The notes under the pieces: generated by a model
The model's input: only the letters and a program-made list of their open reading frames with translations
What the model was told of the DNA's origin: nothing
The model's database searches: none
DNA from: a virus
Virus record (IMG/VR): IMGVR_UViG_3300031949_000014
Reading direction: 5' to 3' (one strand)
Length of the DNA: 64,000 bases
Program-made: the position numbers and the translations under genes
Shown: positions 1 through 64,000 of the stretch, piece after piece
Layout of the letters: the number at the start of each line of letters is the position of its first letter
Numbering within the stretch: the first letter of the stretch is position 1

Positions 1-2
1 TG

Positions 3-422
3 TCTGCGCTCAAGCGCAAAAACGGTAAGTTGATGCCTGTTGATGTGGTGAAGCGCGCTCGTTCAAAGGCGAGCGCGCTTCACCGTCACTTCGTTTGGGA
101 CGACACCAAAGCCGCGCATGAACACCGACTGTGGCAAGCACGGGAGTTGATCGTGACCGTGCAAGTCGTGTTCGAAGGGACAGAAGGGCGTGAGGTGCAA
201 AAGTACGTGTCTCTAGCACCAGACCGTCAGAAAGGAGGAGGTTACCGCGAATTGAGCGCTGTGCTCACGAGCGCGAAGCTGCGCGCGGAGTTGTTGCAGA
301 CGGCATTCCGCGAGATGGCGTATTTCCGCGCGAAGTACAAATTCTTGCGCGAGCTGGCAGAAGTCTTCGACGCGATGCTCAGGGTAGAGCAGAAGCTCTC
401 GCGCAAGCGCAAAGCAGCTTGA
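3..422 (+). CDS. Conserved phage hypothetical protein, 5'-truncated by the window edge; directly precedes the pentamer array
   Basis: Frame is open from position 3 (SALKRKNGKLMPVDVVKRARSKASALHRHFVWDDTKAAHEHRLWQARELIV). Matches the phage family pattern NGxLxPxxVVxxARxxxSxLHxxFxWDDxxAAxxxRLxQARxLI. Confidence 0.8.
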   Translation, partial: SALKRKNGKLMPVDVVKRARSKASALHRHFVWDDTKAAHEHRLWQARELIVTVQVVFEGTEGREVQKYVSLAPDRQKGGGYRELSAVLTSAKLRAELLQTAFREMAYFRAKYKFLRELAEVFDAMLRVEQKLSRKRKAA

Positions 423-430
423 GGTTTTTA

Positions 431-882
431 GGCACGGCAGCGCAAGGTTTGGCTGGGCGCGACATGGTGTGGCAGGTGTGGCATGACAAGATGAGGCATG
501 GTTCGGCACGGCAGGCTCGGTTCGGTGGGCTAGGCCTGGCATGGGTAGGCACGGCAGGTGTGGTGTGGCAGGGCGTGGTACGGGTTGGTGCGGTTTGGTC
601 CGGCGGGCGCGGCAAGGCATGGTGTGGCACGGTACGGTTGGCGCGGCAGGTTTGGCCCGACGCGGTTTGTAAAGGCAGGGCGCGGTAAGGCACGGCTCGG
701 TGCGGCAGGCTGGGTTAGGCGAGGCACGGTTAGGTGCGGTTTGGTTAGGTATGGCGCGGCAGGTTCGGCGGGGCGCGGCCAGTCATGGTTTGGTAAGGCG
801 TGGCGCGGCAGGCGTGGCGCGGCAGGCGCGGCAGGCGAGGCAAGGCCGGGTATGGTCAGGCGCGGAATGGCGAGGCCGGCAA
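431..882 (+). repeat. Degenerate GGY-NN pentamer array, segmented by GGCA tetramers; candidate guide-type ncRNA (VIPR-like)
   Basis: Manual parse: 80 pentamers (70 begin GGC/GGT) plus 13 tetramers (9 GGCA) = 452 nt. Variable NN positions, no credible ORF. Confidence 0.95.
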
Positions 883-890
883 AGGGTGTG

Positions 891-923
891 GCACCGAGCC
901 CAACATCGGTGCGTTTCTTTCTT
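891..923 (+). terminator. Rho-independent terminator closing the array
   Basis: Stem GCACCGA (891-897)/TCGGTGC (906-912), 8-nt loop, then GTTTCTTTCTT. Confidence 0.8.
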
Positions 924-964
924 GCGCAAGTGAATAGTCCCTGCTACCTCCCGGTCTACCCCTC

Positions 965-3055
965 GTGCCCGCGCCCGCTGCCGCTGTTGAGACCCGCGAA
1001 GCTGTCCTGAAGAGGATCAAATGGGAGCGCCCCGGCAACGCGTGGAAGCTCCTGCAGATGACCAATGGCCAGACCTGGAAGGGCGCCGTCGGTGACGTCC
1101 TGCCGGGTGCATTCTTGAAGGCCGAGGGCGTCGAGGTCACGGACAACTTCGGCCTCGCGTTCGAGGTCAAGACGCTCCTCAGCTCGGTCTTGAAGGGCGC
1201 CGCCGGCGTCGAGGCCTGGATGACGTACCGCATGCCAGAGATCGGCGCTGTTCGTGCCCGCGCCCTGGTCGAGCGTTTCGGCGAGGACCTCGGGGCCACC
1301 ATCTTGAACACGCCTGCGGCGTTGGCGACCGTGCCAGGCATCACGATGGAGCGCGCGACCGCCATCCAGACGGCCTACCTCGGCTACCAGGATGAGCTCG
1401 CTTGGGTGCCGAAGCTCGTCAACAACGGCCTGCAGATGGCCCACGCCCTTGCCACTTTCAAGGCCCACGGCGTCGGCCTCGAGCAGGTCTTGGACACGGA
1501 CCCGTACGTGTTGGTGGACGTCGAGGGGCTCAGTTTCGAGGTCGTGGACGCCCTGGCGCGCCGTCTGGGCATGTCCGAGAAGGACCCCCGCCGCATGCGC
1601 GCCTGGGTGCGCAACATGCTCGAAGAGGACCTCGACGAAGGCCACTGCAACCGGCCGCTGGTCGAGGTCATCGTCGCCATCGCTAAGTGGGGTTTCCCCG
1701 CCCGCGAGGTCATCGACTTGCTGAAGCCCTCGAAGCACCTCTGGATCGAGGAGAAGACCATCTCTCTCGCGCGCATCGCCTACGCCGAGCGCCGGGTCGC
1801 CGCGGGGGTCCGAGGGCTGGTTGAGCAGGGACAGCGCGAGCTGGGCGAGGTCGAGTTGCCCGAGAGCCTCGACGCGTCGCAGAAGGCCGCCGCGCTCGCT
1901 CTCCTGGTCGAGCCCATCGTCGTCATGACCGGCGGGCCGGGCGTGGGCAAGACGCATACGCTCAAGAGCGCCCTGGACGTCATCGAATCCCGCGGCGAGC
2001 GCCCGGTCCTCGCGGCGTTCACCGGCAAGGCCGCCAAGCGCATGTCGGAGGTCACGGGGCGCCCGGCGAGCACGATTCACAAGCTCATCGGTTGGACGCC
2101 GACGGGTTGGAAGTGCGGTCCGGGCGAGCCTATTGCTGCGGACGTCATCGTCATCGACGAGGCCTCGATGGTCGACGTCGAACTCGCCGCGGCGCTCCTC
2201 GACGCCATCGGCGAGGGCACCAGGCTCATTTTGGTGGGCGACGTCGACCAAATACCTCCCGTTGGTCCGGGGCAGCCCTTGGTCGACATCATTCGTTCTG
2301 CGAAGGTTCCGGTGCATACGCTCACGAAGACGCACCGACAGTCGGCGAAAAGTTGGGTCATCGACAACGCTCGACGCATCATCAACGGGGAGGTGCCGAA
2401 CCTCGAGAGCGACGGCAGCTTCGATTTCATGGCGTGCACGGATTCGGACATGATTGTGGCTGTCGTCGTCGCGATGCAGAAGAAGTTCCCGAACGTGCAG
2501 GTCTTGACGCCGGAGCACAAGAAGGGCGCCGGCACCGTTCGCCTAAACAACGAGATTCAGGCTGCCGTCAACCCGCGCTCGAAAGAACAGTGGGCCTCGT
2601 TCATCGAGTCCAACGGCTGCAGGATTTTCGCCGGCGACCGCGTCATCTACACCAGGAACCAGCTCGGCTTGGTCAACGGCGACCTCGGTCTCGTCGAGGA
2701 CGTCGAAGTCATCGGCAACAGGAAGGTCGTCACCGTCCGCTTTGTTGGCGTCGAGAATCCAGATCCTGAGAGCATCGACGGCCTCTTCAAGCTGCAGGAC
2801 GGCAACGTGCGGCCGCTGCAGCTCGCGTACGCGCTGACCGTGCACAAGTTCCAGGGGTCGGAGCACCCCGAGGTCGTGGTCGTCGCCGACGAGGCCCACT
2901 GGAGCTTCCGCCGGCAGCTTCTCTACACCGCGGTCACGCGCACGTCCGACAAGCTCGGCATCGTCGGCTCGCGCGAGGCCGTTGCGCGCGCGGTTGCGAA
3001 GCCCAGGGACACGAATCGCAGGACGAGGTTGGTGGAGAGGATTGGTGGAGCGTGA
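965..3055 (+). CDS. recD2: RecD2-like SF1B helicase
   Basis: HhH (TVPGITMERATAI), Walker A GGPGVGKT, Walker B VIDEASM, LVGDVDQIPPVG, LTKTHRQ, AYALTVHKFQGSE, LLYTAVTR. Confidence 0.93.
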   Translation: MPAPAAAVETREAVLKRIKWERPGNAWKLLQMTNGQTWKGAVGDVLPGAFLKAEGVEVTDNFGLAFEVKTLLSSVLKGAAGVEAWMTYRMPEIGAVRARALVERFGEDLGATILNTPAALATVPGITMERATAIQTAYLGYQDELAWVPKLVNNGLQMAHALATFKAHGVGLEQVLDTDPYVLVDVEGLSFEVVDALARRLGMSEKDPRRMRAWVRNMLEEDLDEGHCNRPLVEVIVAIAKWGFPAREVIDLLKPSKHLWIEEKTISLARIAYAERRVAAGVRGLVEQGQRELGEVELPESLDASQKAAALALLVEPIVVMTGGPGVGKTHTLKSALDVIESRGERPVLAAFTGKAAKRMSEVTGRPASTIHKLIGWTPTGWKCGPGEPIAADVIVIDEASMVDVELAAALLDAIGEGTRLILVGDVDQIPPVGPGQPLVDIIRSAKVPVHTLTKTHRQSAKSWVIDNARRIINGEVPNLESDGSFDFMACTDSDMIVAVVVAMQKKFPNVQVLTPEHKKGAGTVRLNNEIQAAVNPRSKEQWASFIESNGCRIFAGDRVIYTRNQLGLVNGDLGLVEDVEVIGNRKVVTVRFVGVENPDPESIDGLFKLQDGNVRPLQLAYALTVHKFQGSEHPEVVVVADEAHWSFRRQLLYTAVTRTSDKLGIVGSREAVARAVAKPRDTNRRTRLVERIGGA

Positions 3056-3267
3056 AGTATTTTGTTCGCGTACTTGGGTTAATGTACTGCGGTATCGCGC
3101 TCGGCTATTACATGCAGGGTGGGGTCTGGGGAATTTGGCTCGCCATCGCCAACTTGCACTTGTTCATCGGGGAGCTGGCTTCTAGGTTGGATGAACTCGA
3201 GAAGAAGCGCGAACGAGGCGTCGTTCGAAATGACTTGGGGACTCAGGGAGGGGCTTGGTTGTCGTGA
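3052..3267 (+). CDS. Small membrane protein
   Basis: GTGA overlap with the helicase stop; two hydrophobic segments. Confidence 0.6.
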   Translation: MKYFVRVLGLMYCGIALGYYMQGGVWGIWLAIANLHLFIGELASRLDELEKKRERGVVRNDLGTQGGAWLS

Positions 3268-3980
3268 AACCCATCTACTCCACCATCGACCCCGTGTTCT
3301 CTCTCCCGCGGCGCGTGTCGCTCGCGGACAAGCCCGCGACAGCGAGGTTGAAGTTGAGCGAGGTGCAGCCTGCCGCGAAGGTTTCTCCCATCGTCGCAGT
3401 GATTGCCAATGTCAAAGCGTCGCGCGAGGGCGTCGCATGCCTGTGCGGCGGCGATGCGTGGGTCGCCCCCTCCAACAAGGCCGCGTACACGTGCGCGGTG
3501 TGCGCGCGGATGATCAGCTATGCCGACATGTGCCAAAGGAAGGCCGCGCTCGTTTCATCTGTGCGGTGGCCGCCGACCGCGACTGGCATCGTGGAGAGCT
3601 TGCCGCCGGAAGAGCGCTGGCGCGGAGATGTGCTCTGGCTCGGCAGGTACGACCTCGCGCCGAATGAATACGGCGCGTTGCGTTTTACGCCGCACGGGGG
3701 CTTCTTGCCGAAACGCTTCCGCATCACCGCGAGCGGGCCCGGTGTTCGGGTGCAGGTAGCGATTCAAGATCGCTTTCAGTACCGGCCAGCGAACAACTAC
3801 TTCATCGCCGGGCCGGAGGGCGGTGTTCCTCAAGACCTCTTTGCGGAAGACGCCGTGAACGACGATTTAGATCCCATCCAGCGCCAGGCCAAGGTGGAGG
3901 TGTTCACGTACAACTCGTCGCACGAGCGCAGGATCGGCTATGTCTGGTTCGAGGGTGAGAAGATCAGGGAAGTATGGTGA
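3264..3980 (+). CDS. Hypothetical protein, Zn-ribbon (CLC...CAVC) plus beta-sandwich C-terminal domain
   Basis: GTGA overlap; Cys pairs; beta-rich tail GVPQDLFAEDAVN...VEVFTYN...VWFEG. Confidence 0.7.
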   Translation: MKPIYSTIDPVFSLPRRVSLADKPATARLKLSEVQPAAKVSPIVAVIANVKASREGVACLCGGDAWVAPSNKAAYTCAVCARMISYADMCQRKAALVSSVRWPPTATGIVESLPPEERWRGDVLWLGRYDLAPNEYGALRFTPHGGFLPKRFRITASGPGVRVQVAIQDRFQYRPANNYFIAGPEGGVPQDLFAEDAVNDDLDPIQRQAKVEVFTYNSSHERRIGYVWFEGEKIREVW

Positions 3981-4291
3981 CCGACGACGACATGCTCGAG
4001 CGCCTCCCCCGTCTCGACACCGTCGACCCGCGGAAGGGTTCAGGGCAAGAGCCAGACAAGGCTCCAGACCCGGAGAAGAGCCGCTTCGAGAGCTGGTTCA
4101 TCGGACAGTTTGGCAACCGCCCCGCTCAGAAGAGCGCCGGTAGGTTGTCCGACGCGGTCGCGGTCGCCAAGCAGAACCTGCGCTTGGCTGAGGAGATGTT
4201 CGAGCGCACCGTCCAGTGGGAACACCAGTACGACGCTGCGTTGAAGGCGTGGCGCGAGCGTGAGCGGATGCGCGAGGTTGAGGGGCGATGA
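3977..4291 (+). CDS. Hypothetical protein
   Basis: Coupled by stop/start overlaps in the early gene run. Confidence 0.6.
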   Translation: MTDDDMLERLPRLDTVDPRKGSGQEPDKAPDPEKSRFESWFIGQFGNRPAQKSAGRLSDAVAVAKQNLRLAEEMFERTVQWEHQYDAALKAWRERERMREVEGR

Positions 4292-4509
4292 CGCAGTCCG
4301 ACTACTACCACGAGAAGTACGACATCTCTCTCGATACGTGGCTCGCAGATCGTCGCGAAGGCCTATCGTCTTTCGCTGCGTGGTGGGAAAAGCAAAACGC
4401 GATTGATCCAACGCGCTTTCCGCTGAAGATGTTGGCGGGCGACTGGGACGAGCAGATAGAACTTTGGGGAAGCGCGGCGGTTGCTCCTGCCAAGGCTGAA
4501 GGGCGATGA
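4288..4509 (+). CDS. Hypothetical protein
   Basis: ATGA overlap with the previous gene. Confidence 0.6.
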   Translation: MTQSDYYHEKYDISLDTWLADRREGLSSFAAWWEKQNAIDPTRFPLKMLAGDWDEQIELWGSAAVAPAKAEGR

Positions 4510-4784
4510 AGTCTCCTTTGAGAACTCTGAGGCTGCTCTCTTCCCTCTTCTTGCAGGACGCACCGCCGACATACGACCGCACGGGCTACGACATCGGCCG
4601 CCGCGTGCGTTGGCTCGACAGAGAGGGGAAGACGATGCGCGGCGTAGTTTACGGGACTGACAAGCTGACGATGCCGGCGTCGGAATTCGGGGAGGAGCAG
4701 AGCATGATCTGCCTCTTGATCCGAGATGACGAGGGTCGCGAGTGGAGTGTTGGACCCGGTGTCGAACTCCAGGACGACGAATGA
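4506..4784 (+). CDS. Hypothetical protein, SH3-like beta barrel
   Basis: ATGA overlap; IGRRVRW...RGVVYG...WSVGPG. Confidence 0.6.
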   Translation: MKSPLRTLRLLSSLFLQDAPPTYDRTGYDIGRRVRWLDREGKTMRGVVYGTDKLTMPASEFGEEQSMICLLIRDDEGREWSVGPGVELQDDE

Positions 4785-5143
4785 ACACCGTTGAAGCGTT
4801 CAACATCGTCGACGAACTGCTCGTCGACAGAAAGCCGCTCGAGGTGGACCAGAGCACGTTGAATGTGCTCGCGATGCACCCCTACGCCCGCGTGCACCGC
4901 TTCGACGCGAAGCCGCCATTGGTCGCCGAGGTGCTCGTCAAAGTCGGCAACGAGGAATTCGTCGTCCGTCGGATTCCACCGCTGGCGCCGAAACCGCAGC
5001 CCGTGCAGTACGAGTTCCGCGGTCTCGTCTGCGAGACCCATGGGCAAGTGGCACACCGTCGCGTTCGCATCGACATCCGTAATCCTTCGCCGCCGGGTGT
5101 TTGGGAATGCGTCGAGTGCGTGCCGTTGCCGCCGGAGGTGTGA
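4781..5143 (+). CDS. Hypothetical protein with Cys/His Zn-binding tail
   Basis: ATGA overlap; CETHG...WECVEC. Confidence 0.6.
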   Translation: MNTVEAFNIVDELLVDRKPLEVDQSTLNVLAMHPYARVHRFDAKPPLVAEVLVKVGNEEFVVRRIPPLAPKPQPVQYEFRGLVCETHGQVAHRRVRIDIRNPSPPGVWECVECVPLPPEV

Positions 5144-5144
5144 C

Positions 5145-5426
5145 GTGGGCAACCCTTTCGACGACATCTTCTCTGCCTTCACGCAGCAGCGCACGGACTT
5201 GTTCAACGACGCCTTGGGGAAATTGCGCGTGAAGGCCGCGCAGGAGAAGGCGACTGAGGAGAGGGTGCAGACGTTGATCCGTAAGGCCCAGAACAACATC
5301 GACCGCGCACACAACAGGGCAATTCGTGCGGCCGCGGAGGTCGAGGACTTGGACTTCTTTGCCAAGAAGAAGATCCTCCGCCTCGTGAAGCCCGTGCGTC
5401 ACGCCGAGGAGTTCGGAGAGTCGTGA
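5145..5426 (+). CDS. Hypothetical coiled-coil protein
   Basis: GTG start after GGAGG; helical, charged. Confidence 0.6.
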   Translation: MGNPFDDIFSAFTQQRTDLFNDALGKLRVKAAQEKATEERVQTLIRKAQNNIDRAHNRAIRAAAEVEDLDFFAKKKILRLVKPVRHAEEFGES

Positions 5427-5674
5427 CCGACAAGCTACACACCTACGTGTTCGAGGGCACGCGGCGAGACTCTGGACCAGGGCCGTCGTGGTCGGATTTC
5501 AGAATCGAGATCGAAGCACACACCGCCGCCGATGCTCTCACGATGTTCAAGGCAAACACCAAAGCTGAAACTAAGATGTCTATCCCGGAGCGTCCGTATT
5601 CGTTGCGCCGCATGCGAGTGAAGAAGCAGGACGCTGGGCCTGCAGCCGATGCGGAGAAAGCGCGCTATGGCTGA
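5423..5674 (+). CDS. Hypothetical protein
   Basis: GTGA overlap. Confidence 0.55.
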   Translation: MTDKLHTYVFEGTRRDSGPGPSWSDFRIEIEAHTAADALTMFKANTKAETKMSIPERPYSLRRMRVKKQDAGPAADAEKARYG

Positions 5675-5879
5675 CCTCATCCGCTTCCCGACCCTCCGCG
5701 CCCGCTGCGCGTACAAGGAACTCCGCAAGATGGGCTTCGGCGCAGAGTATTCCCGCTTCGTCGTCGAGACGCTCGAGAACGCGCGCTCGAACTGGGAGAA
5801 CTTCGGTACCGTGCAGGGCCTCCTCCGCGGGGACGGAGAGAAGACCAAGGCTTGGTTGCAAGAGCGAGGGTACGCGTGA
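5667..5879 (+). CDS. Hypothetical protein
   Basis: Overlapping start in the coupled run. Confidence 0.55.
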   Translation: MADLIRFPTLRARCAYKELRKMGFGAEYSRFVVETLENARSNWENFGTVQGLLRGDGEKTKAWLQERGYA

Positions 5880-6097
5880 TGCGGTGGGTTAGCCTTACGC
5901 GCGAGACGGAGGATATTGGAGTGCGCGTGATGGAGGATTCCACCTGGGGGTTTTGGTTCGCTTGGTTTCCTGTGACATGCGGCGCTCAAACAGTTTGGCT
6001 TGAAAAGGTCGAGAGGCGTCAGGTGTTGCAGGTTAGGTATGAAGAAGAACGAGGGTGGCCTTTTACCGTGCGTGAGTACGTTTGGGAGTATCGATGA
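5876..6097 (+). CDS. Hypothetical protein (FAWFPV...VWLEKVERR phage family)
   Basis: GTGA overlap; familiar small phage protein motif. Confidence 0.6.
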   Translation: MMRWVSLTRETEDIGVRVMEDSTWGFWFAWFPVTCGAQTVWLEKVERRQVLQVRYEEERGWPFTVREYVWEYR

Positions 6098-6348
6098 CTC
6101 TCGCTCGCCGCGTCGAGGCCGTCGCCGGTGTCTTGCGGGAGAGTCTTCCGGCGGACATGGCGGAGGAGCGCGCGAGGAATATCGTGCAAGCGCTCGTCGA
6201 CGAGGATGAGTTTCACCCGAAGATTCGGAAGATCCGTCGCGAGGACGCGGTGCGCAACGCCCTGGTCTTCTGGCATTTTGCGCCTGACGGTTGGTTCGCG
6301 TCGTTGGAACTCGAGGTGCAGATCCTCAAGGCGCTGGAGGCAACGTGA
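6094..6348 (+). CDS. Hypothetical protein
   Basis: ATGA overlap. Confidence 0.55.
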   Translation: MTLARRVEAVAGVLRESLPADMAEERARNIVQALVDEDEFHPKIRKIRREDAVRNALVFWHFAPDGWFASLELEVQILKALEAT

Positions 6349-6551
6349 AGTTCAAGTTCAAAGCCGAAGTCTGTTGCAGCCACGTGAGTTCCAACGGCAT
6401 TGACTGCCCAGCTACGACTGAGGATGTGGTCGAGCTCGAAGAGTTGCCGACAGGTCAAATCACGCTCGTCGGGTTCCACGTGCCCGAAGACTGGGACATC
6501 CAGGACCCCGTCGACGGCGCTTTCACGGTCCTGTGCCCGGAGCACAAATGA
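6345..6551 (+). CDS. Small Zn-binding hypothetical protein
   Basis: GTGA overlap; CCSH...DCP...LCPEH. Confidence 0.55.
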   Translation: MKFKFKAEVCCSHVSSNGIDCPATTEDVVELEELPTGQITLVGFHVPEDWDIQDPVDGAFTVLCPEHK

Positions 6552-7066
6552 CGCGCACCTGGCACGCCTTGGACTTCAACGATCGCAGGGTCGAGGGTTC
6601 CGTGAAGCTCCACATCGTTCCCGACGAGCTCGTCGATTGCATCGTCGCGGACTTGAAGGAGCGAGGTTCGCCGTTCTTTCGCCAGAACGTCACGCCGGTC
6701 GTCGGCCTTGACTATCCAGGCATCGTTCACATGGAAGACGTCTGGTACGACTTCCAGCTTGACGGCATCATCGCGCAGTTCAGCGCGCGCTCGTTCGAAG
6801 GTATGCTGCAGCAGCTTCGAGAACTGAAGCAACGCACTGCACCGGATGGGAAGGCGTACTTCAAGATGCACGGGTTCTTGAACTGCCTCGTGCTCGCACC
6901 CGACGACTTGATGTGTCTTCGTTCTTTGATGGTGCCGAAGCTCCAGGAAGCGCTCGCGCAGGCTGAGCTTGAAGCCCAGCGCTTCAACGAGATCTTCGTC
7001 AACAACCCTCACCCGAACGTGCACGTCGAACCTCGTTTGGTGCCCCGACGTCGAGGTGTCGCGTGA
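6548..7066 (+). CDS. Hypothetical protein
   Basis: ATGA overlap; 172 aa. Confidence 0.6.
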   Translation: MTRTWHALDFNDRRVEGSVKLHIVPDELVDCIVADLKERGSPFFRQNVTPVVGLDYPGIVHMEDVWYDFQLDGIIAQFSARSFEGMLQQLRELKQRTAPDGKAYFKMHGFLNCLVLAPDDLMCLRSLMVPKLQEALAQAELEAQRFNEIFVNNPHPNVHVEPRLVPRRRGVA

Positions 7067-7272
7067 GACTCTACGACACCATCATGGCCGTCATCGTCGC
7101 CAGACCTTCCCTCTGCCTCGACGATGTCATGGATCGACACAAGCTGGTCGAGGCCCTCGCGCACGAACTCCGAACCGGTCCCTGGCGCGCGGTCAAGGCT
7201 GAAGACGTGGAGGTCTCGCGCCCGCGAGGGCTCAAGGATAGAGTCGGCGACGTGCTGAGGAGGACGAAATGA
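7063..7272 (+). CDS. Hypothetical protein
   Basis: GTGA overlap. Confidence 0.5.
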   Translation: MRLYDTIMAVIVARPSLCLDDVMDRHKLVEALAHELRTGPWRAVKAEDVEVSRPRGLKDRVGDVLRRTK

Positions 7273-7943
7273 CCACGCTCTGCTTTCGACCAAAATTCAA
7301 CACGCCCGGCAAGAAGGACGTCACAGGGGCCTTCGCGCCCGAGCTCGCGCGCTTCATGAAGACGCGCCCGGCGAAGGAATTCGTGATCGACAACTCCAAG
7401 ACGTTCGCCCAGATGCGCAACGACGTTTTGAGCTTTCTCGCCGGCGCCGCGGATAAGGCTTTTATTGGTGTGCCTGTCGACTCGATCGCGTTCTTTTGTC
7501 ACGGCTGGCAGCAAGGCCTCCAGCTCGGTTTCCGCAACCAGAACGTGCCGGAACTGGCGAAGGCCATCTTCGACTGCGTGTCGGTGAGCCCGACGGTGGC
7601 GCTCTACTGCTGTTCGACCGGTGGCGACCCGAAGACGAAGGCGACCTCGCCTGGGACTGGTGACGGGAGCTTTGCGGACCTGCTTCGAGACAAGCTCTGT
7701 CAGACAGGACTCGAGCAGAACCGTGTGTTGGGACACGATCGTGTGGGACACACGACGAAGCTGCCATACGCAAAGTTCTTCGATGGCATGGGCAGCGCTG
7801 TGGGAGGCGCAGGAGGTTTCTATCCAGTCGCACCGGGGTCGAAGCTCTGGCCGAAGTGGCGCAAAGCGCTGCGCGAGACGGACTTGAGATTCAAATTTCC
7901 GTTCATGCGGATCGATGAGATTCACGCTGAGCTTGCTGGGTGA
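7269..7943 (+). CDS. Putative clan CD (caspase-fold, DUF4347/C80-like) cysteine peptidase
   Basis: IAFFCHGWQQGLQLG (His-Gly after a beta-strand) and VALYCCSTG (Cys-Ser after a beta-strand). Confidence 0.5.
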   Translation: MTTLCFRPKFNTPGKKDVTGAFAPELARFMKTRPAKEFVIDNSKTFAQMRNDVLSFLAGAADKAFIGVPVDSIAFFCHGWQQGLQLGFRNQNVPELAKAIFDCVSVSPTVALYCCSTGGDPKTKATSPGTGDGSFADLLRDKLCQTGLEQNRVLGHDRVGHTTKLPYAKFFDGMGSAVGGAGGFYPVAPGSKLWPKWRKALRETDLRFKFPFMRIDEIHAELAG

Positions 7944-7946
7944 TTC

Positions 7947-8285
7947 GTGAACTGGCGCGACTCTGAGGCGTTCGTGAACACCATCGTCGCTCAAGGTCTC
8001 TCCGAGAGCACCGAGGAAGACATCGAGCGCTTCTGGCGCATCTGGCAAGCAGCCGCTGGCTACGGAGCCCAGGAGACGTGGGAGAGCGTGCGCGCGAACG
8101 GCGCTCCTCCAGGCACATCACGGAAGGTCGTCTTGGGCGTGCCCGAGGACGTGCTCGAGAAGGCGCGCAGGCTTCAAGCACTCGCAATGGACGAGGCCGC
8201 GGCGCCGCAGGAGCGCGAGAACGCCTGGACAGCTTTCTCGAAAATTTGGAAGGAGCACAAGCTGCCGGGAGATTTCGGCTTATGA
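7947..8285 (+). CDS. Hypothetical protein
   Basis: ORF in the coupled run. Confidence 0.55.
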   Translation: MNWRDSEAFVNTIVAQGLSESTEEDIERFWRIWQAAAGYGAQETWESVRANGAPPGTSRKVVLGVPEDVLEKARRLQALAMDEAAAPQERENAWTAFSKIWKEHKLPGDFGL

Positions 8286-8524
8286 TCACGTTTGCGAGGT
8301 TGACTGAGCATGAAGAAGAGGAGGAGGAAGCTCTGCGTCAAGCTCAAGCCAAAGAGCGCTTGAAGGTCGCGATCGAGGTTCTGGGCGACCACGCGTGGGT
8401 GAAGACCTGGGTTCACCACCAAGGGGTTGCAGCGCTGCTCGACGCGTTGGTCGCGCGCGATGCAAAGCTCACGGCACTCGAACAAAGGTTGGAGAGTTTC
8501 TACCCGATAGCAGACGATGACTGA
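8282..8524 (+). CDS. Hypothetical protein
   Basis: ATGA overlap. Confidence 0.5.
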   Translation: MITFARLTEHEEEEEEALRQAQAKERLKVAIEVLGDHAWVKTWVHHQGVAALLDALVARDAKLTALEQRLESFYPIADDD

Positions 8525-9303
8525 TCCCCTCCTCTTCCGCGTCCCCAAGCGCACGTACCTGAACTACCTTCGGGAAGCGAACCCCGCGATGCTCGAGCGC
8601 GCCGAACGCGTGCGCCTTCGCGACCAAGAAGTCTGGCGAGTCACCAAAGAGGCTCAGGTGCTCGACACCTTGATCAACAAGATCGTTCGCCTCCGCAGCG
8701 CCCGCACGACGAACGGCGGCCAACCCCGGTTGAAGGGGACACCGTTCCTGGTCATCGATGCGTGGCTCGGCCGCTTGCACGGCATCGAGCCTTTCGTGTG
8801 GAAAGGGAAGCTCTCCGTTCCCATCTTGCTGCGTCCGGAGTGGGTCAGTCTCGACACCGAGACGGAATTCGTGGTACTTGGACGACGTGGACCTAGCGTC
8901 CTTGCGCAAGCTTGCCGAGACGGCGATGGCGTGGCGGAGAGCCCGCCAGGACCTCCGCCGTAGGCAGCAGGAACTCGACCTCGCCGTCGAGACCTTGACG
9001 GCGCACGACCCGAAGCTCTCGAAGGAGAAGGCCCACGAGGTCGCGCAGGCGAAGAGCCCCGGCTTCGCGGCCGCGCGCAAGAGGTACCTCGAACTCACGG
9101 ACAAGCTGGAGCTCGTGGTGTTCGGGTTCGAGAAGGCGTTCGTGAAGGCCAAGGCCGCGGGGAAGAAGAGCCAGGTGCCGTGGCAAAAAATTGCTGGCGC
9201 CGCAGCTCGGTTCGTGAACGACCTCGGACAAGAAATGGAACGCCCGCCGGTGCCCGCTGGCATCCGTGGTAAGGTCATCGACGTGCAAGGTGAATCGGTG
9301 TGA
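8517..9303 (+). pseudogene. Probable single gene split by a 1-nt insertion near 8871 (or two overlapping genes 8517-8963 and 8878-9303)
   Basis: Removing G8871 joins ...SLDTETEF to WYLDDVDLASLRKLAE... and gives a 261-aa product; the tail of the first ORF past 8871 looks off-frame. Confidence 0.45.
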
Positions 9304-9485
9304 TGCGGTTCGACGTCCATCGCAGCACCTCGAAGGAGTGGAAGGTCGTGGGCGGAGCCAAGACCAAGAAACAGGCGATCAAAATCGCCGAGAGTTTTGC
9401 TCGCAAGGAGCCGGGGATACGCTTCGGCGTCTGGGACAACAAGAGCGAGCACTACATAGGCTTCGCGAACGCTGCGTGGCTCTGA
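9300..9485 (+). CDS. Small hypothetical protein
   Basis: GTGA overlap. Confidence 0.55.
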   Translation: MMRFDVHRSTSKEWKVVGGAKTKKQAIKIAESFARKEPGIRFGVWDNKSEHYIGFANAAWL

Positions 9486-10252
9486 TGCTCTCCCTCCACG
9501 ACCCAGCGATGTTTTCCGGCTTCGGTGTCCTCGTCGAGGTCACCGACCGCTCGGTTTTATTCCTCCAGGCCATCCTCCGGGCCCTCGGCGCCCCCGTCGG
9601 CTCCGACGGCACCTACGGCCCGACGACGTCAGGCGCCTGGGTCGTCCTCGCCAGCGCGCTGAAGCTCGACCCGCGCTTTGAGCGCATCAACGGCACGACC
9701 GCGCGCGTCTCGACGCCCACCCTGCAGCGCCTCGCCACCGAGGCCGCCGTCCGCGCGGGGCCGAAGCCCAGGGAGGCGGACCAGTTCGCGCGCTTGAACA
9801 ACGCCATCGTCCAGGCCTCGCGTCTTGGGGGAGCCTGGGACGCTCTCGCGCGCGACTGGGAAGACGGCATGGGTCCTGTCCGGCGCTCGATCTTGATGTC
9901 CGTGCCCACCGTCTGGGCCGGGGTCCTCGAGCGTTTCTGGGCCCGCTACCGCGACCTCTGGACGCCGGAGGTCTGGGACAAGGTCGTCCCGCCGGCGCTC
10001 GTCCAACCTGGCGGCCAGGTCCAGGCGTTCAAGGACCTCTGGGCTCCCGCCATGGACACTGCGCGCGGCGCGCGCGACGCGGTCGTGAATGCGGCCGCGG
10101 AGAAGTTGAAGGCCATCGCGCGCGAGGCCGGCGAGGAGTTCTCCAAGGGCGGCACGCAGGCGACCGAGGCGTGGGCCTGGGGCCTCGCCGGGGTCGGCGC
10201 GACCGTGGCACTCGGGTACCTATGGCTCCGCCGGCGACCGGCGCGAGCTTAA
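9485..10252 (+). CDS. Peptidoglycan-binding-like domain protein with C-terminal membrane anchor
   Basis: VLFLQAILRALG...DGTYGPTTSGAW...FERINGTTARV; C-terminal TM followed by RRRPARA. Confidence 0.7.
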   Translation: MLSLHDPAMFSGFGVLVEVTDRSVLFLQAILRALGAPVGSDGTYGPTTSGAWVVLASALKLDPRFERINGTTARVSTPTLQRLATEAAVRAGPKPREADQFARLNNAIVQASRLGGAWDALARDWEDGMGPVRRSILMSVPTVWAGVLERFWARYRDLWTPEVWDKVVPPALVQPGGQVQAFKDLWAPAMDTARGARDAVVNAAAEKLKAIAREAGEEFSKGGTQATEAWAWGLAGVGATVALGYLWLRRRPARA

Positions 10253-10259
10253 AGCAAGG

Positions 10260-10291
10260 CTCTCCGAACGCGAGAGCGCGTCGGGAGAGCC
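10260..10291. terminator. Hairpin between convergent genes
   Basis: GCTCTCC...GGAGAGC inverted repeat between the stops at 10252 and 10338. Confidence 0.5.
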
Positions 10292-10337
10292 TGCGACCCG
10301 TCGCCGAAGCTTCGGGTGAAGTCAGCGCGGCGCGAGC

Positions 10338-10469
10338 CTAGCGCTTGTTCTTCAGACAGCGGCCGGTCGTCTTGGAGACGCCGAACCGGCAGTGGCGCTT
10401 GCCACCCGAGCGCTTGCTGCGGCCACCGCAGTGGCGGAATCGACCCTTGGCTGTTCTGCAACGACGCAT
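10338..10469 (-). CDS. 43-aa Arg/Cys-rich basic protein (putative DNA-condensing core protein)
   Basis: AGGAG RBS; MRRCRTAKGRFRHCGGRSKRSGGKRHCRFGVSKTTGRCLKNKR. Confidence 0.65.
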   Translation of the reverse strand: MRRCRTAKGRFRHCGGRSKRSGGKRHCRFGVSKTTGRCLKNKR

Positions 10470-10537
10470 TTCATTTCTCCTGGTCAAAACCGGCCGGGAT
10501 GGCCGGGGAAATCGTTCGACTACGGATCGTCCCGCGC

Positions 10538-10714
10538 CTACCGGCGGCTGCGCTTGCGCTTGAGGCAGCGCCCCGTGCGCTTGTTCACGCCCAGGAGGCA
10601 CTTCGCGCCGGCGCGACCGTGCCTGCCACGAGGAACTCGACCGCGGCACCGCGTGAACTTCCCGCGCTGCGTGCGGCAGAGACCCTTGCGAACTCGAATC
10701 AATCCAAAACCCAT
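10538..10714 (-). CDS. 58-aa Arg/Cys-rich basic protein, paralog of 10338-10469
   Basis: MGFGLIRVRKGLCRTQRGKFTRC...KCLLGVNKRTGRCLKRKRSRR; not in the ORF track. Confidence 0.65.
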   Translation of the reverse strand: MGFGLIRVRKGLCRTQRGKFTRCRGRVPRGRHGRAGAKCLLGVNKRTGRCLKRKRSRR

Positions 10715-10762
10715 GGCGTGCCTCGCTTTCCCGCAGAGAATGGCACGGTTAGATCTCCAGGG

Positions 10763-11482
10763 TCAAGGGGTGGCCGGCACGACGGGCTTCGGGGGCGTGA
10801 AGAGCCACGCCGCGATGACGGCGACGGCCGCAAACGGCGCTGCGGCCGCGACGAAGTTGCCGAACGTCGGCGGCGGTTGGTAGGACACCGCGTCGCTCTC
10901 GGAACTAGGTCCGAGGATGCGCTCGCCGGCGGCTCCTAACCCAGGTGCGCCCCACGGGCTGTCTGGACGCCCGCGGCGCGAGCGCTCGACGACGTCGGGA
11001 GCCTTCTTCTCGAAGTACTTCGACGGCCACTTGACCTTCTTCTTGGGGTTCGGCCAGTCCGCGCAGGCTTTGGTGGCGAGCGCTTGCGCGTCATGCGCGT
11101 TCTCGACCGCGACCACGTGTCCCGGCTGCCCCTGGGTCGCGCAGAACCTAAGGTGCGGTTGGCCCCGCAGCCACACGAGCTGCACCGGGCACGACGAGCG
11201 GTCGCCGCAAGGCTTCGAGGTCGGCTTGCAGAACGTGTCGGGACGTTTGCTGTCCTTCAAGAGCCCGTTGAACTTCGTCTTCGTTTCACCCTTCTTGGTC
11301 TTGTAGGTCTCTTCCTCGCATCCGCGGGCGCGGCGCTCGTCGTTGGTGCGCGGCGGGAGTGCGGAGGGCGAGGTGTATGTGAAGGGCCGCACACCAACGC
11401 GAATCGGCGGCAACACCGCCGGCACAGACGGCCCGGCCGACTCGAACTTCTTGCTCTCGCTCTTGGTCTTGCTCTTCGCCAT
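10763..11482 (-). CDS. Basic Cys-containing protein with C-terminal membrane anchor (virion candidate)
   Basis: MAKSKTK start; PGLGA motif before the TM tail. Confidence 0.65.
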   Translation of the reverse strand: MAKSKTKSESKKFESAGPSVPAVLPPIRVGVRPFTYTSPSALPPRTNDERRARGCEEETYKTKKGETKTKFNGLLKDSKRPDTFCKPTSKPCGDRSSCPVQLVWLRGQPHLRFCATQGQPGHVVAVENAHDAQALATKACADWPNPKKKVKWPSKYFEKKAPDVVERSRRGRPDSPWGAPGLGAAGERILGPSSESDAVSYQPPPTFGNFVAAAAPFAAVAVIAAWLFTPPKPVVPATP

Positions 11483-11487
11483 GACGT

Positions 11488-12711
11488 TCAGTGCAGAGTG
11501 TAGTTCACGCGCAGGTGCGGATGCACCCAGCACGTGCGGCAGCCTTTGCTTGTGGTTGGATTGCCCTGGGCGTCTGAGCCGACCGCGTCGCGACACGATG
11601 GGCCCTTCTCAACTGCGTAGGCTTTGCAGTTCCAGTCGAAGTCTTTTCCCTCTGCAGCTTTGACTGCATCGTGGTGAAACGTGGGCGTTGCTGCGGCCCA
11701 ACCGGGTGCGCGGATGTCAGGTCCGTGTTGGCTCACGTGGTAGCCAGACGGACGCACGATGAGGTTGGTATCACGCTGGCCGTTGACCTCGGAGATGAGG
11801 TCGATCCAAGTGTCCCCCATCGCCCACATGCGCGTTGGCGCCCAGAAGACGATGGGGTGTTCGTTGCGACGCGGATGGAAGTAGTCGCACACCGCTTTCC
11901 ACGCCATAAAATAACGTGGTCCGAAAAAATCGCCGCTGTCGTGAATTCGAAAGAATTTCTTCTTGCCGCGCCACTGCGCAGGCTCGGATTCGAGCTTGAA
12001 ATCCGCGCGCTCGATGGCGTCGATCATTACCGACACAAACGAACTCTCGCGAGGGTTGTCGGTGGGGCGACCTTGCTGGTCGATCATGACGGCGTGACGT
12101 GTCCAGGCAAAGCGGACCATCTGGTGGAACTGCACGCTGCCGGTCGCGTATTGACCACCCAGAGCGTAGCATTTTTGGCAAATTGCCATCGCGAGATCAA
12201 CTTTGCGTTCGCTCTTCGGAAGCTCAGGCAGCAAAATCGGCAACAACAGCTTCGCCGCGTTGCGCCTCACGCGGTCGTCCACTGTGCTCTGCCCCGCGGC
12301 GGCTCCTGGACATGAACCACCAGAAACCGGTGCGCCGGCGGGCAAGCTGAAACTCGGCGTGCCCATCTTCGTCGTCCAGGACAGCAACGAGGTGGACCCG
12401 ACCTCGGCGAACGGATTCCAGACGGGCCCTGTCACCGGACGGTCGACGCGCAGAACGACGTCGCGGCCCTTGTAGCTCGGAAGGATGCGCGCGCCGCGAA
12501 GTTCTTCGAGGATGACCTCGCGCGTGTACACGTCCTGCATGAGGCCGGCGTGTGACTGGTCGATCACTGCCTCCGGCGTCGGGCACAGCGGGTCTTCTTC
12601 GTCCCCCATGCGCCCGAGGTCGCCGCCCGACCGCGAGTGGCACTCGAAGTACTTCTCTTCGAGCTCTGTCGTCTCGCCTTCTTCGGCCAGGTGTGGCTTC
12701 AGCGCGGCCAT
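11488..12711 (-). CDS. GP88-family protein (putative Fe-S binding)
   Basis: SCPGA...ICQKCYA, FFRIHDSGDFF, GCRTCW. Confidence 0.75.
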   Translation of the reverse strand: MAALKPHLAEEGETTELEEKYFECHSRSGGDLGRMGDEEDPLCPTPEAVIDQSHAGLMQDVYTREVILEELRGARILPSYKGRDVVLRVDRPVTGPVWNPFAEVGSTSLLSWTTKMGTPSFSLPAGAPVSGGSCPGAAAGQSTVDDRVRRNAAKLLLPILLPELPKSERKVDLAMAICQKCYALGGQYATGSVQFHQMVRFAWTRHAVMIDQQGRPTDNPRESSFVSVMIDAIERADFKLESEPAQWRGKKKFFRIHDSGDFFGPRYFMAWKAVCDYFHPRRNEHPIVFWAPTRMWAMGDTWIDLISEVNGQRDTNLIVRPSGYHVSQHGPDIRAPGWAAATPTFHHDAVKAAEGKDFDWNCKAYAVEKGPSCRDAVGSDAQGNPTTSKGCRTCWVHPHLRVNYTLH

Positions 12712-12712
12712 G

Positions 12713-12922
12713 TCACGTTGGGTAGGCAGCGTCGACGTAGGCGGCCGCCTCGGATGGCGTGAACTTGTAGAGCTTCAGCCTTTGCTCCATGCCAGTGCGA
12801 GGAGACCCAGAGTTGACCAACACGTTCACGGCCGCTTGCACCTCCGGGGCCGGCGTGTTGAGACCTTTTGCAGACCTCAACATCAAGTCCGCTTGGATTG
12901 CTTCGAGGTTCCAGAAGCACAT
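12713..12922 (-). CDS. Small hypothetical protein
   Basis: Fills the gap between coupled genes. Confidence 0.5.
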   Translation of the reverse strand: MCFWNLEAIQADLMLRSAKGLNTPAPEVQAAVNVLVNSGSPRTGMEQRLKLYKFTPSEAAAYVDAAYPT

Positions 12923-12925
12923 CTG

Positions 12926-13747
12926 TCAAAACTCTTTAGGCATGTCTTGGACCAGGCACGAAGCTTGGAACACCACTTCACCGTCCGCAGGCACGGCCGA
13001 GATAGCCACCCTCAACTTGTCCGGGTATGCGAAGCCGTGCCCGAAGCCAAACGTGGTCATGATGGGGGTCGCAGTGGCGGCCGGGACCGGCACGGCAACG
13101 TCGACCGCGATGTCACCGTCTTGCGTCTCGATGATCGAGGTGGCGGTGACCGCGGTCGTCGGGCTGTAGTTGAAGATGTAGCAGCACCTAAAGGTGCCAT
13201 CAAATGGGAAACCAGATCCGTACATGCTGCGGCCGGGGTCAGGGAACATGACGACTCTGTCGGAGGCGTCGAGCACCATCCTGGATGTGGTAACGCGGGT
13301 GTTTAAGACCTGCTTCTGCGGCCACCACCAAAAGCCGTTGCCCGCTTCGATGTTGCCGGCAGTAATCACCATCTCCATCTTCTCGCCTTCCGCGAGAACC
13401 CATCCAGCGACAACCCCTAGAAAGGTTGTCAGGAGAGGCGTGTCGGAGCCCGAGGGGAGGGGGCCTGATGTAGAAAGCATTCGCCGTCCTTGCGCATCAA
13501 CGACGTAGACTTCAACCGTGATGGCCCCTGGCGTGCGGTTGATGAGCCAGCCGAACGTGAGAGGCAGCGCGAACGCGAGGCAGACCGGCTTCTCCCCAAA
13601 CTTGCGCTCGATGAGCGTGAAGGGTGTCGAATGTATCCTGCGAATCGGCGCTCCAAAGTACGCGCTCTCGAGGCCGAATGGACTCGCTCGCGGCGCGTTA
13701 TTGCTCCCAGCGCGCTGCTGCAGAGGTACGTCGCCGCGAGCCGCCAT
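12926..13747 (-). CDS. Beta-rich virion protein of the LQxRAGxN paralog family
   Basis: N-terminal PLQQRAGSNNAP; two jelly-roll-like halves (WVLAEGEKM...; FAYPDKLRV). Confidence 0.7.
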   Translation of the reverse strand: MAARGDVPLQQRAGSNNAPRASPFGLESAYFGAPIRRIHSTPFTLIERKFGEKPVCLAFALPLTFGWLINRTPGAITVEVYVVDAQGRRMLSTSGPLPSGSDTPLLTTFLGVVAGWVLAEGEKMEMVITAGNIEAGNGFWWWPQKQVLNTRVTTSRMVLDASDRVVMFPDPGRSMYGSGFPFDGTFRCCYIFNYSPTTAVTATSIIETQDGDIAVDVAVPVPAATATPIMTTFGFGHGFAYPDKLRVAISAVPADGEVVFQASCLVQDMPKEF

Positions 13748-13761
13748 GCCGGGAGCTTATC

Positions 13762-14211
13762 CTACCCGCGAGCCTTCTGAACAGACCTGAAGGCAGAGAG
13801 CATTTCTTCGAGCAGAGCGTCCGAGGTCTCGTGCTTCTTCGCGACCTTGGCGATGGCCCCGTCATAACGCTTCCTGGCCGCCAGGAGCCGGTCGAGCGTT
13901 GCACAGCCGTCGAGCGCGGTGCAGGACTCGCGGTGAAACTGAACCTCTTGCTCTAACCCTTCGGCGATGCCGCAGGCGCGCATGTCGTAGACCCAAGCCT
14001 GCACCGCATCGGTGGCGAGCAATCGCCCTTCGTACTCACCCAAAAGCTTGGCGATCACTTGGAACGTCACAACGTCGAGGTCCACGCCGGGGGTTTTGAA
14101 CCGCTCGACGTAGAGGTCGCGAATCTCATCGACGGCCGTGTTCAACGTCTCGGCAAACTCGGCGCACAGCTCGTCTTCGGAGTCAGACGCCGGGGGCACG
14201 CTCATACCCAT
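13762..14211 (-). CDS. Hypothetical helical protein
   Basis: ORF in the minus-strand run. Confidence 0.6.
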   Translation of the reverse strand: MGMSVPPASDSEDELCAEFAETLNTAVDEIRDLYVERFKTPGVDLDVVTFQVIAKLLGEYEGRLLATDAVQAWVYDMRACGIAEGLEQEVQFHRESCTALDGCATLDRLLAARKRYDGAIAKVAKKHETSDALLEEMLSAFRSVQKARG

Positions 14212-14831
14212 TCGATGTTCAAGGTTTGAAGGATGGAAGCGACGAGATCAAGAGCACGTTCCGCGTTGTCGCGCGCTTCGCTTCGTCGAGGACCGTAGCT
14301 GCGCTCTTCGTCGGACACGGTGTCTTGGTTTTCGACGACGCACTCGATGAGCGCGTACAAGCCCTGTGGCGAGAAGCGATAGCCGTGCTTGCCGTGACGC
14401 CCTGGGAACTCCTTGAAGGGGTCGTGCTTGCCGGCGAACTTGCGCTCGACGATCATCAGGCACTCCTCGATGGCATCTGCGTCACTGCGGACGAGCTCCA
14501 TCGGGTAGGAGCCCCGAACGCGCCCCAAGATCACCTTCTTGTCAGGGAGCGTGCCGTAGGAGAGCGAGACCCAAGGGAACTCGTCGTCTTCGCCCAACCC
14601 GCGCCCGCTCACCTTCTCGAGATCGTTCGGGGAGACGCCCATCACGCCGATGTGGTCCCACTTGACGTAGAGCAGGCCACCACCAGGGCCCGGCAGGTAC
14701 GTCCTGGGCTTGAAGCCCGGCATGTACGTGACGGTGCCATCTTCACCGTGCGCTGGCGGGTTTGTGTAGCCGAACGAGTGCCCGACGAAGCGAACGCGGG
14801 TGCCCAGGCGAGTGCGAGCCGAGACGGTCAT
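14202..14831 (-). CDS. Two-domain hypothetical protein (SH3-like plus phage domain) joined by GRGLGED
   Basis: ATGA overlap; C-terminal ALDLVASILQTLNIEWV phage motif. Confidence 0.65.
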   Translation of the reverse strand: MTVSARTRLGTRVRFVGHSFGYTNPPAHGEDGTVTYMPGFKPRTYLPGPGGGLLYVKWDHIGVMGVSPNDLEKVSGRGLGEDDEFPWVSLSYGTLPDKKVILGRVRGSYPMELVRSDADAIEECLMIVERKFAGKHDPFKEFPGRHGKHGYRFSPQGLYALIECVVENQDTVSDEERSYGPRRSEARDNAERALDLVASILQTLNIEWV

Positions 14832-14995
14832 TTGGTTTGGTCGTTGTACACAAAGACCCAAGCTTGGACGTAGGAGCCGTCGGGGTCACCGCGGGAGATC
14901 TTCGCGTTGTCGTCGATCTCACATTCACCCTCGCGCTCGTACAGGCGACGAGCAGCCTCGATGTACTTCTTGTCGGTGACGCGTCGTTTCGCCAT
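14828..14995 (-). CDS. 55-aa phage hypothetical protein
   Basis: GAGGAG RBS; EGECEIDDNAKISRGDPDGSYVQAWVFV; not in the ORF track. Confidence 0.65.
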   Translation of the reverse strand: MAKRRVTDKKYIEAARRLYEREGECEIDDNAKISRGDPDGSYVQAWVFVYNDQTK

Positions 14996-15083
14996 GTTCA
15001 GTGCTCCTCTTTCGCTTCCATCGGTTGCGGGTCGAACCTACACGGTTCGAACACGACGAGTAAAGCAACGAGGATGAAGAACT

Positions 15084-15590
15084 TCACAGGCTGGTCCTCA
15101 GGCCGGTGTGCATCTCGATGACGCGCGCGAGGTTGTCCGAGTAGATGTCGTCGACCTCGTGGAGCGGTTGGCCTTTGCTGTTAAGGAAGATGACGGTGTA
15201 CGTGTCGGAGGGGTCGAGGCGGACTTTGATGTACTTCACGCGCTTGGGGTTGGCGCCGATCTGGAAGCGGAGCGAGTCTTTGTCGCCAATTGGTCCCTTG
15301 GCGCCGATCATCACGCGCGCCCGGCCGAGCTGGCGCCAGATTTCGTCCGCGACGTCGAGATCACCGAGGTTGGAGAACTTCTTCTTGAACTCGCGCTCGT
15401 AAGCCGCACGCGCAAGGTCGTGTCCTTGTGCAACGGCTTCGTGGCGGTTCCCTCGGGCGATGTGCGCGGCCCATGTCTCCCATTCAATTCGAGCGCGGTA
15501 GTCCGCAGCAGTGCGCTCTTTCCCGAAGCCCGACCGAGGGCCTGGGGGCGCGTCGTCGCGGGACTCGTAGATTCTGAACCGTGCGGCCAT
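15084..15590 (-). CDS. Hypothetical protein: leader plus common phage domain (IWRQLG...MIGAK...DTYTVIF...TGLRTSL)
   Basis: Recognisable small phage domain preceded by FSNLGD. Confidence 0.7.
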   Translation of the reverse strand: MAARFRIYESRDDAPPGPRSGFGKERTAADYRARIEWETWAAHIARGNRHEAVAQGHDLARAAYEREFKKKFSNLGDLDVADEIWRQLGRARVMIGAKGPIGDKDSLRFQIGANPKRVKYIKVRLDPSDTYTVIFLNSKGQPLHEVDDIYSDNLARVIEMHTGLRTSL

Positions 15591-15653
15591 GTCAAGCAGC
15601 ATCCTACCCTAACCCCCCTCGCCGGAGCAATCCCACGGTGATACCTTCGGCGT

Positions 15654-16058
15654 GTGCTGGGCCTAGGCCGACCTCCGAGACCGGGACCGAGACCCGGACC
15701 TCGTCCGAGACCGCCGCATCGACCGCCACGACCGGTCGTCGTGGGCTACCGCCGCGGCGGGCTCTGGCCAGCGCCTTTGACCCAAGAGGTCGTCGCCGTC
15801 GAGGTCTCGCCCGTGCACGGGGCAGAAGCGCCGTTCCGGATTCTCTCCAAGATCCGCGAAGCCGGCCGCTCCTACGCCGTCGTGGTCCATGCCTTCTACG
15901 GCCAGACGCTCCAGGAGGCCGAGGCGTATTACCGCGCGCACCTGAAGTCGGACGCGTTCCTGAAGGCCTGCTCGACCGTCGGCAAGTTCAGCAAAACCTC
16001 GTGCCGCGAGGAGCGCGTCGCCGAACGATGGGACGGTCGGAGCTGGAGGCGAGCATGA
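15654..16058 (+). CDS. Hypothetical protein with Pro/Arg-rich N-terminus
   Basis: GTG start; ATGA overlap with the next gene. Confidence 0.55.
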   Translation: MLGLGRPPRPGPRPGPRPRPPHRPPRPVVVGYRRGGLWPAPLTQEVVAVEVSPVHGAEAPFRILSKIREAGRSYAVVVHAFYGQTLQEAEAYYRAHLKSDAFLKACSTVGKFSKTSCREERVAERWDGRSWRRA

Positions 16059-16510
16059 AGACACTCTTGCTCCTCTCCGTCCTCGCCGTCGGCTGCGGCG
16101 CCTCGGCCGTCGAAGTCGCCCGCGGTACCCTCACCACGGCCGCGGTCGCGGCGACGCAGGCCGACCACCTGTTCGCGGACGCGTACGAAATCCACGCCGA
16201 CCACGCGCGAGACTCCTCCTCGACCCAAGCCGAGAAGGACCAGAAGATGGCCGGCTGGACCGAGGCCGCGGACAAGTTCGAGCGCTACTACGCTGCGGCA
16301 ACAGCGTCCCTGGTCGCCGCCGAGGTCGCGCTCGACGGCTTCGAGCGCACAGGCGAGGCGGGCTACTGGGACCAGGCCCTCGCGTGCGCGGCGCAAACCA
16401 TGCGAGACATGGCGCGCGTTCTGGAGGAACGAGGTTTGAAAATTCCGGCAGCGCTCGCCAAAGTCTTGTCCTTGAGCAAAGGATTGACGTGCGCAGGAGG
16501 GCTGAGATGA
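16055..16510 (+). CDS. Lipoprotein
   Basis: MKTLLLLSVLAVG-C lipobox; GGAGG RBS. Confidence 0.7.
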   Translation: MKTLLLLSVLAVGCGASAVEVARGTLTTAAVAATQADHLFADAYEIHADHARDSSSTQAEKDQKMAGWTEAADKFERYYAAATASLVAAEVALDGFERTGEAGYWDQALACAAQTMRDMARVLEERGLKIPAALAKVLSLSKGLTCAGGLR

Positions 16511-16686
16511 CCGCCGCCTCCGCACTCGAAGCCATCGCCGTCTTCCTCGGGTTGCTCGACCGCTTCTCGAAGGGCGACGCCCGCGCCACGCAGAAGGTGA
16601 AGGACATCCTGCCCGCGAGCATGTTCACGCGGATGGTCCGAGAGCGCGAGAAAGCTCTGGACCGGAAGAAGTTTGGAGGAGGCTGA
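16507..16686 (+). CDS. Small hypothetical protein
   Basis: ATGA overlap. Confidence 0.55.
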   Translation: MTAASALEAIAVFLGLLDRFSKGDARATQKVKDILPASMFTRMVREREKALDRKKFGGG

Positions 16687-16687
16687 C

Positions 16688-17200
16688 ATGGAGATACGCA
16701 TCGGGAAATTCCCTTGGCGGCAAATCGGCGGCGACATGAACCCCGGTGCCCACGGCGGGTTGATAGCCACCGGCGACGGCCGAGCAATCGAACTCATCGA
16801 GATTCAGCCCACCACGTCTTACCTCAGCGAAGGTGAAGCCCTCGACCAAGGCTTCCCTTTCTGGTCAAAGGAAGGCTACTTCGACCTCAGCGACCTCGAC
16901 CCGGACGGCCCGAACGCCGAAGAGGTCAAGAGCGCGATGTCCACCGTCGGCCTCACTCGCGACGAGCTTGAGAACATGGACCCGACCGTGCGCGCCGTCG
17001 CCGTCTCGGAGGCCCTCATGTCCTACGGCCGCGGCGACGAAGGTCCCGCCGGCTGGGCGAAGGACGTGATAGGTACCCGCCGCGTCGTCTGGTGGGGTTC
17101 CAAGACGCCCATCGGCTGGCGCTACCTCGAAGACGAGGACCGCGATTTCCGGCGCCTGTTGCGAGAGCGAGCGAAGGAAGAGCGAGACCGTCACCGCTGA
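16688..17200 (+). CDS. Acidic hypothetical protein
   Basis: GGAGG RBS. Confidence 0.65.
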   Translation: MEIRIGKFPWRQIGGDMNPGAHGGLIATGDGRAIELIEIQPTTSYLSEGEALDQGFPFWSKEGYFDLSDLDPDGPNAEEVKSAMSTVGLTRDELENMDPTVRAVAVSEALMSYGRGDEGPAGWAKDVIGTRRVVWWGSKTPIGWRYLEDEDRDFRRLLRERAKEERDRHR

Positions 17201-17508
17201 TGGACCAGTTCATCGAATACCTCAAGTCCGTGGGTCCGTTCACGACGCCTTTGTGCGTCGCGATGGCCGGCGCGCTTTGGTGGCTCGACAAGGACCGGGA
17301 CCGCCTACTGGCCGAACTGCGAACCATGCTTATTTCTGTCACGAGCCTGCAAGAGCGTCGCGCGGAGGATTTGGCACACGGCGTGCTTGATTACCAAGAG
17401 CACGCGACGGCCACGCAAGCGGTCATCACGAAGTTCGACGAGACTGTGAGAACGCTCACCAACGAGATCGCCAGGCTCAAGTCTATCTTCCCCAGAGGTG
17501 CGCAATGA
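17200..17508 (+). CDS. Single-TM plus coiled-coil protein (holin-like)
   Basis: N-terminal TM (PLCVAMAGALWWL) followed by a coiled coil. Confidence 0.5.
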   Translation: MDQFIEYLKSVGPFTTPLCVAMAGALWWLDKDRDRLLAELRTMLISVTSLQERRAEDLAHGVLDYQEHATATQAVITKFDETVRTLTNEIARLKSIFPRGAQ

Positions 17509-17999
17509 TGGTGAAGCCCAAGGTACTGTTCGTCGACGACGATGCGGACGTGCGCACGACCTGGAAGTACGTCTTCGAGCATCCGTACGACGTCACCGTG
17601 GTCTCTTCTGGCGCCGAGGCTCTGGACCTCCTCAAGGCTCCCGGCCGCCCGTTCGACGTCCTGGTCACCGACCACCGGATGCCGGGCATGACGGGGGTCG
17701 AGCTCTGCAGAAAAGCGCGCCTGGTGTCCCCGAAGACCGCTCGGGTCTTGGTGACAGCCTTCGAAGACCCGGAGGTCAAGCTCTGCCCTTGTCGGAAGTT
17801 GGAAAAGCCGCTCGATGATGGCAAACTTGAGGCTGTGATCCACGACATCCTCACTGGCGAGCCGTTGAGTTCCAAAGAAGCGCAGGAGCGAGAGAGCGTG
17901 GCCGAGGCAGCGCACGCAGAAGCACGCGCTTCCTTCCGTGAAGCGACGAAGAAGCTCCTTGAATGGGCTCCAGCGACGTACGAAGAAGCCGAGACCTGA
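17505..17999 (+). CDS. Stand-alone response regulator receiver (CheY-like)
   Basis: VLFVDDD, LVTD (phospho-Asp), VLVTAF, EKP. Confidence 0.88.
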   Translation: MMVKPKVLFVDDDADVRTTWKYVFEHPYDVTVVSSGAEALDLLKAPGRPFDVLVTDHRMPGMTGVELCRKARLVSPKTARVLVTAFEDPEVKLCPCRKLEKPLDDGKLEAVIHDILTGEPLSSKEAQERESVAEAAHAEARASFREATKKLLEWAPATYEEAET

Positions 18000-18009
18000 T
18001 ACCAATCCG

Positions 18010-18034
18010 CTACTGATTCGTGCAGAATCAGTAG
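18010..18034. promoter_or_regulatory. Perfect 10-bp inverted repeat immediately before the GTG at 18035
   Basis: CTACTGATTC-gtgca-GAATCAGTAG. Confidence 0.55.
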
Positions 18035-18445
18035 GTGCTCTCCCCTTCTGAACTCGGGCGCCGGCTGGAGAAGTATTTCGCGTCAAAGCGCTCTTACTGC
18101 TTGCTCGACCAACACCAAGAACTCTGCGAGGGCACCTGGACGGCAGGAGGCTGCTGGGTCGCTGCAGAGGCGCTGGCGCGCTTGCTGCCAAAGAGCGAAC
18201 TCTGGACGGTCTACGACCACGGCACACCGCACCACGTCGTGGTGAAATACCGAGGGTTCTTCTTCGATGCAGATGGCGTGTTCAACGCACTCCAAATGCT
18301 AAACAAGATGCACAAAGAGGAGGGTCTGAAAGTTCCTGTGTTGCTGCCCGGCCTCGACCGCGAACAAGCCTTCAACGTGGGCCTCGTATGCCCGACCAAA
18401 GCCGTTCGAGAACTTGAACGCGAACTACAAAAGCTGCTCCGCTGA
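18035..18445 (+). CDS. Putative papain/transglutaminase-like Cys-His-Asp domain
   Basis: AGGCWVAAEAL, PHHVVVKY, FFDADG. Confidence 0.5.
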   Translation: MLSPSELGRRLEKYFASKRSYCLLDQHQELCEGTWTAGGCWVAAEALARLLPKSELWTVYDHGTPHHVVVKYRGFFFDADGVFNALQMLNKMHKEEGLKVPVLLPGLDREQAFNVGLVCPTKAVRELERELQKLLR

Positions 18446-18855
18446 TGCTCCCTTTCGCTGTCGCGGACGAGTACGGCGTGCACTTCGAAACCGGCGTGCC
18501 GGTGCAGTTCAAGTACGTGCGCAACACGCAAGGTGCTCCGCGGCCCGGCTTCGTAGACCAGTTCCAACAACGCATCGAGCCTCGAGGTCGCTTCATGCTC
18601 CACAATCCAAACCCCGGCGACCTGCCGCGCGGTTGGGTCTCCGGGACCGTTCGCTTCGAGAACCCGCTGGTCGTCTGGTTCAACGTCAAGCGCGACGGGA
18701 CTTACGACAACCAGAGTTGGAAGATGCTCTTGCACAAGCACTACCGCCGGCAAGGGTTGGCTCTGACACGCGCTCTGCGCCGAGACGGCTACGACGGCAT
18801 CGTGACGGTGATGCCTGATACCAAAGACACTCGCGAAATCGTCGCCCTTACGTGA
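18445..18855 (+). CDS. Hypothetical protein, possible ADP-ribosyltransferase-like fold
   Basis: RFENPLVV...LRRDGYDGIVTV...REIVAL resembles the C-terminal half of ART-PolyVal domains. Confidence 0.35.
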   Translation: MLPFAVADEYGVHFETGVPVQFKYVRNTQGAPRPGFVDQFQQRIEPRGRFMLHNPNPGDLPRGWVSGTVRFENPLVVWFNVKRDGTYDNQSWKMLLHKHYRRQGLALTRALRRDGYDGIVTVMPDTKDTREIVALT

Positions 18856-19229
18856 CCGAGCTCGAAGCCAGCCTGCAGTCTCGCGTAATCTCGACGTTGA
18901 CTTTGTACCTAGGCAACGGCGCGCGCGGCTACGTGGACCGTCGCGACGCGGGCGCGGTTTCACGGCGGTATCGCCAGAAGCGCGCAGCAGGGACGCCCGA
19001 CCTCCAGGTCGTACTCGCACACGGTCTCATCTGCTGGATTGAATTGAAGCGCCCAGGTCGCGCGACAAAGAAGCGTGCGGACCAAGAGGCACAGGCGGCC
19101 TGGCAAGCGCGCGCTCGTCGTCTCGGGCACAAGTTCGTCGTGGCGGACAGCGTGGAGGGCGCGATAGCGTTCGTGCGGAGGGTGGAGAGTGGTGCGCCTT
19201 GCAAGCAAGCTAGCAAGCTAGTAAGCTAA
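18852..19229 (+). CDS. VRR-NUC (PD-(D/E)xK) nuclease
   Basis: ELEASLQ...GTPDLQV...WIELKRPG...QAAW. Confidence 0.85.
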   Translation: MTELEASLQSRVISTLTLYLGNGARGYVDRRDAGAVSRRYRQKRAAGTPDLQVVLAHGLICWIELKRPGRATKKRADQEAQAAWQARARRLGHKFVVADSVEGAIAFVRRVESGAPCKQASKLVS

Positions 19230-19235
19230 GCCTAG
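19199..19235 (+). promoter_or_regulatory. Sigma70-like promoter overlaid by tetramer repeats (operator)
   Basis: TTGCAA(19199)-N17-TAAGCT(19222); GCAA/GCTA/GTAA x7 at 19201-19228. Confidence 0.6.
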
Positions 19236-19394
19236 ATGGAAGATCGAGTGCTCTTGGCCGTCCGGCTTCCTGCGGAAGTGCGTACAGATTTGCGTGTGCT
19301 TGCGCTCCGAAAAGGCAAGACAGTGCAAGACTTCGTAGTCGATCTCGTGCTTTCCGAGCTAAGGCGCGAACATCAAAAGGTAAAACGTGTTTGA
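19236..19394 (+). CDS. Ribbon-helix-helix regulator (52 aa)
   Basis: MEDRVLLAVRLPAEVRTDLRVLALRKGKTVQDFVVDLVLSEL; not in the ORF track. Confidence 0.75.
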   Translation: MEDRVLLAVRLPAEVRTDLRVLALRKGKTVQDFVVDLVLSELRREHQKVKRV

Positions 19395-19650
19395 ATCGCC
19401 AGAAGTAGTTTACCGAGACCCAAACAGTCCGCTGTCTTACCGGATGTTCTTCAACGAAGGCAACGAGCCTCCGCACGTTCACGTCGTGCATCGAAACAAA
19501 TCCGCGGCTAAGTTCTGGTTAGAGCCTGTGGAACTCTGTTTCAATTACGGATTCAACCCGTCCCAGTTGCGTCAAATTCGAGAGAAACTTCGATCTAACA
19601 TCGAATTCTTTAAGGAGCAGTGGCATGCCACCCAAGCTAAAAAGAAATAG
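19387..19650 (+). CDS. DUF4160-family protein (putative TA toxin)
   Basis: YRMFFNEGNEPPHVHV...AKFWLEPVELCFNYGF. Confidence 0.85.
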   Translation: MFESPEVVYRDPNSPLSYRMFFNEGNEPPHVHVVHRNKSAAKFWLEPVELCFNYGFNPSQLRQIREKLRSNIEFFKEQWHATQAKKK

Positions 19651-19903
19651 CTGCGCTGAGTATCCGATGGCGCGGAAGGTACGTGTTGTCGGAGACCTGC
19701 TTCAAGTTCACCTTCGTGACGGCCGAGCGTTCGAGTTGCCGCTCAAGTTGTTTCCGAGCGTCAACCTTGCGCCTGAGCCTGCCAGGAGCCAAGTGAGAGT
19801 TATTGCCCCCGGCATCGGGATCAAGTGGCCCTTCATCGGATACGAGCTGGGTGTCGGCGGCCTTCTACATCAGCACATGTTGCGCGCGCGACGCGCATCT
19901 TAA
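19625..19903 (+). CDS. DUF2442-family protein (putative antitoxin)
   Basis: VHLRDGRAFELPLKLFPS...GIGIKWP...ELGVGGLL. Confidence 0.8.
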   Translation: MPPKLKRNSCAEYPMARKVRVVGDLLQVHLRDGRAFELPLKLFPSVNLAPEPARSQVRVIAPGIGIKWPFIGYELGVGGLLHQHMLRARRAS

Positions 19904-20245
19904 TCATCTGAAGATCTTCGAGAGCACCCGTCCCAGCTCCCGATTCAGCGGCCTCGCCGCCAAGCGCAAAAGCTTCTTCTCGGTCTGCGCGCGATGCTTC
20001 CGGTGCTGGCGCTTCGAGTTGCAACTCAAGCACGCGGTGACGAGGTTCGTCGGCTCGTGCGTCCCGCCGCGCGAGCGCGAGACGATGTGGTCGAGCGTGA
20101 GCCCGAGACCGTTGTACGCCAGCGGGAAGACGCTGCGGCAGTACACGCAGTCAAAGCCGTCGCGGGCGTAGACGGCCAGGCGGGTGGAGCGACGGATCCA
20201 GGACGAGCTCCTCCCCGGTCTCTTGTGCCACTCGGCGCGCTTCAA
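19904..20245 (-). CDS. HNH endonuclease
   Basis: YARDGFDCVYC...TLDHIVSRSRGG...NLVTACLSCN. Confidence 0.9.
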   Translation of the reverse strand: MKRAEWHKRPGRSSSWIRRSTRLAVYARDGFDCVYCRSVFPLAYNGLGLTLDHIVSRSRGGTHEPTNLVTACLSCNSKRQHRKHRAQTEKKLLRLAARPLNRELGRVLSKIFR

Positions 20246-20514
20246 TTGAGGTCCCGAGACTTCGCACCGAACGCCCGCTCGTACCCTTCGCGGAACGCTC
20301 GGTTGTTCGCCCGCGTGGGCCTTCCGAGGTGCGTCACGTTCGTGATCTTCCCACCCTCCACACGCAAGACCGCCAAGGCCCCGTCCAGAGGCTTTTCTTC
20401 CTGCACCGGCCTGCTCTGGAACGTCCCCACCGACCCGTCGGGCTTGACCACGGTCGTCAGGCCGTCACTGTAGAACGCCGCATCCCCTGACTCCGGAACG
20501 AATTCGTCTGCCAT
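20242..20514 (-). CDS. Hypothetical protein
   Basis: GGAGG RBS; ATGA-type overlap. Confidence 0.55.
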   Translation of the reverse strand: MADEFVPESGDAAFYSDGLTTVVKPDGSVGTFQSRPVQEEKPLDGALAVLRVEGGKITNVTHLGRPTRANNRAFREGYERAFGAKSRDLN

Positions 20515-20565
20515 CTCGAACCTCCATCCTCTGGACGCCCCAACCCTACAGCGTATTCTGACCTC

Positions 20566-20784
20566 GTGAAGACCCAGACCGTGCGCTTCCTCGACGTTGC
20601 TCTCGTCGGGCCGCTGATGGTCTGGGGCGGCGCCCGCACCATCGAAGAACGCCCCCTGGCCGGCATCTTGCTCACGTTCCTGGGCCTCGCCACCGTTGCC
20701 TACAACGGGGTCAACTACGGCCGGGTCGCCCGCCGCCCCTTGCCGCGCCGGCGCTACTTGTCCAGCCGCCCGCGGCCGGTGTAG
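20566..20784 (+). CDS. Small two-TM viral membrane protein
   Basis: KTQTVRFLDVALVGPLM...LGLATVAYNGVNY. Confidence 0.65.
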   Translation: MKTQTVRFLDVALVGPLMVWGGARTIEERPLAGILLTFLGLATVAYNGVNYGRVARRPLPRRRYLSSRPRPV

Positions 20785-20820
20785 GATGAAGACCCGACAC
20801 CGGCACAGGAGGCGCTGAGC

Positions 20821-21207
20821 ATGAGAATTCCTCGATGGTTGTGGTGGACTGCCGGCGCTGCGGGCCTCGTGGCGCTCGCGACCAGGAGCCAGGCGCAGGC
20901 CGCACGCGTCGGGGACCTCGTCGTCCGCGTGGCGATGAAGCCCGGCACGGTCAGCATGCCGGCCGTCAACGCCATCCTCAACGGCCTCCTGGGGGTCCGC
21001 AGCACCGTCTGCCCGACGTTCCCACAGGTCGTCTCGGCCTCCGGCACCCCCGCCGTGGCCGGTGACGGCATCCAGGCCACCTTCTCAGCCACGTGGACCC
21101 ACGACCGCCTCGGCGCCATCAAGAGCGACGCCGCGGCGTGCGCCTTGAAGTACCTGCAGGGCCTGAACCCGAACGTCCTGGCCTTCTCCGCCGAGCGCGT
21201 CTCGTAG
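20821..21207 (+). CDS. Membrane-anchored protein (MRIPRW-type anchor)
   Basis: MRIPRWLWWTAGAAGLVALA. Confidence 0.65.
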   Translation: MRIPRWLWWTAGAAGLVALATRSQAQAARVGDLVVRVAMKPGTVSMPAVNAILNGLLGVRSTVCPTFPQVVSASGTPAVAGDGIQATFSATWTHDRLGAIKSDAAACALKYLQGLNPNVLAFSAERVS

Positions 21208-21217
21208 GACCCCTTTC

Positions 21218-21526
21218 GTGCGAATTCCAAGATGGGTGTGGTGGGCAGTCGGCACAGGAGGCTTACTCTATGCGCTGGCGCCGCCGGAATTCGGAATTAA
21301 AACTGCGGCCGCTCCTCTTTCTTGGTCCCCAACACCGGACGGCGGCGCGCGAACAAACACCATCAAGAAGGGCCAATACTTCCTGGTGTTGAAGAAACCC
21401 AACGGCGTTTTTGAAGCACAGCTTGTGACGGACACTGATCTTCTCAAAATAGTCGGGGCTTCTTACACCCTCCCCTTAGCTAAAGCTCAAGCCGAAGCAG
21501 CCTACCTTCGCGGTGCAGTGTACTGA
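21218..21526 (+). CDS. Membrane-anchored protein (MRIPRW-type anchor)
   Basis: MRIPRWVWWAVGTGGLLYAL. Confidence 0.65.
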   Translation: MRIPRWVWWAVGTGGLLYALAPPEFGIKTAAAPLSWSPTPDGGARTNTIKKGQYFLVLKKPNGVFEAQLVTDTDLLKIVGASYTLPLAKAQAEAAYLRGAVY

Positions 21527-21529
21527 GCC

Positions 21530-22075
21530 GTGCGCCTGAACCCCTGGGCGGTTGGAGGGGGCCTCCTGGCTCTCCTCGTGCTCTCCTCCAGGTCCAAAGC
21601 CGCTCTCGCGCCTTCTGGTGGCACGTTCTGGTCCTCCGAGCAGGACCTCGACGCCTTGGCGAGCATGCTCATCGTCGAGACGGGCTTCGTCAGGGACAAG
21701 AACGAGATGGCGCAGATAGTGTTCGTGGCGCTGAACCGCTCCCGAAACCACGGCAAGCCCGTCCGCGACATCGTCGCGCCGTGGCAGCGTAACCCTCTCT
21801 GGAACTCCGGCGCGGACTACAAGAGGCTCTTTGAAGCAGCCAGGAACAACGCTCGCTGGGACGCCGCGCGGGACTTCGCGCAAGCTGTGCTCACTGGAGC
21901 GTACAAGAACCTGGGCGCGACGGCCTTCGTGCACCCCGGCCGCATGCCGGTCCCGCCGTGCGCTGCCTGCACGCCGAAGAGGTGCCTGGTAGCGACATCG
22001 ACCAGCGCGGGAACGAAGTGCATCCCAGACTGGGCTGTAAACGGCCGCGTAATCGGCGGAGCGATGTTCGCGTGA
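21530..22075 (+). CDS. Membrane-anchored SleB/Hydrolase_2-like cell wall hydrolase
   Basis: DLDALASMLIVE...AQIVFVALNR...GATAFVHP. Confidence 0.55.
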   Translation: MRLNPWAVGGGLLALLVLSSRSKAALAPSGGTFWSSEQDLDALASMLIVETGFVRDKNEMAQIVFVALNRSRNHGKPVRDIVAPWQRNPLWNSGADYKRLFEAARNNARWDAARDFAQAVLTGAYKNLGATAFVHPGRMPVPPCAACTPKRCLVATSTSAGTKCIPDWAVNGRVIGGAMFA

Positions 22076-23121
22076 CTTTTCGAATCCCCCTCGCCGCGCC
22101 TGCGCTCCTCGGCAACGAACGCGCGTACGTCGAAGACGCTCTGACCAAGAATCAACTCTCCGGCGGGGAATACGTGAGCCGGTTCGAGACCGCCTTCGCC
22201 GCAAAACTCAAGACGCAGCACGCTATCGCCGTGTCGAGCGGCACGACAGCGCTACATCTGGCACTGCTGGCTCTCGGGGTGAACGCCAAAAGCCGCGTGC
22301 GCGTTCCGACGCTCACCTACGTGGCAACAGCCAACGCAGTGAAGTACTGCGGTGCCGAGGTCGTCTTTGAAGACGTCGACCCGAAAACCTGGGGCATGAT
22401 CGTCAACGGGAAGCAAGCCGAGTTCGCGATCCCGGTGCACCTCTACGGAGTCCCAACGGAAATGCGAAGCCACGAAGGCGGCGTCGTGGAAGATGCAGCC
22501 GAGGCTCTGGGGGCTTCAGATGCTGGCGGAAGAGCAGCCGGGACGATCGGCGAGCTGGGCGTCTTCTCGTTCTACGGCAACAAGATTCTCACCACCGGCG
22601 AGGGCGGCATGGTCGTGACAAACAACGACGAGCTCGCCGCGCGCGTGCGTTTTCTACGCGGGCAAGCCATGGATCCTGAGCGTCGCTACTGGCACACCGA
22701 GGTCGGATACAACTACCGGATGACCAACTTGCAGGCAGCAATCGGCTTGGGCCAGCTTGAGCGCCTCGACGAGCACCTCGGACGACGTCAGGCCATCATC
22801 GACCTGTACCAAGATTGCCTGGGAGGGGTTTTGGAACTGCAGTGTCCGACGTTCGGAACAATCGCGGCGCCTTGGTTGTTCGTCGGGCTCTTGCCTCGCG
22901 GCATCGACCGCGACCTGGTGATGCAAAAGCTCGCGGCGGAAGGCATCGAGAGCCGCCCCGCGTTCCCGTGCGTGCATCAGATGCCGATGTTCAACGTCTC
23001 TGGCTCTTTCCCCGTTGCAGAAGACATCAGCCGCCGCGGCATCTGCCTGCCGACGTTCGCCACGATGTCTGGGGCCCAGGTGGAAGAAGTGTGCGACGCG
23101 CTTGTGAAGAGCCTTCTGTGA
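22072..23121 (+). CDS. DegT/DnrJ/EryC1/StrS sugar aminotransferase (perosamine synthase-like)
   Basis: VSSGTTALHLAL, VVEDAAEALG, FSFYGNKILTTGEGG (PLP Lys), GYNYRMTNLQAAIG. Confidence 0.93.
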   Translation: MTFRIPLAAPALLGNERAYVEDALTKNQLSGGEYVSRFETAFAAKLKTQHAIAVSSGTTALHLALLALGVNAKSRVRVPTLTYVATANAVKYCGAEVVFEDVDPKTWGMIVNGKQAEFAIPVHLYGVPTEMRSHEGGVVEDAAEALGASDAGGRAAGTIGELGVFSFYGNKILTTGEGGMVVTNNDELAARVRFLRGQAMDPERRYWHTEVGYNYRMTNLQAAIGLGQLERLDEHLGRRQAIIDLYQDCLGGVLELQCPTFGTIAAPWLFVGLLPRGIDRDLVMQKLAAEGIESRPAFPCVHQMPMFNVSGSFPVAEDISRRGICLPTFATMSGAQVEEVCDALVKSLL

Positions 23122-24182
23122 GCAACAAGCAGAACAGAATTCTGTGGCTCTTCAACCACGAGACACTGACGTCTTTCGAAGTCCCTTTGCTGCGCAAGCT
23201 GGGCTTCGAGGTGTTCGTCCCTAAAATCTACCCGAAGACGGAAGAGTGGGGCTCTGGAGCCACCACCTGGGAGCACGACATCTCGCTTACGATCCCACAC
23301 GAAGCTCTGACATTGCTGAACAAGTGCGATTTCTACTCTTCTCTCCCGCTGACGGCCGAGGTGCTGGCCAACATCAACAGCCATTTCGCCGCTGTTTTTT
23401 TCAACCACCCCCCTCGGTTGACCCAACTGTTGAAGCGTTTTTCTGGCGCAGTTTTCTACCGTGTCTTTGGGCGAGAAGCGCCAAACAACTATGGCGCGTT
23501 CTTCACACCTGCTGACAAACGACAACTGCTCCGCCGAAGGGAACACTTCTTTTTTGCGCAGGCCCTCCCGTACATATCTGAGATTGAGGACAGATTCCTA
23601 ACGGACAGAGCGATCACCCTGCCTTTTGGCATCCCGGAACACGTGATGCAAAAGACCAACTCTTGGCGAGGTGGAAACCGAAAATTGCTCTTCGTCTGCC
23701 CAAGAATCTCAACCTCTCCGTACTACAAAAACATCTACGCCGCTTTCAAAGAGAACTTCTCCGACGTTCCGCATCTCATTGCAGGTAAACAGTTTCAGCG
23801 ATCGCAAGACACTGCGATCTTGGGCAACCTGCCTCGAGACAAATATGATGCTGTTCTGACAGCGTCTGAAGTCCTGTTCTACCACTCTGAAGAGCCCAGA
23901 CACATTCACTACCACCCACTTGAAGCTATGGTCTTCGGTGTGCCGATGATCTACATGCACAAGGGTGTGCTCGGCCGTCGCGCCGACCAAAAACTTCCAG
24001 GAGCGTGCGACACGATCAACAAAGCCAAAGAGAAGGTGCTACAGGTCCTCCGCGGCGACATAGCGTTCACCAACGAGGTTCTCGAATCACAAAAGAGCCT
24101 GCTCGCAAAGCTGTACTCTCCTGTGCATTGCGAACGTGCTTGGGAAAAGCTGCCCGAACTCATCCGCAAAGCCCTCAGATAG
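23118..24182 (+). CDS. Putative GT-B glycosyltransferase
   Basis: Cluster context; HIHYHPLEAMVFGVP resembles the GT-B nucleotide-binding motif. Confidence 0.6.
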   Translation: MSNKQNRILWLFNHETLTSFEVPLLRKLGFEVFVPKIYPKTEEWGSGATTWEHDISLTIPHEALTLLNKCDFYSSLPLTAEVLANINSHFAAVFFNHPPRLTQLLKRFSGAVFYRVFGREAPNNYGAFFTPADKRQLLRRREHFFFAQALPYISEIEDRFLTDRAITLPFGIPEHVMQKTNSWRGGNRKLLFVCPRISTSPYYKNIYAAFKENFSDVPHLIAGKQFQRSQDTAILGNLPRDKYDAVLTASEVLFYHSEEPRHIHYHPLEAMVFGVPMIYMHKGVLGRRADQKLPGACDTINKAKEKVLQVLRGDIAFTNEVLESQKSLLAKLYSPVHCERAWEKLPELIRKALR

Positions 24183-24193
24183 GAGAGCTTTAG

Positions 24194-24730
24194 GTGAACC
24201 TTACAAGCAGCCAACGTGCACTCGTCAAGACGAGCTACCAGCGGGCTCTCGTCGAGCAGTATGCAGAATACCCGCGCTGGCTTGAGCGGGATCCTGCGCA
24301 GAAGTTTGAACCGCAGATCATACTCGCTCCAGAACGCGTCTTCGTGCACCCGAGCGCCCGCATCGATTCCTTCGTCAAGATCGAAGGCGGTGAAGGTGTA
24401 TACATCGGCCCCAACGTGCACGTCGCGAGCTTCTGTCACCTCAACATCGGCGGTGGGGTCTTGATCATCGAAGAAGGTGCAAGGTGTAGCAGCGGCTCGA
24501 AGTTCGTCAGCGGGTCGCACGTTCAAGAGCGCGAGAAGCAAAGCCAGAACATCGAGCGCTCCTTCGTCCACATCGGGCGCAACGCCCTCGTGTTTACCAA
24601 CGCGGTCGTTCTGCCAGGCTGCAGCGTGGGTAGGAACTCGGTCGTTGGTGCGGGCTCGGTGTTGATCAAAGACGTTCCCTCGGGTGAGGTTTGGGCTGGA
24701 AACCCAGCGAGGAAGATCGGGGAGATGTGA
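24194..24730 (+). CDS. Hexapeptide-repeat (LbH) acyltransferase
   Basis: VHIGRNALVFTNAVVLPGCSVGRNSVVGAGSV...WAGNPARKI. Confidence 0.9.
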   Translation: MNLTSSQRALVKTSYQRALVEQYAEYPRWLERDPAQKFEPQIILAPERVFVHPSARIDSFVKIEGGEGVYIGPNVHVASFCHLNIGGGVLIIEEGARCSSGSKFVSGSHVQEREKQSQNIERSFVHIGRNALVFTNAVVLPGCSVGRNSVVGAGSVLIKDVPSGEVWAGNPARKIGEM

Positions 24731-24731
24731 G

Positions 24732-25355
24732 GTGAGGGTTTCGCACAAGCATAAGTTCTTGTTCTTAGCTAACCTAAAGACAGGTTCTGCAGGTCTCCGA
24801 AATATGCTCGATCCATATTCTGAGCCTCTAAAAAACACTTGGCCTTTGCTTCCAACATCGTATTTAGAGTTGAAACATGAGCACTTACGAGCGCAAGAAG
24901 TCAAGGAATTTTTCGTGTGCAACGGGTGGGATTTTGACAGCTACATGAAGTTCATTGTTGTGCGTAATCCGTGGGCACGGCTTGTTTCGTGCCATGCTGC
25001 TTATGCAAACAGAGGTCAACCTAACCCACCGCGCTTTAGGGAGTGGTTATACAATGTGAAGGTAGATGGTGATCCTGTTCACCCCTCAGGTTATTTTTCG
25101 TGCATGTCTTTGCAACACGTGGCTGGTGATGGATCCGGGCGCTTGTTGGTTGATCACGTATTGAAACTAGAAACGCTGACAACAACACTCCCTCCGCTGC
25201 TCGCCACTGTCGGCATTGCCAATGTCTCAATGCCGCACACCAACAAAACGCCGCACAAACACTATACAAAATTCTACCGTCCACGCGATGTCCAGCACGT
25301 CGCCAATCTGTATGCTGAGGAGATTGAACGCTTCGGCTATGCTTTTGGCCAATGA
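24732..25355 (+). CDS. Sulfotransferase family 2 protein
   Basis: FLFLANLKTGSAGL (5'-PSB), FIVVRNPWARLVS (3'-PB). Confidence 0.85.
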   Translation: MRVSHKHKFLFLANLKTGSAGLRNMLDPYSEPLKNTWPLLPTSYLELKHEHLRAQEVKEFFVCNGWDFDSYMKFIVVRNPWARLVSCHAAYANRGQPNPPRFREWLYNVKVDGDPVHPSGYFSCMSLQHVAGDGSGRLLVDHVLKLETLTTTLPPLLATVGIANVSMPHTNKTPHKHYTKFYRPRDVQHVANLYAEEIERFGYAFGQ

Positions 25356-26089
25356 GTAAAAGGATCATATTAGCATCGGCTTTCAGAAACCTCTCCGGCA
25401 AACGGCTGGTGCGATATCTGTCGCAGGTCTCGGCCTTCATCGCGGAGGGGGGGTTCGAGAGCTACCATCTCATCTGGGCAGAAGGGGATTCGACCGACAC
25501 CACGCTCGAAGAACTTCGAGCGGCTCGAACGACGTTCCAAGACCTCCCCGGCAACGTCACGGTAGACCTCATCGACGTTACGCACGGACGACCTAACTAC
25601 GGCTCCTGCGAGAACCCCGACCGTCTGCGATGCCTATCGCTCGTACTCAACAAGATACTGGACGCCGTTCCGGCCGACGCTGATGCGGTCGTCTATGTAG
25701 AGTCGGACTTGAAGTGGGTGCCGGAGGTCCTCCAGCGCCTGATTTCTCAGTTGCAGTCGCCGATAGACGTGATCAGTCCGCCCACGTTCCATAGACACCC
25801 AAGACGCCCTTCCGACTCGAAACTCCTCTACGACACCTGGGGCTTCCGCACGCTTGAAGGCCGCCGCTACGACCGGCACATGACGCGCCGTTCCTTGCAG
25901 CAAAAAGGACTCAAAGAAATGGGCTCAGTTGGCTCCTGCGTCGCGATGCGCGGCGACGTCGCTCGGCAGTGTCGCGTGTCGAACAACCTAGCTCTCGTTG
26001 GGTGGTGCGAAGCTGTTCGAGGACAAGGCTACCGCATCTGGAGTGATTGGCGTATACACATCAACCATCCAACAACAGCGAGTCCATGA
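25352..26089 (+). CDS. GT-A (GT2-like) glycosyltransferase
   Basis: EGDSTDTT, VVYVESDL (DxD-like), LYDTWGFR. Confidence 0.7.
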   Translation: MSKRIILASAFRNLSGKRLVRYLSQVSAFIAEGGFESYHLIWAEGDSTDTTLEELRAARTTFQDLPGNVTVDLIDVTHGRPNYGSCENPDRLRCLSLVLNKILDAVPADADAVVYVESDLKWVPEVLQRLISQLQSPIDVISPPTFHRHPRRPSDSKLLYDTWGFRTLEGRRYDRHMTRRSLQQKGLKEMGSVGSCVAMRGDVARQCRVSNNLALVGWCEAVRGQGYRIWSDWRIHINHPTTASP

Positions 26090-26619
26090 TAGCCCCGTAC
26101 GGAATTCGACACCCCTACACATCGCTCCTACCTGAGGTGCTTTGTAAATACATGGCAGAAGTCTTTATCGAGACTGGTACAAACCTAGGACACGCAACCC
26201 AGCTCGCGCTCGATGTCGGATTTTCCCGCGTCGTCACCGTAGAGCGCGACCACAGCCTCGCCCGAGCAGCCAAGCGGAGGTTCGCTAAGCGTCCCGTCAA
26301 AGTCATACGCGGGGCGTCAGCGAAGGCCCTTCTAGGGGTTGTCTCGAAGGTGGGTGTGAGGGCAACGGTCTACTTAGACGCCCACGGCCCGGAGAACCAC
26401 ACGCCGTTGCTCCAAGAGATAGCCGCGCTACTTCACGGTGCACGGCGCGACCATACGATCCTCATCGACGACGTGAGGATGTTCGGAAGTGAAGCCTGGG
26501 GCGGAGTAACAGAGACAGAGGCCCTAGCCTCTCTCCTTCTCGTCAACGACAAGTACGTGTTCAGCTACGAGGACACAACCAACAAACCAAACGACCTACT
26601 CGTAGCAAGCGTTGGCTGA
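26086..26619 (+). CDS. SAM-dependent methyltransferase-like protein
   Basis: VFIETGTNLG, VTVE, VYLDAH, ILIDDVRMF. Confidence 0.75.
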   Translation: MIAPYGIRHPYTSLLPEVLCKYMAEVFIETGTNLGHATQLALDVGFSRVVTVERDHSLARAAKRRFAKRPVKVIRGASAKALLGVVSKVGVRATVYLDAHGPENHTPLLQEIAALLHGARRDHTILIDDVRMFGSEAWGGVTETEALASLLLVNDKYVFSYEDTTNKPNDLLVASVG

Positions 26620-26622
26620 ACA

Positions 26623-27198
26623 ATGAGGTTCTCTCCGCGTCACAACTTCATCTTCTTCGCCAACCCAAAGACCGGCTCGACCAGTGTCGAGAAGCTCCTT
26701 CGCCCTCACAGCCGGTGCTTGCTTGTCTACAAGCATGTTCGAGTCGTCGAAGCCCGCGCACTGTTTGCAAGGAGACGCGTGCTCCGGTTCTTCGAAGGCG
26801 CGCACAAGTTCACGTTCACGCGAAACCCCTGGGACAGGACCGTGTCCCTCTATGAGTACTCACGCAAAACCCACGGTTTGACCAAGCCTTTCGCTTCGTG
26901 GGTTTTCGAACTGCGCGCGACGCCGGACGCCAAAAGCAAGATTACCTCCGCCTGTTCGTTTGAAGCCTTCGCTGGCGACGAACAAGGACATATCCTCGTG
27001 GACGAGGTGTTGAAGCTCGAAGAGATTACCGAGAAGCTTCCACCACTCCTTGAGCGTCTCGGCGTCCCGTGCGTTGTCATTCCCCGTGAGAACGTAATCC
27101 CAAGGAAGCACTACCGGGAGTACTACGACGAAGCGACGCGCGTGCACGTCGCGCAGCTCTACGCCGCCGACATCGAAAGGTTTGGGTACTCCTTCTGA
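26623..27198 (+). CDS. Sulfotransferase family 2 protein
   Basis: FFANPKTGSTS, FTFTRNPWDRTVSLY. Confidence 0.85.
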   Translation: MRFSPRHNFIFFANPKTGSTSVEKLLRPHSRCLLVYKHVRVVEARALFARRRVLRFFEGAHKFTFTRNPWDRTVSLYEYSRKTHGLTKPFASWVFELRATPDAKSKITSACSFEAFAGDEQGHILVDEVLKLEEITEKLPPLLERLGVPCVVIPRENVIPRKHYREYYDEATRVHVAQLYAADIERFGYSF

Positions 27199-27863
27199 AA
27201 CTTCACGTTTGTTGGCTCTTAGACCCTTGGAGGGAGACTCGTAACCAGTACCTCGAAGCGTGGGTAAAAAAAGGCTTCGAGGTGCTTCTTTGGCACGGGG
27301 GGCAATTCACGTTCCCGCCCGTGTCTGGCGTCGAGCTCCGACACGCGCGGGGGCTCTTGGACGGCTCGCCCATCTCCCCCGCGTTCGAGTACCAGAAGAG
27401 CTTCATGGTCCACGCCGCGTGCGCGGACCTGTTTCGCTACGAGGTCCTCTTGCAGCACGGGGGCGCGTACGCCGACCTCGACGTGATGCCGCTCCGACTT
27501 CCTGTCGAGGTCCCCCCGGAGCCGCGGTTCGAGCAGGACCGACGCAGGAGCCTCGAGATACGCTTCCTGGCCGCCCCTGCCGGCCACGAGCTTATGCGCG
27601 CCCTGCGAGACGAGGCCGTGCGCCAGGAGGCAGCCTTCGTGGCGCAGGGGGGCTACAGGACCATCCTCGACCTGAAGAACGTGCTGGAGCGCACGGGTCC
27701 ACGCATGGCCGCACGCGTCGCGCGCGCCTGGGCCAAGGAACGTGGGGTGCCTTACGGGCGCCTGCTCCTGCCCAGGGTCGTCAACGCGAACACGCGCGAG
27801 AACCGGCGGGAGCATTACTCCCGCCGGTGGGCTGACGTTCACTCTCGGCTTACGCCGAAGTGA
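27195..27863 (+). CDS. DXD-type (GT32/Gly_transf_sug) glycosyltransferase, likely CTG start
   Basis: KLHVCWL...ADLFRYEVLLQHGGAYADLDV. Confidence 0.8.
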   Translation: MKLHVCWLLDPWRETRNQYLEAWVKKGFEVLLWHGGQFTFPPVSGVELRHARGLLDGSPISPAFEYQKSFMVHAACADLFRYEVLLQHGGAYADLDVMPLRLPVEVPPEPRFEQDRRRSLEIRFLAAPAGHELMRALRDEAVRQEAAFVAQGGYRTILDLKNVLERTGPRMAARVARAWAKERGVPYGRLLLPRVVNANTRENRREHYSRRWADVHSRLTPK

Positions 27864-28856
27864 TCAGCCAATCGTTCCGGTCGTAATCTCGACGACGCTC
27901 GCGTTCTCGAATTCCTCGTCGCCGATGTGCGCCTGGTTCGTCTCGGCCACGACAGCGCAGAAAAGCACGTCATCGCCGGCCGTCGCGAGGGAAGCCTTGA
28001 TCGAGTGCCCGGCCGGCAGGAACAGCGCGTTGTCACCTTCACCGCCGGCAACAGCGGCCAATGGGATCGGCGTGAACACACCAGCCGTGCACCCGACCAC
28101 CGCGAAGCGGATGTCTGCCGCGCCACTACCCGGGTTGATGTACACGTTGACGTTGTGTCCGACCGCGTCGAGGTTCAGGATGCCAAAGCTGCGGTAGGCC
28201 GCGGCCAGAGGCACGAACGATGACTCCGCGAGGTCATCCACGCCCGCGGGCGTGTACCAGCACTTGCCGGGCGGCACGAGCATCACAGTCTGCTTCGCGA
28301 CCGTGAGTTCGGTGCGGTGGTTGATGAGGTCGCCATCGATGAAGTTCGGCACGAACAGGCCGGTGCCCGTCAAGACGACGGTCGTGTCGGGAATGAAGAC
28401 GATGTCTTCGCCCGGCGCGAGGCAGAAATAGCTGCCGATGGAACCGTCATACTCGGCTGGATTGGCTTGGTCGACGCCCGTCGGAGCGATGCTGCCGATC
28501 AAGATGGCCTTGCCGTCCGGTCGCACGAGCGCGACGTCGCCGGCGATGCCCGTCACCCCGCCGTCGCCGGTGATGCCGAACAAGTTGCCCAGGTTCGCAC
28601 TGGAGGCGAGCACGATGCGCGAGCGGGCGCCCATGTAGCGCTCTTGCCCGAGGTCGAACTGACCGGCGGTGTCCTGTGCGCGCGGGGGCGTGTTCTTGGA
28701 GCCGCTGCCGGGCAACGGGGGGCCGGGGATGAGGATCTGGTGGCCACCAGCCTGATTGAGCACGTAGCTCCGGTGAGTTCCGTACGCCGCGAGCGCGCCC
28801 GCGAAGGGCTTAAGCGCCGCGTTCTTGCCAGCTCGGTCTTGCAATCCTGTCGACAT
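27864..28856 (-). CDS. Beta-rich virion protein, LQxRAGxN family
   Basis: MSTGLQDRAGKNAA; halves with FCLAPGEDIV and LFLPAGHSIK. Confidence 0.7.
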   Translation of the reverse strand: MSTGLQDRAGKNAALKPFAGALAAYGTHRSYVLNQAGGHQILIPGPPLPGSGSKNTPPRAQDTAGQFDLGQERYMGARSRIVLASSANLGNLFGITGDGGVTGIAGDVALVRPDGKAILIGSIAPTGVDQANPAEYDGSIGSYFCLAPGEDIVFIPDTTVVLTGTGLFVPNFIDGDLINHRTELTVAKQTVMLVPPGKCWYTPAGVDDLAESSFVPLAAAYRSFGILNLDAVGHNVNVYINPGSGAADIRFAVVGCTAGVFTPIPLAAVAGGEGDNALFLPAGHSIKASLATAGDDVLFCAVVAETNQAHIGDEEFENASVVEITTGTIG

Positions 28857-28925
28857 GGTTTTTCTCTCCTACAGGGGAAAGGGGTAGGGTTAGAATCTAC
28901 GCCTTCTCCAACGCGCAGGTCAACG

Positions 28926-29315
28926 GTGAGTCGTAAGTACGAGTGTAAGATTACGGTGCACGACCTTGGAAGCGCGACCTGGCGCATCTCCGCAACCGCA
29001 CCCGGCGCCTCCGGGCACCTCGTGCTCGCGGTCGAGAAGCTGTACTTGCGCACGCGGGTGTTCTCCGTCGCGCCGCCGCGCGCGGGCATCGGCGAGGTCC
29101 TGCACCGGCGAGCCTGGGCGCTCGCGCGTGAGTTGGAGCTGGAATTCGCGAGCGCGTACTTCAAGGAGATGAACGCGGCCGGCATCGCGTTCGCGAGGAA
29201 CAGGTTCGAGCGTGGGTACGCCGAGGACCTAGGGACGTTCTACGTGTACCGATACGACGTCAGCAGCTTGACGTCTTCGCCCAACCGCGGCGAAGGCACA
29301 ACAGAGCGTCCTTGA
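28926..29315 (+). CDS. GNAT-like acetyltransferase, inserted in opposite orientation
   Basis: RAGIGEVLHRRAWALARE...MNAAGIAF; TAGAAT at 28891. Confidence 0.5.
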   Translation: MSRKYECKITVHDLGSATWRISATAPGASGHLVLAVEKLYLRTRVFSVAPPRAGIGEVLHRRAWALARELELEFASAYFKEMNAAGIAFARNRFERGYAEDLGTFYVYRYDVSSLTSSPNRGEGTTERP

Positions 29316-29387
29316 GGTCTGCTTTGCAGTCCGGACAAAGGTCCGCAGGCTTCTCTGTCTTCGGCTCAGGCTCGGTCTTCGACGCGT

Positions 29388-30212
29388 TCACGCAGTGTCT
29401 TCGACGTTGTAGTACTGGAATACGGAACGGACCTTGAGGCTCGCTGCGGCGCCGACGCGCTGGGCTCGCAGGGATTGACCAGGGGAGAGAAGTAACGGTG
29501 CCGTGCCAAAACTGGCGCCAAGAGCATCCAGAGTATTAGGGCTTGAAGCAAAACCAGCGATAATTCTGTAGTCCACGCCCTCATCATTCAAGAAGAGGTC
29601 CAACGTGGTCCCGACATCTGTCGTAGTGGTGATCGAACAGCCGGAGCTGCCCGGCGGAGCATCGAAACCGAACGGCACCAACTGAATGCCTTTTCCTGGA
29701 GGGGCTTCAAAGAGCGTCTTGACAGCACCGTCAGCCAAGTCCACGACGGACTGCTGCACGCCGCCAGGGCCGGGGTCCGTGTAGTACAACTCCAGCGCCA
29801 AGAACCCTTTGCCGACGGTCGCCGCGACCGGCCGGTAGATGAACTTCTCTCCGGGCGACAACGCGAAGGCCCCGAAAATCACACCTTGGTAATCCAAAGG
29901 CGCCAAAGCAGGGCCTGGTGCAACAACAGGCGCAATGCCTGTCTCTTCGCCTTGGGCGTTAACCAAGAAGACCTTTCCCGCGAGACCCGCCCCGCTGGTC
30001 CCCAAAGCCATGCCGAAGTCCTGGGTTACCAATCCGGGGCCCGACGTGAACAGGAGTTCTCCTGGAGGGCACTCGGCAACAAGCTGGTCTCCGAGAGAGT
30101 CGTCGAGGAGCACGCGCGGCACCTGCGCGCGGACCAACGCGCTGTTGTAGAAACGCGAAGGAACGTTCGCGCCGGCGCGGTTCTGAAGCTGTCGGTTGTT
30201 GCCTGCGGACAT
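29388..30212 (-). CDS. Beta-rich virion protein, LQxRAGxN family
   Basis: RQLQNRAGANVPSRF; FALSPGEKF and LLLSPGQSL halves. Confidence 0.7.
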   Translation of the reverse strand: MSAGNNRQLQNRAGANVPSRFYNSALVRAQVPRVLLDDSLGDQLVAECPPGELLFTSGPGLVTQDFGMALGTSGAGLAGKVFLVNAQGEETGIAPVVAPGPALAPLDYQGVIFGAFALSPGEKFIYRPVAATVGKGFLALELYYTDPGPGGVQQSVVDLADGAVKTLFEAPPGKGIQLVPFGFDAPPGSSGCSITTTTDVGTTLDLFLNDEGVDYRIIAGFASSPNTLDALGASFGTAPLLLSPGQSLRAQRVGAAASLKVRSVFQYYNVEDTA

Positions 30213-30226
30213 GTTTCTACAGCAGC

Positions 30227-31069
30227 CTACTCCCCTTCGGCGTTGTACTCAACAAAGGTCGCGAGCACGCCCAGGAACGCGCCGGCTTGGAACGCACCGG
30301 CTTGGCGCCGGGCCTTGAGGGTCCAACCCGATGGGATCACGAACCTCCCGTTGGACATGAGAGGCGCCGTGAGAATCGCCAGGTTCGCGAACCCCGGCGC
30401 AGCGGTCCCGATCGGCGCCGAAGCCCCGCACGGCAGCACCCCGAAGTCAGGATGCGACAAGAAGAACTCCACGCTCTGGGCATTCGCGCTGTCCGTGTTC
30501 TCGCCCAAGACCGTGTAAGGCAAGATGACCGTGCCCAAAGCCTCGATGTCGGCCAAGACCTTGCCCGGCGCTGCCGTCGCGACGTCCACCAAACCCCCGC
30601 CGGACAAGTCCGCGCGGTACGGCTTCGGGCGCGACGGCTCGGCCTTGTCGAGGACATGGACACGAGAGAAGAAAACCGAGTCTCCACCGCCTGTTGGGGC
30701 GACAACGACGATCTTCTCACCTTCATCGAGCACGAAGTAGGTCTGCGAGAGGGTCGTGAAGACGTGCGTGAGCACTCCCACGTTCGACGCATAGGCTCCG
30801 AGAGCCGCGAGCTTCCCAAGCTTGTCCTGCAAGTAAAGCGCCCCGCTCACGGTAGCCAACGCGGACCGTTCGACCACGTACCCGATGTCGCCGGTAAGCG
30901 AGTCGCACACGGCCTCGAGCCCTGTGCCGATCACGATGTCGTGGTCCGCACCATCACCCGGCACGCTCTTCACGCCGCCTTGGATACCCAAGGACGCACG
31001 ACCAGCAGCCCAACGCGAAGGCGCGTTCTGGCCCGCACGCTGCTGAAGAGACCTGTTGCCTGCGGCCAC
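30227..31069 (-). CDS. Beta-rich virion protein, LQxRAGxN family
   Basis: RSLQQRAGQNAPSRW; FVLDEGEKI and FVIPSGWTL halves. Confidence 0.7.
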   Translation of the reverse strand: MAAGNRSLQQRAGQNAPSRWAAGRASLGIQGGVKSVPGDGADHDIVIGTGLEAVCDSLTGDIGYVVERSALATVSGALYLQDKLGKLAALGAYASNVGVLTHVFTTLSQTYFVLDEGEKIVVVAPTGGGDSVFFSRVHVLDKAEPSRPKPYRADLSGGGLVDVATAAPGKVLADIEALGTVILPYTVLGENTDSANAQSVEFFLSHPDFGVLPCGASAPIGTAAPGFANLAILTAPLMSNGRFVIPSGWTLKARRQAGAFQAGAFLGVLATFVEYNAEGE

Positions 31070-31079
31070 AACCTACCTA

Positions 31080-31199
31080 CTAGGCTGGCTTGTTCGAGAC
31101 GATTTTGCCCTTGCGTCCCCAGCAGACTTTTCGCTTGCGCCCGCCGCGCATGCGAACGATCTTGCAGTGTGGGCCCTTCGGCTGATGCTTCCTTCGCAT
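31080..31199 (-). CDS. 39-aa basic Cys-containing protein
   Basis: GAGG RBS; MRRKHQPKGPHCKIVRMRGGRKRKVCWGRKGKIVSNKPA; not in the ORF track. Confidence 0.5.
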   Translation of the reverse strand: MRRKHQPKGPHCKIVRMRGGRKRKVCWGRKGKIVSNKPA

Positions 31200-31221
31200 G
31201 ACGTGCACCTCGAAGGAGAGG

Positions 31222-31524
31222 CTACTCCTCTTCAGTCAGCTCTGGCAAGTTCGGGGGCAACCTCAACGGCTCGGTGAGTTTGCGCAGGACCAGGAGCGCC
31301 ACCGCGAACCCCGGCGCCGCGGCCGCAAGCGCCAACCCCCCGTCGAAATGGAAGGTGGCAGAGGTCAACAAGAACGTGCTCCAGAAAGACATGCAAACGT
31401 CGCACGCCCAGGGCTTCTTCTGCTCCCGGACGAGCCTCTGAACGAGCGGGAGCGCGCGCAAGAAGACAACGAGACCAGCAGCGGAAAGGCCGACGAGGAT
31501 GACGCGGAAAAACAAGTCGGTCAT
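31222..31524 (-). CDS. DUF1360-like membrane protein
   Basis: TM segments flanking WACDVCMSFW. Confidence 0.65.
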   Translation of the reverse strand: MTDLFFRVILVGLSAAGLVVFLRALPLVQRLVREQKKPWACDVCMSFWSTFLLTSATFHFDGGLALAAAAPGFAVALLVLRKLTEPLRLPPNLPELTEEE

Positions 31525-31910
31525 TCAAATCTCCGACCAGCGCGTTCCTCGGCCTCGACCCAGTCGCCCCAGCTTGTGGCCCAGACGCGCCCGCGATCGA
31601 GGTCGAGGAGAATTGTCGGCTCGTAGGTCTCCCCCTTGTTCACATAGTACGCGCCGTGCGCTCCGTGCTGGTCATCGTCGTCTGAGCGGATGTACTCGAC
31701 GCCGCTTCCGTCGAGAATCTTGTCCGCTTGTTCCAACATCGCGCGCGTCTTCAACTGCCGGTCGCGCCAGGCGAGAAGCAGCTTACGGAGCTGGGAGATC
31801 TTCAGCGCAACGAATTCGTCGCTCGGGATGCGCCCAGGGAACGACAGATCCTTGCGAATCGTTGAAGAGAGCATGCGCCTGAGCATCTCTTTGCTGGGTA
31901 TGCTGCGCAT
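31521..31910 (-). CDS. Conserved phage hypothetical protein
   Basis: GVEYI...YVNKGETYEPTILLD...TSWGDWVE. Confidence 0.7.
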   Translation of the reverse strand: MRSIPSKEMLRRMLSSTIRKDLSFPGRIPSDEFVALKISQLRKLLLAWRDRQLKTRAMLEQADKILDGSGVEYIRSDDDDQHGAHGAYYVNKGETYEPTILLDLDRGRVWATSWGDWVEAEERAGRRFE

Positions 31911-32158
31911 CAGCTTTCCTCCACCTGAAAGTACTTCAAACCACGTCCGAGGCGCCAGTGCTCGATCACTCTCCCGTTGTAGAAGACGGCGATCTCGGGC
32001 CAGGTGAACATCGTCCCCGGCACGGCCATTTTCTTCATCCGGCGCACCAGGTCCGCGGCTTCCTTCTTCGTCCCGACCGCCTTCTTTCCCGACGCGTTGT
32101 CGGGTTGAAGTTCACGATGGAGCTTGTGGTCCCGCCAGACGGCGACGACGTAGGTCAC
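31910..32158 (-). CDS. Hypothetical protein
   Basis: Coupled stop/start. Confidence 0.55.
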   Translation of the reverse strand: MTYVVAVWRDHKLHRELQPDNASGKKAVGTKKEAADLVRRMKKMAVPGTMFTWPEIAVFYNGRVIEHWRLGRGLKYFQVEES

Positions 32159-32454
32159 AACCCTGCCCGCCTCAACTTGTCGTAGTACCTCGGGTCCTCG
32201 GTGAGGTGGTCCATGGCGATTTCGCGAGCGAGCTTCTTGCTCCGCGTGTGCTCCATCTCGACGCGTGTACCGATCTTCAACTGCTTCGCGCTGAAATCCG
32301 ACGGCCGCATGCCAGAAGCCCGCCCCCCAGGAATGCGTTCGCGGTATGCGGATGAAAACCCACTTCGCGCCGGTCTCGCCACGGCAGCGACCGTGAACAA
32401 GCCGATGGCCGCGGCGAGAGCAAGAGGAACAGCGCCTGGAGGAGCTTCAGCCAT
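32155..32454 (-). CDS. Membrane-anchored DUF5661-like protein
   Basis: GTRVEMEHT...AREIAMDHLTEDPRYYDKL after a TM leader. Confidence 0.75.
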   Translation of the reverse strand: MAEAPPGAVPLALAAAIGLFTVAAVARPARSGFSSAYRERIPGGRASGMRPSDFSAKQLKIGTRVEMEHTRSKKLAREIAMDHLTEDPRYYDKLRRAGL

Positions 32455-32457
32455 CGA

Positions 32458-32853
32458 TCACCTGTAGAAGTGCGCGTTCGGGTACTTCTCCAACACTTTG
32501 CGCTTCGCCTCAGCACGCGAACTCGCGCGCAGCATGGCGTCCACCGTGCCTTCGTCGTTGGCGTACCAGTAGAGCGGCGCACCCCAACCGAAGTACGTGC
32601 CGTTTGGGTCATAGCCGCCGGAGTTGAGCCGGATGCGCTGCAGCGAGAGCTTCATCGACTCCGTCGCCGGTGCTTCGTGAATCGTCCTGCGGCCGAGCGC
32701 CGCGCCTCGCCGCGGGTCGCCGCCCCAACCTCGTGGGTCGTTCCGCTTGTAGCTGGGCCCCGCGAGACCGCTGCGACGCGGACGCGCAACGACGGACACA
32801 GTGAACAACCCGATGGCCGCGGCGAGCGCGAGAGGAACTGAACCCGGAGTCAT
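32458..32853 (-). CDS. Membrane-anchored phage hypothetical protein sharing its leader with 32155-32454
   Basis: VPLALAAAIGLFTV leader; RIRLNSGGYD...YFG.GAPLY cargo. Confidence 0.7.
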   Translation of the reverse strand: MTPGSVPLALAAAIGLFTVSVVARPRRSGLAGPSYKRNDPRGWGGDPRRGAALGRRTIHEAPATESMKLSLQRIRLNSGGYDPNGTYFGWGAPLYWYANDEGTVDAMLRASSRAEAKRKVLEKYPNAHFYR

Positions 32854-33365
32854 CGACGGGCGCCTTTCCTGTACCTGTGCCTGTGCCTGAAGGCACGCAC
32901 CCCACCAAGCCCGGCGCGACGCCGGCGAGCAACGATGGCGGCCACCGAGATGGCGAGGACACCGAACGTGAGCCCCCACCAGTTTGCATGCCCGGTGATG
33001 TTCTCTTCTGGTAGCGTGACGGCTTTAGAAGGGTCGCTCACCACGAGTTCAACTCGCTGCAAGCCGGTTGTCGCCACAGCGAGCGCGCCGATTGCGCGTT
33101 GCAATTCAGCCTGCCGCGCCGCGAGGTCCTCCTTCGTACGACACCACACCCCAGAACCAAAACCGTCGTCGTACCACTGCACAGCAGACTGGAATGTCGT
33201 CCACAGAGCATCCTTCACGCTCTTTGTCAGCTTGGGGTAACGGAGAGCCTCGTCCCAGAGCGCTCCCCAATCCGCATTCAACTTCTGGGCCGCGTTGAAG
33301 TTCGCCGTGCACGCGACAACAGCGCCGAAGCCAGAGAAGGAGCGATTCTGTTGGGTCTCGAACAT
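32850..33365 (-). CDS. Hypothetical protein with C-terminal TM and basic tail
   Basis: FSGFG near the N-terminus; RAGLGG after the TM. Confidence 0.65.
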   Translation of the reverse strand: MFETQQNRSFSGFGAVVACTANFNAAQKLNADWGALWDEALRYPKLTKSVKDALWTTFQSAVQWYDDGFGSGVWCRTKEDLAARQAELQRAIGALAVATTGLQRVELVVSDPSKAVTLPEENITGHANWWGLTFGVLAISVAAIVARRRRAGLGGVRAFRHRHRYRKGARR

Positions 33366-33559
33366 CAACGGCCCTTGCGGTATCGACTGACGCACTTGAC
33401 CATCTGCCAGCGGCCACTCGGAAGCCTCTTATGAACGCAGCTCCGCATGTTGCCCATCGCGATGGCGTAACGGGCTTGCTCAATCGCCGCCCTCTTCGTC
33501 GTAAAGGTGGAGAAGTGGCGCGTCGAACTGTAGGTGGTCTTGTAGAGCTGCTTTTTCAT
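33365..33559 (-). CDS. Small basic protein
   Basis: MKKQLYK start; coupled. Confidence 0.55.
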   Translation of the reverse strand: MKKQLYKTTYSSTRHFSTFTTKRAAIEQARYAIAMGNMRSCVHKRLPSGRWQMVKCVSRYRKGR

Positions 33560-33560
33560 G

Positions 33561-33761
33561 TCAGTGGTCATAAGTGCACGGACAGTCCGCCGTGAACTCC
33601 AACTCCATCTTGGCACCCTTCCGGCGCGCGGTGATGTACTTCTGCAAAGGGCGCGAGAAGTACACGTGGCGCTTCGCGTTGGAGTACTCCGGCAACGGTT
33701 CACCTTGGTAGCCTTGGATGTGGGTGTGGTAGTCGCCCAGCGGTACGGAGACCCGGGTCAT
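33561..33761 (-). CDS. Small hypothetical protein
   Basis: ATGA overlap. Confidence 0.55.
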   Translation of the reverse strand: MTRVSVPLGDYHTHIQGYQGEPLPEYSNAKRHVYFSRPLQKYITARRKGAKMELEFTADCPCTYDH

Positions 33762-35593
33762 ACGTACCTCGCCGTCATTCTCAACGCCGAAGGTATCACA
33801 GCCGGACGCGCGGCGGAACGCACGCAGGCAGTCTGGACGACCTGGAACATCTGGCGAGTTGCCTCCACCACGGTCATCCTCTTCAACCCGTGCGCTTGGT
33901 AGCAGAGGTCGAGCATGCGAGCCTTGTCATTCGAAGTAAGACACCCCGCCTGCACTGGATTTCCTGCCACCCAGTCGTCGAGGAGTTTCTTGCAGAACGC
34001 CTGCGCGACGTCGACTTTCGGTGCTTTTGGAATCGCTGGCACGAAGGGCCTCGCGGGTGCTTTGAACAACCCCGGCTGTCCCGGCACCGACGTCGGCACT
34101 TGTGCCGATGGTGCGCCGCCTTGGAGCTGTTTCAAGCGCGCGCAGGAAGCCTGGTCACCGATGACGCACCCGGCGCGAGCGGTCTTGATTTCGGCGGCGC
34201 GCGGGTCCGCTTGAATCTGCTTCTGCCCGTACGCCTGATGTCGCGCCTGGTCCGCCCGCATCGCTTTCAACCGCGTCTCCTCGGCTTGGATGATGCGGTT
34301 CATGACGTCGAACGTGAACTTGAGCCACTGCTGTGTCGCGGGCGTCTGCGCAGCCTGGAACGCGACGGCGGCCTTGGTGAACTCTGTCACCGCTTGAAAA
34401 CGTCCAACTAACCCGCGCTGCGCGGCAGCGGCGTACTTCTGCAATTCCGCCTGCCTCGCCTGAAGCTGGCTCACGAGTGTTGGGTAATCCCCGAACCTCT
34501 TCCAGTTACCGAAGACGTCGAGGTTCTCGGGCAACTTGTTGAACTCGTCGAGCGTGGCCGACACGGCCCAGAGCCCCATTGTTGCCGGCGTGCCCAACGA
34601 GAAGCTGATCGCTTCGCCACGGAGTTGTCGCAGGTATGTCGAGCACGCGACGGCTTCTCCGAGCCCACAACGTGCTCCAGACACAGCCCAAGACGTTCCA
34701 CCACCGAACGTCCCGCCAATTTCCTGCCTGAGTGCTCGCGCCTGCGGACTGTCTAACTGCCGTGTGGTCCAGGGGATGAGGCCCAAGGCGTCGATGCCTG
34801 CGGGCACGCTCGGACAAGACCATGGCGTCTTGCACTTGACCTGCGCCGGCGGCGGCTCTGCGGCGAAGAGCTTCGAGAACGGCTTCAGGATTGCCTTGGC
34901 GGCCGACAAGCTCAAACCAAGCGGCGTGAACTTCACGACGGTCGCGATGGCCTTGAACACCGGACTCTTCCGGATCAGGTTCTTGAGCACGTTGACGCCC
35001 AACGCGACGCCGATGCCGATGACAGTACCGAGCCCCGGCACGACAGAGCCCGCGGCCGCGCCGACGACGAGCGAGGTGAGCGCGCTCGCGGCAGCTTGTG
35101 CACCGACGGTCAACGCCGTGTCGAGCGCACCTTCGACGGACGTCGGCACGAGGCTGCCGAGGGTCTTGCCTATTTCTTTGGCGTTGAACTTCTTCGGGAA
35201 CGTGATGGGGATACCGATTTCAGCTTGAACAGCTTTCTCTCCGAGCTGCCTCGCAGTGTCGTACCCGGCCTGCGCGATGCCTTTGGCGCTGAAATCAGTC
35301 GGAACCGTGAAAGGGACTCCCGTAGCCTTCGATGCCTCTCGGACGCCATACGCGGCCGCGCTGCGTGCCGCACCGCCGACGGAGGTCGGCACCTGCCCAG
35401 GTAGACCTGTTCGCTGCCACGCCTGCTGTGCGCCGTACGCGGCCGCGCTCTTCACGGCGCCCTTCGCGCCGCCGGAGGCCGCACCTTGAGCTACCGCGAC
35501 GAGTGGCGCCGGCAGAGACGGGAAAGCCGGCAGCGCCGCGAAGCCGCCGCAGCTCCCGCACCCGCAACCGCTGCCGCAGCTTTCGAGGGCCAC
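33758..35593 (-). CDS. Large Ala/Gly-rich protein with hydrophobic glycine-zipper hairpin (candidate DNA-delivery/membrane protein)
   Basis: AGGAGG RBS; SAAAYG repeats; LVVGAAAGSVVPGLGTVIGIGVALG. Confidence 0.65.
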   Translation of the reverse strand: MALESCGSGCGCGSCGGFAALPAFPSLPAPLVAVAQGAASGGAKGAVKSAAAYGAQQAWQRTGLPGQVPTSVGGAARSAAAYGVREASKATGVPFTVPTDFSAKGIAQAGYDTARQLGEKAVQAEIGIPITFPKKFNAKEIGKTLGSLVPTSVEGALDTALTVGAQAAASALTSLVVGAAAGSVVPGLGTVIGIGVALGVNVLKNLIRKSPVFKAIATVVKFTPLGLSLSAAKAILKPFSKLFAAEPPPAQVKCKTPWSCPSVPAGIDALGLIPWTTRQLDSPQARALRQEIGGTFGGGTSWAVSGARCGLGEAVACSTYLRQLRGEAISFSLGTPATMGLWAVSATLDEFNKLPENLDVFGNWKRFGDYPTLVSQLQARQAELQKYAAAAQRGLVGRFQAVTEFTKAAVAFQAAQTPATQQWLKFTFDVMNRIIQAEETRLKAMRADQARHQAYGQKQIQADPRAAEIKTARAGCVIGDQASCARLKQLQGGAPSAQVPTSVPGQPGLFKAPARPFVPAIPKAPKVDVAQAFCKKLLDDWVAGNPVQAGCLTSNDKARMLDLCYQAHGLKRMTVVEATRQMFQVVQTACVRSAARPAVIPSALRMTARYV

Positions 35594-35602
35594 AAGGGCC
35601 TC

Positions 35603-37123
35603 CTACGCCGCAGCGATCGTTCGCATCGGCCTCATCATCGGTGCGACGCGGTTGCCGAGCAACGCCCGACGCACCATACGTGCGCGCGACAGAGCGACGC
35701 TCGCCGCCTGAGCCTTCTGCAAAGCCCGAGCACGCTGTGGCCACGACATCGCCGACACCGCACTGCGCGCGGCCGCGACGCCTTGCGCCTTCAACGCCTG
35801 GAGCTTGTTCTTGCCAGCGACGCGCGTGAACGCACCGACCTGGTTCGCGAACAACTTGCGCGTGAACGCGTTGTCGGAGACCGCGTCGAGCATGTCGGCG
35901 ACCGAGAGTTCTGCCAAACCCACCGTGCTGGGCAAGAGCGGCATGCGCGGCGCGTAGTTCGAGCCCCCGCCGTAGTTCGCGCCCTCGGAGGGGTCGATGA
36001 CGTTCGTGCGCGCCGTGCTGAACGGCGTCAGGTACCTCGACGGCGAGCTGCGGCCGGTGCCGGGGCCCGTCGGCGTCATGCTCGAGCCCGCGGCTTCGAA
36101 GTACGCGTCGAGCGACGCGAAGTCGCCGTACGTGTCCGCGCGGCCGGTCGGGATCGGTCCACCCGAGAGGCCGTGGAAGTCGGCGTACGTGTCGGCGCGA
36201 CCGGTCGGGAGTCCGCCAGCAAGACCAGCGTTCGAAGGCGTGAGCGGCATGCCGCCAGTCCACGACGAGCCGCCCGAGTACAGAGCGCCGCCGGAAGGGT
36301 CGATGACGTTCGTGCGCGGCGGCAGAACGCCGGTCGCGATGCTGCGCAGGTCTGCGTCGGCGAAGTCGCCGGCGAGGCCGACTGCACTGGGCATCACGGG
36401 CATACCCGGCGCCCAATTCGAACCGCCGCCGTAGTTCCCTCCTTCGGAAGGATCGATGACGTTGCGGCGCACCGTGGAGAACGGAGCGACGTAGCGGGAG
36501 GGGGAGCTGCGTCCGGTCGCCGGACCCGTCGGCGTCATGCTCATAGCATCGCCGTCGAGCGCCGCAAAGTCAACGTACGTGTCTGCGCGACCTGTTGGGA
36601 GGGGACCTCCGGCAAGACCGGAAAGAGGCATCTGCATCTGCTGAATCCACGATTGAACTCTGGCCCTCGGCAGAGTGGCGGGCCAAACATCCAAGACTTG
36701 CCCCGTTTTTGCGAGATAGACAAAGCTGTCTTCATACACGTCGTGGTGTTGCCCAGGTGTCGCTTGAGCAGCTTGCGTGGCTTTGATCAATTCGCGAAAG
36801 ATGCCCTGCGCTCTACCACGACCGTTCGTGCGCTGAACGCTCGTTGGTTGTTCTCCCCCGAGCACTTGAACCACCACGTACGGAGACACGGCTCCAAGAC
36901 CCCCCGCGAGGCCGATGCTGCTGGGCAACAACGGCATGCGCGGCGCGTAGTTTGACCCGCCGCCGTAGTTCGCACCTTCGGACGGGTCGATGACGCCGCT
37001 GCGCGCCGTCGAAAACGGCGTGAGATAGCGCGAGGGGGAGCTTCGCCCTGTCGAGAGGCCCGTCGGCGTCATGCCGTCCAAGCCGTCGAGTACGGCGATT
37101 TCGTCTCCCAAGTGCCTGCTCAT
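35603..37123 (-). CDS. Repeat-rich protein (putative polyprotein), 506 aa
   Basis: GGAGG RBS and ATGA overlap at 37123; VIDPSxG repeat x4, PTGRADTY repeat x3. Confidence 0.8.
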   Translation of the reverse strand: MSRHLGDEIAVLDGLDGMTPTGLSTGRSSPSRYLTPFSTARSGVIDPSEGANYGGGSNYAPRMPLLPSSIGLAGGLGAVSPYVVVQVLGGEQPTSVQRTNGRGRAQGIFRELIKATQAAQATPGQHHDVYEDSFVYLAKTGQVLDVWPATLPRARVQSWIQQMQMPLSGLAGGPLPTGRADTYVDFAALDGDAMSMTPTGPATGRSSPSRYVAPFSTVRRNVIDPSEGGNYGGGSNWAPGMPVMPSAVGLAGDFADADLRSIATGVLPPRTNVIDPSGGALYSGGSSWTGGMPLTPSNAGLAGGLPTGRADTYADFHGLSGGPIPTGRADTYGDFASLDAYFEAAGSSMTPTGPGTGRSSPSRYLTPFSTARTNVIDPSEGANYGGGSNYAPRMPLLPSTVGLAELSVADMLDAVSDNAFTRKLFANQVGAFTRVAGKNKLQALKAQGVAAARSAVSAMSWPQRARALQKAQAASVALSRARMVRRALLGNRVAPMMRPMRTIAAA

Positions 37124-37881
37124 GATGTCCTCCAGTTGCGTTTGTAGCGCTTTTTCGAGAATTTTCCTAGCCCCGCCAAGGCGGTCTTTCGTCGGTTCAA
37201 CCAGATGGCGAGCGCGCCGAGGCCGATGCCGCCCCAAATGACGGCGCTCTTCCAATCGGTGGGTCTCTCGGGTTCGAGCGCCTTGCACTCTTCGACCGTG
37301 AGCTTCTTCTCGAGGCACAGCTTCCGGAGCTTCTCCACGGAGCCGTAGTAGGTCTCCACCTCACCGTTGAGGACGTTGTCCAACCCCTGCGCGGCGACCG
37401 CGGCACCGCCCGCCACGGCGACCGCGGGAGTCCTCAAGAGCATGACGAGCCCTTCCCAGAGGGGTCCGGCAAAGCGCGCGGCCCAAGAGGCAACTTGCTC
37501 AAGGTCGCCGAAGCCTTGAAGCAGTCCCATGACACGTGCCGACCCCGCCGGGATGTCCGGCAACGGGGTCAACAACAAGTCGACAACCCGTTTTACGTTC
37601 GATGTTACCTCGGCGAAGTACGCCTCGAGCTCGCCGACGCGACCGAAGCCGGAGAAACCGACACCAGCGGTCTCGATGACACCTTGAAGCTTCGAATCCT
37701 TCTCGATGATGTCCGCGGCGCGCTGCTTCAAGCGCTCGGCCGCACGGAGCCAGTCCGCGTACGCCTCCAGCACCTCCGGACGAAGCGTGCCTCCGGCCAA
37801 GATCGCGGCATCGATGGCGGCGGAGAGCGGCCCGACGCTCTTGCCGAAGGACTGCAAGGTCGAGACAAGCTTTGTCCACAT
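37120..37881 (-). CDS. Helical protein with C-terminal TM and basic tail (start may be GTG 37923)
   Basis: Contains FSGFG, QGFGD and AGLGK; TM VIWGGIGLGALAIWL. Confidence 0.65.
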   Translation of the reverse strand: MWTKLVSTLQSFGKSVGPLSAAIDAAILAGGTLRPEVLEAYADWLRAAERLKQRAADIIEKDSKLQGVIETAGVGFSGFGRVGELEAYFAEVTSNVKRVVDLLLTPLPDIPAGSARVMGLLQGFGDLEQVASWAARFAGPLWEGLVMLLRTPAVAVAGGAAVAAQGLDNVLNGEVETYYGSVEKLRKLCLEKKLTVEECKALEPERPTDWKSAVIWGGIGLGALAIWLNRRKTALAGLGKFSKKRYKRNWRTS

Positions 37882-37909
37882 CGGCGAAGAAGCCGTCGTC
37901 TGCGGGAGT

Positions 37910-40510
37910 TCAGCGGCGAACACTGGATCGTCCCTTCGCCTTGAACTTCGGGGACACGCGCGACGTCCGCGCGGTCGACGTCGGGGGTTTGCTCTTCGAG
38001 AACGCAAGCGCGAGGCCGCCGGCGGCGGCGAGGCCCAGGAAGATCGCTCCAGCACCCATGCCGCCCTCTTCGGTGGCAGGGGGCGCGGGAGGAACGTCTG
38101 GCGGAGGAGCAACCGGACCATCGACCGGTGGCGCATCAGGAGGCGGCTGGTACGGAGGCGGCGCAATCGGAGGCGGAACGTCCGGCGGAAGCGGCTGGTA
38201 CGGAGGCGGCGCAATCGGAGGTGGTGGTTGCGGTTGCTCACCGCCTCCGTTGATCGGGGGCTTCTGGTCGAACAAGCCGAACTTCTGAGCTTGTTCAAAC
38301 TCTTGAGGATCGAGCTGCTCGCCCGCGGAGATCTTCCCCTGCAAGCACCCGCGCAAGTCGCCTCCTCGAGAGAAGCAGCTTCCACCGATTGGCGGATTCC
38401 CTCCGTACTGCTTCTCCAGCCAGATCTGCTCACCCTTCGCGACGACTTTACCTTGCGCCGCTGGCAACAAAATCGTCCGCGCATCCGACGACAAGAGGCG
38501 AGGCAACGCGCGCACGGTGATCTCGCGAAGCGTCGGAGTCATCTGAAACAGATCGAAGTAGGCCGCCTGCGTCGCATCGTCCCACGTGCCGCTCGCCACG
38601 ACCTTCGGGTACTTGTTCGTCACCATCAACGTGTGCTGCAGCGCGAGTACCGGTGTCGGCACAGTAGAGAGCTTGACGACAGCGTTGACCTCCGCATCTC
38701 CGGTCGGCTTCGACGGCTTCTTCGGCTCGACGATGCCGCCCGCTGCGGCCTTCAATGCCTCGTACGTGGCGGGGTTCACCGCCATCGTCACACCGTCGAC
38801 GCGCGAGACCCCCTGGTCGAGCTTGCGCCTGCGCGCTTGATCTTCCCACGCGCGCTTGGTGTCCGGACCCCACTTGCCGTCCGAGATCTTCCCTTTGGAA
38901 CCGAGCTTTCGAACGATGCCCTGACCCTCGGTCACCGAAATGTTGATGCTCCCAGCCGGCGTCGGCACAGGCTTCTTTCTGTCGTCCGGCACCGGTGCAC
39001 GCGCTGCCTCGTCCTTCAACCGAGCGTACGCGTCGGCATCCACGGCCATCGTCTTGCCGTCGATGCGCACGGCGTTCTGCGCGAGGCCGCGAGCCTTCGA
39101 TGCGCGCTGCCACGCGCCCTGCGTGTTCGCGCCGAACAGACCGTCGACGACCAGCGGTTTGCCGTTGTTCCCTGGAACACCGAGGGCCTTCAAGATGGTC
39201 TGAGCCTCGAAGACCGCGACTGGAACACCCGCGACAGTTGGCGGGAGCTTCTTCGGTTGGTCTGGCACCGGCGGCTTGTCTGCCTCGGTCTTCAAGCGGG
39301 CGAGCGTGTCGGCCGACACGGCCATCGTCTTGCCGTCGATGCGCGAGACACCGGAATTCAAACCGCGCTGCTTGGCTGCGGTCTCCCACGCAAACTGCGT
39401 GTTCTGACCGAAGAGCCCGTCGGTCTTCAGCGTCTTTTTGTCCTTCCCCTTCACCCCGAGTTTCACCAAGAGGATCTGAGCCTCGAATACAGAAGTCGCC
39501 ACAGCTCCAGCCGGCAAGCCTTTCGGCGCAGGCTTCGGTCCCTCAGGTGTCGTAGGCTTCTCGGGCGTGGGCGGCGCGGCCTTGGCGCCGTCGGCTTGGA
39601 TCTTGTCGTACGTCGCCTGACTCACTCGCGCGGTGCGCCCATCCACGCGCTCGAACGTCTGCGGCAGCCCACGGAGCTTCGCGGAGAACGCCCATGCAGT
39701 CTTGGTCTGCGGACCGTAGAGGCCGTCCTTCGTCAACTTCTTCGACGTCCAGCCCACGCCGTACAAGAGCTCTTGCAGCTCGAGCACCGGGCGTTCGACG
39801 GTGCCCGCGCGCGGCGCGGTCGCGGTCTCCTTCGGGATGCTCGGAGCCAGAGCCTTTGGTTGAGGCGTGCTCTTCGCGACGGCCTCGAGCGCGGCCAACG
39901 TCTGTTGGTTCACCGTGGCGGTCTTGCCGTCGACGCGCTCGAAGAGAGGCGAGAGGCCGCGCTTGGTGGCGGATTGAATCCAAGCTCCGCGCGTCGCAGG
40001 ACCGAACTTGCTGTCGGGGTTCACCTGCTTGGTCGTCCAGCCGAGGCGGTTCAAGAGGCGCTGCAGGTCGAGCACGGGGCGACGGACGGTGCCTGGAGCA
40101 CTGGGGGTGCCGGAAGGAAGCGCTGTAGGCGTTGACGTCGGCGATGCGGCCGACCACGCCGGGACCTGGTCGGTGTACGCCGGGCGCAAGTTCTGCACCG
40201 TGACCGGATGCACCCACGCCGTCTGCGGCCCTGCGCGGTCGAACGCCGGGTTCAGACCCTTCGAGATTGCCAGCTTCTGCCACGCCGCGCGCGTGTTCGG
40301 GCCGTAGAGTCCGGCACCGCCCGCGGTCAACAGAGTGCCGCTCGGGCTCTTCGTCACGCCGTTGGCTTCGAGAAGTTGCTGCGCCTCAAGCACGCTGAGC
40401 TGCGTGAGTCCCGACGACGCGGGCACGACGGTCGCCGAGAGCGCGTCGCCCGCGGAGAACTCGTCGAGGTAGCTCGACAGTCCCTGTAGGTCGTCGTAGC
40501 CGCGCATCAC
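37910..40510 (-). CDS. Seven-repeat peptidoglycan-binding-like protein with Pro-rich stalk and C-terminal TM
   Basis: Repeats such as VLELQELL...DGLYGPQTKTAW...FERVDGRTARV. Confidence 0.8.
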   Translation of the reverse strand: MMRGYDDLQGLSSYLDEFSAGDALSATVVPASSGLTQLSVLEAQQLLEANGVTKSPSGTLLTAGGAGLYGPNTRAAWQKLAISKGLNPAFDRAGPQTAWVHPVTVQNLRPAYTDQVPAWSAASPTSTPTALPSGTPSAPGTVRRPVLDLQRLLNRLGWTTKQVNPDSKFGPATRGAWIQSATKRGLSPLFERVDGKTATVNQQTLAALEAVAKSTPQPKALAPSIPKETATAPRAGTVERPVLELQELLYGVGWTSKKLTKDGLYGPQTKTAWAFSAKLRGLPQTFERVDGRTARVSQATYDKIQADGAKAAPPTPEKPTTPEGPKPAPKGLPAGAVATSVFEAQILLVKLGVKGKDKKTLKTDGLFGQNTQFAWETAAKQRGLNSGVSRIDGKTMAVSADTLARLKTEADKPPVPDQPKKLPPTVAGVPVAVFEAQTILKALGVPGNNGKPLVVDGLFGANTQGAWQRASKARGLAQNAVRIDGKTMAVDADAYARLKDEAARAPVPDDRKKPVPTPAGSINISVTEGQGIVRKLGSKGKISDGKWGPDTKRAWEDQARRRKLDQGVSRVDGVTMAVNPATYEALKAAAGGIVEPKKPSKPTGDAEVNAVVKLSTVPTPVLALQHTLMVTNKYPKVVASGTWDDATQAAYFDLFQMTPTLREITVRALPRLLSSDARTILLPAAQGKVVAKGEQIWLEKQYGGNPPIGGSCFSRGGDLRGCLQGKISAGEQLDPQEFEQAQKFGLFDQKPPINGGGEQPQPPPPIAPPPYQPLPPDVPPPIAPPPYQPPPDAPPVDGPVAPPPDVPPAPPATEEGGMGAGAIFLGLAAAGGLALAFSKSKPPTSTARTSRVSPKFKAKGRSSVRR

Positions 40511-40845
40511 GCCGCTTCCTTCTTCACGCTGAGCACGCCTTTACGCTTCTTCAACGCCGCGAGGCTCGCCACACGGTCAGGAAGCGTGTCGTACGCCTCA
40601 CGCGTCACCTTGGAATCGGCCCAACCCGTCTTCTTCAAGCGGGTGTTTTCCCAGCCGATGGTGCAACCCGAAGAGGAGCAACCCCCTTCTTTCTGAGCCC
40701 ACGGGCCTTTGCCCTTCGGGCGCGTCGAAGTCGACACGGGTTTCATCTTCCACGTCGGTGCCGGCGCAGATGCGGCCGCGCGCGACGGGCGCAACGCGTA
40801 GTACGCACCGCCTCCGAGCAACAGAAGAGCGAGCAACTCCTTCAT
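40507..40845 (-). CDS. Small membrane-anchored protein
   Basis: MKELLALLLLGGGAYYAL; TGATG overlap. Confidence 0.65.
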   Translation of the reverse strand: MKELLALLLLGGGAYYALRPSRAAASAPAPTWKMKPVSTSTRPKGKGPWAQKEGGCSSSGCTIGWENTRLKKTGWADSKVTREAYDTLPDRVASLAALKKRKGVLSVKKEAA

Positions 40846-41327
40846 CAGAACGACACCTTGGCGACGATAACCGGGATCGGCGTCGGCGGCGCGATGGCCG
40901 GCGTGAAGTCGTTCGCGCTCAGGGCCTGCGCGTAGAGTTGCTCGCCGGGCAAGAGCACGCACGAGTAGCGCAGGGTGTGCGTGGTGCCCAAGAGCTCGAC
41001 GACGCCGGTGGTGCCGACGCCCTCGCCGCCGCTGAAGCGCACGAGCGCCGTCGCGGGCGGGTCCGCATCCTCGGACTGCGGCACCCAGACCTCGACGTAC
41101 ATCGCTTCCTGCCCGTTGGGCTGGTTGGTGGCCAGCAGCACCGAGTCCGTGAATGGGACCTGCTTGGTCGCGCGGTTGCCGTGCGCGATGCGACGCGGGC
41201 CGAGCACGGCTGCGACATAGGCGCGCAGGTTGAGGTTCCCGCGGCCGGGGTCCTTGTTGAGGTCGAAGTTGAACCCCATCAACCGGTCGAGCCGGTCGAC
41301 CAAGGCGGCGAGCGTTTGTTCGAGCAT
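40845..41327 (-). CDS. Single jelly-roll-like minor capsid/penton candidate
   Basis: Beta-rich; VLLPGEQLYA. Confidence 0.5.
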   Translation of the reverse strand: MLEQTLAALVDRLDRLMGFNFDLNKDPGRGNLNLRAYVAAVLGPRRIAHGNRATKQVPFTDSVLLATNQPNGQEAMYVEVWVPQSEDADPPATALVRFSGGEGVGTTGVVELLGTTHTLRYSCVLLPGEQLYAQALSANDFTPAIAPPTPIPVIVAKVSF

Positions 41328-41346
41328 GGGGAGTCAGCCTCCCCGA

Positions 41347-41952
41347 CTACGTATTCCGCGGGGTGCAGGCGACGAGGTCGCCGACGATTTGGATGCCCAG
41401 CTCCTTCGTCGTTCCGACGAGAGCGGGCCAGCGTGCGGTGTCGACGAACCACGCGACATCGAGGTCCGTGCCTGGCACGGTGATGTACACGCCGTCGAAC
41501 TCGGTCGGCACGACGCCGCCCGGAGACAGCGTCGACTGCATCGACACCGGGCGCTTGAAGACGTCGAAGTTGCGGCCATTCTCGCGGATGTTGAAGTCGA
41601 CGAGGAAGGGTGAAGCGCCGGCGAGGTCCGGGTCCATCATGAAGCCGATGACCTTCCGGATGGCGAAGTTGTAACGCGAGACCAACGTCACCGCGTTGGT
41701 CTGGCGGACGATGTTGCCGGCGGGGTCGATCTGAACCGTGAACTTCAGGTCGTCGACGCGCATGTCCTCCGGCGCCAAGATGCCAGAAGCGAGGTCCGAG
41801 TAGAGCTGGACGAGCTGGCCGGGCGGGACCGGGACCCCGCGCAGGATGGGCATGCCCGCGGTCGGCACCTGCCCAGGAACGCCCATCTGAGGAGAACCTG
41901 CCGGCGCAATGCCGGGCGTGTCTCCGAACCCTCTCCGCATCGGCCAGTTCAT
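41347..41952 (-). CDS. Single jelly-roll-like capsid protein candidate
   Basis: YNFAIRKV...VDFNIRENGR...VFKRPV...ITVPGTDLDV...IQIVG. Confidence 0.55.
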   Translation of the reverse strand: MNWPMRRGFGDTPGIAPAGSPQMGVPGQVPTAGMPILRGVPVPPGQLVQLYSDLASGILAPEDMRVDDLKFTVQIDPAGNIVRQTNAVTLVSRYNFAIRKVIGFMMDPDLAGASPFLVDFNIRENGRNFDVFKRPVSMQSTLSPGGVVPTEFDGVYITVPGTDLDVAWFVDTARWPALVGTTKELGIQIVGDLVACTPRNT

Positions 41953-41983
41953 CGTGCTCCGGCAGGCTCACGAGGGGGGAGAC

Positions 41984-42021
41984 CGCCTTCCCCGGCCGGA
42001 GCCGAAAGCCCGGGGAAGGCG
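41984..42021 (-). terminator. 12-bp hairpin after the putative major capsid gene
   Basis: CGCCTTCCCCGG (41984-41995)/CCGGGGAAGGCG (42010-42021). Confidence 0.65.
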
Positions 42022-42036
42022 AGGTAACTGCCGCTA

Positions 42037-42702
42037 CTACTTCGAGACAGCCGCGCGGACGAGGCCGTGCAAGAAGTTCGTCGCGATGACGGGCTGCTCG
42101 ATGTCGGGGTTCGCGTAGGTGAGACCCACCGAAGCCAGTTGCGTCACGAGCCACTGACGCGCGTCGTAGGTGATGGTCCCGTCCAGTTCGTGGTTCTGGT
42201 TCAGGAGCTGCTTCTTCACCAAGCGAGCGGCCGAGGCCGTCGCCGGCACGCCGACGGAGATGATGCCCGAGTCCACTTCGGTCGACTGACCGTAGAGGCC
42301 ATAGCCCGAAGGGAACTTCACGATCGGACCTTCGTCCTGCAAAATTCCGTTGATGGCGAGACGGTAGAAACCGTTCTCGACGATCTTCTTGACGTCGCGC
42401 GGCACGGTCACCACGTCGCCGGTGGCGAGGCGGAAGTACAGGCCGATGCGATCGAGCACCATCGACTCGCCCGCGGACAGCTTGCGGGGGGTCTTGATGT
42501 TCGTGTCGACGTTGCGCTTGCCCTGCACGTCGTTGAAGAAAGTGAACTCGGTGCCCGCCGTGATTACTCCCGGCAAGACCACGATCGAGTCGTACTTGTC
42601 CGACTCGCGGAAGTCGCGGATGTTGACGATCTCACCGCTCTGGTCGTTCCGGTAGAGACCGGGCTGACCTTCGATCGGCTGCAAAACGGGCACCTGATTC
42701 AT
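42037..42702 (-). CDS. Putative major capsid protein (single jelly-roll)
   Basis: YDS...FTFF...GK..DTN...LSAGESMVLDRIG pattern; strong RBS, double stop, downstream hairpin. Confidence 0.55.
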   Translation of the reverse strand: MNQVPVLQPIEGQPGLYRNDQSGEIVNIRDFRESDKYDSIVVLPGVITAGTEFTFFNDVQGKRNVDTNIKTPRKLSAGESMVLDRIGLYFRLATGDVVTVPRDVKKIVENGFYRLAINGILQDEGPIVKFPSGYGLYGQSTEVDSGIISVGVPATASAARLVKKQLLNQNHELDGTITYDARQWLVTQLASVGLTYANPDIEQPVIATNFLHGLVRAAVSK

Positions 42703-42808
42703 CGGGCTTTCTCCTCTGTACCTATTCCCCTCTTTCGGAGGGTGAATGGCTTTGGTTGCGTGTCTTCAGTCAGAAATCGTTGTCTCTCAAACCTCAGACG
42801 TTCTTCTC

Positions 42809-43393
42809 TCAGGCCATCCAGGGGCCGTAGCCCCCGAGCGTCTCTTGCTGCGTCACGACGCCGCCGAAGCCCATCAAGGCCTCGGGCGTCACGGTCGGGT
42901 CAGCGAACTGTCCGCGCGCGAACGCGCCGGGTGAGCCCTGCACGTTCACCGCTTCGAGGGCCGAGAGCGCGCCGCCGTTGTACGCGCCCAAGAGCGCGAG
43001 GTCACCGGCCGACAGCTCGGACGAGTCCGGCATCTGGCCGAGCGGGTTGCCGCCACCGAGCAGATTCGCATCGACGTAGGAGTCGATGAGCTGCGCGAGG
43101 GCGAGACCGCCGACGCCGCCGATGACGGCGATCGCCGCATCGCGGTTGTAGTCCCACAACATGCGAGCCGCGAGGCCCGCTCCGACCAGCGCGAGGCCCG
43201 CGCGCAAGCGGTGCTGGTTCGGCTCCGACCACGTCGAAGGAGTCGGCAGCTTCGGCATCGCCCAAGCGGCCAACAGAATCGCGCCGGCGCCTGCGCCCGC
43301 GGCGATCACTTGCTCCTGCAACATCGCAGGAGTCATGAACGCGCCCATGTCGTCGTAGAGGCCCATGCCCATGTCGTCGTAGTCGCGAAGCAT
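42809..43393 (-). CDS. Multi-TM membrane protein upstream of the putative MCP
   Basis: GGAGG RBS; three hydrophobic helices. Confidence 0.7.
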   Translation of the reverse strand: MLRDYDDMGMGLYDDMGAFMTPAMLQEQVIAAGAGAGAILLAAWAMPKLPTPSTWSEPNQHRLRAGLALVGAGLAARMLWDYNRDAAIAVIGGVGGLALAQLIDSYVDANLLGGGNPLGQMPDSSELSAGDLALLGAYNGGALSALEAVNVQGSPGAFARGQFADPTVTPEALMGFGGVVTQQETLGGYGPWMA

Positions 43394-43466
43394 CGTGATC
43401 CTCCGTGGAGTGTTGCGAACCGTGAGTCGAGTTGAAGATACGTCGAAGCGTTCTTCGATGTCAACC

Positions 43467-45149
43467 TCAAGTCGGAAAGATTCGCGACGCGTCGACCATC
43501 GCCTTCGGAGCTTCCCAACCCACAGGCATGTTGACGGAAGCGTCGAACGAAATCCACTTCTTCGGATTCCTACGCGGGTGACCGACCTGCGCGTAGATGT
43601 GATTCCACTCCGGCGAACCCTTCGTCCTGATGACCTTGAACCGACAAGGTAAACCCAGAGTCGCGGCCGAAGCGCAGGTCAAAACAGAGTAATCATCGCA
43701 GTTGTGAACGATGACATCTTGCTCGGGCAAGTAGAACCTGTGGCTGTCGGTTTCGATGTCGTACACAGGCACGTAGTCGCCCTCGGAAATGCTGCGCACC
43801 TTAGCCCACGGACGAGAGAAATTATCCACCCGAACCGTGACCCGATAGATCGGGTTGAGCCCAAACCCACCGTGCTCAGTCACACGCTTTATGGACGTAC
43901 TTCTGCCGCAGATGCGTTGGAGGATCCTGTACTGGACCGCGAGCAACTTCGACGTCGTAGAGAACACGAAATTCTTACCGCTGGTCGAAAACCCACCGTC
44001 CGCGCTCAAGCCTTCGAGCAGCTTCTCCGCGGTCTGTTTTGACCATCGCGTGTGAGGTAACTGCTTGTGGACAGCCGTGGTGCCGCAACCGGAGAAGAGC
44101 TTTGCTACCGCACCTGGGCCCGCGTCTCCATCTGACAAGTAGATCTCGCGCTCGTGCTCCCGCACAGTGAACCCGAGACTCTTGGCGTGCTTTGCCGCCT
44201 TCTCGCGGATGCCTTTGCCGTTGCATACCCCCGCGATTCCGACGCACGCGAGCGCACCATCCACACGAAACCGACGACGACTTCCCTCGGCCAAATAGGC
44301 CCCTAGAAGAAAAGCCTCGTCGTCGGACAGCTCTTGTGTGTCGGAGAAAGCTGTCTCGCGAGGCTGCAACAAATCGTTGCCCGGCCGCACAGCACTGGCC
44401 AGCACCTCTTCAACCTGTGCGAACCCTCCTGCCCTCCCACTCTGTTGAGGAACGCGGAATAGCTTGTGGCCTTCAGTGCAACGCAACACCGAGCCGTTGT
44501 TCAGTTCCAAATCCAGAGTTGACTGGATTCCCTTGTCCCACCAGTTCGTGACCTTCGCCCAACCTGTGCCGTCGAAGATGACCTCGCCGACCTTGATGTC
44601 TTCGATGGCGACCAAGAGGCCGTCCGCGCGCAAGAGCTGCGTTCCCTCCGGCAAGCAATCCCCAGTGCGCAGCTTCAACGTGTGCCTGGGCGCCTGGTAG
44701 GAATCGATGCCGGCGATGTCGGACGTGTACCGGACGTTCCCGCGGATGGCTTGGAAGAGGGCTTTGATCTCGGCGAGGTTGTCCTTCTCCGGGACACACC
44801 AGTTGGAGCCGCATTTCTTGTTCACCGCGCGGCGCGCGAACTCGTAGACGACGGGGTCTCGCTTGCCTTGCTCGACGAGCTTGCGGAGGTACTCGATGCG
44901 CTCGTCCAAGTTCTTGATCTGGTGGGTCTTCAGCCGAATGTCCCCTGACGGCGTCTTCGCGTGTTGCCCTTCGAAACCTCTGACGTAAGTGCTGGACGAA
45001 GACCGCGCCGAACCTCGTCCCGAAGTACGGCTAGCACGTTGACTCCGTGTCGTGTTTGACGGGGAGCTTAGGTGCCGGGCCCCGACGGAAAGCTGCCGGA
45101 GGCCGAGCACCACGGACGCCAAACCCAGCACGACGTTACCGAGCGCCAC
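43467..45149 (-). CDS. Transglutaminase-like Cys protease interrupted by an intein
   Basis: Spliced RTGD-CDDY; NHIY; FDAS; N-terminal hydrophobic anchor. Confidence 0.85.
   Translation of the reverse strand: MALGNVVLGLASVVLGLRQLSVGARHLSSPSNTTRSQRASRTSGRGSARSSSSTYVRGFEGQHAKTPSGDIRLKTHQIKNLDERIEYLRKLVEQGKRDPVVYEFARRAVNKKCGSNWCVPEKDNLAEIKALFQAIRGNVRYTSDIAGIDSYQAPRHTLKLRTGDCLPEGTQLLRADGLLVAIEDIKVGEVIFDGTGWAKVTNWWDKGIQSTLDLELNNGSVLRCTEGHKLFRVPQQSGRAGGFAQVEEVLASAVRPGNDLLQPRETAFSDTQELSDDEAFLLGAYLAEGSRRRFRVDGALACVGIAGVCNGKGIREKAAKHAKSLGFTVREHEREIYLSDGDAGPGAVAKLFSGCGTTAVHKQLPHTRWSKQTAEKLLEGLSADGGFSTSGKNFVFSTTSKLLAVQYRILQRICGRSTSIKRVTEHGGFGLNPIYRVTVRVDNFSRPWAKVRSISEGDYVPVYDIETDSHRFYLPEQDVIVHNCDDYSVLTCASAATLGLPCRFKVIRTKGSPEWNHIYAQVGHPRRNPKKWISFDASVNMPVGWEAPKAMVDASRIFPT
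43701..44657 (-). mobile_element. 319-aa intein with LAGLIDADG homing endonuclease
   Basis: C1-LPEGTQL, CTEGHKLF (block B), LLGAYLAEGS, LLEGLSADGG, VYDIET, VIVHN then C+1. Confidence 0.93.
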
Positions 45150-45176
45150 GCTTTTCTAGTACCGGAAACGGTCGCA

Positions 45177-47318
45177 CTACGCAACGGTGCCGTCATCCGC
45201 GCCTTCCGCGTCGGACGCGGGCGGAGAGATCTCGTTCTCGTCTTCGGGTGTCTCTTGTTCTTCGGCATCCGCTCGCGCCTCGGCGAGCTGTTGCACGTGC
45301 GTGACGAGCTCTTCGAAGTGCGCGTCGACTGCGGCAAACGCCCGTTCCGCGACTTCGTTCTGCAAGAGGTTGCTCTTCACGAGACCGCCGACGAGCTGAC
45401 GCACGTAGCGCAGAGCCACTTCCTTGTTGCCTGTGCTGATCGCGTCGAGCGTCGTGTTCCCGACGCCGCTCCACGGCTCGTAGATGCTCGACAGGTAGAG
45501 CAAGAACTCAACCGTCGCCTCGACAAGCGCGCCGTCGTCTTGCGCGATGATGAAGCCGTTGATGTGCTCGACGATGTTTGGTGGAAGGCCCGGCGTCGCG
45601 GGCGGCTGCATCTTCGCAGCGGCCTCTGGTGTTGCCGTCGCGGGCGGAGGCGTGACGACGGCTGTCGGCGCGGCTGCAACGGTCGCAGGCGGTGTGCCAG
45701 CGGTGAGCCCGAGGCGTGCTTCTTCCTCGGCGAGCTTTCGCTCTTCGATGGCGAGCCTGCGACGCGCAACGTCTGCTGCTCGTGCCTGCACGTCAGCCGG
45801 AATCTGTTGGGGTTGTTGCTGTTGCGGCTGAGGTTGTGACTGCACAACCTTCGCCGTCGCCGTTTGTCCCGACTTCGCGCGGATGAGCCCGGCGACCGAA
45901 CCGACGAGCTCGCGGTTCGAGAGGGCGCCGCCCAAGATGTCGCCCCACATGCTGCCAGCAGAAGGCTCGGTCTGCTGTCGCATCGTGGAGACCGCCTGCA
46001 TGATGCCGGTGAAGTTGTCCATCGACTTCTTGAAATCGTCGGTGCCTTTTTCCCCGCGGAGCTGGTTCACCAGGCCGATGATGTCGGCGGTGGACATGCG
46101 GTCTCGGTTCATCTGCTCGAGCAGAATCGGCGTGAGATTGTCGGCGGGCTTCAAGGCCACGAGCACGGCTGCGATGCCTTGGAGCTGGGCCATCGGGTCC
46201 GGCGGCGTGACCATCGGCGGCATTGGAGCGCTCGAACCTTTGTCGTCGAGCAACTTCGCGAGCAACGTCATCATGACGGGGTCGGCTTCCTTGCGTCCAA
46301 GGATCGACATGAGTTGCATCATGCGTTCTTCGGACTTCTGCTGCTGCTGGGTCATCACCTGCAGCATCGTGGCGGTCTGCTGTCCCATCGCCTGGACCAT
46401 CGCGACGACGGTGTCGCCTTTGCCGGAGCCACCGGAGAGCTTCTCGCTGAAGTCGTGAATCTTGGTGAGCTGCTCGATCGGGTCCGTCGGGTCGTTCTTC
46501 TTCTCCATAATTTCGCGCAGCTCTCGGTCGCGGCGTTGGCCGTCGCGTTCGATCTGCCGCATGAGTAAGTCCCCGAGGCCGCCTTCGCCGCGGCCCCCAC
46601 CGCCGCTATGTCCTCCGTCGGTCGGTTCCACGGTGCCCAGAATGCGGACGACGCCTGCATCCAGACGCTTGCCGTCGGAAGTGATGCCGAAGATTTGATA
46701 GTCCCCCGCCCCGTACTGTGGCTTGGCGTAGCGGTTGAGGAACGAGGCCATGCCCTGCGACTGCGCGAGGTCAGCGGCGTTGTAGTCGCCGACGTAGCCG
46801 AGCTGGCCATTGTCGGAGCGCTTCCAGACTTCGAAGTGCTCGGCGCCGGGGATCTTGTTCCCAAGAATCGTCCCGAGCTTCTTCAACGCCTGTGTCGTGG
46901 CCGGGCGTAGCTCTCGAAGCTCCGGCACTTGCGGAAGCTCTTCTTCCTCCGACGCAGCTACCGCTGCTTTCTGTCCGCGCGGCTTGCGTGTTCTCGGTTG
47001 CGTCTGTGGCGGCGTTGCGGGTCGCGCGAGAGGCGAGGGCGCGGCTGGCGCGGGCGTTTCGTCCGAGAGATCTTCCGACGGCGCTTCTTCGCCCGTCGAC
47101 GACGGCTGCTCGTCTTCACCTTCACCTCGGACCTCCTCTTCGTCAGACGGATCTTCCGCCGGCGCCTCTTCGACCACTGCCGCACGAGCGACACGACGCG
47201 CGCTCCCGCGCTCTTCGAGCTCGCTGAGGTCGAGATTCGGCGGCGCGGCGGGCGCCTTCTTCGTGCGCGTGCGGGTGCGAGGGGCCTCGGTCGTCACGGT
47301 GTCGGCTTCAAGCGTCAT
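45177..47318 (-). CDS. Large low-complexity hypothetical protein (713 aa)
   Basis: AGGAG RBS inside the recombinase 3' end; acidic/Pro-rich N-terminus and Gln/Met-rich middle. Confidence 0.75.
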   Translation of the reverse strand: MTLEADTVTTEAPRTRTRTKKAPAAPPNLDLSELEERGSARRVARAAVVEEAPAEDPSDEEEVRGEGEDEQPSSTGEEAPSEDLSDETPAPAAPSPLARPATPPQTQPRTRKPRGQKAAVAASEEEELPQVPELRELRPATTQALKKLGTILGNKIPGAEHFEVWKRSDNGQLGYVGDYNAADLAQSQGMASFLNRYAKPQYGAGDYQIFGITSDGKRLDAGVVRILGTVEPTDGGHSGGGGRGEGGLGDLLMRQIERDGQRRDRELREIMEKKNDPTDPIEQLTKIHDFSEKLSGGSGKGDTVVAMVQAMGQQTATMLQVMTQQQQKSEERMMQLMSILGRKEADPVMMTLLAKLLDDKGSSAPMPPMVTPPDPMAQLQGIAAVLVALKPADNLTPILLEQMNRDRMSTADIIGLVNQLRGEKGTDDFKKSMDNFTGIMQAVSTMRQQTEPSAGSMWGDILGGALSNRELVGSVAGLIRAKSGQTATAKVVQSQPQPQQQQPQQIPADVQARAADVARRRLAIEERKLAEEEARLGLTAGTPPATVAAAPTAVVTPPPATATPEAAAKMQPPATPGLPPNIVEHINGFIIAQDDGALVEATVEFLLYLSSIYEPWSGVGNTTLDAISTGNKEVALRYVRQLVGGLVKSNLLQNEVAERAFAAVDAHFEELVTHVQQLAEARADAEEQETPEDENEISPPASDAEGADDGTVA

Positions 47319-48189
47319 CGGTCTCTCCTTGGGCTCTGCCCACTGCGGCAACGATTTCGTCTTCACCGATTGCCAGGTAGTGCCGCATCAGCGTGCTGAC
47401 GTCGGCGTGCCCGGCGAGCTTGGCGAGGACGATCGGGTCCACGCCCTTCTTGTAGAGGTTAGTGAGGTAAGTCCGCCTGAACGTGTGCGGAGTGAACTCC
47501 TGCCCATCGTCGCGCAGGCTCGAGACAGCAACGCGCAGCGTGTGCCCCGCTATGTGGCCCTTTTGGCGCCCAGGGAAGAGCCAGCGCTTGTCTGGGAGCT
47601 TCTTTCGCCAGCCGAGGTACTCGTGCAAGACTTCGATGCCCTCGAGCAGGGGGACCACGCGCTGGTGCCCGCCTTTACCTTCGACCTTCAGGCAGTACAC
47701 CTCGCGCCGTCCGTCTTTGAACTTCACCGGCACGCGCTTGAGACAGTGGTACGAGAGCGTCACGACCTCGCCGGAGCGCAGGCCCGTGTACGGCAAGAGC
47801 ATCGCCGCGGTGCGCGTTGGCTCGCCGAGGCGGTCTTCCGCGGCCTCCAGATACGCCTCGAGGTCCTCGTCGCTCAAGACCTCGCGCACGCGGCGCACGA
47901 CGCGCAGCTTCTCCGGCGCGTGTAGCTCCGGCACGTCGATGCCCTGGAGCTTGAGCCAGCGCACGTAGCGCCGCACGCCCGCGACTTTCACATTCACGGT
48001 CGAGGGCGAGCATCCGTCGGCCAGGAGCATCGAGCAGTAGTCCGACAGCACGTTGGGCGAGACCTTCGTGATGTCGCGCACGTCGGTCTCTTCGAGCCAG
48101 CGATAGAAGCGCCCTACCGCGTAGTAATACTGGTACGCGGTCTCCTCGCGACGCACGGACTTCATGTGCTCTAGAAACTTCGTGCTCAT
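47308..48189 (-). CDS. Tyrosine recombinase/integrase (XerC/D-like)
   Basis: YTGLRSGEV, KGKGGHQR, TPHTFRRT, LAGHADVSTLMRHY. Confidence 0.92.
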   Translation of the reverse strand: MSTKFLEHMKSVRREETAYQYYYAVGRFYRWLEETDVRDITKVSPNVLSDYCSMLLADGCSPSTVNVKVAGVRRYVRWLKLQGIDVPELHAPEKLRVVRRVREVLSDEDLEAYLEAAEDRLGEPTRTAAMLLPYTGLRSGEVVTLSYHCLKRVPVKFKDGRREVYCLKVEGKGGHQRVVPLLEGIEVLHEYLGWRKKLPDKRWLFPGRQKGHIAGHTLRVAVSSLRDDGQEFTPHTFRRTYLTNLYKKGVDPIVLAKLAGHADVSTLMRHYLAIGEDEIVAAVGRAQGETDDA

Positions 48190-48643
48190 TACTGCCGAAG
48201 TTGCACTCGTCGTTACGCTCTGCACGAAGAGGACTTTTGCCGAAAAAAACGCAGATGTCGATCTCGGAAGTTACGTTGTACTTACGTCTTAGGTTCACGC
48301 TCGGTTTCTCAACGTACTGGTTCTTCTGCGGACGTTGAGCGGCGAAAGTACGGACAGAAGTGCAACGGCGACGGCGAAAACGGACCGGCGTTGACGTTCT
48401 CGCGCGTTCGTGTTATCGCGATAGCGCTACGCGCACGACGCGGTTCACTGCACCGCAAGTGGTGGCAATGCGCGCCACGGTGCCGCCGACGGTGACGACG
48501 AAGCGCGCGCCGGGCTCGCGCGGAAGTGTTGGTGGTGTTCAGTGACGGTGCGCGCCGTCGTTTTCGCGCCGCGACTCTTGAAGGATCGCGCAGGTAAGCG
48601 TAGGGTTTGACTCAGCGACGCCCACCGTCGCGGAAGAGGCGAG

Positions 48644-49477
48644 ATGAGCCAGAAGATCCCCTTGTTCAACGGCGTGATCGGCTCGCTGGAAGCCGCGGTA
48701 GCCCCAGGCGCCACCCTCGCGGTCTTCACGCCGCCCGACGCAGACTCCGACGCACCTAACATCTACGAGGTGCACCTGTTCATGTCGCCTCGGCGCGTCA
48801 ATGGTGGAGCCGGCGATGAAGTCAAAATGTTCGTGCGCGCTTACGAGGACGTCTCCACACCGTTCACTGTGTGGAGAGCCCCAACGACAAACATTGCGAT
48901 CGACCGAAGCCCTGTCGTGAAAATGCTCGACGGCTACCCTGTACGCGGCGACGTCACGCTCGACTTCTTGGCCGAAGGTTCAGATCAACCCAGTGATGCA
49001 ATCTTCCTCTGGGGTTACTACCACCGTGTCGGCCAAGGACCGCTCAAAGAAGCAGAGCGCAGACCGATCGGCCAAAACCTCACATCCTTCAACGCTGGCG
49101 TACCCTTCGAGCTCGCTCCTGGTGCGAGTGCAATCGTTCACGTCTTCCAACAGAACCGGATCGACGAGATCTCTCTCGCGGTCGTGTTCAGCGACGACCC
49201 GGCCACCACCGACACTGTCTCTCTTCTATTCGAAGACGCGAGCAACGTGCCGGTGTCCGCCATCGCCACGTTCCGCCCCGCCCCTGCTGTCGAATACGAC
49301 GCTCTCGCCTCTGGGATCGTCCTCCCTCCGGCGGCTTCATTCTTCCCGCCGAGCCCCTACTTCATCCACCAGTGCCCGTTCGGCGGAGGGGCCATCCCAA
49401 CGCTCCACCATCTGCGCGTGACAAACAACGCCCCTGCCTTGTCAGCGTCCATACACGGCTACTTCACCCGGAGGTAG
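48644..49477 (+). CDS. Beta-rich, internally duplicated virion protein candidate
   Basis: Halves end in LWGYYHR and IHGYFTRR. Confidence 0.6.
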   Translation: MSQKIPLFNGVIGSLEAAVAPGATLAVFTPPDADSDAPNIYEVHLFMSPRRVNGGAGDEVKMFVRAYEDVSTPFTVWRAPTTNIAIDRSPVVKMLDGYPVRGDVTLDFLAEGSDQPSDAIFLWGYYHRVGQGPLKEAERRPIGQNLTSFNAGVPFELAPGASAIVHVFQQNRIDEISLAVVFSDDPATTDTVSLLFEDASNVPVSAIATFRPAPAVEYDALASGIVLPPAASFFPPSPYFIHQCPFGGGAIPTLHHLRVTNNAPALSASIHGYFTRR

Positions 49478-49480
49478 TTC

Positions 49481-49849
49481 ATGGACTTCTTCCTGCCCGA
49501 CAGCTTGCAGTACGCACCAGGCGACGTCTGGGGTGAGCTCGACATCGTCATCTCCCCGAAGGACGGCGCGATGGTCGTCGTTCCCAAGAACGAGCAAGGC
49601 ATGCACTACTGCCAACGCTGCTCCGAGGTCTTCATCCCCGGCCATCCGAAGAAGAGCGGCGTCGAGGTCGCGTTCGGCGGCACGCGCATCATGCTCCACC
49701 CGAACTGCGTCGAAGGCATGCCGCTCGAGAAGCGCATCTGGAAAGCCATCTCGCTGCACCAGATGCGCCGGCGCTTCACGCGCGCGGTCAAGGGCTCCGT
49801 CGCCGTGAAGGAAGCAGCGGACGAGAGCAAAGGGAAGATCGTCGCCTAA
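49481..49849 (+). CDS. Hypothetical protein with CxxC...HxxC Zn site
   Basis: YCQRC...LHPNC. Confidence 0.65.
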   Translation: MDFFLPDSLQYAPGDVWGELDIVISPKDGAMVVVPKNEQGMHYCQRCSEVFIPGHPKKSGVEVAFGGTRIMLHPNCVEGMPLEKRIWKAISLHQMRRRFTRAVKGSVAVKEAADESKGKIVA

Positions 49850-50632
49850 ATGATCGGCGAAATCCCAGACCTCTACACCGCCGAAGCCGACGCCGCGCAA
49901 GCGATGCCGTCGATCGACGACTACGGCAAGGACAACAGCGGTCCCTACCAAATCGTCCAGCCGGCCTACCCCGCGCCCGTCTGGCTCAACCAGTTCGTCT
50001 CGCTCAACCAAGCGCTGCGCGAGTGCTCCACGCTGTGCACGCTGCAAGGCAAACCGTTCCGCGTCATGTCCTGGAACCGCGAAGGTGCGGGCCGCGCCGG
50101 CGGTGTTCCGTGCGGCCCCTGCGGCACCCGCGCTCGCATCCCCCGTTGGCCCCGCCGCGTGCCGCTGCTGCCCGGCGTGTCGGGCATGTCGGGCGCGAAG
50201 GGTCCTGGCTGCCTCAACGGCTTCGAAGACGCGCTGCCCGTCGCCGAGGCCCGCCCAGGCGGTCAATGGATCGTCTACGACTGCCGCGGCAACGAAACCG
50301 TCGTCGGCTCTCCGAACTACGTCGTGAGCCACACGCCGTTCCCACGGCTCTACGAGAAGGAGGTCTACCCACAGCGGTACCTCCAAGCCGTCAAGACCGC
50401 GCAGTTCCTCGCGAGCACGAACGGCCGTCGCACCTTCGTCTGCTCTGACTTCGGCGCCAAGTGCAACGGCGGCCGCGGCACCCCCGTCGTCTACGTCGAC
50501 CCCGGCGGCTACCGCCAGCGCTACGACGAGATCCCGATGGGCACCGTGAGCGTGAAAGCGGTCTCACCGGGCTACTTCAAGGAACTCGTGATGCAGAGCG
50601 CGGGCGGGACGTACCTCGGACAGGGGGCGTGA
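49850..50632 (+). CDS. Hypothetical protein with internal duplication
   Basis: SLNQAL...LPVAEARPGG versus RYLQAV...TPVVYVDPGG. Confidence 0.65.
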   Translation: MIGEIPDLYTAEADAAQAMPSIDDYGKDNSGPYQIVQPAYPAPVWLNQFVSLNQALRECSTLCTLQGKPFRVMSWNREGAGRAGGVPCGPCGTRARIPRWPRRVPLLPGVSGMSGAKGPGCLNGFEDALPVAEARPGGQWIVYDCRGNETVVGSPNYVVSHTPFPRLYEKEVYPQRYLQAVKTAQFLASTNGRRTFVCSDFGAKCNGGRGTPVVYVDPGGYRQRYDEIPMGTVSVKAVSPGYFKELVMQSAGGTYLGQGA

Positions 50633-50633
50633 C

Positions 50634-51011
50634 ATGACCTCTCCCGACCCCGAAGCTCCTCCGCCGCTCCCGCCGGCCGTGAAGGTCGTGTGCCGTCTTG
50701 GGCGCGCGTCGAGCCCGAACGGGGTCGCGATCGACGCCTCCAAGGCGATTCACAACTCCTCGCGCTGGGTGTTCGACGTCGAGCACGACACGCACCGCGA
50801 GCCTGCGTTCGACCTCGACCTATTGAGCTTCAGGATGGGGAAGAAAATCTCCGGCGTCGAACTCTCCCCCACGTGCGCGCCGATGAACCGCGAGGCCGCG
50901 AAGGCGAACATCAGGTTCCCAGACCTGAACCGCCTGCGCATCGAGGCCGACGACGTCGGCATCGCGCGGTACCGCATCACCGTGGACTCTTCAGCGGGGC
51001 TGGGCGTATGA
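50634..51011 (+). CDS. Hypothetical protein
   Basis: Coupled ORF. Confidence 0.55.
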   Translation: MTSPDPEAPPPLPPAVKVVCRLGRASSPNGVAIDASKAIHNSSRWVFDVEHDTHREPAFDLDLLSFRMGKKISGVELSPTCAPMNREAAKANIRFPDLNRLRIEADDVGIARYRITVDSSAGLGV

Positions 51012-51439
51012 AAACAGGAACGCGCGTCCAAACGGCGCACGGACCAGGGACCGTCACGGACGTCTCCCACGGCGAAGTCAGCGTCCAACTCGACAAAGAA
51101 ATCCCCGGATGGGGGAGACACAGAGGGGCACGTATTCCGATCGACGACGTGCGGGCCATCGAATTCGACACCCCAAAACTTGAAGAACACATCCGCGTCC
51201 TGCGCGAACTCGAAGCCGACAACCAACACTCTGACTGGCTAGTCTACTACGCCACACACCTGACACGAGACCGAAGGCTCGCGAGAGCCGCTGAAGGAGT
51301 GCTGGAGCTACACCTCTACTTCGGCGAGCTGACTCGACCCCTTCGAGAAATTAGAGACAAGCTCTACGACAGCGCAAAGTACCTCTTCGAACAGCGCGAC
51401 CCCGAGGGTTTCAAATACGCTCGAGCGCGAGGTGTCTGA
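51008..51439 (+). CDS. Hypothetical protein, SH3-like plus helical domain
   Basis: ATGA overlap. Confidence 0.6.
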   Translation: MKTGTRVQTAHGPGTVTDVSHGEVSVQLDKEIPGWGRHRGARIPIDDVRAIEFDTPKLEEHIRVLRELEADNQHSDWLVYYATHLTRDRRLARAAEGVLELHLYFGELTRPLREIRDKLYDSAKYLFEQRDPEGFKYARARGV

Positions 51440-51702
51440 TGCCCGCCGCCTGGAGCCGACGAGACGAGCGCCAGTACGGCCACATCCTCGCGAGCTGCAA
51501 GAGGAGCCGGAAGACGTGCAAGCGCATCGCCGCGGCGACGGTTAATAAGCGCCGGCGTTTTGAAGGCCGCACGCTCTCCGGCATCCCGGCGCTCTCGCAG
51601 GCCCAGAGCAAGCGCCGCATCGCCGCACTCCGTAAGCGCGGCTGCAAAATCACAACGCAAGAGACACCCTACGGTACGGTGGTCTACAAGAAGTGCCCGT
51701 GA
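51439..51702 (+). CDS. Basic protein
   Basis: ERQYGHILAS...RIAAATVNKRR motif. Confidence 0.6.
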   Translation: MPAAWSRRDERQYGHILASCKRSRKTCKRIAAATVNKRRRFEGRTLSGIPALSQAQSKRRIAALRKRGCKITTQETPYGTVVYKKCP

Positions 51703-52256
51703 AGCGCTGGGTCCCCTGGGCCGCGGCCGCCGGCTTCCTCGCGTTCCTGTTCAAGCCCAGCCGCGTTCTCGCCCGCGGCCCCGGAGCAGGACTCGTAGCA
51801 GAGGGGCGGGTCTCCTCCCCCTACGGCCCGCGACAGCTCTCTGGTGAGGACGTGAAGATGCACCAAGGCATCGACATCAAAGCCGAACCAGGGACGGAAA
51901 TTCGCGCCGTACAGGCTGGCGTCGTCGCTGACGTGTCGCCGAACGGGCAACGTTCCGGCTACGGCAACACAGTCCTCGTCGAGCATCCGAGCGGGCAGTT
52001 GACGTTGTACGCGCACATGCAGAAGTTTGGGCCGGGCGTCCGCATCGGACTGCCAGTCGACGCAGGGACGGTGCTCGGCTACGTCGGCACGACGCACGCG
52101 CCGAGCACGGCCTACATGGCGCCGCACCTGCACTTCGAGGTGCTCAAGGGGAAGGTGATTGCTACGGCGACGGGGAAGATCATCGTCAACCCCAACACGC
52201 CTGTTCGCCTCGAACCGCAAACTTGGTTGAGGCAGCGTGGCGTATCGGTGGCGTGA
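51699..52256 (+). CDS. Membrane-anchored M23 peptidase (lysis/entry enzyme)
   Basis: HQGID, YGNTVLVEH, LYAHM, PHLHFEV. Confidence 0.92.
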   Translation: MKRWVPWAAAAGFLAFLFKPSRVLARGPGAGLVAEGRVSSPYGPRQLSGEDVKMHQGIDIKAEPGTEIRAVQAGVVADVSPNGQRSGYGNTVLVEHPSGQLTLYAHMQKFGPGVRIGLPVDAGTVLGYVGTTHAPSTAYMAPHLHFEVLKGKVIATATGKIIVNPNTPVRLEPQTWLRQRGVSVA

Positions 52257-52323
52257 GGGTTGAGAGAGACGGACGGTTCTCGGACCAAGACATGAGACAC
52301 GTGCATGGTGGTCTAGGGGCGCG

Positions 52324-52352
52324 TTGTCATGCATCGCGACGCGAGCTAGAAT
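52324..52352 (+). promoter_or_regulatory. Sigma70-like promoter of a leaderless transcript
   Basis: TTGTCA-N17-TAGAAT, 6 nt before ATG 52359. Confidence 0.7.
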
Positions 52353-52358
52353 CTGAAC

Positions 52359-52646
52359 ATGCCCGCGAGGACGAAGAACATCATCTGGCCGAACTGGGTT
52401 GAGGCTCTCGAAGACCCTTGCCTCTTGGCGTCAGTGAAAGAAGCTCTCGTCGCGCGCGAGTTCGCCCTGGACAACGGAGCTAAACAGCACAAGGCGTGCC
52501 GCGCCGTCCTTCGAGCAGCCGACACGACCCTGGAACAGGTCGAATTCGGTCTCGTGAAAGGTAAGGATGCATGCCGCAAAGCGGCCTCGGCGATCCGAAA
52601 GTTCAACACCGCGGGCGAGTGTTCGCGTCCCACAGCGCGACGCTAA
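52359..52646 (+). CDS. Hypothetical protein
   Basis: Follows the promoter directly. Confidence 0.6.
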   Translation: MPARTKNIIWPNWVEALEDPCLLASVKEALVAREFALDNGAKQHKACRAVLRAADTTLEQVEFGLVKGKDACRKAASAIRKFNTAGECSRPTARR

Positions 52647-53056
52647 CGTTTGGCGCGCATCCTTCGCATGCGCTCCTTCGCCGTCATGGGCTCGGAACCA
52701 ACCAGCGGGCGCCCAATGCGCGCGGGCGCCGCGAATAGTCCTCTACTGCAGACACACTCGCGCGCCGCGTAGTCGTGGAAGCCGTGCGCTAGAATTTCGA
52801 GGGCCCGCAGCGCCTTCGTCCTCTTCGACCCCCTCACCTTCCCGACGCCCACGCACGACGCTACCGGCGTTCGAAGATGCTCCGTGCCAGCGTGCAAGAT
52901 GACCTTGTGCCACGACGCCATCGTGACCTTCAGAGGAATCCCCGCGCGGGAGCACAGCTCCGGGACCGTCGTGTAGGACACCGACTTCAAGTCTCGCGCA
53001 ACGCGGACGTTGCGCGGAGACGAGATACAAGGATCGAGAACGATGGGACGCATCAC
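52643..53056 (-). CDS. Hypothetical protein with basic DNA-binding tail
   Basis: GRPLVGSEPMTAKERMRRMR. Confidence 0.6.
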   Translation of the reverse strand: MMRPIVLDPCISSPRNVRVARDLKSVSYTTVPELCSRAGIPLKVTMASWHKVILHAGTEHLRTPVASCVGVGKVRGSKRTKALRALEILAHGFHDYAARECVCSRGLFAAPARIGRPLVGSEPMTAKERMRRMRAKR

Positions 53057-53712
53057 CGTCTCCTGCTTGGCGAAGAAAGAACGGAGGCGACAGCCTCCAC
53101 CGTGACATGGAACGCCTCACGCAGCTTCTTTGCCTCGTGTGCGTTCTTTCGGCACAGCTCGAAGAACTGGCTCGAACGCTCCACTGAGCGAAGAAGTTCT
53201 AACATTGCTTCAGTTAGGTAGGGCTCCAAGAGCTTCCGATCCACCCCGGACGACAGCAGAAATCCGAGTCGAATGACGTCGGTCTCGTCCTTCTCCCCTT
53301 TGCGGCTCCCGCGCCGGTTCTGGTAAGCATCGAGCTTCAAGAGCAAGAGGTGTTCGAGGCTCGCGACCCTCACACCGTCGATGACGACCGACGCAGCCTC
53401 GATGTCCTCGTACCGCACGCGCAAGCTATTGTTGCGCTCCACGTAGACGTCGAAGTCAATGCCGTCCTTGATGACTTGATGCTTGCCAAGCCTCTTGTTC
53501 GAGACCACCTCCTCGGCGTCGCGCAGCTCCGCGAAGTCCTCCAACGAGATGTAGAAATCCCCATCGTGGCTGTACCCGATGAACGCCTTCCGCTTCCCCT
53601 TGACGTGGAGGTAGACCGCGACCCCGCCGATGAAAATGATTCTCTCGCCAAACTGGTCGGACAGATCCCGAACACCTTTCCAAACGCGCTGCCATTCTTC
53701 AGGGGCTTCCAT
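53053..53712 (-). CDS. Pol-beta-superfamily nucleotidyltransferase (AbiEii/type IV TA toxin-like)
   Basis: IFIGGVAV, SHDGDFY, DVY, ASLEHLLLLKL, KDETD. Confidence 0.75.
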   Translation of the reverse strand: MEAPEEWQRVWKGVRDLSDQFGERIIFIGGVAVYLHVKGKRKAFIGYSHDGDFYISLEDFAELRDAEEVVSNKRLGKHQVIKDGIDFDVYVERNNSLRVRYEDIEAASVVIDGVRVASLEHLLLLKLDAYQNRRGSRKGEKDETDVIRLGFLLSSGVDRKLLEPYLTEAMLELLRSVERSSQFFELCRKNAHEAKKLREAFHVTVEAVASVLSSPSRRR

Positions 53713-53715
53713 GCA

Positions 53716-53742
53716 GACTTTCGTAACACGGTTACGAAAGTC
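53716..53742. promoter_or_regulatory. Perfect 12-bp inverted repeat over the NTase promoter
   Basis: GACTTTCGTAAC-acg-GTTACGAAAGTC; minus strand TTGCAC-N17-TACGAA. Confidence 0.7.
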
Positions 53743-53805
53743 GTGCAAGCAAAACGCGTTCAGGAGCGCGACGCCGAGCGAGCGGGCGACGATGGTCGCC
53801 TAGCT

Positions 53806-54252
53806 TCACCGACGCCGAGCGCGGATAGCGCGTTGGACGCGTGTACTCGCAGACGCAACGACGGCCTCGTGCGTCATCTTCTGCACCGCATCGAGCATCC
53901 CGAAGAGCTCGTGCGACGAGGGGCACGAATCCCCGTGGAAGCACTCGCCGTGCAGAGCGAGCCTCGCGTTTGCGAAGGCATTCAAGAGAGTGCCGTTCTT
54001 CATGCGGGCGAGCTTTTCGAGGTCTTCGAGCACATCCTTCCGGCCTGTAGCTCCTCCAGGCGCCTTCCTCCCCATGTTCTTGGCCGCGACGTCCGCCGCG
54101 GAGGAGGCGGCGAGCCACGCCTTGTTCGCCGCCTGGCGGACCCCTAAGTCGTCTCGCTCGCGAAAGGCGCGCTTCGCCTCCGCGATCGCGCGAGCGGCAA
54201 TCTCCACCGGGTTGTCCGTCGCCGCTTCGAAGCCGTTCTTACGCTTCTTCAT
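53806..54252 (-). CDS. HEPN-like (PaREP1-type) protein
   Basis: RQAANKAWLAASSA...NARLALHGECFHG. Confidence 0.6.
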   Translation of the reverse strand: MKKRKNGFEAATDNPVEIAARAIAEAKRAFRERDDLGVRQAANKAWLAASSAADVAAKNMGRKAPGGATGRKDVLEDLEKLARMKNGTLLNAFANARLALHGECFHGDSCPSSHELFGMLDAVQKMTHEAVVASASTRVQRAIRARRR

Positions 54253-54300
54253 GTTGCCCATCCTAGCAGCCCGCATCAAGGCCCGCACGGAAAGCGCTCT

Positions 54301-54957
54301 TCACAACTTCTCTTCGCAAACGTAGGCATGAAGCTCCGAGCAGTCTACCGGCATCGTGCCGTCCGCCGTCAGCACGTTGCAGAGCATCGTGTACGGAGGG
54401 GTCGTTGAACCCAAGGTACCAAGCATCCACACGACCTCGCCGCTCCAGTCTCGGATGAAATTGTACTTAGCTGGGTTTTGGTTGGGGAGGTCTATGTTCC
54501 CGATCAAAACCAACCCCGCGATACTGAAGCAAGACGCAACCGCTCCTGCCTTGTCCAACGGGCCTGGGCAGAAGAAATATGCTCTGGTCTCGAACCCCGC
54601 GCACCGACAGTCTGAGTTCGGAAGCTCGAGGCCTTCGCACTCAGGGTCGAGGCCCGGACCAGCATCGACGAGCGCTCCGTCGAGCACACCCCCGTCCACC
54701 ATCTGGGCGTCTGGACCCCCGTCCTCGGCAGCCTCTCCCCCCGCGCCCGCGCCTGTTCCGGACGAACCCCCAGTGCCGGCCGCGCCGCCGCCGCCGTCGA
54801 GGAGCACGAGGCCGTCCGAGCCGCCGCGGCCGCCGGTGAAGAGGCCGGACATGTCGTCACCGGCAGCGCCGCCGGCGCCAGAGGCCGAGGTCGAGGCGAC
54901 GTGGGGGGAGGAGGAGGAGCAAGCGAGGAGGAAGAGGAACAGGATTGCGTGTTTCAT
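54301..54957 (-). CDS. Lipoprotein with Gly-rich linker and C-type-lectin-like domain
   Basis: LLAC lipobox; GGAAG/DGG/DAG linker; YFFC...ASC...VWMLG...AYVCE. Confidence 0.7.
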   Translation of the reverse strand: MKHAILFLFLLACSSSSPHVASTSASGAGGAAGDDMSGLFTGGRGGSDGLVLLDGGGGAAGTGGSSGTGAGAGGEAAEDGGPDAQMVDGGVLDGALVDAGPGLDPECEGLELPNSDCRCAGFETRAYFFCPGPLDKAGAVASCFSIAGLVLIGNIDLPNQNPAKYNFIRDWSGEVVWMLGTLGSTTPPYTMLCNVLTADGTMPVDCSELHAYVCEEKL

Positions 54958-55484
54958 CGTGGCCACCTTCCGTATTTTGCAAACTCCGCCCAGGGTTCGA
55001 GAACCTTACGGGCGGCCTTGACGTTGTCGCGATCTTTCCACCAACGATCACTCGGGCGAGGAAGCGCGATGGTACGCGACGGGTAATCCGTCTTCACCTC
55101 CGAGAGCGGTCCCAACCCAAGCATCCCGCCAACACGTCCGAGAAGGATGACGCCGCCAGCTTCGAAACGGAGATGGTTCCATTCACGCTTTGCCGACCGC
55201 ATCAGGAACAAAACCTCGCCCGTCTTCGCCCGCCCAGTCCAACACAGCAGGAGGTTGAGCGCATCGACGTTCTCGAGCAGCTCGTCGCGGTCTTTGAAGC
55301 CGAAGAGATCCGCGAGCTTCTCACCTTTTGCGCCGCCGAGGACCTTCTGGCCTATGCGCGAGGGGGACTCGTCGACGACGACGAGCAAGCGCTCCGGCGA
55401 GCCGACATGCACGACGCCCGTCTTCGTGACGACGTGCCAGTTCTCGACGTGCGCGAAGCGCTTCTGGTAGTCAATGGGTTTCAT
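54954..55484 (-). CDS. Divergent uracil-DNA glycosylase-superfamily-like protein
   Basis: LLVVVDESP...GGAKGEKL...NLL...VILLGR...LPRPS. Confidence 0.45.
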   Translation of the reverse strand: MKPIDYQKRFAHVENWHVVTKTGVVHVGSPERLLVVVDESPSRIGQKVLGGAKGEKLADLFGFKDRDELLENVDALNLLLCWTGRAKTGEVLFLMRSAKREWNHLRFEAGGVILLGRVGGMLGLGPLSEVKTDYPSRTIALPRPSDRWWKDRDNVKAARKVLEPWAEFAKYGRWPR

Positions 55485-55678
55485 CAGTGATGAAACCTGT
55501 CGCGAAAAGAACTCACCTTGACACGTACCTTGCGCACAGGACCAGAAACACAGTGCTCGTGCCCGAAAGCGTAATCACTACCTGTTCGTCGAAGATAGAC
55601 GTCCGACACCCACTTCTCACAAACTTCGCACGGGCCGAATTTTTCACTGCTGCTCCCTGTGCTCTTAGCGCCGCTCAT
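55484..55678 (-). CDS. Small Zn-binding phage protein
   Basis: GPCEVCEK...FGHEHC. Confidence 0.6.
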   Translation of the reverse strand: MSGAKSTGSSSEKFGPCEVCEKWVSDVYLRRTGSDYAFGHEHCVSGPVRKVRVKVSSFRDRFHH

Positions 55679-55715
55679 CTCGCACCTCCACCCCTAAGAC
55701 GCTTGCGCAAGCGCG

Positions 55716-56252
55716 TTATTCTCTCCGGTCTTCTTCCCACGGCGCCGCCGGCCCACCTCGCCTGGACAGCACGAAATCCCGCCAGCCGCACCGCATCTTC
55801 GTCTCTCGATCCCAGAAATGCCACCCCTTCCTGGTCTTGGGCCCGACCAGGAACAGCGACCAGGCATCTTCTTCGAACAGATCTACGCGGTGAAACGTAC
55901 TCGCCCAGAGGAAGTTGAGGTGGCCGGGCCGGACGTCTCGGCGCACGACGCGGTCCCCGACCCTGCGTTCCTCGCTGTAGCCGCCCACCAGGACGAAAGC
56001 GACCGCCCAGTGCCATGGGTGAGAGTGCAAGGCAGAGTCGTCGTCCGAGCGGTGGAAGCGGTGGAGGAATAACTTCGGGAGCCATTCCGGCGTCGACTCT
56101 TGACGGGCGTCGAAGAGGTCGGGGTCGACTTCGCCTTGGGATGACGAGAGATAGTAGCGGCTGAGGTAGGGGCGGCCGCCCTCGCGATCGAAGATGACGC
56201 GCGGGCGTGGGAGGAGAGCAGAGGCGATGATGAGAGCGCGGCGGACCTTCAC
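55716..56252 (-). CDS. Cupin-like phage protein
   Basis: PYLSRYYL...FLHRFHRSDDD.ALHSHPW...GGYSE...FHRV. Confidence 0.7.
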   Translation of the reverse strand: MKVRRALIIASALLPRPRVIFDREGGRPYLSRYYLSSSQGEVDPDLFDARQESTPEWLPKLFLHRFHRSDDDSALHSHPWHWAVAFVLVGGYSEERRVGDRVVRRDVRPGHLNFLWASTFHRVDLFEEDAWSLFLVGPKTRKGWHFWDRETKMRCGWRDFVLSRRGGPAAPWEEDRRE

Positions 56253-56446
56253 TTGATGTACACCGTGGAGTAGCTCGAGATGTCCCAGGCGATTTCGTGC
56301 TTCGGATCGTGCGCGAACCCCACGCGAAGCGCGACGGCTTTTCGTCCCGCATCGTCGCCCCAGAACGTCTCTCTCACGACCTCGACCTTGCAGTCGTGGC
56401 AGTAGCCGCTCACGGTTGAAGAGTCTCGGTCGTCGTGCTTCTTCAT
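56249..56446 (-). CDS. Small hypothetical protein
   Basis: Coupled; CHDC. Confidence 0.5.
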   Translation of the reverse strand: MKKHDDRDSSTVSGYCHDCKVEVVRETFWGDDAGRKAVALRVGFAHDPKHEIAWDISSYSTVYIK

Positions 56447-56853
56447 CGCTTCTTCTTGAGAGCTTCGATGACGAGCTTGACTGCCCCGAGCGCGTCTCCG
56501 GCAGCGGCTTTCTCTTCAGCCTCGACGAGGGCATTGGAGAGGATGTTGGAGTTTCGCGCTACTTTCAACTCTTGGCGTTTGGAGATCTCGCTCGCTAGCT
56601 GGCGCTTACGCGCGACCATGTGCGTCAATGCACGTCGGGCTGCGTGTCGGCGCTCGGGGTCTCGATTCACGTCTCCGACATGTTCGTTCACGCGAACGAC
56701 AGCGGCTTTGATCTCGAGGAAGAGCGCTTCGAGTCGCTCTCGGTCCATCTCAGAAATCTTCTTCGCGAACTCCTCGATCGTCTCGGACTGCCACCAAGCG
56801 CGGCCTTCGGGCGAACGCGCCCCCATGCCGGGATACAAGATGTTGTCTGTCAT
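56443..56853 (-). CDS. Hypothetical coiled-coil protein
   Basis: ATGA overlaps. Confidence 0.55.
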   Translation of the reverse strand: MTDNILYPGMGARSPEGRAWWQSETIEEFAKKISEMDRERLEALFLEIKAAVVRVNEHVGDVNRDPERRHAARRALTHMVARKRQLASEISKRQELKVARNSNILSNALVEAEEKAAAGDALGAVKLVIEALKKKR

Positions 56854-57194
56854 TCCCCGAGTCTCCTGACAGGTTTCTTGAAGGTGCCGTCTTTACGGAT
56901 CTGCTCCGCAAGCTTGAGCAACGCCTTACCGTTCTTCTTCCCCTTGGAGTTGCCACGCCGCCGCTTGGAGACGATCGTGCGTTTTGCTTTTTTCAAGGCA
57001 TCGAACGTGAGCCCGTCGCACATACTGGGTTTCTCGCTCAACTCCGCGCCGCACCACGGGCAGAACCGGACGATCGCTAGGAACTTCTCGGTCTTGCGCT
57101 CGACGAGCTTCCACGGGCCGCCATCTTCGTGGCCGATAGACTGAAGGCCGAGGCCGTCGGAAACGCAGGGATGGGATTCAGCGCGCTTGGGCAT
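56850..57194 (-). CDS. Hypothetical protein with FCPWCG Zn site and basic tail
   Basis: HPC...FCPWCG. Confidence 0.55.
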   Translation of the reverse strand: MPKRAESHPCVSDGLGLQSIGHEDGGPWKLVERKTEKFLAIVRFCPWCGAELSEKPSMCDGLTFDALKKAKRTIVSKRRRGNSKGKKNGKALLKLAEQIRKDGTFKKPVRRLGE

Positions 57195-57280
57195 CTACCA
57201 ACCCCCCACGAAAACAGACCACGCGAGTTCGGCGCCAACAACGAACGCCCAGCATTGCATGAAGTTGTCGAGCTCTGCGG

Positions 57281-58243
57281 TCATCGCGACCTGTGTCCAC
57301 CGTCGGGCGCCCACGCCGGCGCAGGCATCTTCCATGCTCGGCCTTTGTCGGGCCGGAGCCTGGCGCTGAAGATGTTCTTGATCCTGTTGAGACACGGAGA
57401 GCGGTCTCGGTCACTGAGGTTCCGCCCGACGAGCCAGGAGTTGTAGTCGACATCCGCACTCAGCGACATGAGGCACTGCTTGAACTGCTCGAGCGTGATC
57501 GGCTCGCTTCGCGAGTTCGAGTGCAAGAGGGAGACCTTTCCAGGCCCTGAAACGATGCGGCGGTAGAGCCACATACAGATCGTCATGTTCAACGCCGACC
57601 ACAAACGGTAGTACTCCGGGTCTCTCCCCCAGGCTGAGTAGGCCTGCTTCAAGAAACGCAAGAGCTCGGTGGTGTCGTCCTCCGTCAGGTTCTGCGCGAT
57701 GTCGAGCGCCGGCTTGCTCGACGCCGGAATATCGGACGCCGAGGCGTGCCAACACCGCAAAAGCGCAGACAACGAGAGGATGGGGGTCTTGTCCCCCCTC
57801 CGAACCATGTCGTAGCCGACGTACGGACACTCCACGCGAATCTTCCCGAGCATCGGCAGCGAATCCTCGATGCCGCGCAGGATGTCGTCTGGGCGCAACG
57901 TCACGAGCCTCGAGTTGAGGTTCACGAACTCCCTGCCCATGTCGGCCATCGTCTCGAAGTCGTGGATGCGGATGTCCGCCATGCCTTCCCCCAACCCCGA
58001 CATGAGGAAGGCTTCCCTCCGGTGCTGCCCATCAATTAGGTAGCGCTTCTTGCCGAGCACGCCGAACGTCAACATCCCCGGCAGGACGCCGCCTTCTGCC
58101 TTGATAGTCTCCGCCAGCGTTGTCACCTTGGCGTTCACACGGAGAGGGCGTTGAAACGGCGGCAAGAGCCACGACCGCGCCTCCTGCGGGGTGAAGACGA
58201 TTGTGTCAACCGTTGCCTTGGATTTCGCTTTCGTCACAGTCAA
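57281..58243 (-). CDS. ParB/Srx-like DGQHR-domain protein
   Basis: FQRPL...YLIDGQHRREA...EFVNLN. Confidence 0.8.
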   Translation of the reverse strand: MTVTKAKSKATVDTIVFTPQEARSWLLPPFQRPLRVNAKVTTLAETIKAEGGVLPGMLTFGVLGKKRYLIDGQHRREAFLMSGLGEGMADIRIHDFETMADMGREFVNLNSRLVTLRPDDILRGIEDSLPMLGKIRVECPYVGYDMVRRGDKTPILSLSALLRCWHASASDIPASSKPALDIAQNLTEDDTTELLRFLKQAYSAWGRDPEYYRLWSALNMTICMWLYRRIVSGPGKVSLLHSNSRSEPITLEQFKQCLMSLSADVDYNSWLVGRNLSDRDRSPCLNRIKNIFSARLRPDKGRAWKMPAPAWAPDGGHRSR

Positions 58244-58752
58244 TCCCCCTCTGACGGCGCTGACTTCTCTGTCTCCAGCTTGAACGGCGACACGACGATG
58301 CGCGGTTCGACGTAGACAGGTCGCGCTTCTTTGCCGTCAGGGTCGCTGCACATCACCCACGTTCCTTCGGCCGCTGCTGGTGAGAAGAGGCCGTTCGGAT
58401 CTGCTTGCGGGATCGTGACTACAGTGCCTCCCGAACTGTAGTCGATCTTCTCAGGATTCGTGAACTGCGTCGCATACGGAAGCCCGTAGCCCACCGAGGC
58501 GCACAGGAACGTGAACTGCCCCGTCATCTCGGCAAAGACGTAGGTGTACGTTGCAAGGCCTGTCTGATCGCGCAATTCGATGATGTCCTTCAAGAGCTTA
58601 CGCTCGCGGAAGTTCTTGATCGCGGGCATACCGACCTGCGACGTACCCTCCGCAAGAACGCGCTCCTGCTGGTCGCGCTGGATGTCGTCGCTCGAAGGTT
58701 CGCAGTTGCGCGAAGCCATCAACAACGGGATCAAGATCAACAGCTTCTTCAT
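58240..58752 (-). CDS. Conserved secreted/lipo phage protein
   Basis: GYGLPYATQFTNP...PQADPNGLFSP...EGTWVMC. Confidence 0.75.
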   Translation of the reverse strand: MKKLLILIPLLMASRNCEPSSDDIQRDQQERVLAEGTSQVGMPAIKNFRERKLLKDIIELRDQTGLATYTYVFAEMTGQFTFLCASVGYGLPYATQFTNPEKIDYSSGGTVVTIPQADPNGLFSPAAAEGTWVMCSDPDGKEARPVYVEPRIVVSPFKLETEKSAPSEGD

Positions 58753-59081
58753 GGCTCGGTCCTCCGGTTTCGCAGGTTGGAAATGAACACTCTCAAGTCC
58801 GAGGGCAACTTGTTCTCGTCGTAGTCCGCAGCGCGGTGCAAGATGATCGAGGCGAGCGCAGCCTTGTGCTCCGGCGCGGCTTTCTCGTACTCGAACTGCA
58901 TGTTCTGCAGCTCCTGGATCACTCCCTGGTTGTACGCCTTCGACTGCTCGAAGACCTCGCGGCGCACCTGCTCCTGCTTTGAGGCGAAGTACTTGTAGAG
59001 AAAAAAGTGGTTACCTTGCAGCACCCAAGTGAGCGCCAACAAAGCGATGACGGCCGCAATTCCGAGTCCGAGCTCTCTCAT
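58749..59081 (-). CDS. Membrane-anchored partner of 58240-58752
   Basis: N-terminal TM; VRREVFEQSKAYNQG. Confidence 0.7.
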   Translation of the reverse strand: MRELGLGIAAVIALLALTWVLQGNHFFLYKYFASKQEQVRREVFEQSKAYNQGVIQELQNMQFEYEKAAPEHKAALASIILHRAADYDENKLPSDLRVFISNLRNRRTEP

Positions 59082-59761
59082 GCTGTCCTCCTGTTCAAAG
59101 TTTCCAACCTCGTCCTCGTGTGCTCCATCGCCTCTGCTTGGATGTCGCAGCCAAGGAAATTTCGCTGGAGCCTCAAAGCCGCAACGCCAACGCTCCCGCT
59201 CCCGCAGAAGGGGTCTACAACCGTCTCCCCTGGCTGACTACTCTGCGCGATGAGCACCTCGCTCACCTCGACAGGCTTCTCGGTCGGATACCCGTTGCGA
59301 ACACGCTTGCACGGAATGACGTCCGCGATGCCCAGGTTGTTGAGCTTTCGCTTGCCCTTCTCGAAGAAGAGGATGAACTCGTAGCGACAACGGTAGTGGT
59401 ATCCCATGCCAACGGAAAGTTTGTCCCACACGATAGGCTTCCAGAACTTGAACCCGACCTTCTCAGCGACAGGCTTGGCGACGAACATCGTCTCCTGGTC
59501 GCAGAAGAAGTAGAAGTGCGCATTCTTCTGCAGCACGCGGTAGACCTCGACGAAGAGCTCCTCGAAGCGCTCGTTCTTGAAGATGGGGAACCAGTCGTTC
59601 GAGGAGGCTTTCGAGTGCTTGAGGCGGGTCGTGGTGCCGATGGCGCGGTGCTTCTCGAGCGACTCATAGGCGACATCGGTGATGCAGAGATCTACCTCGC
59701 CGTCCGGCAATCTCTTGAGATACTTGACGGCGTCTGCTTGCTCGACGTTGAAGACGGTCAC
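59078..59761 (-). CDS. Beta-class N6-A/N4-C DNA methyltransferase
   Basis: TDVAY (DPPY-like), YPTEKP, VVDPFCGSGS. Confidence 0.88.
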   Translation of the reverse strand: MTVFNVEQADAVKYLKRLPDGEVDLCITDVAYESLEKHRAIGTTTRLKHSKASSNDWFPIFKNERFEELFVEVYRVLQKNAHFYFFCDQETMFVAKPVAEKVGFKFWKPIVWDKLSVGMGYHYRCRYEFILFFEKGKRKLNNLGIADVIPCKRVRNGYPTEKPVEVSEVLIAQSSQPGETVVDPFCGSGSVGVAALRLQRNFLGCDIQAEAMEHTRTRLETLNRRTA

Positions 59762-60048
59762 TCTTTGTTCCCCTCTTCGAGCGCCCGACCTTCGGCGTAC
59801 TCACGGAGCTTCGTCAACCCAGCGACGAGGTCGCCGAACGCATTCTGCACTTGAAGCTCCGGGTCTTCGAGCAGGCGGTCTACGATAGAAATTTCGTTGC
59901 CGAGGTGCGTCCATAGTTCGCGGGAGACCTCGACGCCGCCCAGAATCAAGCGCAGCTGCTCGGCAATCTCTTTGAAAGACGGACAGCACGGGCATCTGCC
60001 GAGAGCATCGAGCTTGTTGGCGCAAAACACACAGTGTGTTGCGGTCAC
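59758..60048 (-). CDS. Hypothetical protein, N-terminal Cys cluster
   Basis: HCVFC...CPCCP. Confidence 0.5.
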   Translation of the reverse strand: MTATHCVFCANKLDALGRCPCCPSFKEIAEQLRLILGGVEVSRELWTHLGNEISIVDRLLEDPELQVQNAFGDLVAGLTKLREYAEGRALEEGNKE

Positions 60049-60202
60049 GGCGACTTCTCAACTTCCTCAAGCATTTCCTGCCCGAGAGCAAGGATGCGCC
60101 GCAGCGTGGCCTTGATCCCTTCCTTGTTCCCTTGAAGGTAAGCCGTATCGACAGCGTCGACCTCGTGCCAGAGCGCGCGCAGGTTCTGGCGTGGCGTCTT
60201 CT

Positions 60203-60583
60203 TCACATCGCCCTCCAAGCCAAGTTTGCGAGCGCAGCAAGCGCGACGTCGATGCGCGGAACGTCTCCAGCCAAGAACGCCGTCCTGGCTTCCTGGCACA
60301 CCGCAGCGATGCGAGCCTCAAGGTCAGGCGCGAGCGCTCCGTGCGCGAGGTCGGCTTGGCCTTTGGCGCGGTCGTGGGCGGCGTCCCAGGGCGTTACGTG
60401 CCAGCTCGTGGATCCTCCGCCGCTGACCTTCGGGAACGCCGCCATAGCCGCGGGCAGGGCCGCGCGGTAGGTCGCCCACCAGGCGTCGTGCCGCGCGGCT
60501 TCGGCATTCTCGCGTTGCCTTTGTTCGTGGAGTTTGCTGATGAGACGAATATGTTCAACGTCCTTCTCTAAAGTCGACATCAT
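60203..60583 (-). CDS. Hypothetical protein
   Basis: Coupled ORF. Confidence 0.55.
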   Translation of the reverse strand: MMSTLEKDVEHIRLISKLHEQRQRENAEAARHDAWWATYRAALPAAMAAFPKVSGGGSTSWHVTPWDAAHDRAKGQADLAHGALAPDLEARIAAVCQEARTAFLAGDVPRIDVALAALANLAWRAM

Positions 60584-61419
60584 CGCTTCTCCAACGTCGG
60601 GTCGCCTTCGGTAGCAATCCGCATGGCGACCACCGCCACCTGCACGGCCTCTTCCTGAACGCGCTCCGGCGTCTCACGCAAGAACGCGGTCGCGACCTCG
60701 CCGACCTCGGAGACCAAGGCTGCGAAACGCCGGCGAGGGTCCGGGTACTTGACCTTGGCGCGGGAGAGCTCGACGACGACGCTCTCGAGGAAGGCTAGTT
60801 CGGCGTCGGACAGACCCGACAGCGCGAGGTCTATCTTCGAGGCTTTTTGCGTTGCTTCCCGCAAAGCCTCTCGGTGCTTCTTCTGTATTTCCACGATGCT
60901 TTGAGCCGCAAGCTCAGTAGGGACCGCGCCTGCGAGAGTTGTCGCAACAGCCTGTTCCACGAACGCCGCCACGCTCTCCGGCGTCGGCAACTTTCCGGGC
61001 GCCCAGAGCTCCGCGCGGACCTTGGCGACGAGCGGGTGTTCGACGGGCGCGGCGGGCGCGGGTTCAGCGGCGCAAGGCAACATCGACAAGAGCTTGACCA
61101 AGTGTCCCCCGGCCGCGACGAGCTCGACCGCGAAGTCAAGATTTGGCTTGAATCTTGGTCTCGCCGTCTCCCTCTCGAAAGCCAACGCTCTTCCGTTCCA
61201 GCGATTGATAAGGTGCAGCACGTCCTCGGCGCGCAAGTCCTTCCTGTTCTTGAGCAGGTCGCAGATGGCACTCCCGGTGTGCACGAGGTTCATCGCCGCG
61301 GAACGAAACTCGACACCGTAGCCCGTGCACTTGAACGAGATGTCGGCCGAGACGCGGAGCCACCGACCGACGGCGCGGTCGACGATCCCGGAGAGGTCTT
61401 CTTCGGTGAGGTCGGTCAT
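60580..61419 (-). CDS. Protein with C-terminal MazG-like dNTP pyrophosphatase domain
   Basis: ALVSEVGEVA...VQEEAVQVAVVAMR. Confidence 0.65.
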   Translation of the reverse strand: MTDLTEEDLSGIVDRAVGRWLRVSADISFKCTGYGVEFRSAAMNLVHTGSAICDLLKNRKDLRAEDVLHLINRWNGRALAFERETARPRFKPNLDFAVELVAAGGHLVKLLSMLPCAAEPAPAAPVEHPLVAKVRAELWAPGKLPTPESVAAFVEQAVATTLAGAVPTELAAQSIVEIQKKHREALREATQKASKIDLALSGLSDAELAFLESVVVELSRAKVKYPDPRRRFAALVSEVGEVATAFLRETPERVQEEAVQVAVVAMRIATEGDPTLEKR

Positions 61420-61751
61420 CGGGTCTCGATCGGCTTCGAAGGGTGCGGCCTCTCCGCGAGTTCGGCCGCCTCCGAGAGCCACTCAGAGACCTTCTCCATG
61501 TTCAGGCGCGCATCGAGGGCTAACTGTCGCTGCACAGCTTCCACGAGCGCTCGAATGCGCTTCTCGTGCCACACCCACGCGGGCTCGACGCCAAGAGGAG
61601 GCGCAGGAAGAACTGGCCGAAGCTCAGCGGGGTTCTCGCCGGTCTCTCCCGGAACGCACGGGTCAAGATAGTCCGTCTTCGAGCAGTTCGGCTTCGGCAC
61701 CCCATCACCAAAGCTGAACAACTGCTCGCAGACCCTGCAGCGCGCCCGCAT
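61416..61751 (-). CDS. Hypothetical protein
   Basis: Coupled; CRVC. Confidence 0.5.
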   Translation of the reverse strand: MRARCRVCEQLFSFGDGVPKPNCSKTDYLDPCVPGETGENPAELRPVLPAPPLGVEPAWVWHEKRIRALVEAVQRQLALDARLNMEKVSEWLSEAAELAERPHPSKPIETR

Positions 61752-61978
61752 CACGTCACAACCGCGATCGTCGTCTCCGCTGGCTTCCTGGGCTTCGTCG
61801 CCTTGTAGCAGCCGGGACTCACGCGCTCGGCGTCGCCGCGCTTGACCAGGCGCGGGAGCATGCCGCGGAGCGTGTTTGCATTGATGCCGAGCTTCTCTCC
61901 GATGCTCGGAAGGAACTGCGCCGTCGGGTAGATGTCCTGCAGGAAGGCCAGGACGCGGTCTGTCTTGTGGTCGGACAT
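61751..61978 (-). CDS. Winged-HTH protein
   Basis: AGGAG RBS; IGEKLGINANTLRGMLPRLVKRGDAERVSPGCY. Confidence 0.7.
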   Translation of the reverse strand: MSDHKTDRVLAFLQDIYPTAQFLPSIGEKLGINANTLRGMLPRLVKRGDAERVSPGCYKATKPRKPAETTIAVVT

Positions 61979-62023
61979 CGGACTCCTTGGGGAAAGAGAA
62001 GAGGGTTCTACGTTGAGACGCGC

Positions 62024-62041
62024 AGATGCGCAAGTGCATTC
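62024..62041. repeat. 18-bp direct repeat, copy 1 (promoter/operator)
   Basis: AGATGCGCAAGTGCATTC; minus strand TTGCGC-N17-TAGAAC. Confidence 0.85.
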
Positions 62042-62973
62042 TACAACTTCACGCGAGCCGAGACTGGAGCGTCTTCTGGGCCGCGCCAGTACGGCTCGAC
62101 GTGCACGAGCTTCCGCAGCTCGCGGCCTTTGCCGTGCGCCTGCATCTTCCAGTGTCCGCGGACCAAGGTCTGCACCTTCGGGTGACGACCGCCGTGCTCG
62201 ACGTAGGCACGGACGGCGTCGCGGACGTCGACCTGGACGGCGCGGCGGAGTTCGAAGCGATCGTAGGACGGTAAGGCCGTCCTCTTGCCGTCGACGTTCT
62301 TGAAGCCACCGCCAGAGGAGCCTTGGCTGGAGTCGGCAAGGGTGCGGGGGTCCGAGAGTTCGAGGCAGACGCCGGCGAGGAGGTTGAGAATGAGGTGCAC
62401 TGTCCGCAGTCGCTGTCCGTCCACCACCGGCGCCCATTCTCCGGGTGGAAGTGTTCGTTCAAGCAGAACTCGAGACTCCTCCGACGGGGGTTCATGGTGA
62501 TACAACCCGCTGAAATTCGCGCTTTGATTCCAAAGGTTGAGTTCGTTGCGCTCCGACGCCACCCATAAATGTAGAGCGTCCAAATACTGCATCATACCTA
62601 TCAGAGTGACAGGGTACTCCCCTGACTCAATTGGACTTTCCACGCTCAACAATCCTGTCGGAATTCGGATCATGAAAGCCGGCCACGGCAGCACAACGAG
62701 CGTGTCTAACGCATCAACACTCAAGCCTGTCGCCATAAGAGACGCGGCAAGTCGTTGTCCAACATCCACAGTGGGAAAACCGCAAGCCCCCCACTTCCCA
62801 GCCAGACCTCGCCCTTTGGTTTTAACAACAGAGAACACTTCTTGTTCCGGAAGCCCATGCTCCAACAGAAACAAACCGGACTCTTTTAAAGCAAGACGAT
62901 CGTCCGCGAGCCAAGCTTGACTGGCAACGAGCATGTCCAAACCCAGCACACGCATTTTGTCGAAAACACCCAC
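62041..62973 (-). CDS. Hypothetical protein, lower GC (start uncertain)
   Basis: Long ORF between the two repeats; C-terminal VRGHWK motif. Confidence 0.65.
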   Translation of the reverse strand: MGVFDKMRVLGLDMLVASQAWLADDRLALKESGLFLLEHGLPEQEVFSVVKTKGRGLAGKWGACGFPTVDVGQRLAASLMATGLSVDALDTLVVLPWPAFMIRIPTGLLSVESPIESGEYPVTLIGMMQYLDALHLWVASERNELNLWNQSANFSGLYHHEPPSEESRVLLERTLPPGEWAPVVDGQRLRTVHLILNLLAGVCLELSDPRTLADSSQGSSGGGFKNVDGKRTALPSYDRFELRRAVQVDVRDAVRAYVEHGGRHPKVQTLVRGHWKMQAHGKGRELRKLVHVEPYWRGPEDAPVSARVKL

Positions 62974-63001
62974 GCTCGCTCCCTTACAGACTCTGACTCT
63001 A

Positions 63002-63019
63002 AGATGCGCAAGTGCATTC
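63002..63019. repeat. 18-bp direct repeat, copy 2
   Basis: AGATGCGCAAGTGCATTC. Confidence 0.85.
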
Positions 63020-63067
63020 ATCCCACGTTCGTCTGTCAGACTTCGCGTTCTGCCGCGTCTAACGGGC

Positions 63068-63505
63068 ATGCTCAACATCAACCGTCTCTCTCACCTCGAC
63101 CACGCCCTCACGCTCGGACACGTCCGATTCATCCTCGAGAGCTTCGGCGACCGCTCGGATTTCTTCACCGCGACCGTAGACCTGCCGCCCGAACTCGCGG
63201 ACCTGCCGTGCGGCCTGCATGGGCCGTCCACCGGGCAGCCCGACGTCGGCGACGACGAGGTCCAGATGGTCGTCAGGCCCGGCCGCAGCTACCCGTCCAG
63301 GGTGCTGCTCAACCCCAAGGTGGGGGCGCTGCCCAGCCGGCTCCTGACCGTCATCGCCGGACCACACGGCGACCTACCATGCCTCCTGTACACCGCGCAT
63401 GGCGGGCCGCTGGCGCCACGGGAGCCTGGAGACCCGTCGCTGTCCGAGACCGAGCGGGAGGCCTCGGTTGCGTTCTGGAAGGTGCATGCGCTGGCGCAGA
63501 CGTGA
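63068..63505 (+). CDS. Conserved phage hypothetical protein
   Basis: TVIAGP...LYTAHGGPLAPREPGDP...FW..HAL. Confidence 0.7.
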   Translation: MLNINRLSHLDHALTLGHVRFILESFGDRSDFFTATVDLPPELADLPCGLHGPSTGQPDVGDDEVQMVVRPGRSYPSRVLLNPKVGALPSRLLTVIAGPHGDLPCLLYTAHGGPLAPREPGDPSLSETEREASVAFWKVHALAQT

Positions 63506-63788
63506 CTTTTTTCCCGCTACCTCGCGTTTTCCACCCAGCCAGGGTTTGATGGTCTCAAACACTTTTTACGTTTTCGTGAATAAAAACATAAAGTTAAGTT
63601 CTCGGGGCTCTCAGGGACACTCTCCAATTTATTACTTAAGAGAGAGTAGGTTTTTTCAATCCTACCTTGTCTTAAGGGTGTAATGTGGTACCAAACAAGA
63701 AAGCGAAAAAAACCGGAAGCATGTATTCGTAATTGTTTATGAAAGGGATGAAAATTTGGGTGCTCGTGTAAGTGCCCTGGAGGATCGC

Positions 63789-64000
63789 ATGCCTTTCAAC
63801 GGTCCAGAGGTTGAGCGTTTTTGGGTTGCGGTGCGCGAGTCAACCACGCATCTCGATTGTGCCTGCTGCAAGAAGCGCAAGTCGGTCGACGAATTTGATA
63901 AGAGCAACATCACGCTCACTCGGCGAGAGCCGCGTTGTAAGGATTGTCGTCGAGAGGTTCAGCAGAAGTCCTCTGCGCAACCTTCGAAGCGTATGTCTAT
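63789..64000 (+). CDS. Zn-finger protein typical of HNH/endonuclease N-termini, 3'-truncated
   Basis: GGAGG RBS; CACCKKRKSVDEF...RCKDC; open to the window end. Confidence 0.6.
   Translation, partial: MPFNGPEVERFWVAVRESTTHLDCACCKKRKSVDEFDKSNITLTRREPRCKDCRREVQQKSSAQPSKRMS

Follow-up and report, generated by a model that had tools for sequence, protein, structure and literature searches.

The locus analysed here, a 64,000-nucleotide stretch of viral DNA (the window), raises the question of why a short motif, G-[LF]-[GSA], recurs in so many of its predicted proteins. A sequence-only reading had proposed that, throughout 9485-51702, the motif marks leader/cargo junctions and is a candidate code for virion loading and proteolytic maturation. 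The motif sites that it named are all present at the genes in question, although one, LGLGR at 15654, is in a doubtful, Pro/Arg-rich extension of the N-terminus that the gene caller rejects (start 15741). Our results partly confirm the overall claim, in that the motif is over-represented, and at conserved positions, in the particle-building genes, and they partly support its reading as a virion-loading or maturation code.

Protein counts of the motif were compared with those in shuffled sequences (1000 shuffles for the module described below, with block shuffles of 10-40 aa as a variant). The whole region 9485-51702 contains 56 motifs versus 37.4±6.1 expected (z 3.1), with z values of 2.5-2.9 when 10-40-aa blocks are shuffled and of 1.7-2.1 without one repeat protein; 6,258 of 801,506 motifs of the same shape, X-[2]-[3] (0.8%), score as high across it, and the region-wide claim is thus unremarkable after post-hoc correction, the signal being confined to the minus-strand virion module at 31222-45149. 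There, 41 motifs are present versus 17.1±4.1 expected (z 5.8), a count reached by none of the 1000 shuffles; the excess persists with a block-15 shuffle (41 versus 19.2, z 5.25) and without the repeat protein (33 versus 14.6, z 5.06). By the same shuffle test no excess is seen at 9485-31100 (16 versus 18.4), at 45177-51702 (2 versus 4.1) or in the early genes (14 versus 14.3), so that the recurrence proposed for the whole region holds at 31.2-45.1 kb and fails at 9.5-31 kb and 45-52 kb.

Across the lineage, the motif is a genuine feature of the virion-module proteins. Of the 12 relatives with several genes downstream of the MCP-like gene, 11 have an excess in those genes, of about 2-fold; the thirteenth locus (L020), a short contig, has just two genes in that position. 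The downstream genes of all 13 together hold 217 motifs versus about 117 expected, whereas the remaining genes of these loci show no excess (68 versus about 85); pooling over 14 genomes gives 298 versus 160.5 for the module and, again with no excess, 99 versus 119.5 for the rest of the loci. When cassette proteins and TM-like segments are removed, the pooled module retains 162 motifs versus 108.5 expected (z 5.3; block-15 z 4.5), z values that are inflated because the genomes are related and hence over-counted. The signal is carried by G-[LF]-[GA] (132 versus 82.5); in the module, G-[LF]-S (30 versus 26) is not enriched, nor is G-[IVM]-[GSA] (114 versus 123), i.e. Ile, Val and Met do not replace Leu/Phe. 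The reordered forms [GSA]-G-[LF] and [GSA]-[LF]-G are likewise enriched; [LF]-G-[GSA] and G-[GSA]-[LF] are not. The proposed location near termini is borne out, with the first 30 residues of module proteins containing 44 motifs versus 13.1 expected (3.4-fold, z 8.8) and no excess elsewhere in them.

These figures bear on whether the motif has any common function, or whether the excess is the sum of a homologous G-L-A repeat, glycine-zipper TM helices and Gly-rich arms and linkers. Part of the raw excess is mundane, Gly-Leu-Gly/Ala being ordinary in TM helices: about 11 of the 41 module sites in the window (about a quarter) lie in hydrophobic or TM-like segments, where motif density across the whole 9.5-52 kb set is ~25 per 1000 aa, versus 3.6 outside, and a 100-aa membrane protein (31222-31524, minus strand), with all three of its motifs inside TM helices, is an ordinary Gly-zipper source. 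The repeat protein by itself supplies 8 sites, the flanking residues have no shared pattern across contexts, many single sites are unconserved, the GFG excess of the window (11 versus 3.75) is not replicated in relatives, and the enrichment of two reordered forms is what a general Gly/small-hydrophobic texture predicts. We nevertheless consider the absence of a common function unlikely, given that the excess remains both when cassette proteins and TM segments are left out and when 15-aa blocks are shuffled, that it is specific for order, residue and position, that the motif of the N-terminal arm recurs in database proteins from clusters with <50% identity, and that a near-invariant G-L-A at a module boundary needs a cause.

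That boundary belongs to a newly recognised peptide module, a Gly/Ser/Pro-rich cassette of ~35 aa with the consensus N-V-I-D-P-S-x-G-A-N-Y-x-G-G-S-S-Y-x-P-G-x-P-L-x-P-S-S-x-G-L-A. In the window it is found in the repeat protein (506 aa; 35603-37123, minus strand), which has orthologues in all complete relatives, matches no Pfam or PHROG family, and comprises an acidic N-terminal arm (LGDEIAVLDGLDG), four copies of cassette A, GL[AS]GG-spaced copies of cassette B, and a basic C-terminal 102 aa (net +13). The cassette A copies, all on the minus strand, are at 36881-37009, 36347-36475, 36194-36322 and 35888-36016, with their G-L-A codons at 36905-36913, 36371-36379, 36218-36226 and 35912-35920, respectively, and with the basic C-terminal domain next after the fourth. 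In the alignment that includes them (A4), G33, L34 and A35 are invariant in 30/30 cassette copies from 11 genomes, and sequence conservation collapses directly after the Ala. Cassettes number 1-6 per protein and are always N-terminal to a strongly basic polypeptide; upstream of them is an acidic N-terminal arm of the type ..G-L-G-[DE]-x-I-A-V-L-D-G-L.. or ..A-L-E-G-L-G-L-S...

When 1.84 billion cluster representatives were searched exhaustively with an HMM, only 140 proteins with the cassette were retrieved. Anchoring 295 database cassettes on their N-terminal half alone gave GLA in 264, GLS in 10, GLG in 5 and GFG in 1, i.e. 280 that fit G-[LF]-[GSA], with G-L-[VNT] in 11 more; 263 of the 280 are followed by G, A, D, E or S. 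In 45 proteins of 95-980 aa a single cassette lies at about residues 45-88, and it is thus an N-terminal module fused to diverse C-termini. The upstream arm carries a motif in its first 30 aa in 26 of 69 database cassette proteins, versus 6.3±2.4 expected, and this excess is the one that recurs among the <50% identity clusters. In 21 of the 22 cassette proteins examined, net charge per 100 aa is about -8 to +2 in the part that ends with the last G-L-A and +7.5 to +20 (total up to +115) after it; the exception, L027_15868, reflects a stray match of the split pattern late in the sequence. The idea that the motif marks leader/cargo junctions thus fits the cassette, where G-L-A is the last invariant element before a very basic polypeptide; most of the single sites originally listed are poorly conserved.

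Judged from these sequences, G-L-A/G is most likely the conserved edge of short peptide modules that would mark particle-module proteins of the lineage. We tentatively favour, with a little less than even confidence, the possibility that the peptides serve in virion association, with G-L-A where module and cargo join, a docking role that needs no cleavage. The acidic arm and cassette would together form an extended, unfolded peptide that docks its owner protein onto the assembling shell, scaffold or internal membrane, on the model of the capsid-targeting sequences of T4-like phages. The invariant G-L-A would be a hinge at this junction, and the most plausible place for processing by a conserved membrane-anchored transglutaminase-fold cysteine enzyme; the basic polypeptide following the last G-L-A would be a DNA-condensing core protein. 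Similar G-[LF]-[GA] peptides are found at the N-termini of a second capsid-like protein and several tail-anchored membrane proteins.

The enzyme (560 aa; 43467-45149, minus strand; Pfam Transglut_core, Intein_splicing and LAGLIDADG_3), a candidate protease with a Cys-His-Asp triad (Cys484, His517 and Asp536), has an N-terminal hydrophobic anchor (45099-45140) and a 319-aa LAGLIDADG intein (43701-44657) directly before the catalytic Cys484 (43698-43700). Its gene start at 45149, shortened by the gene caller, is upheld by orthologues and Pfam. The orthologues in relatives (47-73% identity among relatives) are without the intein, and the Cys, His and Asp are invariant among them. Of the 13 relatives' loci, 12 have the gene adjoining capsid-like genes, and the other has it elsewhere on the contig. 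By sequence, LapG (4u65_E, E 0.013) is the best match to a solved structure; fold matches, with Foldseek E-values of 1e-3 to 1e-2, include LapG (4fgo), the putative cysteine protease 3ISR and the CPR-C4 protease, but also the endoisopeptidases PeiW and PeiP (8z4f, 8jx4; similar scores), TGase, TglA, PNGase and non-enzymes. As modelled, the fold does not separate protease from isopeptidase.

It is possible, albeit doubtful, that the motif is a true maturation code, with the enzyme, active after intein splicing, cutting at G-[LF]-[GA], either after G-L-A or between the Leu and the small residue, such that the cassette protein is chopped to peptides, basic cores are freed from acidic modules, and arms and TM leaders are trimmed. 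Conservation that stops at G-L-A with a small or acidic residue next is the pattern of a protease reading the P side, papain-type enzymes favour a hydrophobic P2, and every cassette of the multi-copy proteins ends alike, as in a polyprotein. Further, the enzyme gene belongs to the core set and neighbours the capsid-like genes, with its catalytic residues invariant and, in the window, an intein at the catalytic Cys. The closest solved structures include true proteases, e.g. LapG, a transglutaminase-like protease that frees a protein from its retention module by cleaving a motif of small residues with a terminal Gly (PAAG/AAAG; PMC6890996). The viral enzyme has the Cys-His-Asp residues of LapG and the other bacterial transglutaminase-like cysteine proteinases (BTLCPs), LapG being its closest solved sequence relative, with marginal similarity; LapG itself is periplasmic, calcium-dependent and c-di-GMP-controlled, and acts on giant adhesins. 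The same fold is, however, found in cell-wall endoisopeptidases, transglutaminases, PNGase and non-enzymes, at modest Foldseek scores throughout; many sites are 3-12 residues from the N-terminus, where a cut removes almost nothing; several are lost in orthologues; and not all of those in TM helices can be substrates. PeiW and PeiP of methanogen (pro)viruses are likewise virus-encoded transglutaminase-fold cysteine enzymes, but they are pseudomurein endoisopeptidases, i.e. cell-wall lysins and not maturation enzymes, and if the enzyme works as they do the motif has nothing to do with it. Cleavage at G-L-A by the neighbouring enzyme is, on present sequence comparisons, plausible.

Very improbable, in our view, is that the enzyme is a transpeptidase or cross-linker which, in a sortase- or Atg4-like manner, cleaves at G-L-A and joins the new carboxyl to an amine (of a membrane lipid head group, another virion protein or the cell wall), so that cassette peptides or core proteins would be covalently fixed to an internal membrane or the shell. 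The transglutaminase fold, with TGase and TglA among its matches, the enzyme's own membrane anchor, and the many candidate substrates that are membrane-anchored or beside the membrane protein set are consistent with such chemistry; the scheme is, however, wholly conjectural, no acceptor is identifiable, and the cassette alignment has no conserved Gln or Lys of the classical transglutaminase-substrate kind.

The docking reading that we favour places these proteins in a particle whose type is inferred from modelled structure. The module is anchored by a jelly-roll capsid-like protein (221 aa; 42037-42702, minus strand; AF2 pLDDT 72), which has at least 359 homologues at 60-78% identity and itself contains no G-[LF]-[GSA] motif. 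Its structure matches are viral jelly-roll capsids only, with the predicted jelly roll aligning with those of the Sphaerolipoviridae-like viruses P23-77, HHIV-2 and HCIV-1, and also SPV1, all weakly (Z 5.3-6.9) and below 8, the tool's level for a common arrangement. There is no terminase, portal or tail match among the virus genes, and the lineage, an undescribed one of large bacterial viruses, is apparently tailless. As in the Sphaerolipoviridae-like viruses, two or three small beta-rich proteins are encoded beside many small membrane proteins, but the genomes here are 80-100 kb, versus 16-35 kb; we know of no maturation protease or cassette protein in those families or that of SPV1.

N-terminal capsid-targeting sequences and propeptides are precedented in T4-like and giant phages, namely T4 and SPN3US, where those of T4 IPI-III and Alt and of SPN3US gp47, gp53 and gp54 are removed by the prohead protease (PMC9958956, PMC7411985). 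As there, a short N-terminal peptide is common to otherwise unrelated proteins encoded with head genes, it is at a leader/cargo junction, the cargo includes (here predicted) internal DNA-associated proteins, and the gene for a protease (here a candidate) adjoins the capsid genes. T4 and SPN3US are, however, tailed, their capsids have the HK97 fold, and their protease is of the serine (assemblin) type and cleaves after motifs that contain Glu, in contrast with the jelly-roll capsid-like protein, the absence of terminase, portal and tail matches, the transglutaminase-fold Cys-His-Asp enzyme and the 35-aa cassette, in up to 6 copies, of the present lineage.

A second parallel is with adenovirus, a jelly-roll virus in which adenain cuts pVI, pVII, pVIII, pX/mu and pIIIa at (M/I/L)XGG-X or (M/I/L)XGX-G, i.e. 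at a Gly-centred, degenerate site close to the ends of minor capsid proteins and highly basic core proteins. The basic core proteins are in both cases made with N-terminal pieces, removable in adenovirus and candidates for removal here. Adenain, ASFV pS273R and poxvirus I7 are clan CE proteases, unlike the transglutaminase-fold enzyme; the present motif has Leu/Phe between two small residues instead of Gly-Gly, the host is bacterial, and no homology was detected between the proteins of the two systems.

Motif contexts overall comprise the cassette end, a GGYG[RK]A-GLG mini-repeat, N-terminal arms, TM helices and the C-tail of a multi-TM protein, and these may be unrelated, sharing only Gly and a hydrophobic residue. 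Across 14 genomes, sites other than those of the cassette are only 20-70% conserved, and what is conserved in several arms is an acidic-hydrophobic element (EYLGEF, DDMMGLE) and not G-[LF]-[GSA]. MGFGL at 10714, QGFGD and AGLGK in the gene at 37120, and AGLGG in that at 32850 are not conserved in orthologues. The multi-TM protein (194 aa; 42809-43393, minus strand) has a conserved acidic N-terminus (YDDM-G-M/L...) and a Gly-zipper TM helix, GGVGGLALAQ, whose site is conserved in 10/14 genomes; its two tail sites, including the G-F-G at 42863-42871, are kept in 5/14 and 3/14, with MGFGG, which had been listed for this gene, in only 3/14. The second beta-rich protein (201 aa; 41347-41952, minus strand) has G-F-G (41923-41931) in a variable N-terminal arm, in which G-[LF]-[GA] is present in 6/14 genomes.

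The tail-anchored proteins vary similarly. That of 171 aa (32850-33365, minus strand) begins with FS-GFG-AVV (G-F-G at 33324-33332), and comparable (A)PF[SA]-GLG N-termini occur in L002_18005, L022_19028 and L003_19213. A paralogue-like copy of this peptide, MFS-GFG-VLV (9518-9526), opens a 255-aa protein outside the module (9485-10252, plus strand), which also has a PG-binding-like segment and, where its TM anchor begins, another motif. The 267-aa protein (37120-37923, minus strand; GFSGFG at 37642-37659) is the counterpart of the C-terminal domain of a ~1000-aa protein of relatives; its V-G-[FL]-[AS]-G-[FV]-x-G is found again in L022, L026 and L027 but not in L002. A 25-aa TM leader followed by RS-G-[LF]-[AS] (32761-32769 and 32353-32361) is common to the neighbouring genes 32458-32853 and 32155-32454 (minus strand), the latter DUF5661 with a start at 32454 that was shortened by the gene caller and is upheld by orthologues and Pfam; the DUF5661 orthologues in L026 and L028 have a different leader and no motif at that position. 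In the 865-aa protein with PG_binding repeats by Pfam (37910-40507, minus strand), the N-terminal peptide is DLQ-GLS-SYLDEF, its G-L-S site (40475-40483) being common to L001 only and replaced in other relatives by EYLGEF-type arms, and two more motifs are in the C-terminal TM helix. Peptidase_M23 and PG_binding proteins are already encoded by the virus.

All G-[LF]-[GSA] sites named in the sequence-only reading are present in the sequence, and its gene coordinates agree with our own codon-usage gene calls (106 genes in the window, GC 63%). The motif excess it proposed over 9485-51702 holds for the minus-strand virion module at 31222-45149, which carries 41 sites versus 17.1±4.1 expected (z 5.8, or z 5.25 with 15-aa block shuffles) and 33 versus 14.6 when the repeat protein is omitted; it does not hold for 9485-31100 (16 sites versus 18.4 expected) or 45177-51702 (2 versus 4.1). 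The early genes, suggested as a comparison set, show no excess in the shuffle test (14 versus 14.3). The whole span has 56 sites versus 37.4±6.1 expected from within-protein shuffles (z 3.1), with z values of 2.5-2.9 using local block shuffles and 1.7-2.1 without the repeat protein. Because 0.8% of same-shape motifs score as high over this span, a region-wide claim for 9.5-52 kb would fail correction for after-the-fact choice, and it is rejected both by this control and by the per-region tests. The finding is narrower than was claimed, and its core is real.

Relatives of the virus provide a fair test of that core, because they were unseen when the motif was proposed. We gathered 13, comprising three IMG/VR genomes of 82-102 kb that are complete and carry terminal repeats, two MAG contigs, whose bins point to Gemmatimonadota and Fimbriimonadaceae as hosts, and eight long metagenome contigs. 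Downstream of the gene for the capsid-like protein, an approximately 2-fold excess is seen in 11 of the 12 loci having several genes there; the locus outside these 12, L020, is a short contig with just two genes downstream. Summed over all 13 loci, the downstream genes hold 217 sites versus ~117 expected, and the remaining genes of the same loci show no excess (68 versus ~85). Pooling the module over 14 genomes gives 298 versus 160.5, and 162 versus 108.5 once cassette proteins and TM-like segments are removed (z 5.3; z 4.5 with block shuffles), with slight depletion in the rest of the pooled loci. Since the genomes are related, the pooled z overstates significance, and replication genome by genome carries more weight.

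The enriched form is G-[LF]-[GA] (132 versus 82.5), the residue before it also tending to be small; no enrichment was found for G-[LF]-S, for Ile, Val or Met in the middle position, or for the permuted forms [LF]-G-x and G-x-[LF]. The enrichment peaks at the N termini of module proteins, whose first 30 residues contain 44 sites versus 13.1 expected, compared with 8 versus 10 elsewhere. A GFG-specific enrichment (11 versus 3.75 in the window) was rejected as a window-specific fluctuation or paralogy, the three complete relatives having 3, 4 and 4 versus 5.5, 4.9 and 8.4. A DNA-level explanation was also rejected: the three FSGFG sites use similar, non-identical codons and the excess is kept in a relative of 52% GC, so the signal lies at the protein level.

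The window is part of a 91.6-kb contig and has no match, by nucleotide or protein search, among 50,697 records of deposited phages. Few of its proteins are recognized by Pfam or PHROGs: a RecD-like helicase (965-3055), the products of a sugar-modification cluster (22-28 kb), an 865-aa protein with PG_binding repeats (37910-40507), a Transglut_core protein interrupted by a LAGLIDADG intein (43467-45149), a tyrosine integrase (47308-48189) and a Peptidase_M23 protein (51699-52256). Neither resource matched a terminase, portal or tail family in the window, and PHROGs matched only integrase and endolysin-like PG-binding pieces among ten module proteins. The gene order common to the relatives runs from the integrase through a ~700-aa protein, the transglutaminase-like gene, a ~190-aa multi-TM protein, a jelly-roll protein of 213-224 aa and two further small beta-rich proteins to a ~900-1100-aa PG-binding tail-anchored protein, the cassette protein, and more small and membrane proteins.

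The jelly-roll (capsid-like) protein of the window, of 221 aa (42037-42702 (-)), has an AF2 model with pLDDT 72, whose structural neighbours are viral capsid proteins only (SPV1, Z 6.9; HHIV-2, 6.0; P23-77 VP17, 6.0; PRD1, 5.8), all at Z values that the tool itself rates as no more than a common arrangement. The databases contain at least 359 relatives of this protein, every one annotated as hypothetical, so viruses of this type abound in metagenomes and are all but unannotated. Its identity across these proteins is 60-78%, versus 25-50% for its neighbours, and its evolution is unusually slow for a virus structural gene.

When all 295 motif sites were catalogued with their contexts, the largest and cleanest class proved to be the cassette, a unit of ~35 aa in which D, S, G, G-G-S, S and lastly G-L-A are invariant in 30 copies from 11 genomes, and past whose G-L-A conservation drops abruptly. 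The cassette profile retrieved only 140 proteins from 1.84 billion cluster representatives; the cassette belongs to no Pfam or PHROG family, and Pfam is blank on the cassette proteins and on ten long single-cassette database proteins. When copies were anchored on the N-terminal half of the cassette alone, which makes the count independent of the motif itself, the ending among the 295 copies was GLA in 264, GLS in 10, GLG in 5 and GFG in 1, with G-L-[VNT] in 11 of the 15 others; half of the copies continue with Gly, the others with A, D, E or S.

The architecture of cassette proteins is fixed: an acidic arm at the N terminus, one to six cassettes (four in the window protein, 35603-37123) and a basic polypeptide. 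The arms are of the type ..G-L-G-[DE]-x-I-A-V-L-D-G-L.. or ..A-L-E-G-L-G-L-S-x-x-G-G-L-G.., and frequently carry another one or two G-L-G (26 of 69, versus 6.3 expected), and the polypeptide past the last G-L-A spans 90-900 residues at a net charge of approximately +7.5 to +20 per 100. An acid/base dipole is present in 21 of the 22 examined cassette proteins, the arm and cassettes carrying about -8 to +2 per 100 aa and the remainder up to +115 in total; examples are the window protein, L002:16104-17786 and L022:16227-18776 in relatives' loci, and the proteins P0200, P0208 and P0240. In 45 database proteins of 95-980 aa a single cassette lies at residues ~45-88, and the arm plus cassette occupies residues ~1-90 of proteins within that size range whose C termini are unrelated. 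The lineage has a peptide module of its own, which has G-L-A as its invariant edge and is fused to strongly basic proteins; the cassette proteins look like genome-condensing core proteins.

Outside the cassette the motif recurs in the mini-repeat G-G-Y-G-[RK]-A-G-L-G, in the second beta-rich protein, whose N-terminal arm has it in 6 of 14 genomes (as R-G-F-G-D in the window), twice in the C-tail of the multi-TM protein, and, as V-G-[FL]-[AS]-G-[FV]-x-G, in the big PG-binding protein within its C-terminal domain (in the window, G-F-S-G-F-G in gene 37120). A tail-anchored protein family bears N-terminal (A)-P-F-[SA]-G-L-G and G-[LF]-G-S-T-R-W peptides, to which the F-S-G-F-G peptides of window genes 32850 and 9485 look related. 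The P-G-L-G before the anchor of 10763-11482, outside the module, is kept in its one orthologue.

Other sites named at the outset fared less well. MGFGL at the N terminus of 10538-10714, QGFGD and AGLGK in 37120 and AGLGG in 32850 are without conservation in orthologues, and MGFGG of 42809 is conserved in 3 of 14. The 25-aa leader common to 32155 and 32458 is part of a TM-leader/RSG[LF][AS] layout not found in DUF5661 orthologues, and this layout is a recent local duplication. Approximately a quarter of the window's module sites, moreover, fall within hydrophobic or TM-like segments, in which triplets of this kind are nothing unusual; such segments include 31222-31524, the zipper helix of 42809, and the anchors of 37910, 37120, 9485 and the enzyme itself. 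Observations of this type are what would be expected if the sites were an unrelated mixture of ordinary causes; given the near-uniform cassette edge and the excess that persists without cassettes and TM-like segments, we consider such a mixture unlikely as an account of the whole.

The start of the transglutaminase-fold gene at 45149, as originally called, is right, and it adds a hydrophobic N-terminal helix also present in the orthologues. PF01841 matches the C-extein with 33 bits (cut-off 23), and orthologues in 8 loci likewise have Transglut_core among their listed families. The triad of Cys (D-C-D-D), His (N-H-I-Y) and Asp (D-[AS]-S), i.e. C484, H517 and D536 in the window, is invariant in 11 orthologues, and relatives share 47-73% identity over the catalytic domain. 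The 319-aa LAGLIDADG intein (43701-44657 (-); residues 165-483), immediately before the catalytic Cys484, is absent from all 12 orthologues examined. In L021, the Fimbriimonadaceae-binned locus, the enzyme gene is not in its usual slot but ~8 kb upstream on the other strand of the same contig, which rules out this locus as a natural knock-out; as the sole genome without the enzyme at the usual place has it elsewhere, it is a core gene. The vacant enzyme slot of this relative is taken by a gene that, judged from sequence alone, is SGNH/GDSL-like (L021:8413-9168 (+); G004:C10:27603-28319). A conserved, membrane-anchored Cys-His-Asp enzyme is encoded next to the capsid-like genes.

The enzyme clearly has a transglutaminase-like fold, its AF2 model (pLDDT 78) matching AFDB clusters of that type (E 2e-10, TM 0.68-0.76). 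Its solved-structure neighbours, all with similar, modest scores, include the putative cysteine protease 3ISR, TglA, LapG, a TGase, PNGase, Rad4, the CPR-C4 protease, and PeiP and PeiW, pseudomurein endoisopeptidases of methanogen viruses; with neighbours so mixed, the fold is compatible with a protease, an isopeptidase that cuts cell walls, or a cross-linker. Covalent attachment of module proteins would suit the last of these, and we regard it as highly improbable.

If the motif were a true cleavage code, the enzyme would cut at the junction marked by G-L-A. The enzyme shares with transglutaminase-like (Transglut_core, clan CA) enzymes the family profile, the Cys-His-Asp triad and the papain/transglutaminase core fold, and one of these, LapG, cuts the small-residue motif PAAG/AAAG and so frees a protein from its retention module (PMC6890996). 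The LapG match itself (profile E 0.013; Foldseek E 4.5e-3, TM 0.29) is no better than the isopeptidase or TGase matches. A complex prediction that paired the intein-less L022 enzyme with residues 1-100 of its own cassette protein scored 0.02, below the mark and evidence neither way. Adenain differs in that its sites, (M/I/L)XGG-X and (M/I/L)XGX-G, have a hydrophobic residue four before the cut, whereas here there is no hydrophobic preference at a fixed offset before the motif Gly (A, V, S, E, I, N and others occur). By Pfam no clan CE protease (Peptidase_C5/C57/C63 or other) was found in the 60 window proteins covered, and the only cysteine-enzyme match among the 60 is the transglutaminase-like one. 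Overall, we judge a cleavage code to be a possible but somewhat unlikely explanation.

Known signals were also considered and rejected. After FSG-FG the hydrophobic run is 5-6 residues with Glu at +6, not the ~20-residue helix with Glu at +5 that follows G then F in type IV prepilins; no Cys follows any site, as the lipobox L-[AS]-[GA]-C requires; and the C-terminal G-L-G, TM and basic tails lack the defining features of a sortase/PGF-CTERM-type signal.

The reading that we tentatively favour is that the peptides are docking modules. The T4 capsid-targeting sequences and SPN3US propeptides bring their owner proteins into the assembling particle (PMC9958956, PMC7411985), and the likeness here is that the same N-terminal peptide is found on several unrelated module proteins. 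By this analogy the extended module peptide would dock its owner into the assembling particle, with G-L-A as a hinge or junction of the docking module. Docking and cleavage can both hold, since the T4 targeting peptide is likewise cleaved, and tailed phages and adenoviruses already offer examples of the logic of leader, junction motif and nearby protease.

A fuller scenario, which we view as unlikely, is that apparently tailless, jelly-roll, membrane-containing bacterial viruses of 80-100 kb, a lineage both widespread and uncultured, mature their particles with a transglutaminase-fold protease that reads G-L-A/G, the modules loading basic genome-condensing proteins and membrane proteins and then being cut off. 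If so, an adenovirus- or T4-like strategy of loading and then cleaving would have evolved independently with a different protease fold. We know of no maturation protease in this group of prokaryotic viruses, and our literature search turned up nothing about this lineage or about phage maturation proteases of the transglutaminase-like kind. If cleavage is real, the enzyme would be, to our knowledge, the first maturation protease from a prokaryotic jelly-roll virus, and the transglutaminase fold would have gained a new role. If docking alone is true, the ~90-aa module could serve as a portable tag for loading such particles. The cassette and the acid/base architecture offer a starting point for understanding particle construction in this lineage, the cassette being a recognizable signature of virion-associated proteins with a defined, mutable junction, and the pair of candidate enzyme and candidate substrate is testable in E. 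coli without the host.

Several further features of these genomes merit mention. The plus-strand sugar-modification cluster at 22072-27863 (DegT-type aminotransferase, hexapeptide acyltransferase, sulfotransferase, DXD glycosyltransferase and CAP59-like transferase) has a GC content of 0.55-0.58, below the rest of the window, and the virus encodes a stand-alone response-regulator receiver domain protein (17505-17999 (+)). Four minus-strand beta-rich paralogues (12926-13747, 27864-28856, 29388-30212 and 30227-31069) have a common N-terminal L-Q-x-R-A-G-x-N; the first has an orthologue in the complete relative G002, and L026:17329-18186 has the same start. Two small Cys/Arg/Lys-rich paralogues of 43 and 58 aa (10338-10469 and 10538-10714 (-)), both kept in G002 (64364 and 64603), may be protamine-like or zinc-binding. 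Tail-anchored late proteins are numerous (9485-10252, 10763-11482, 32850-33365, 37120-37923 and 37910-40507), with a single C-terminal TM helix followed by an Arg/Lys-rich tail, a layout that would suit an internal membrane with tails toward the DNA. In the multi-TM protein (42809-43393 (-)) and its orthologues the acidic N terminus, Y-D-D-[ML]-M-G-L-[DE], hardly varies and the C-terminal E-T-L-G-x-Y-x-P-[YW]-[LM] does not vary at all, and the big PG-binding protein begins [DE]-Y-L-[GS]-E-F; such acidic-hydrophobic N-terminal peptides may constitute a signal broader than G-[LF]-[GSA].

Follow-up and report, generated by a model that had tools for sequence, protein, structure and literature searches.

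A predicted membrane-anchor leader shared by exchangeable small proteins in a variable gene slot of a large soil virus taken as tailless

Two adjacent genes of an uncultured soil virus were found to share an N-terminal leader of 30 to 32 residues that stands in front of unrelated small domains, and related viruses carry the same leader with other domains behind it. We consider it moderately probable that this leader is a portable, sequence-specific membrane anchor, that it belongs to a slot for exchangeable cargo and that it tethers this cargo to the lipid membrane of the virus. The comparative evidence for a portable leader, all of it drawn from sequence, is strong, and loading into virions would make the leader important. 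The window analyzed here is a stretch of 64,000 nucleotides (nt) of the IMG/VR record IMGVR_UViG_3300031949_000014 with a G+C content of 63%; of the 91.6-kb contig, the scans for the leader motif covered this window, with about 27 kb lying outside it. The source virus is taken as large and tailless. A lipid membrane is presumed for it, and many anchored proteins are encoded in the window.

The two genes, here named A and B, lie inside a tightly packed, co-directional run beside genes for proteins that resemble virion proteins (Table 1). Shine-Dalgarno-like sequences were found in front of both. The start codon of gene B and the stop codon of the gene before it, which encodes a 181-aa protein, overlap (ATGA), and three bases separate gene B from gene A. 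Since no promoter- or terminator-like site was detected on the minus strand between 31 and 37 kb, both genes are part of one long co-directional run.

Table 1. Features of the leader genes and their surroundings, in positions of the window
Feature	Position	Strand	Evidence
Gene A (P0002): leader and DUF5661 domain, 99 aa	32155..32454	-	ORF; Pfam DUF5661, E 9.1e-12; 133 homologues
Leader of gene A, residues 1-32	32359..32454	-	Alignments; Kyte-Doolittle 2.29; L004/L017 homology ends at 32362 and 32372
Cargo A: DUF5661 three-helix domain, residues 38-99	32158..32343	-	Alignments; AlphaFold2
Gene B (P0001): leader and complete RLNSGGYD-family protein, 131 aa, ATG at 32853	32458..32853	-	ORF; homologues
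Leader of gene B, residues 1-32	32758..32853	-	Alignments; shuffle tests
Cargo B, residues 33-131	32461..32757	-	Alignments; AlphaFold2
Upstream 181-aa protein with C-terminal hydrophobic helix, RRRR, AGLGG and basic tail	32850..33395	-	Fused to cargo B in L004
Paralogous C-terminal tail (helix, RRK, ALAGLG, basic tail) of the protein ending at 37120	37120..37254	-	Motif scan; shuffles
Conserved 82-aa downstream gene, distal boundary of the variable cargo slot	31910..32158	-	L017 homology

The original prediction had claimed one and the same 25-residue leader on both genes, with similarity at the DNA level limited to that leader. Open reading frames and alignments bear out the coordinates and the motif, which reads VPLALAAAIGLFTVAAVARPARSGF in gene A and VPLALAAAIGLFTVSVVARPRRSGL in gene B and can be written as VPLALAAAIGLFTV..VARP.RSG[FL]. 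In gene A, the leader consists of a short acidic N terminus, an 18-residue hydrophobic helix, VARP, a basic spacer and SGF. At the DNA level, the two leaders are 78% identical across their first ~95 nt, with 34 of 38 nt identical in the core, and the similarity stops at the junction of leader and cargo, just as had been claimed. A degenerate back-translation of the core matched the window twice, once in each leader, and did not match any of 100 shuffled sequences.

The 14-residue hydrophobic core (VPLALAAAIGLFTV) has the same amino acids in all six leader proteins that we found (described below). In the four leaders for which DNA is available, namely those of window genes A and B and of the sibling loci L004 and L017, 13 of 20 core codons varied by synonymous changes only, five were invariant and two changed the amino acid, both of the latter in window gene B. 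For comparison, cargo B of the window and of L004 differ by 34 synonymous and 17 nonsynonymous changes in 99 codons. Constant amino acids combined with mostly synonymous codon changes indicate that the leader sequence itself is under selection. The anchors of DUF5661 relatives vary freely in sequence, and a generic anchor would be expected to accept exchanges among Leu, Ile, Val and Ala; judged by the codon comparison, the invariance of the core shows purifying selection on the exact sequence. Such a constraint suggests that the leader may have a specific partner in the membrane. Outside the core, VARP is kept in six of six leaders, and its spacing to the following G-[LF] differs by zero to two residues. 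This G-[LF] pair stands after a small or acidic residue in five leaders; the sixth, P0096, is without the motif.

With an 18-residue Kyte-Doolittle mean of 2.28 to 2.29, the leader is predicted to form a membrane helix. Its flanks carry no Lys or Arg on the N-terminal side and two to three on the C-terminal side, with one N-terminal Arg in L017 only. The N termini that lack Lys and Arg before the core read MAEAPPG, MTPGS, MAEASPG, MGPGS and, in P0096, MTPGS; those of the A-type leaders contain Glu. At least 18 hydrophobic residues and more Lys/Arg on the C-terminal side of them match a predicted single-pass protein with N-out/C-in topology. We therefore predict that the leader is a portable single-pass anchor of this orientation that would place the cargo on the basic, cytoplasm-equivalent side of the membrane. 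Three other N-terminal signals were considered and rejected: a type IV prepilin leader (the short basic leader and Glu at +5 are absent), a lipoprotein signal (no Cys) and a Tat signal (no twin Arg before the core).

Scans of DNA for the leader gave no match in IMG/VR or in GTDB genomes and revealed two true loci, L004 and L017, in JGI metagenomes. A word-indexed search with residues 1 to 40 among 5.8 billion proteins returned only P0096, and when a profile of four leader sequences was run exhaustively with HMMER against 1.84 billion cluster representatives, only three true matches were obtained, P0216, P0217 and P0218. The same profile also matched P0219 and P0220, which were rejected as translations of repeat arrays. 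In total, six leader proteins are thus available: those of window genes A and B, L004:1797-2144 (P0216), L017:33-305 (P0217), P0218 and P0096.

According to profile and BLASTP comparisons, the cargos of these six proteins are mutually unrelated. Gene A carries a DUF5661 domain and gene B a member of the RLNSGGYD family, L004 and L017 carry orphan cargos of 83 and 57 residues, respectively, and the cargo of P0218 (cargo E) belongs to phrog_16160 (E 7e-18, profile positions 2 to 65 of 69), which is represented in two tailed phages by free-standing proteins of 66 to 69 aa. The cargo of P0096 is unrelated to the other five; a frameshifted or diverged cargo B was considered for it and rejected, as it scored -2.4 bits against the family profile and gave no matches in alternative frames. 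Six proteins with six cargos, together with the swaps in L004 and L017 described below, substantiate the proposal that the leader is a portable unit. The comparison with tailed phages that had been suggested as a check had the predicted outcome, with three cargo families being leader-free there. Rather than occurring regardless of virus type or accompanying the cargo families, the leader is limited to a few sibling sequences. At the level of sequence comparison, this demonstrates a leader that is restricted to a narrow clade and portable across cargos.

The loci L004 and L017 derive from siblings of the window's virus. Both contain a gene for cargo B (ending in ...NA[NH]FYR), followed directly by an A-type leader, MAEA..GAVPLALAAAIGLFTVAAVARP, with a cargo other than DUF5661. 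In BLASTN alignments, positions 1493 to 1889 of L004 correspond to 32758 to 32362 of the window with 79% identity, covering cargo B and the leader of gene A, after which the sequences diverge. L017 aligns from 1 to 118 with window positions 32489 to 32372, and the alignment resumes in the next gene (L017 303 to 529, window 32157 to 31931); L017:284-727 is the orthologue of the 82-aa downstream gene. These breakpoints delimit a variable cassette that is bounded by the leader and the next conserved gene.

A search of IMG/VR for further siblings gave no match with the 611-aa neighbour as a single-protein query, and an alignment of the 100-aa membrane protein detected one distant sibling, L050, on an 82.7-kb contig. 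L050 has the same flanking genes, and the three genes enclosed by them lack both the leader and any hydrophobic segment; the 181-aa protein has an orthologue in L050 that stops directly behind its helix. In this group of viruses, the slot serves as a hot spot for accessory genes in general, and the leader is a lineage-specific addition to it. Its absence from L050 points to a lineage-specific accessory and not to a core packaging device.

The combination of a hydrophobic helix, a basic cluster and small-G-L/F occurs four times in the window, always on the minus strand: in the leaders of genes A and B and at the C termini of the 181-aa protein (...AIVARRRRAGLGG plus a basic tail) and of the protein ending at 37120. 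The tails of the latter two proteins are paralogous (2 of 2,000 shuffles reach the score). Leader B combines both kinds of sequence, as its 5' half corresponds to an A-type leader and its 3' half (SVVARPRRSGLAG) is similar to the tail at the C terminus of the 181-aa protein; none of 2,000 shuffles reached the score of this second match, and 24 of 31 nt are identical in the DNA (4 of 500 shuffles). A C-terminal helix followed by a basic tail is also found in an 866-aa protein with a peptidoglycan-binding domain. In all of these proteins, the basic segment lies C-terminal of the helix, and this single polarity would place the leader cargos on the same membrane face as the basic tails of the structural proteins.

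In L004, a 263-aa ORF (L004:1002-1793) reads in frame from the 181-aa protein's orthologue into cargo B (...AIVARRRRGLGGLSA-PSYK...). The fusion junction comprises 21 nt, where the window has 158 nt containing the basic tail, stop codon, start codon and leader B. Most simply, the fusion would have arisen by deletion between two similar helix-basic-GL segments, a reading based on the tail being a conserved paralogous module. Cargo B therefore stands behind a helix and a basic cluster in the window's virus and in L004 alike, and since helix-RRRR-GLGG takes the place of the leader in L004, tethering on the basic side appears to be the retained feature. The G-[LF]-[GSA] motif at the junctions of leaders and tails is suggestive but not specific; G-L after a basic cluster is also present behind unrelated DUF5661 anchors, so the motif may be an ordinary linker.

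The DUF5661-like nature of cargo A, as originally predicted, is well supported by Pfam (PF18905), with a score of 45.6 bits against a gathering cut-off of 27 for residues 57 to 96. In an alignment of 120 sequences, the family invariants G62, E66, E68, H69, I79, H83, L84 and E86 are all present in cargo A, including the invariant motifs E-x-E-H and D-H-L-x-E, and an AlphaFold2 model predicts three helices with pLDDT values of 92 to 98 for residues 41 to 99. Among the 120 relatives, 21 have an N-terminal hydrophobic anchor of their own, unrelated to the leader, and 12 have a C-terminal one, which suggests that membrane tethering is a recurrent state for DUF5661; the N-terminally anchored relatives also have the domain on the more basic side. 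Other contexts are a free-standing protein of 70 aa in the tailed phage Cr30 and a 252-aa protein of a Flavobacterium phage whose N-terminal portion is formed by the domain. Vibrio phage VPs20 encodes DUF5661 behind a DUF2213 domain, in a head-cluster gene that has a DUF2184 gene immediately downstream. Virus Rctr197k has the domain within a 2039-aa protein alongside InPase, DUF7178 and 2H-phosphoesterase domains. This architecture is of the polyvalent-protein type, and Iyer et al. (2017) proposed that such proteins are packaged and injected (PMC5512222).

Cargo B belongs to a large unnamed family with the motif R[IV]RL[ND]SGGYD, and the 94 matches (best E 6e-41) extend over its full length, which confirms the family assignment made for this gene. 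Nearly all members are free-standing proteins of ~100 aa. Because these relatives begin with M-x-PSYK.NDP, homology to gene B starts at residue 33 (PSYK), directly after the leader, and spans residues 33 to 131, i.e., a complete family protein. Invariant positions are G45, R49, G50, A52, G54, R55, Y81, D82, Y87, G89 and R109. The AlphaFold2 model of cargo B shows three strands and a helix, with pLDDT above 90 for residues 61 to 130. A hydrophobic segment is absent from 92 of 93 metagenome homologues and from all 18 IMG/VR loci of the family, most of which are on contigs of 100 to 435 kb. In six isolated tailed phages (CcrPW, CcrColossus, AchV4, RHph_I20, Lana and PMBT3), the match covers the cargo B region only, the gene being a free-standing ORF of 66 aa in RHph_I20 and of 102 aa in AchV4. 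The original prediction had regarded both cargo types as free-standing phage proteins; this holds for cargo B, whereas the DUF5661 domain is often anchored, as seen in the 21 and 12 relatives mentioned above.

Searches for a function of the cargos had little return. PHROGs gave no match for cargos A, B, C and D, and Pfam gave none for cargos B, C, D and E or for P0096. Foldseek searches of the PDB with the confident AlphaFold2 models of cargos A and B gave no match at E ≤ 0.001, and neither cargo gave a useful result when its profile was searched against sequences from the PDB. For the orphan cargo C, of which the model itself is poor, the ESM Atlas provided no usable feature match.

Taken together, these data suggest the following scenario. 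Large tailless soil viruses of one narrow clade would have a hypervariable slot within the late structural gene run, headed by the leader. Whole small phage proteins would be placed in frame behind it and swapped among siblings by recombination, for which the leader and the flanking conserved genes may provide the homology arms. The leader would then tether small accessory domains to the virus lipid membrane, on the side of the basic tails, and the tethered domains would travel with the particle. That leader cargo goes into the virus membrane, and hence into particles, we infer from the position in the structural run, from the polarity shared with the anchored proteins and from the occurrence of DUF5661 on capsid-bound carriers. 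If the vesicle forms as in PRD1, cargo on the cytoplasmic side would, by analogy, come to lie between membrane and capsid and not with the DNA.

Several other explanations have to be weighed against this scenario. The probability that the leader is a chance similarity or an artefact of assembly or gene calling is almost negligible: three of the four extra examples do come from short metagenome contigs (585 to 3925 bp), but the samples are independent, the window holds two copies where none is expected by chance, the codon variation is synonymous, the frames are open and the domains are recognizable. It is also very improbable that the leader serves as a Sec signal peptide for export of the cargo to the periplasm, with signal peptidase I cutting between [AV]-V-A and R-P. 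A length of 23 to 26 residues and a core followed by small-x-small (AVA or VVA), with VARP in six of six leaders, would fit such a signal, but a positively charged n-region is missing, with no Lys or Arg before the core in five of the six and Glu in the A-type leaders. Arg just after the cut is known to inhibit Sec export strongly (the positive-inside rule and export-block studies), and RPxRS after AVA or VVA would put two to three Arg within the first five residues past the putative site. The placement of the domain on the more basic side in the anchored DUF5661 relatives likewise speaks against export. A larger, though still minor, share of the probability falls to ordinary moron-type accessory proteins that remain unpackaged in the inner membrane of the infected cell, with roles such as superinfection exclusion, lysis timing or host takeover, and for which the leader would be a convenient conserved segment for recombination. 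Small phage membrane proteins are typically N-out/C-in anchors with a cytoplasmic domain, and the predicted topology fits this type; the slot is hypervariable and leaderless in L050, and the homologues in tailed phages are located in early regions or beside lysis genes as well as in head regions. Such proteins would be fully compatible with all observations apart from two, the strictly conserved sequence and the context of the genes: the core is invariant despite synonymous change, where a generic anchor would tolerate hydrophobic substitutions, and genes A and B lie within the structural run with no promoter of their own. The recurrent joining of DUF5661 to capsid-bound proteins is a further point against an unpackaged protein.

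Two further proposals concern the fate of the cargo after assembly. In one, the full form of the original prediction, which we regard as unlikely, the leader is a cleavable loading tag, and a virus protease cuts at small-Gly-Leu/Phe after assembly, so that the cargo is set free within the particle; the tag would be an addition to the anchor function and not a substitute for it. The G-[LF] pair is kept in five of six leaders despite the spacing shifts of zero to two residues, a related A-G-L-G is found behind the helices in two structural proteins, and the fusion junction in L004 contains GLGG. A cut at this position would yield cargo B nearly in its free-standing form. A transglutaminase-like cysteine enzyme with a papain fold, recognized in a Pfam run, is encoded nearby at 43467 to 45149 and would be an example of a candidate protease. 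The motif is missing from P0096, however, RR-G-L/ALG precedes the domain in unrelated DUF5661 anchors and may be a common helix cap or linker, and short Gly-rich motifs are frequent at 63% G+C. The other proposal, that the leader is an address label, is bolder, and we hold it to be quite unlikely: its helix would be recognized during assembly of vesicle or capsid, and the cargo would be located on the DNA side of the inner membrane, freed by a protease and brought into the next host together with the genome. The cargos would then be exchangeable host-takeover or anti-defence domains, with release at the small-Gly-Leu site; calling them effectors is a guess, as the structure and profile searches of the PDB pointed to no function for cargos A and B. 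A sequence-specific anchor that tethers exchangeable cargo to the virus membrane is the explanation that we prefer over all of these.

If the leader were a virion address label, it would show how large tailless soil viruses equip their particles with accessory proteins, and the hypervariable slot would allow new host-interaction genes to be located merely from where they lie. The three families DUF5661, RLNSGGYD and phrog_16160 would then share a functional context as particle-carried or membrane-tethered accessory domains. If the leader is an anchor only, the locus represents a clean natural case of in-frame module capture with mapped breakpoints.

Conserved leaders or carriers with variable cargo are known in tailed phages, namely from the T4 internal proteins and from MuF- or portal-fused effectors. 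We know of no description of a conserved targeting leader with fast-changing cargo in prokaryotic viruses whose particles contain a lipid membrane, nor, to our knowledge, has a shared leader with exchangeable cargo been described for the inner-membrane viruses of the PRD1/PM2 type. The small membrane proteins of PRD1/PM2-type viruses are, like the leader proteins, single-pass and encoded together with late structural proteins in tailless viruses; no sequence similarity to genes A and B was found in Pfam and PHROGs. Polymorphic toxin loci (CdiA-CT, Rhs and MuF toxins) share with the virus slot a conserved N-terminal part, a short motif and recombined C-terminal modules, but in the slot the conserved part is only ~30 residues long, immunity genes are absent and no toxin domain was recognized. 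Polyvalent proteins and MuF- or portal-fused effectors (PMC5512222) likewise present disparate small or enzymatic domains on a particle-bound carrier. These systems have many domains in one polypeptide or a fusion to a structural domain, whereas genes A and B each encode one domain on a membrane-helix carrier; at least two disparate domains per polypeptide, as in polyvalent proteins, are found in a relative of cargo A and not in the products of genes A and B.

The closest functional analogue would be the capsid targeting sequence (CTS) of phage T4 with its variable internal proteins. In the account given in PMC3012670, which cites Repoila et al. (1994), internal proteins of T-even phages are addressed by the CTS to the assembling particle and include the injected anti-defence protein IPI*. 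The two leaders differ in kind: the T4 CTS is a soluble peptide of ~10 residues, which attaches to the scaffolding core and is cut off by the prohead protease, whereas the leader of the virus consists of a hydrophobic helix and a basic spacer, has no sequence likeness to the CTS and is not followed by an L/I-x-E site at the junction with the cargo. In both systems, a conserved N-terminal leader is the sole shared part of diverse small proteins encoded at a variable locus. If the leader does act as an address label with subsequent release of the cargo, it would correspond, in a membrane-based form, to the T4 CTS and its internal proteins and could offer a handle to load foreign proteins into such particles.

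In the sibling metagenome contig L004, the orthologue of the 181-aa protein, whose gene lies directly upstream of gene B in the window, is joined in frame to the RLNSGGYD-family domain of gene B in a single ORF of 263 aa (L004:1002-1793, plus strand). The fusion junction reads ...ARRRRGLGGLSA-PSYK, and this sequence stands in place of the window's basic tail, stop, start and leader. The fusion was probably generated by deletion between two similar helix-basic-GL segments.

In all siblings, the variable slot that gene A occupies in the window is flanked by a conserved ~100-aa protein (see table). Two or more membrane-spanning segments are predicted for this protein, its KPWACDVCMS[FL]W motif is invariant across the window, L004, L017 (a further sibling contig) and L050, and a Pfam search returned no match for it. 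L050, an IMG/VR contig of 82.7 kb and lower GC, is a distant sibling with the same flanking genes as the window (L050:2809-5297). Its slot harbors three unrelated genes of 162, 94 and 148 aa, all without the leader, and its orthologue of the 181-aa protein stops right after the helix (…FIKR).

Features at the variable slot and in the window region encoding the 866-aa protein
Feature	Location	Strand
454-aa ORF	window 37120-38484	-
866-aa ORF	window 37910-40510	-
~100-aa slot-flanking protein	window 31222-31524	-
~100-aa slot-flanking protein	L004:2347-2649	
~100-aa slot-flanking protein	L017:762-1055	
~100-aa slot-flanking protein	L050:4941-5297	

The C-terminal helix-RRK-ALAGLG-basic tail of the gene ending at 37120 is paralogous to the tail of the 181-aa protein (2/2000 shuffles). 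As called, this 454-aa ORF overlaps the 866-aa ORF by ~575 nt in a different frame, and the true start of this downstream gene is probably near 37900. The 866-aa protein matches PG_binding_1 (E 1.2e-13), and its C-terminus is formed by a hydrophobic helix followed by a Lys/Arg-rich tail, with the same polarity as in the virus's other anchored proteins. Its peptidoglycan-binding domain suggests a bacterial host.

Among relatives of the gene B cargo, the RLNSGGYD-family proteins P0046 and P0084 (228-230 aa) share a C-terminal extension of ~125 aa (…YVE.ALWSS…GHDFWLTRN..G.GFWD…), which had no match in Pfam and appears to be another unnamed phage domain. P0221 (65 aa, from a JGI contig of 49 kb) is identical to gene B residues 67-131; it was called from an internal Met of the gene B sequence, and its length matches the minimal 66-aa form of Rhizobium phage RHph_I20.

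DUF5661, the cargo of gene A, also occurs in the tailed Vibrio phage vB_VpaM_VPs20, where a 422-aa protein (L001:3338-4606) contains a DUF2213 domain directly followed by DUF5661 (residues 206-263). The gene for the terminase large subunit lies upstream of it and a DUF2184 gene follows closely downstream; given this placement, the VPs20 DUF5661 probably enters the procapsid. In Virus Rctr197k (L030:1-6117), a giant 2039-aa protein combines InPase, DUF7178 and 2H phosphoesterase domains with a weak DUF5661 match, an architecture of the polyvalent-protein type that includes the gene A cargo domain.

Follow-up and report, generated by a model that had tools for sequence, protein, structure and literature searches.

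A conserved cassette-repeat protein family in the core gene block of an uncultured 83-89 kb virus lineage, and its possible role in multivalent docking within the particle

The repeat gene and its modules

The window analyzed here is a 64,000-nt stretch of DNA from an uncultured soil virus (IMG/VR record IMGVR_UViG_3300031949_000014), in which a gene at 35603-37123 encodes a 506-aa repeat protein (P0001) whose start agrees with the N-termini of its relatives; this gene, like every other window feature given below, lies on the minus strand. Its ATG overlaps the stop codon of the upstream gene (ATGA) behind a GGAGGA Shine-Dalgarno sequence, and its stop codon, TAG, is 9 nt from the GTG of the downstream gene, so placed that the repeat gene appears to be translationally coupled to both neighbours.

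The protein opens with the motif DEIAVLDGLDG (37073-37105, aa 7-17), which is followed by a first long cassette, A1 (36902-37072, aa 18-74), and by an insert of about 92 aa that ends in SGLAG and is missing from most relatives (36626-36901, aa 75-166). A short cassette of a second type, B1, ending in DFAALDG (36548-36610, aa 172-192), precedes the long cassette A2 (36368-36538, aa 196-252), after which come a short cassette A', lacking the leader of about 25 aa (36215-36334, aa 264-303), and the cassettes B2 and B3 (36107-36214, aa 304-339, with B2 at 304-320 and B3 at 321-339). A third long cassette, A3, ends in GLAE (35909-36079, aa 349-405) and leads into a C-terminal basic helical hairpin predicted by AF2 (35639-35914, aa 404-495). 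An HMM of the cassette built from relatives matched the protein four times, with i-E values from 1e-18 to 4e-21 (2.5e-19 for A1, 1.8e-19 for A2, 1e-18 for A' and 4.2e-21 for A3), and the three B cassettes share the consensus PTGRADTYxDF. The junctions read GLDG (aa 14-17), GLAG (71-74, 169-172, 249-252 and 300-303), ALDG (188-191), GLSG (317-320), SLDA (336-339) and GLAE (402-405). Coordinates, HMM matches and DNA repeats thus confirmed the three full and one truncated A cassettes and the three B cassettes that had been claimed in the original prediction, and the junction tetrapeptides were as it had listed them.

At the DNA level the gene contains three repeat families (172 nt in three copies with 74-78% identity, 56 nt in four copies and 68 nt in three copies), and GL[AG]G occurred four times in the protein against 0.2 expected from shuffles; the repeat pattern in 35603-37123 is far beyond chance. 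Between the long cassettes, protein identity was 75-88% and DNA identity 73-77%, with different codons encoding 40-47% of the identical residues, which argues that the copies are old and that each is under purifying selection. Concerted evolution of the cassettes within a protein was not borne out, since the identity of cassettes 1 and 3 was 0.73 within one protein compared with 0.68-0.70 between proteins, a weak signal that gives no strong sign of cassettes co-evolving with one shared partner.

An AF2 model built with a 41-sequence alignment stayed below a pLDDT of 50 along almost the whole of aa 1-400 and reached 93-98 over aa 404-495, where helices span 426-436, 438-457 and 461-490. The protein is predicted in this model to be disordered over aa 1-400 and then to fold into the basic helical hairpin; across the family, the last 90 aa carry a median net charge of +15. 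A fold search with the model matched this hairpin alone, and only to helical hairpins of a generic kind (NINJ2, EzrA, PspA, Snf7 and BAR) with Z 6.5-7.5, below the level that is meaningful for helices. We also considered an amphipathic membrane-binding helix in the tail and rejected it: the maximum hydrophobic moment was 0.39 against a shuffled median of 0.50, so that a membrane-binding role for the tail is unsupported.

Conservation of the family and its cassettes

The repeat protein belongs to a family of more than 100 metagenomic members (clusters at 90% identity), previously without annotation, on contigs as long as 108 kb from metagenomes of soil and other sources. Pfam-A returned for it only a sub-threshold chance match to IBV_3B (19 bits against a cut-off of 27), PHROGs returned no match, and a profile search of PDB sequences with the repeat family gave nothing significant (best E 2.1). 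Neither tblastn nor blastn against 50,697 GenBank phage records produced a match, the ESM Atlas gave no usable match for the relative P0002, and we found no description of the family or of the viral lineage in the literature.

The motif [IVL]A[VIL]L[DEN]G was found within the first 40 residues of 101 of 105 members, and the residues I-A-V-L-D-G are invariant in alignment A1. Repeat number in relatives, which the original prediction had proposed as a check, came out mostly at three cassettes (89 of the 105 members), with four in 11 and five in 3. Their order is fixed as long-short-long, A' corresponding to the middle cassette. The cassette core comprises 34 residues, NVIDPSxGxNYxGGS...PLxPSxxGLA, and in each of the three cassettes the residues V.D.S.G....GGS......PL..S..GLA were invariant or nearly so across 17 diverse members, standing as islands of invariant motif columns in an alignment whose columns average 47% identity. 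A logo drawn from 278 cassettes agreed with these residues and showed G-L-A at the cassette end in 100, 100 and 97%, followed by G, A, D or E; conservation drops sharply at this point, the next residue in relatives being G in 47%, A in 20%, D in 17% and E in 9%.

Several features set the window copy apart within the family. B2 and B3 stand where other clades have a GGYGRAGLG doublet, and in alignment A4 the ALDG of B1 aligns with the N-terminal IAVLDG of relatives, so that the canonical part begins at this point. P0002, a canonical member of 329 aa that is 93% identical to the window copy, lacks the insert of about 92 aa and has three cassettes rather than four, indicating that valency is not tightly fixed; P0003 has the insert at another position. 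Within the insert AF2 gave only weak helices (105-120 and 156-162, pLDDT below 60), and Pfam had no match. The window copy, with its four cassettes and one additional inserted module, is an expanded form of the protein that probably originated when repeat units were duplicated or recombined with one another.

The cassette also occurs outside the repeat protein. The HMM found one N-terminal cassette in a large basic protein encoded downstream of the orthologue in locus L005 (10996-12693), and one in a small protein with a C-terminal TM anchor in locus L002 (10893-11381); reading of the sequences likewise placed one N-terminal cassette on the 815-aa protein P0103 and one at the head of P0378, a small C-terminally TM-anchored protein. 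The cassette is thus portable, since block proteins that are otherwise unrelated carry it at a terminus.

The gene block and the viral lineage

The repeat gene lies in a block in which an integrase is followed by a protein of about 700 aa, a transglutaminase-like enzyme, two proteins of about 200 aa, a protein with PG-binding repeats and then the repeat protein itself; this order was kept in all loci of sufficient length (6 of 7, from JGI, Logan, NCBI and IMG/VR). The transglutaminase-like enzyme (43467-45149; Pfam Transglut_core, 7.8e-8) has an N-terminal TM anchor and is interrupted by an intein, the product also matching Intein_splicing and LAGLIDADG in Pfam. Its intein-free orthologues of 224-262 aa retain the Cys (GDCDDY), His (WNHIY) and Asp (D[AG]S) motifs. 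The gene lies five to six genes upstream of the repeat gene in every relative and is the sole protease-like gene of the block.

The first of the two proteins of about 200 aa (42037-42702, 221 aa) has 61-68% identity across loci and 195 representative clusters. All of its top Foldseek matches in the PDB and BFVD were single jelly-roll capsid proteins, from a model of low confidence (pLDDT 53, TM 0.25-0.35, best VIA Z 6.6, below 8), and we regard it as a candidate jelly-roll capsid protein and a possible partner of the cassettes. The second (41347-41952, 201 aa), a further candidate capsid protein, has 58-61% identity across loci and 168 homologues, which share a conserved core of about 160 aa. 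Nothing significant came from searching PDB sequences with profiles of the alignments A5 and A6. In more distant relatives these two beta proteins were 58-68% identical, compared with 26-56% for the other block proteins compared.

Just upstream of the repeat gene in all loci lies the protein with PG-binding repeats, in the window an 866-aa protein (37910-40510) with PG_binding_1-like repeats (Pfam PG_binding_1, 1.2e-13; PHROG matches of endolysin type), a Pro-rich region and a C-terminal TM anchor. It adjoins the repeat gene directly except in the lineage of the window and L001, where a 253-aa gene (37120-37881) lies between them; this is the detached C-terminal part of the relatives' large protein, its product matching the C-terminal region of that protein in L005 (1104 aa) and in L007 (1203 aa), and the very end only in L007. 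Downstream, a translationally coupled 611-aa gene (33758-35593) carries no cassette in the window copy, whereas its counterparts in some relatives, the L005 protein with the N-terminal cassette and P0103 (on a contig equal in length to that of the family member P0009), begin with one. The constant proximity of the PG-binding-repeat protein raises the possibility that the repeat protein works with it in envelope penetration or ejection, at entry or exit, the cassettes binding a component of the host envelope rather than the capsid. The insert of one relative, P0012, aligns with several PG-binding-like repeats of the neighbour, weakly (E 0.07-0.5 each). Both P0012 and a second relative, P0018, carry inserts, to which the window's own insert is unrelated; a PG-binding domain in them was considered and dropped, Pfam finding none and the pairwise similarity being weak. 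The cassette is moreover unlike any known wall-binding repeat in Pfam, PHROGs and PDB searches, and the repeat protein has neither a signal peptide nor a TM segment, which leaves an envelope role improbable in our estimate.

The protein of about 700 aa found only poor models in the ESM Atlas, in viral clusters without names, and no hallmark Pfam or PHROG family was matched in the block proteins. From the jelly-roll-type matches of the low-confidence model and the many TM proteins, we infer that the block is a virion or morphogenesis module. Two complete relatives, G001 and G002, measure 83 and 89 kb, and the lineage consists of 83-89 kb viruses with terminal repeats in which no recognizable HK97 capsid, portal or terminase was found; the Terminase_6N profile had no match in the complete relatives, and a simple Walker-A scan revealed no packaging ATPase in the window or G001. 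The host is presumably prokaryotic, since relatives sit in bacterial MAG contigs and there is no eukaryotic signal.

The same neighbourhood bears on the idea of a multi-core RiPP-type precursor, from which the cassettes would be excised and modified into bioactive peptides. Beyond the repeated core-like cassettes, this idea can call on a radical SAM/SPASM enzyme encoded about 3 kb from the block in G001, but that gene has no counterpart in the window, the conserved neighbourhood contains no maturase, transporter or immunity gene, and a protein of 320-500 aa with a conserved folded tail is not expected of such a precursor. With structural and membrane genes rather than maturases as neighbours in all loci, the multi-core peptide precursor suggested in the original prediction did not hold up, and we give it hardly any credence.

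Docking, cleavage and comparison with known systems

The explanation we favour, with a confidence that falls a little short of even, is that the repeat protein is a disordered, uncut, multivalent docking or cement protein, or scaffold, of the virus particle; we infer its binding partners, its presence in the virion and its uncut state. The first 400 residues or so would form a flexible string bearing the IAVLDG motif, the 34-residue cassettes and the short B motifs, and each cassette would be a portable docking motif that becomes ordered only upon binding a single conserved component of the virion, for which the two conserved jelly-roll-like candidate capsid proteins encoded upstream are the likeliest choice. 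The basic hairpin would hold a polyanionic partner such as DNA, acidic lipid head groups or an acidic protein surface, so that a single molecule could link some three capsid subunits or capsomers to the inside of the particle, as a cement or tether or as an assembly scaffold. Three cassettes in fixed order, a conserved N-terminus and a folded C-terminus are easier to square with an uncut protein than with a peptide factory; against the uncut state stands the fact that every module type, the insert included, ends in a GLAG- or ALDG-like sequence, as a protease site would.

Extended, largely unstructured minor capsid, cement and scaffold proteins are known to bind beneath jelly-roll capsomers, among them PRD1 P30, PBCV-1 P2, the phiX174 protein B and the N-terminal peptides of adenovirus pVI and pVII, which occupy the hexon cavity. 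Proteins of the P30 and P2 type contact several capsomers from inside. Like them, the repeat protein is predicted to be non-globular and extended, is encoded in a putative structural module and has no enzymatic domain; it differs in having no sequence or profile similarity to them and in its discrete 34-residue repeats and folded basic hairpin. A strict ruler of the tape-measure kind is hard to reconcile with cassette numbers that differ among near-identical viruses.

A related possibility is a transient assembly scaffold, whose multivalent binding would organize capsomers, and perhaps membrane, before it leaves or is degraded, so that it would be absent from mature particles. P22 gp8 binds coat protein through a C-terminal basic helix-turn-helix, which the basic helical hairpin behind the disordered string resembles, and the phiX174 internal scaffolding protein B is disordered and binds a jelly-roll coat protein, the repeat protein sharing with it intrinsic disorder with conserved aromatic-containing contact motifs. 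The position in a morphogenesis block also suits a scaffold, and the nearby protease-like enzyme could remove the protein. However, the repeat gene follows the gene of the large envelope-type protein instead of adjoining the capsid genes. Helices predominate in classical scaffolds, which are not Gly/Ser/Pro-rich, and gene position, repeat architecture and the lack of detectable homology separate the protein from gp8 and B. We consider a transient scaffold unlikely.

The original prediction had read the protein as a precursor that is chopped at adenain-type junctions into internal capsid or core peptides. In such a processed polyprotein, a virion protease, for which the membrane-anchored transglutaminase-like Cys-His-Asp enzyme is the only candidate, would cut behind or beside GLA and behind the ALDG-type junctions and free the cassettes, the insert and the hairpin, the cassette peptides remaining as capsid-bound cement or core peptides. 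The conserved modules with variable linkers in a virion-type block, the sharp fall in conservation past G-L-A plus G/A/D/E and the Cys-His-Asp enzyme are parts of this reading that stood. A tetrapeptide-type end is shared by all module types, the lineage-specific insert with its SGLAG included, and the conserved papain-fold enzyme with its intact triad is always in the same block. Two small membrane proteins in the window carry TM-RRRR-AGLGG and TM-RPRR-SGLAG, and the single N-terminal cassettes on other block proteins resemble removable targeting propeptides, as which the capsid-targeting sequences of T4 behave.

The adenain-type consensus did not extend to the family. The LAGG and LSGG strings fit (M/I/L)XGG in the window copy, but among the cassette ends of relatives LxGG occurred at 10 of 324 and LAGxG at 25 of 324, so that LxGG and LxGxG fit only 3% and 8% and the adenain-type fit is peculiar to the window copy. 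The C48 protease expected of such a system also failed to appear: PF02902 (Peptidase_C48) had no match in G001 and G002 while control genomes matched, and Pfam scans of the window block proteins gave Transglut_core and no clan CE protease. PF00770 (Peptidase_C5) likewise had no match in G001 and G002, a search in which the control also matched nowhere. GLA is simply where a motif that is conserved without a break over 34 residues comes to its last three, and three fixed-order cassettes with a conserved N-terminal motif are atypical for a precursor that amplifies copy number. A function as a cell-wall amidase or a cross-linking enzyme would suit the transglutaminase-like enzyme just as well. 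Genes for a single cassette on its own are almost absent, with 3 small proteins in 5.8 billion clusters, one of them C-terminally TM-anchored and at least one other fragment-like. G[LF][AGS] was in twofold excess in the window block (43 against 20.6 expected; 35 against 18.5 without the repeat protein) and not in other window genes (15 against 18.6), but G001 without the repeat protein had 11 against 10.6 expected, and a block-wide "cleavage/loading code" was rejected. On balance we regard a processed polyprotein as possible yet doubtful.

Among known precursors, adenain cuts adenovirus pVI, pVII, pVIII, pIIIa and pX, pS273R cuts ASFV pp220 and pp62, and I7 cuts poxvirus core precursors. Shared with these systems are a jelly-roll capsid context, here a candidate one, short segments, which here would likewise lie under or inside capsomers, and small-residue, Gly-containing junctions. 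The present family differs in that a search with the C48 profile found no clan CE protease in the two complete relatives, in that its junction is GLA plus G/A/D/E, and in its presumably prokaryotic host. The most specific form of the cleavage reading is correspondingly less probable still: that the membrane-anchored transglutaminase-fold protease cuts the repeat polyprotein at GLA|x and ALDG-type junctions and removes single N-terminal cassettes from further proteins of the virion, the freed 34-60-residue peptides staying attached beneath the capsomers as cement, in a maturation that would be analogous to that of adenovirus and ASFV but assembled from other components, within a bacterial jelly-roll virus of about 85 kb.

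For the preferred docking reading, the portable use of the cassette recalls encapsulin cargo-loading peptides and T4 capsid-targeting sequences, in which one short motif is likewise carried on the termini of unrelated proteins. The cassette heads three different architectures at the N-terminus; it is longer, at 34 residues, it also stands in tandem on one carrier, and its binding to a shell is putative.

The family is large, strongly conserved and wholly unannotated, and it lies within the core block of an uncultured virus lineage with genomes of 83-89 kb, where the use of its cassette both in tandem and singly offers a concrete, testable handle on particle construction. If the cassette is cleaved, adenovirus-style maturation would be extended to bacterial viruses, and the transglutaminase-fold version would be the first proteolytic maturation or polyprotein strategy in a prokaryotic jelly-roll virus. 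If instead the cassette docks proteins to the capsid, it may be usable as a targeting tag, like encapsulin cargo peptides.

Cassette repeats and architecture of the repeat protein

The repeat protein (506 aa) is encoded by a single minus-strand gene (35603-37123), whose ATG shares ATGA with the upstream stop codon and is preceded by GGAGGA, and whose TAG stop is separated by 9 nt from the GTG that opens the following gene; this arrangement couples its translation to that of its neighbours in an operon. Translation confirmed the cassettes and junctions of the original prediction: long cassette A occurs three times (aa 18-74, 196-252, and 349-405), truncated cassette A' once (aa 264-303), and cassette B three times (aa 172-192, 304-320, and 321-339), with junction tetrapeptides GLDG, GLAG (four times), ALDG, GLSG, SLDA, and GLAE. 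At the DNA level, repeat families of 172 nt (three copies), 56 nt (four copies), and 68 nt (three copies) were 62-82% identical. Copies of the long cassette shared 75-88% identity in protein and 73-77% in DNA, and used different codons for 40-47% of the residues identical between them. This identity gap and the codon differences ruled out recent slippage as the origin of the cassettes; judged by their sequences, the copies are old and each is maintained by selection.

A word-indexed search recovered 104 relatives, each a “hypothetical” protein of metagenome or MAG origin; their contigs reach 108 kb. The repeat protein had no match in Pfam, PHROGs, PDB sequences, or 50,697 GenBank phage records. 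The motif I-A-V-L-D-G stands at position 5-10 in 101 of the 105 family members, and after it come one long and one short cassette, a pair of short B motifs (GGYGRAGLG in most clades vs PTGRADTYxDF in the window copy), and another long cassette. Over the final 90 residues, the median net charge is +15. By cassette HMM, 89 of the 105 proteins have three cassettes, 11 have four, and 3 have five. The logo of 278 cassettes showed a 34-residue motif conserved without a break and ending P-L-x-P-S-x-[AV]-G-L-A; G, A, D, or E follows GLA, and conservation then collapses. The repeat protein is real, strongly conserved, and previously unannotated.

In alignment A4, the relatives' N-terminal IAVLDG fell on an internal FAALDG (aa 186-191) of the window protein; thus residues 1-190 form an extra unit preceding the canonical protein, made up of A1, B1, and between them an insert of 92 aa. 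P0002, a relative 93% identical to the window protein, lacks this unit, and the insert recurs at a different position in another relative, P0003. By sequence comparison, the window copy is an expanded family member. A different inserted module was seen in the relative P0012 (aa 95-215), aligning weakly to the neighbouring protein's PG-binding-like repeats (E 0.07-0.5 per repeat), and by eye only the insert of P0018 resembles it; Pfam called neither module.

An AlphaFold2 model run with 41 sequences left aa 1-400 without predicted structure (pLDDT mostly 30-45) and gave a confident helical hairpin at aa 404-495 (pLDDT 93-98), whose helices are basic and not amphipathic and gave only generic helical matches in a fold search. 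The protein thus consists of a disordered string of conserved linear motifs with one small folded basic domain as its anchor, and the string seems to tolerate varied small domains inserted between cassettes.

Conserved gene block and candidate capsid proteins

We compared the surroundings in six loci long enough to show them (JGI, Logan, NCBI, and IMG/VR) and found the gene in the same block in all six: tyrosine integrase, ~700-aa protein, ~240-aa transglutaminase-core enzyme, ~195-aa multi-TM protein, ~220-aa, ~200-aa, and ~140-160-aa proteins, a large 860-1200-aa protein, and the repeat-protein gene. The transglutaminase-core enzyme has an N-terminal TM anchor, and its Cys, His, and Asp motifs are retained in every locus; the window copy is interrupted by an intein. 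PG_binding-like repeats mark the large protein, which is split in the window into 866 aa (37910-40510, minus) and 253 aa (37120-37881, minus), likewise in locus L001, the window's closest relative, and unsplit in L005 and L007 (1104-1203 aa). The 253-aa piece bears a TM anchor and ends in RRKTALAGLGK plus a basic tail.

The ~700-aa protein beside the integrase (45177-47366, minus) starts with a long stretch that is charged and disordered, and its middle is rich in Gln; it matched no family, gave predicted models that were all poor, and is a candidate for portal-like, scaffold, or vertex roles. At the N-terminus of the 194-aa multi-TM protein (42809-43393, minus; orthologues in L002-L007) stands a conserved acidic motif, YDDxMGL[DE]; the C-terminus, PTVTPExLMGF...ETLGxY, is conserved as well, and the large neighbour begins [DE]YL[GS][ED]F. 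These motifs may be further short docking motifs.

The best conserved products of the block were the 221-aa protein (42037-42702, minus) and the adjacent ~200-aa protein (41347-41952, minus), with 58-68% identity across distant relatives vs 26-56% for the others. The 221-aa protein, with 195 representative clusters, gave a poor model (pLDDT 53), but every top Foldseek match in PDB and BFVD was a single jelly-roll capsid protein, and jelly-roll capsids were among the VIA-align matches (Z up to 6.6), which is suggestive of a jelly-roll capsid protein. The genomes of two relatives (88.8 kb and 82.7 kb) are complete and bear direct terminal repeats, and neither matched Terminase_6N; a Walker-A scan of the window and of one of them, G001, recognised no packaging ATPase. 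Among the genes of G001 are those for a family-A DNA polymerase and a primase-helicase, and some relatives' contigs were binned with Gemmatimonadota and Anaerolineae MAGs.

Possible cleavage of the repeat protein

Release of the cassettes by cleavage of a polyprotein would fit the sharp conservation edge at GLA, the kind of terminal tetrapeptide shared by all module types, including the lineage-specific insert (...SGLAG), and the papain-fold enzyme that the block invariably encodes. Two small window membrane proteins (32850-33395 and 32458-32979, both minus) also carry TM-RRRR-AGLGG and TM-RPRR-SGLAG straight after the hydrophobic segment; L001 conserves both, and among the loci compared the motif is confined to the window and L001. 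However, the adenain-type junctions of the original prediction did not hold family-wide, LxGG occurring in 10 and LAGxG in 25 of 324 cassette ends, and a profile search found no C48 protease in the complete relatives, so that two features that define adenain-type substrates are lacking. Peptidase_C5 matched neither complete genome, nor did it match the control. The proposal of structural peptides kept its short conserved modules in a candidate virion block and lost its adenain part. In addition, the 2-fold G[LF][AGS] excess in the window's block is absent from G001; the ALDG junctions are accounted for by the duplication unit, because it begins with the N-terminal IAVLDG motif; three ordered cassettes with a folded tail are an unusually fixed architecture for a peptide-amplifying precursor; and the transglutaminase-like enzyme could serve another role. 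Cleavage, for which the shape of the motif speaks, is thus possible but in our judgement unlikely.

Portable cassettes and a proposed docking role

The cassette HMM also matched proteins outside the family. Single N-terminal cassettes occur in L005 on a large and strongly basic protein encoded downstream of the family gene, on P0103 (815 aa, different architecture), and on small proteins anchored by a C-terminal TM segment (L002 10893-11381 and P0378). Free-standing single-cassette genes were nearly absent, with three small proteins among 5.8 billion clusters, among them the TM-anchored P0378; at least one of the others resembles a fragment. Carried by several different proteins of one particle, the cassette would act like an address or docking tag.

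We tentatively favour, at a little short of even chances, an uncut, multivalent docking protein. Its cassettes would fold upon binding a conserved virion component, for which the two jelly-roll-like proteins (~220 and ~200 aa) are the best candidates because they alone equal the cassette's degree of conservation, and the basic hairpin would bind DNA or another polyanion; one molecule would thus connect the inside of the particle with about three capsomers or capsid subunits, serving as cement, tether, or scaffold. A merely transient scaffold appears doubtful, and a protein for envelope penetration decidedly improbable. A RiPP precursor is very hard to credit. A radical SAM/SPASM enzyme lies ~3 kb from the structural block in G001 (31743-32894, minus; L009 11743-12894) and has no counterpart in the window.

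Extended cement or scaffold proteins lie beneath jelly-roll capsids (PRD1 P30, PBCV-1 P2, phiX174 B, and adenovirus pVI/pVII peptides), and portable peptides target proteins to shells (encapsulin cargo-loading peptides and T4 capsid-targeting sequences). The repeat protein may be likened to both groups by analogy, and it stands outside all these families since no homology was detectable. Its predicted role is that of a minor structural or assembly protein made of linear motifs, in what may be a lineage of large bacterial viruses with capsids built from jelly-roll proteins.
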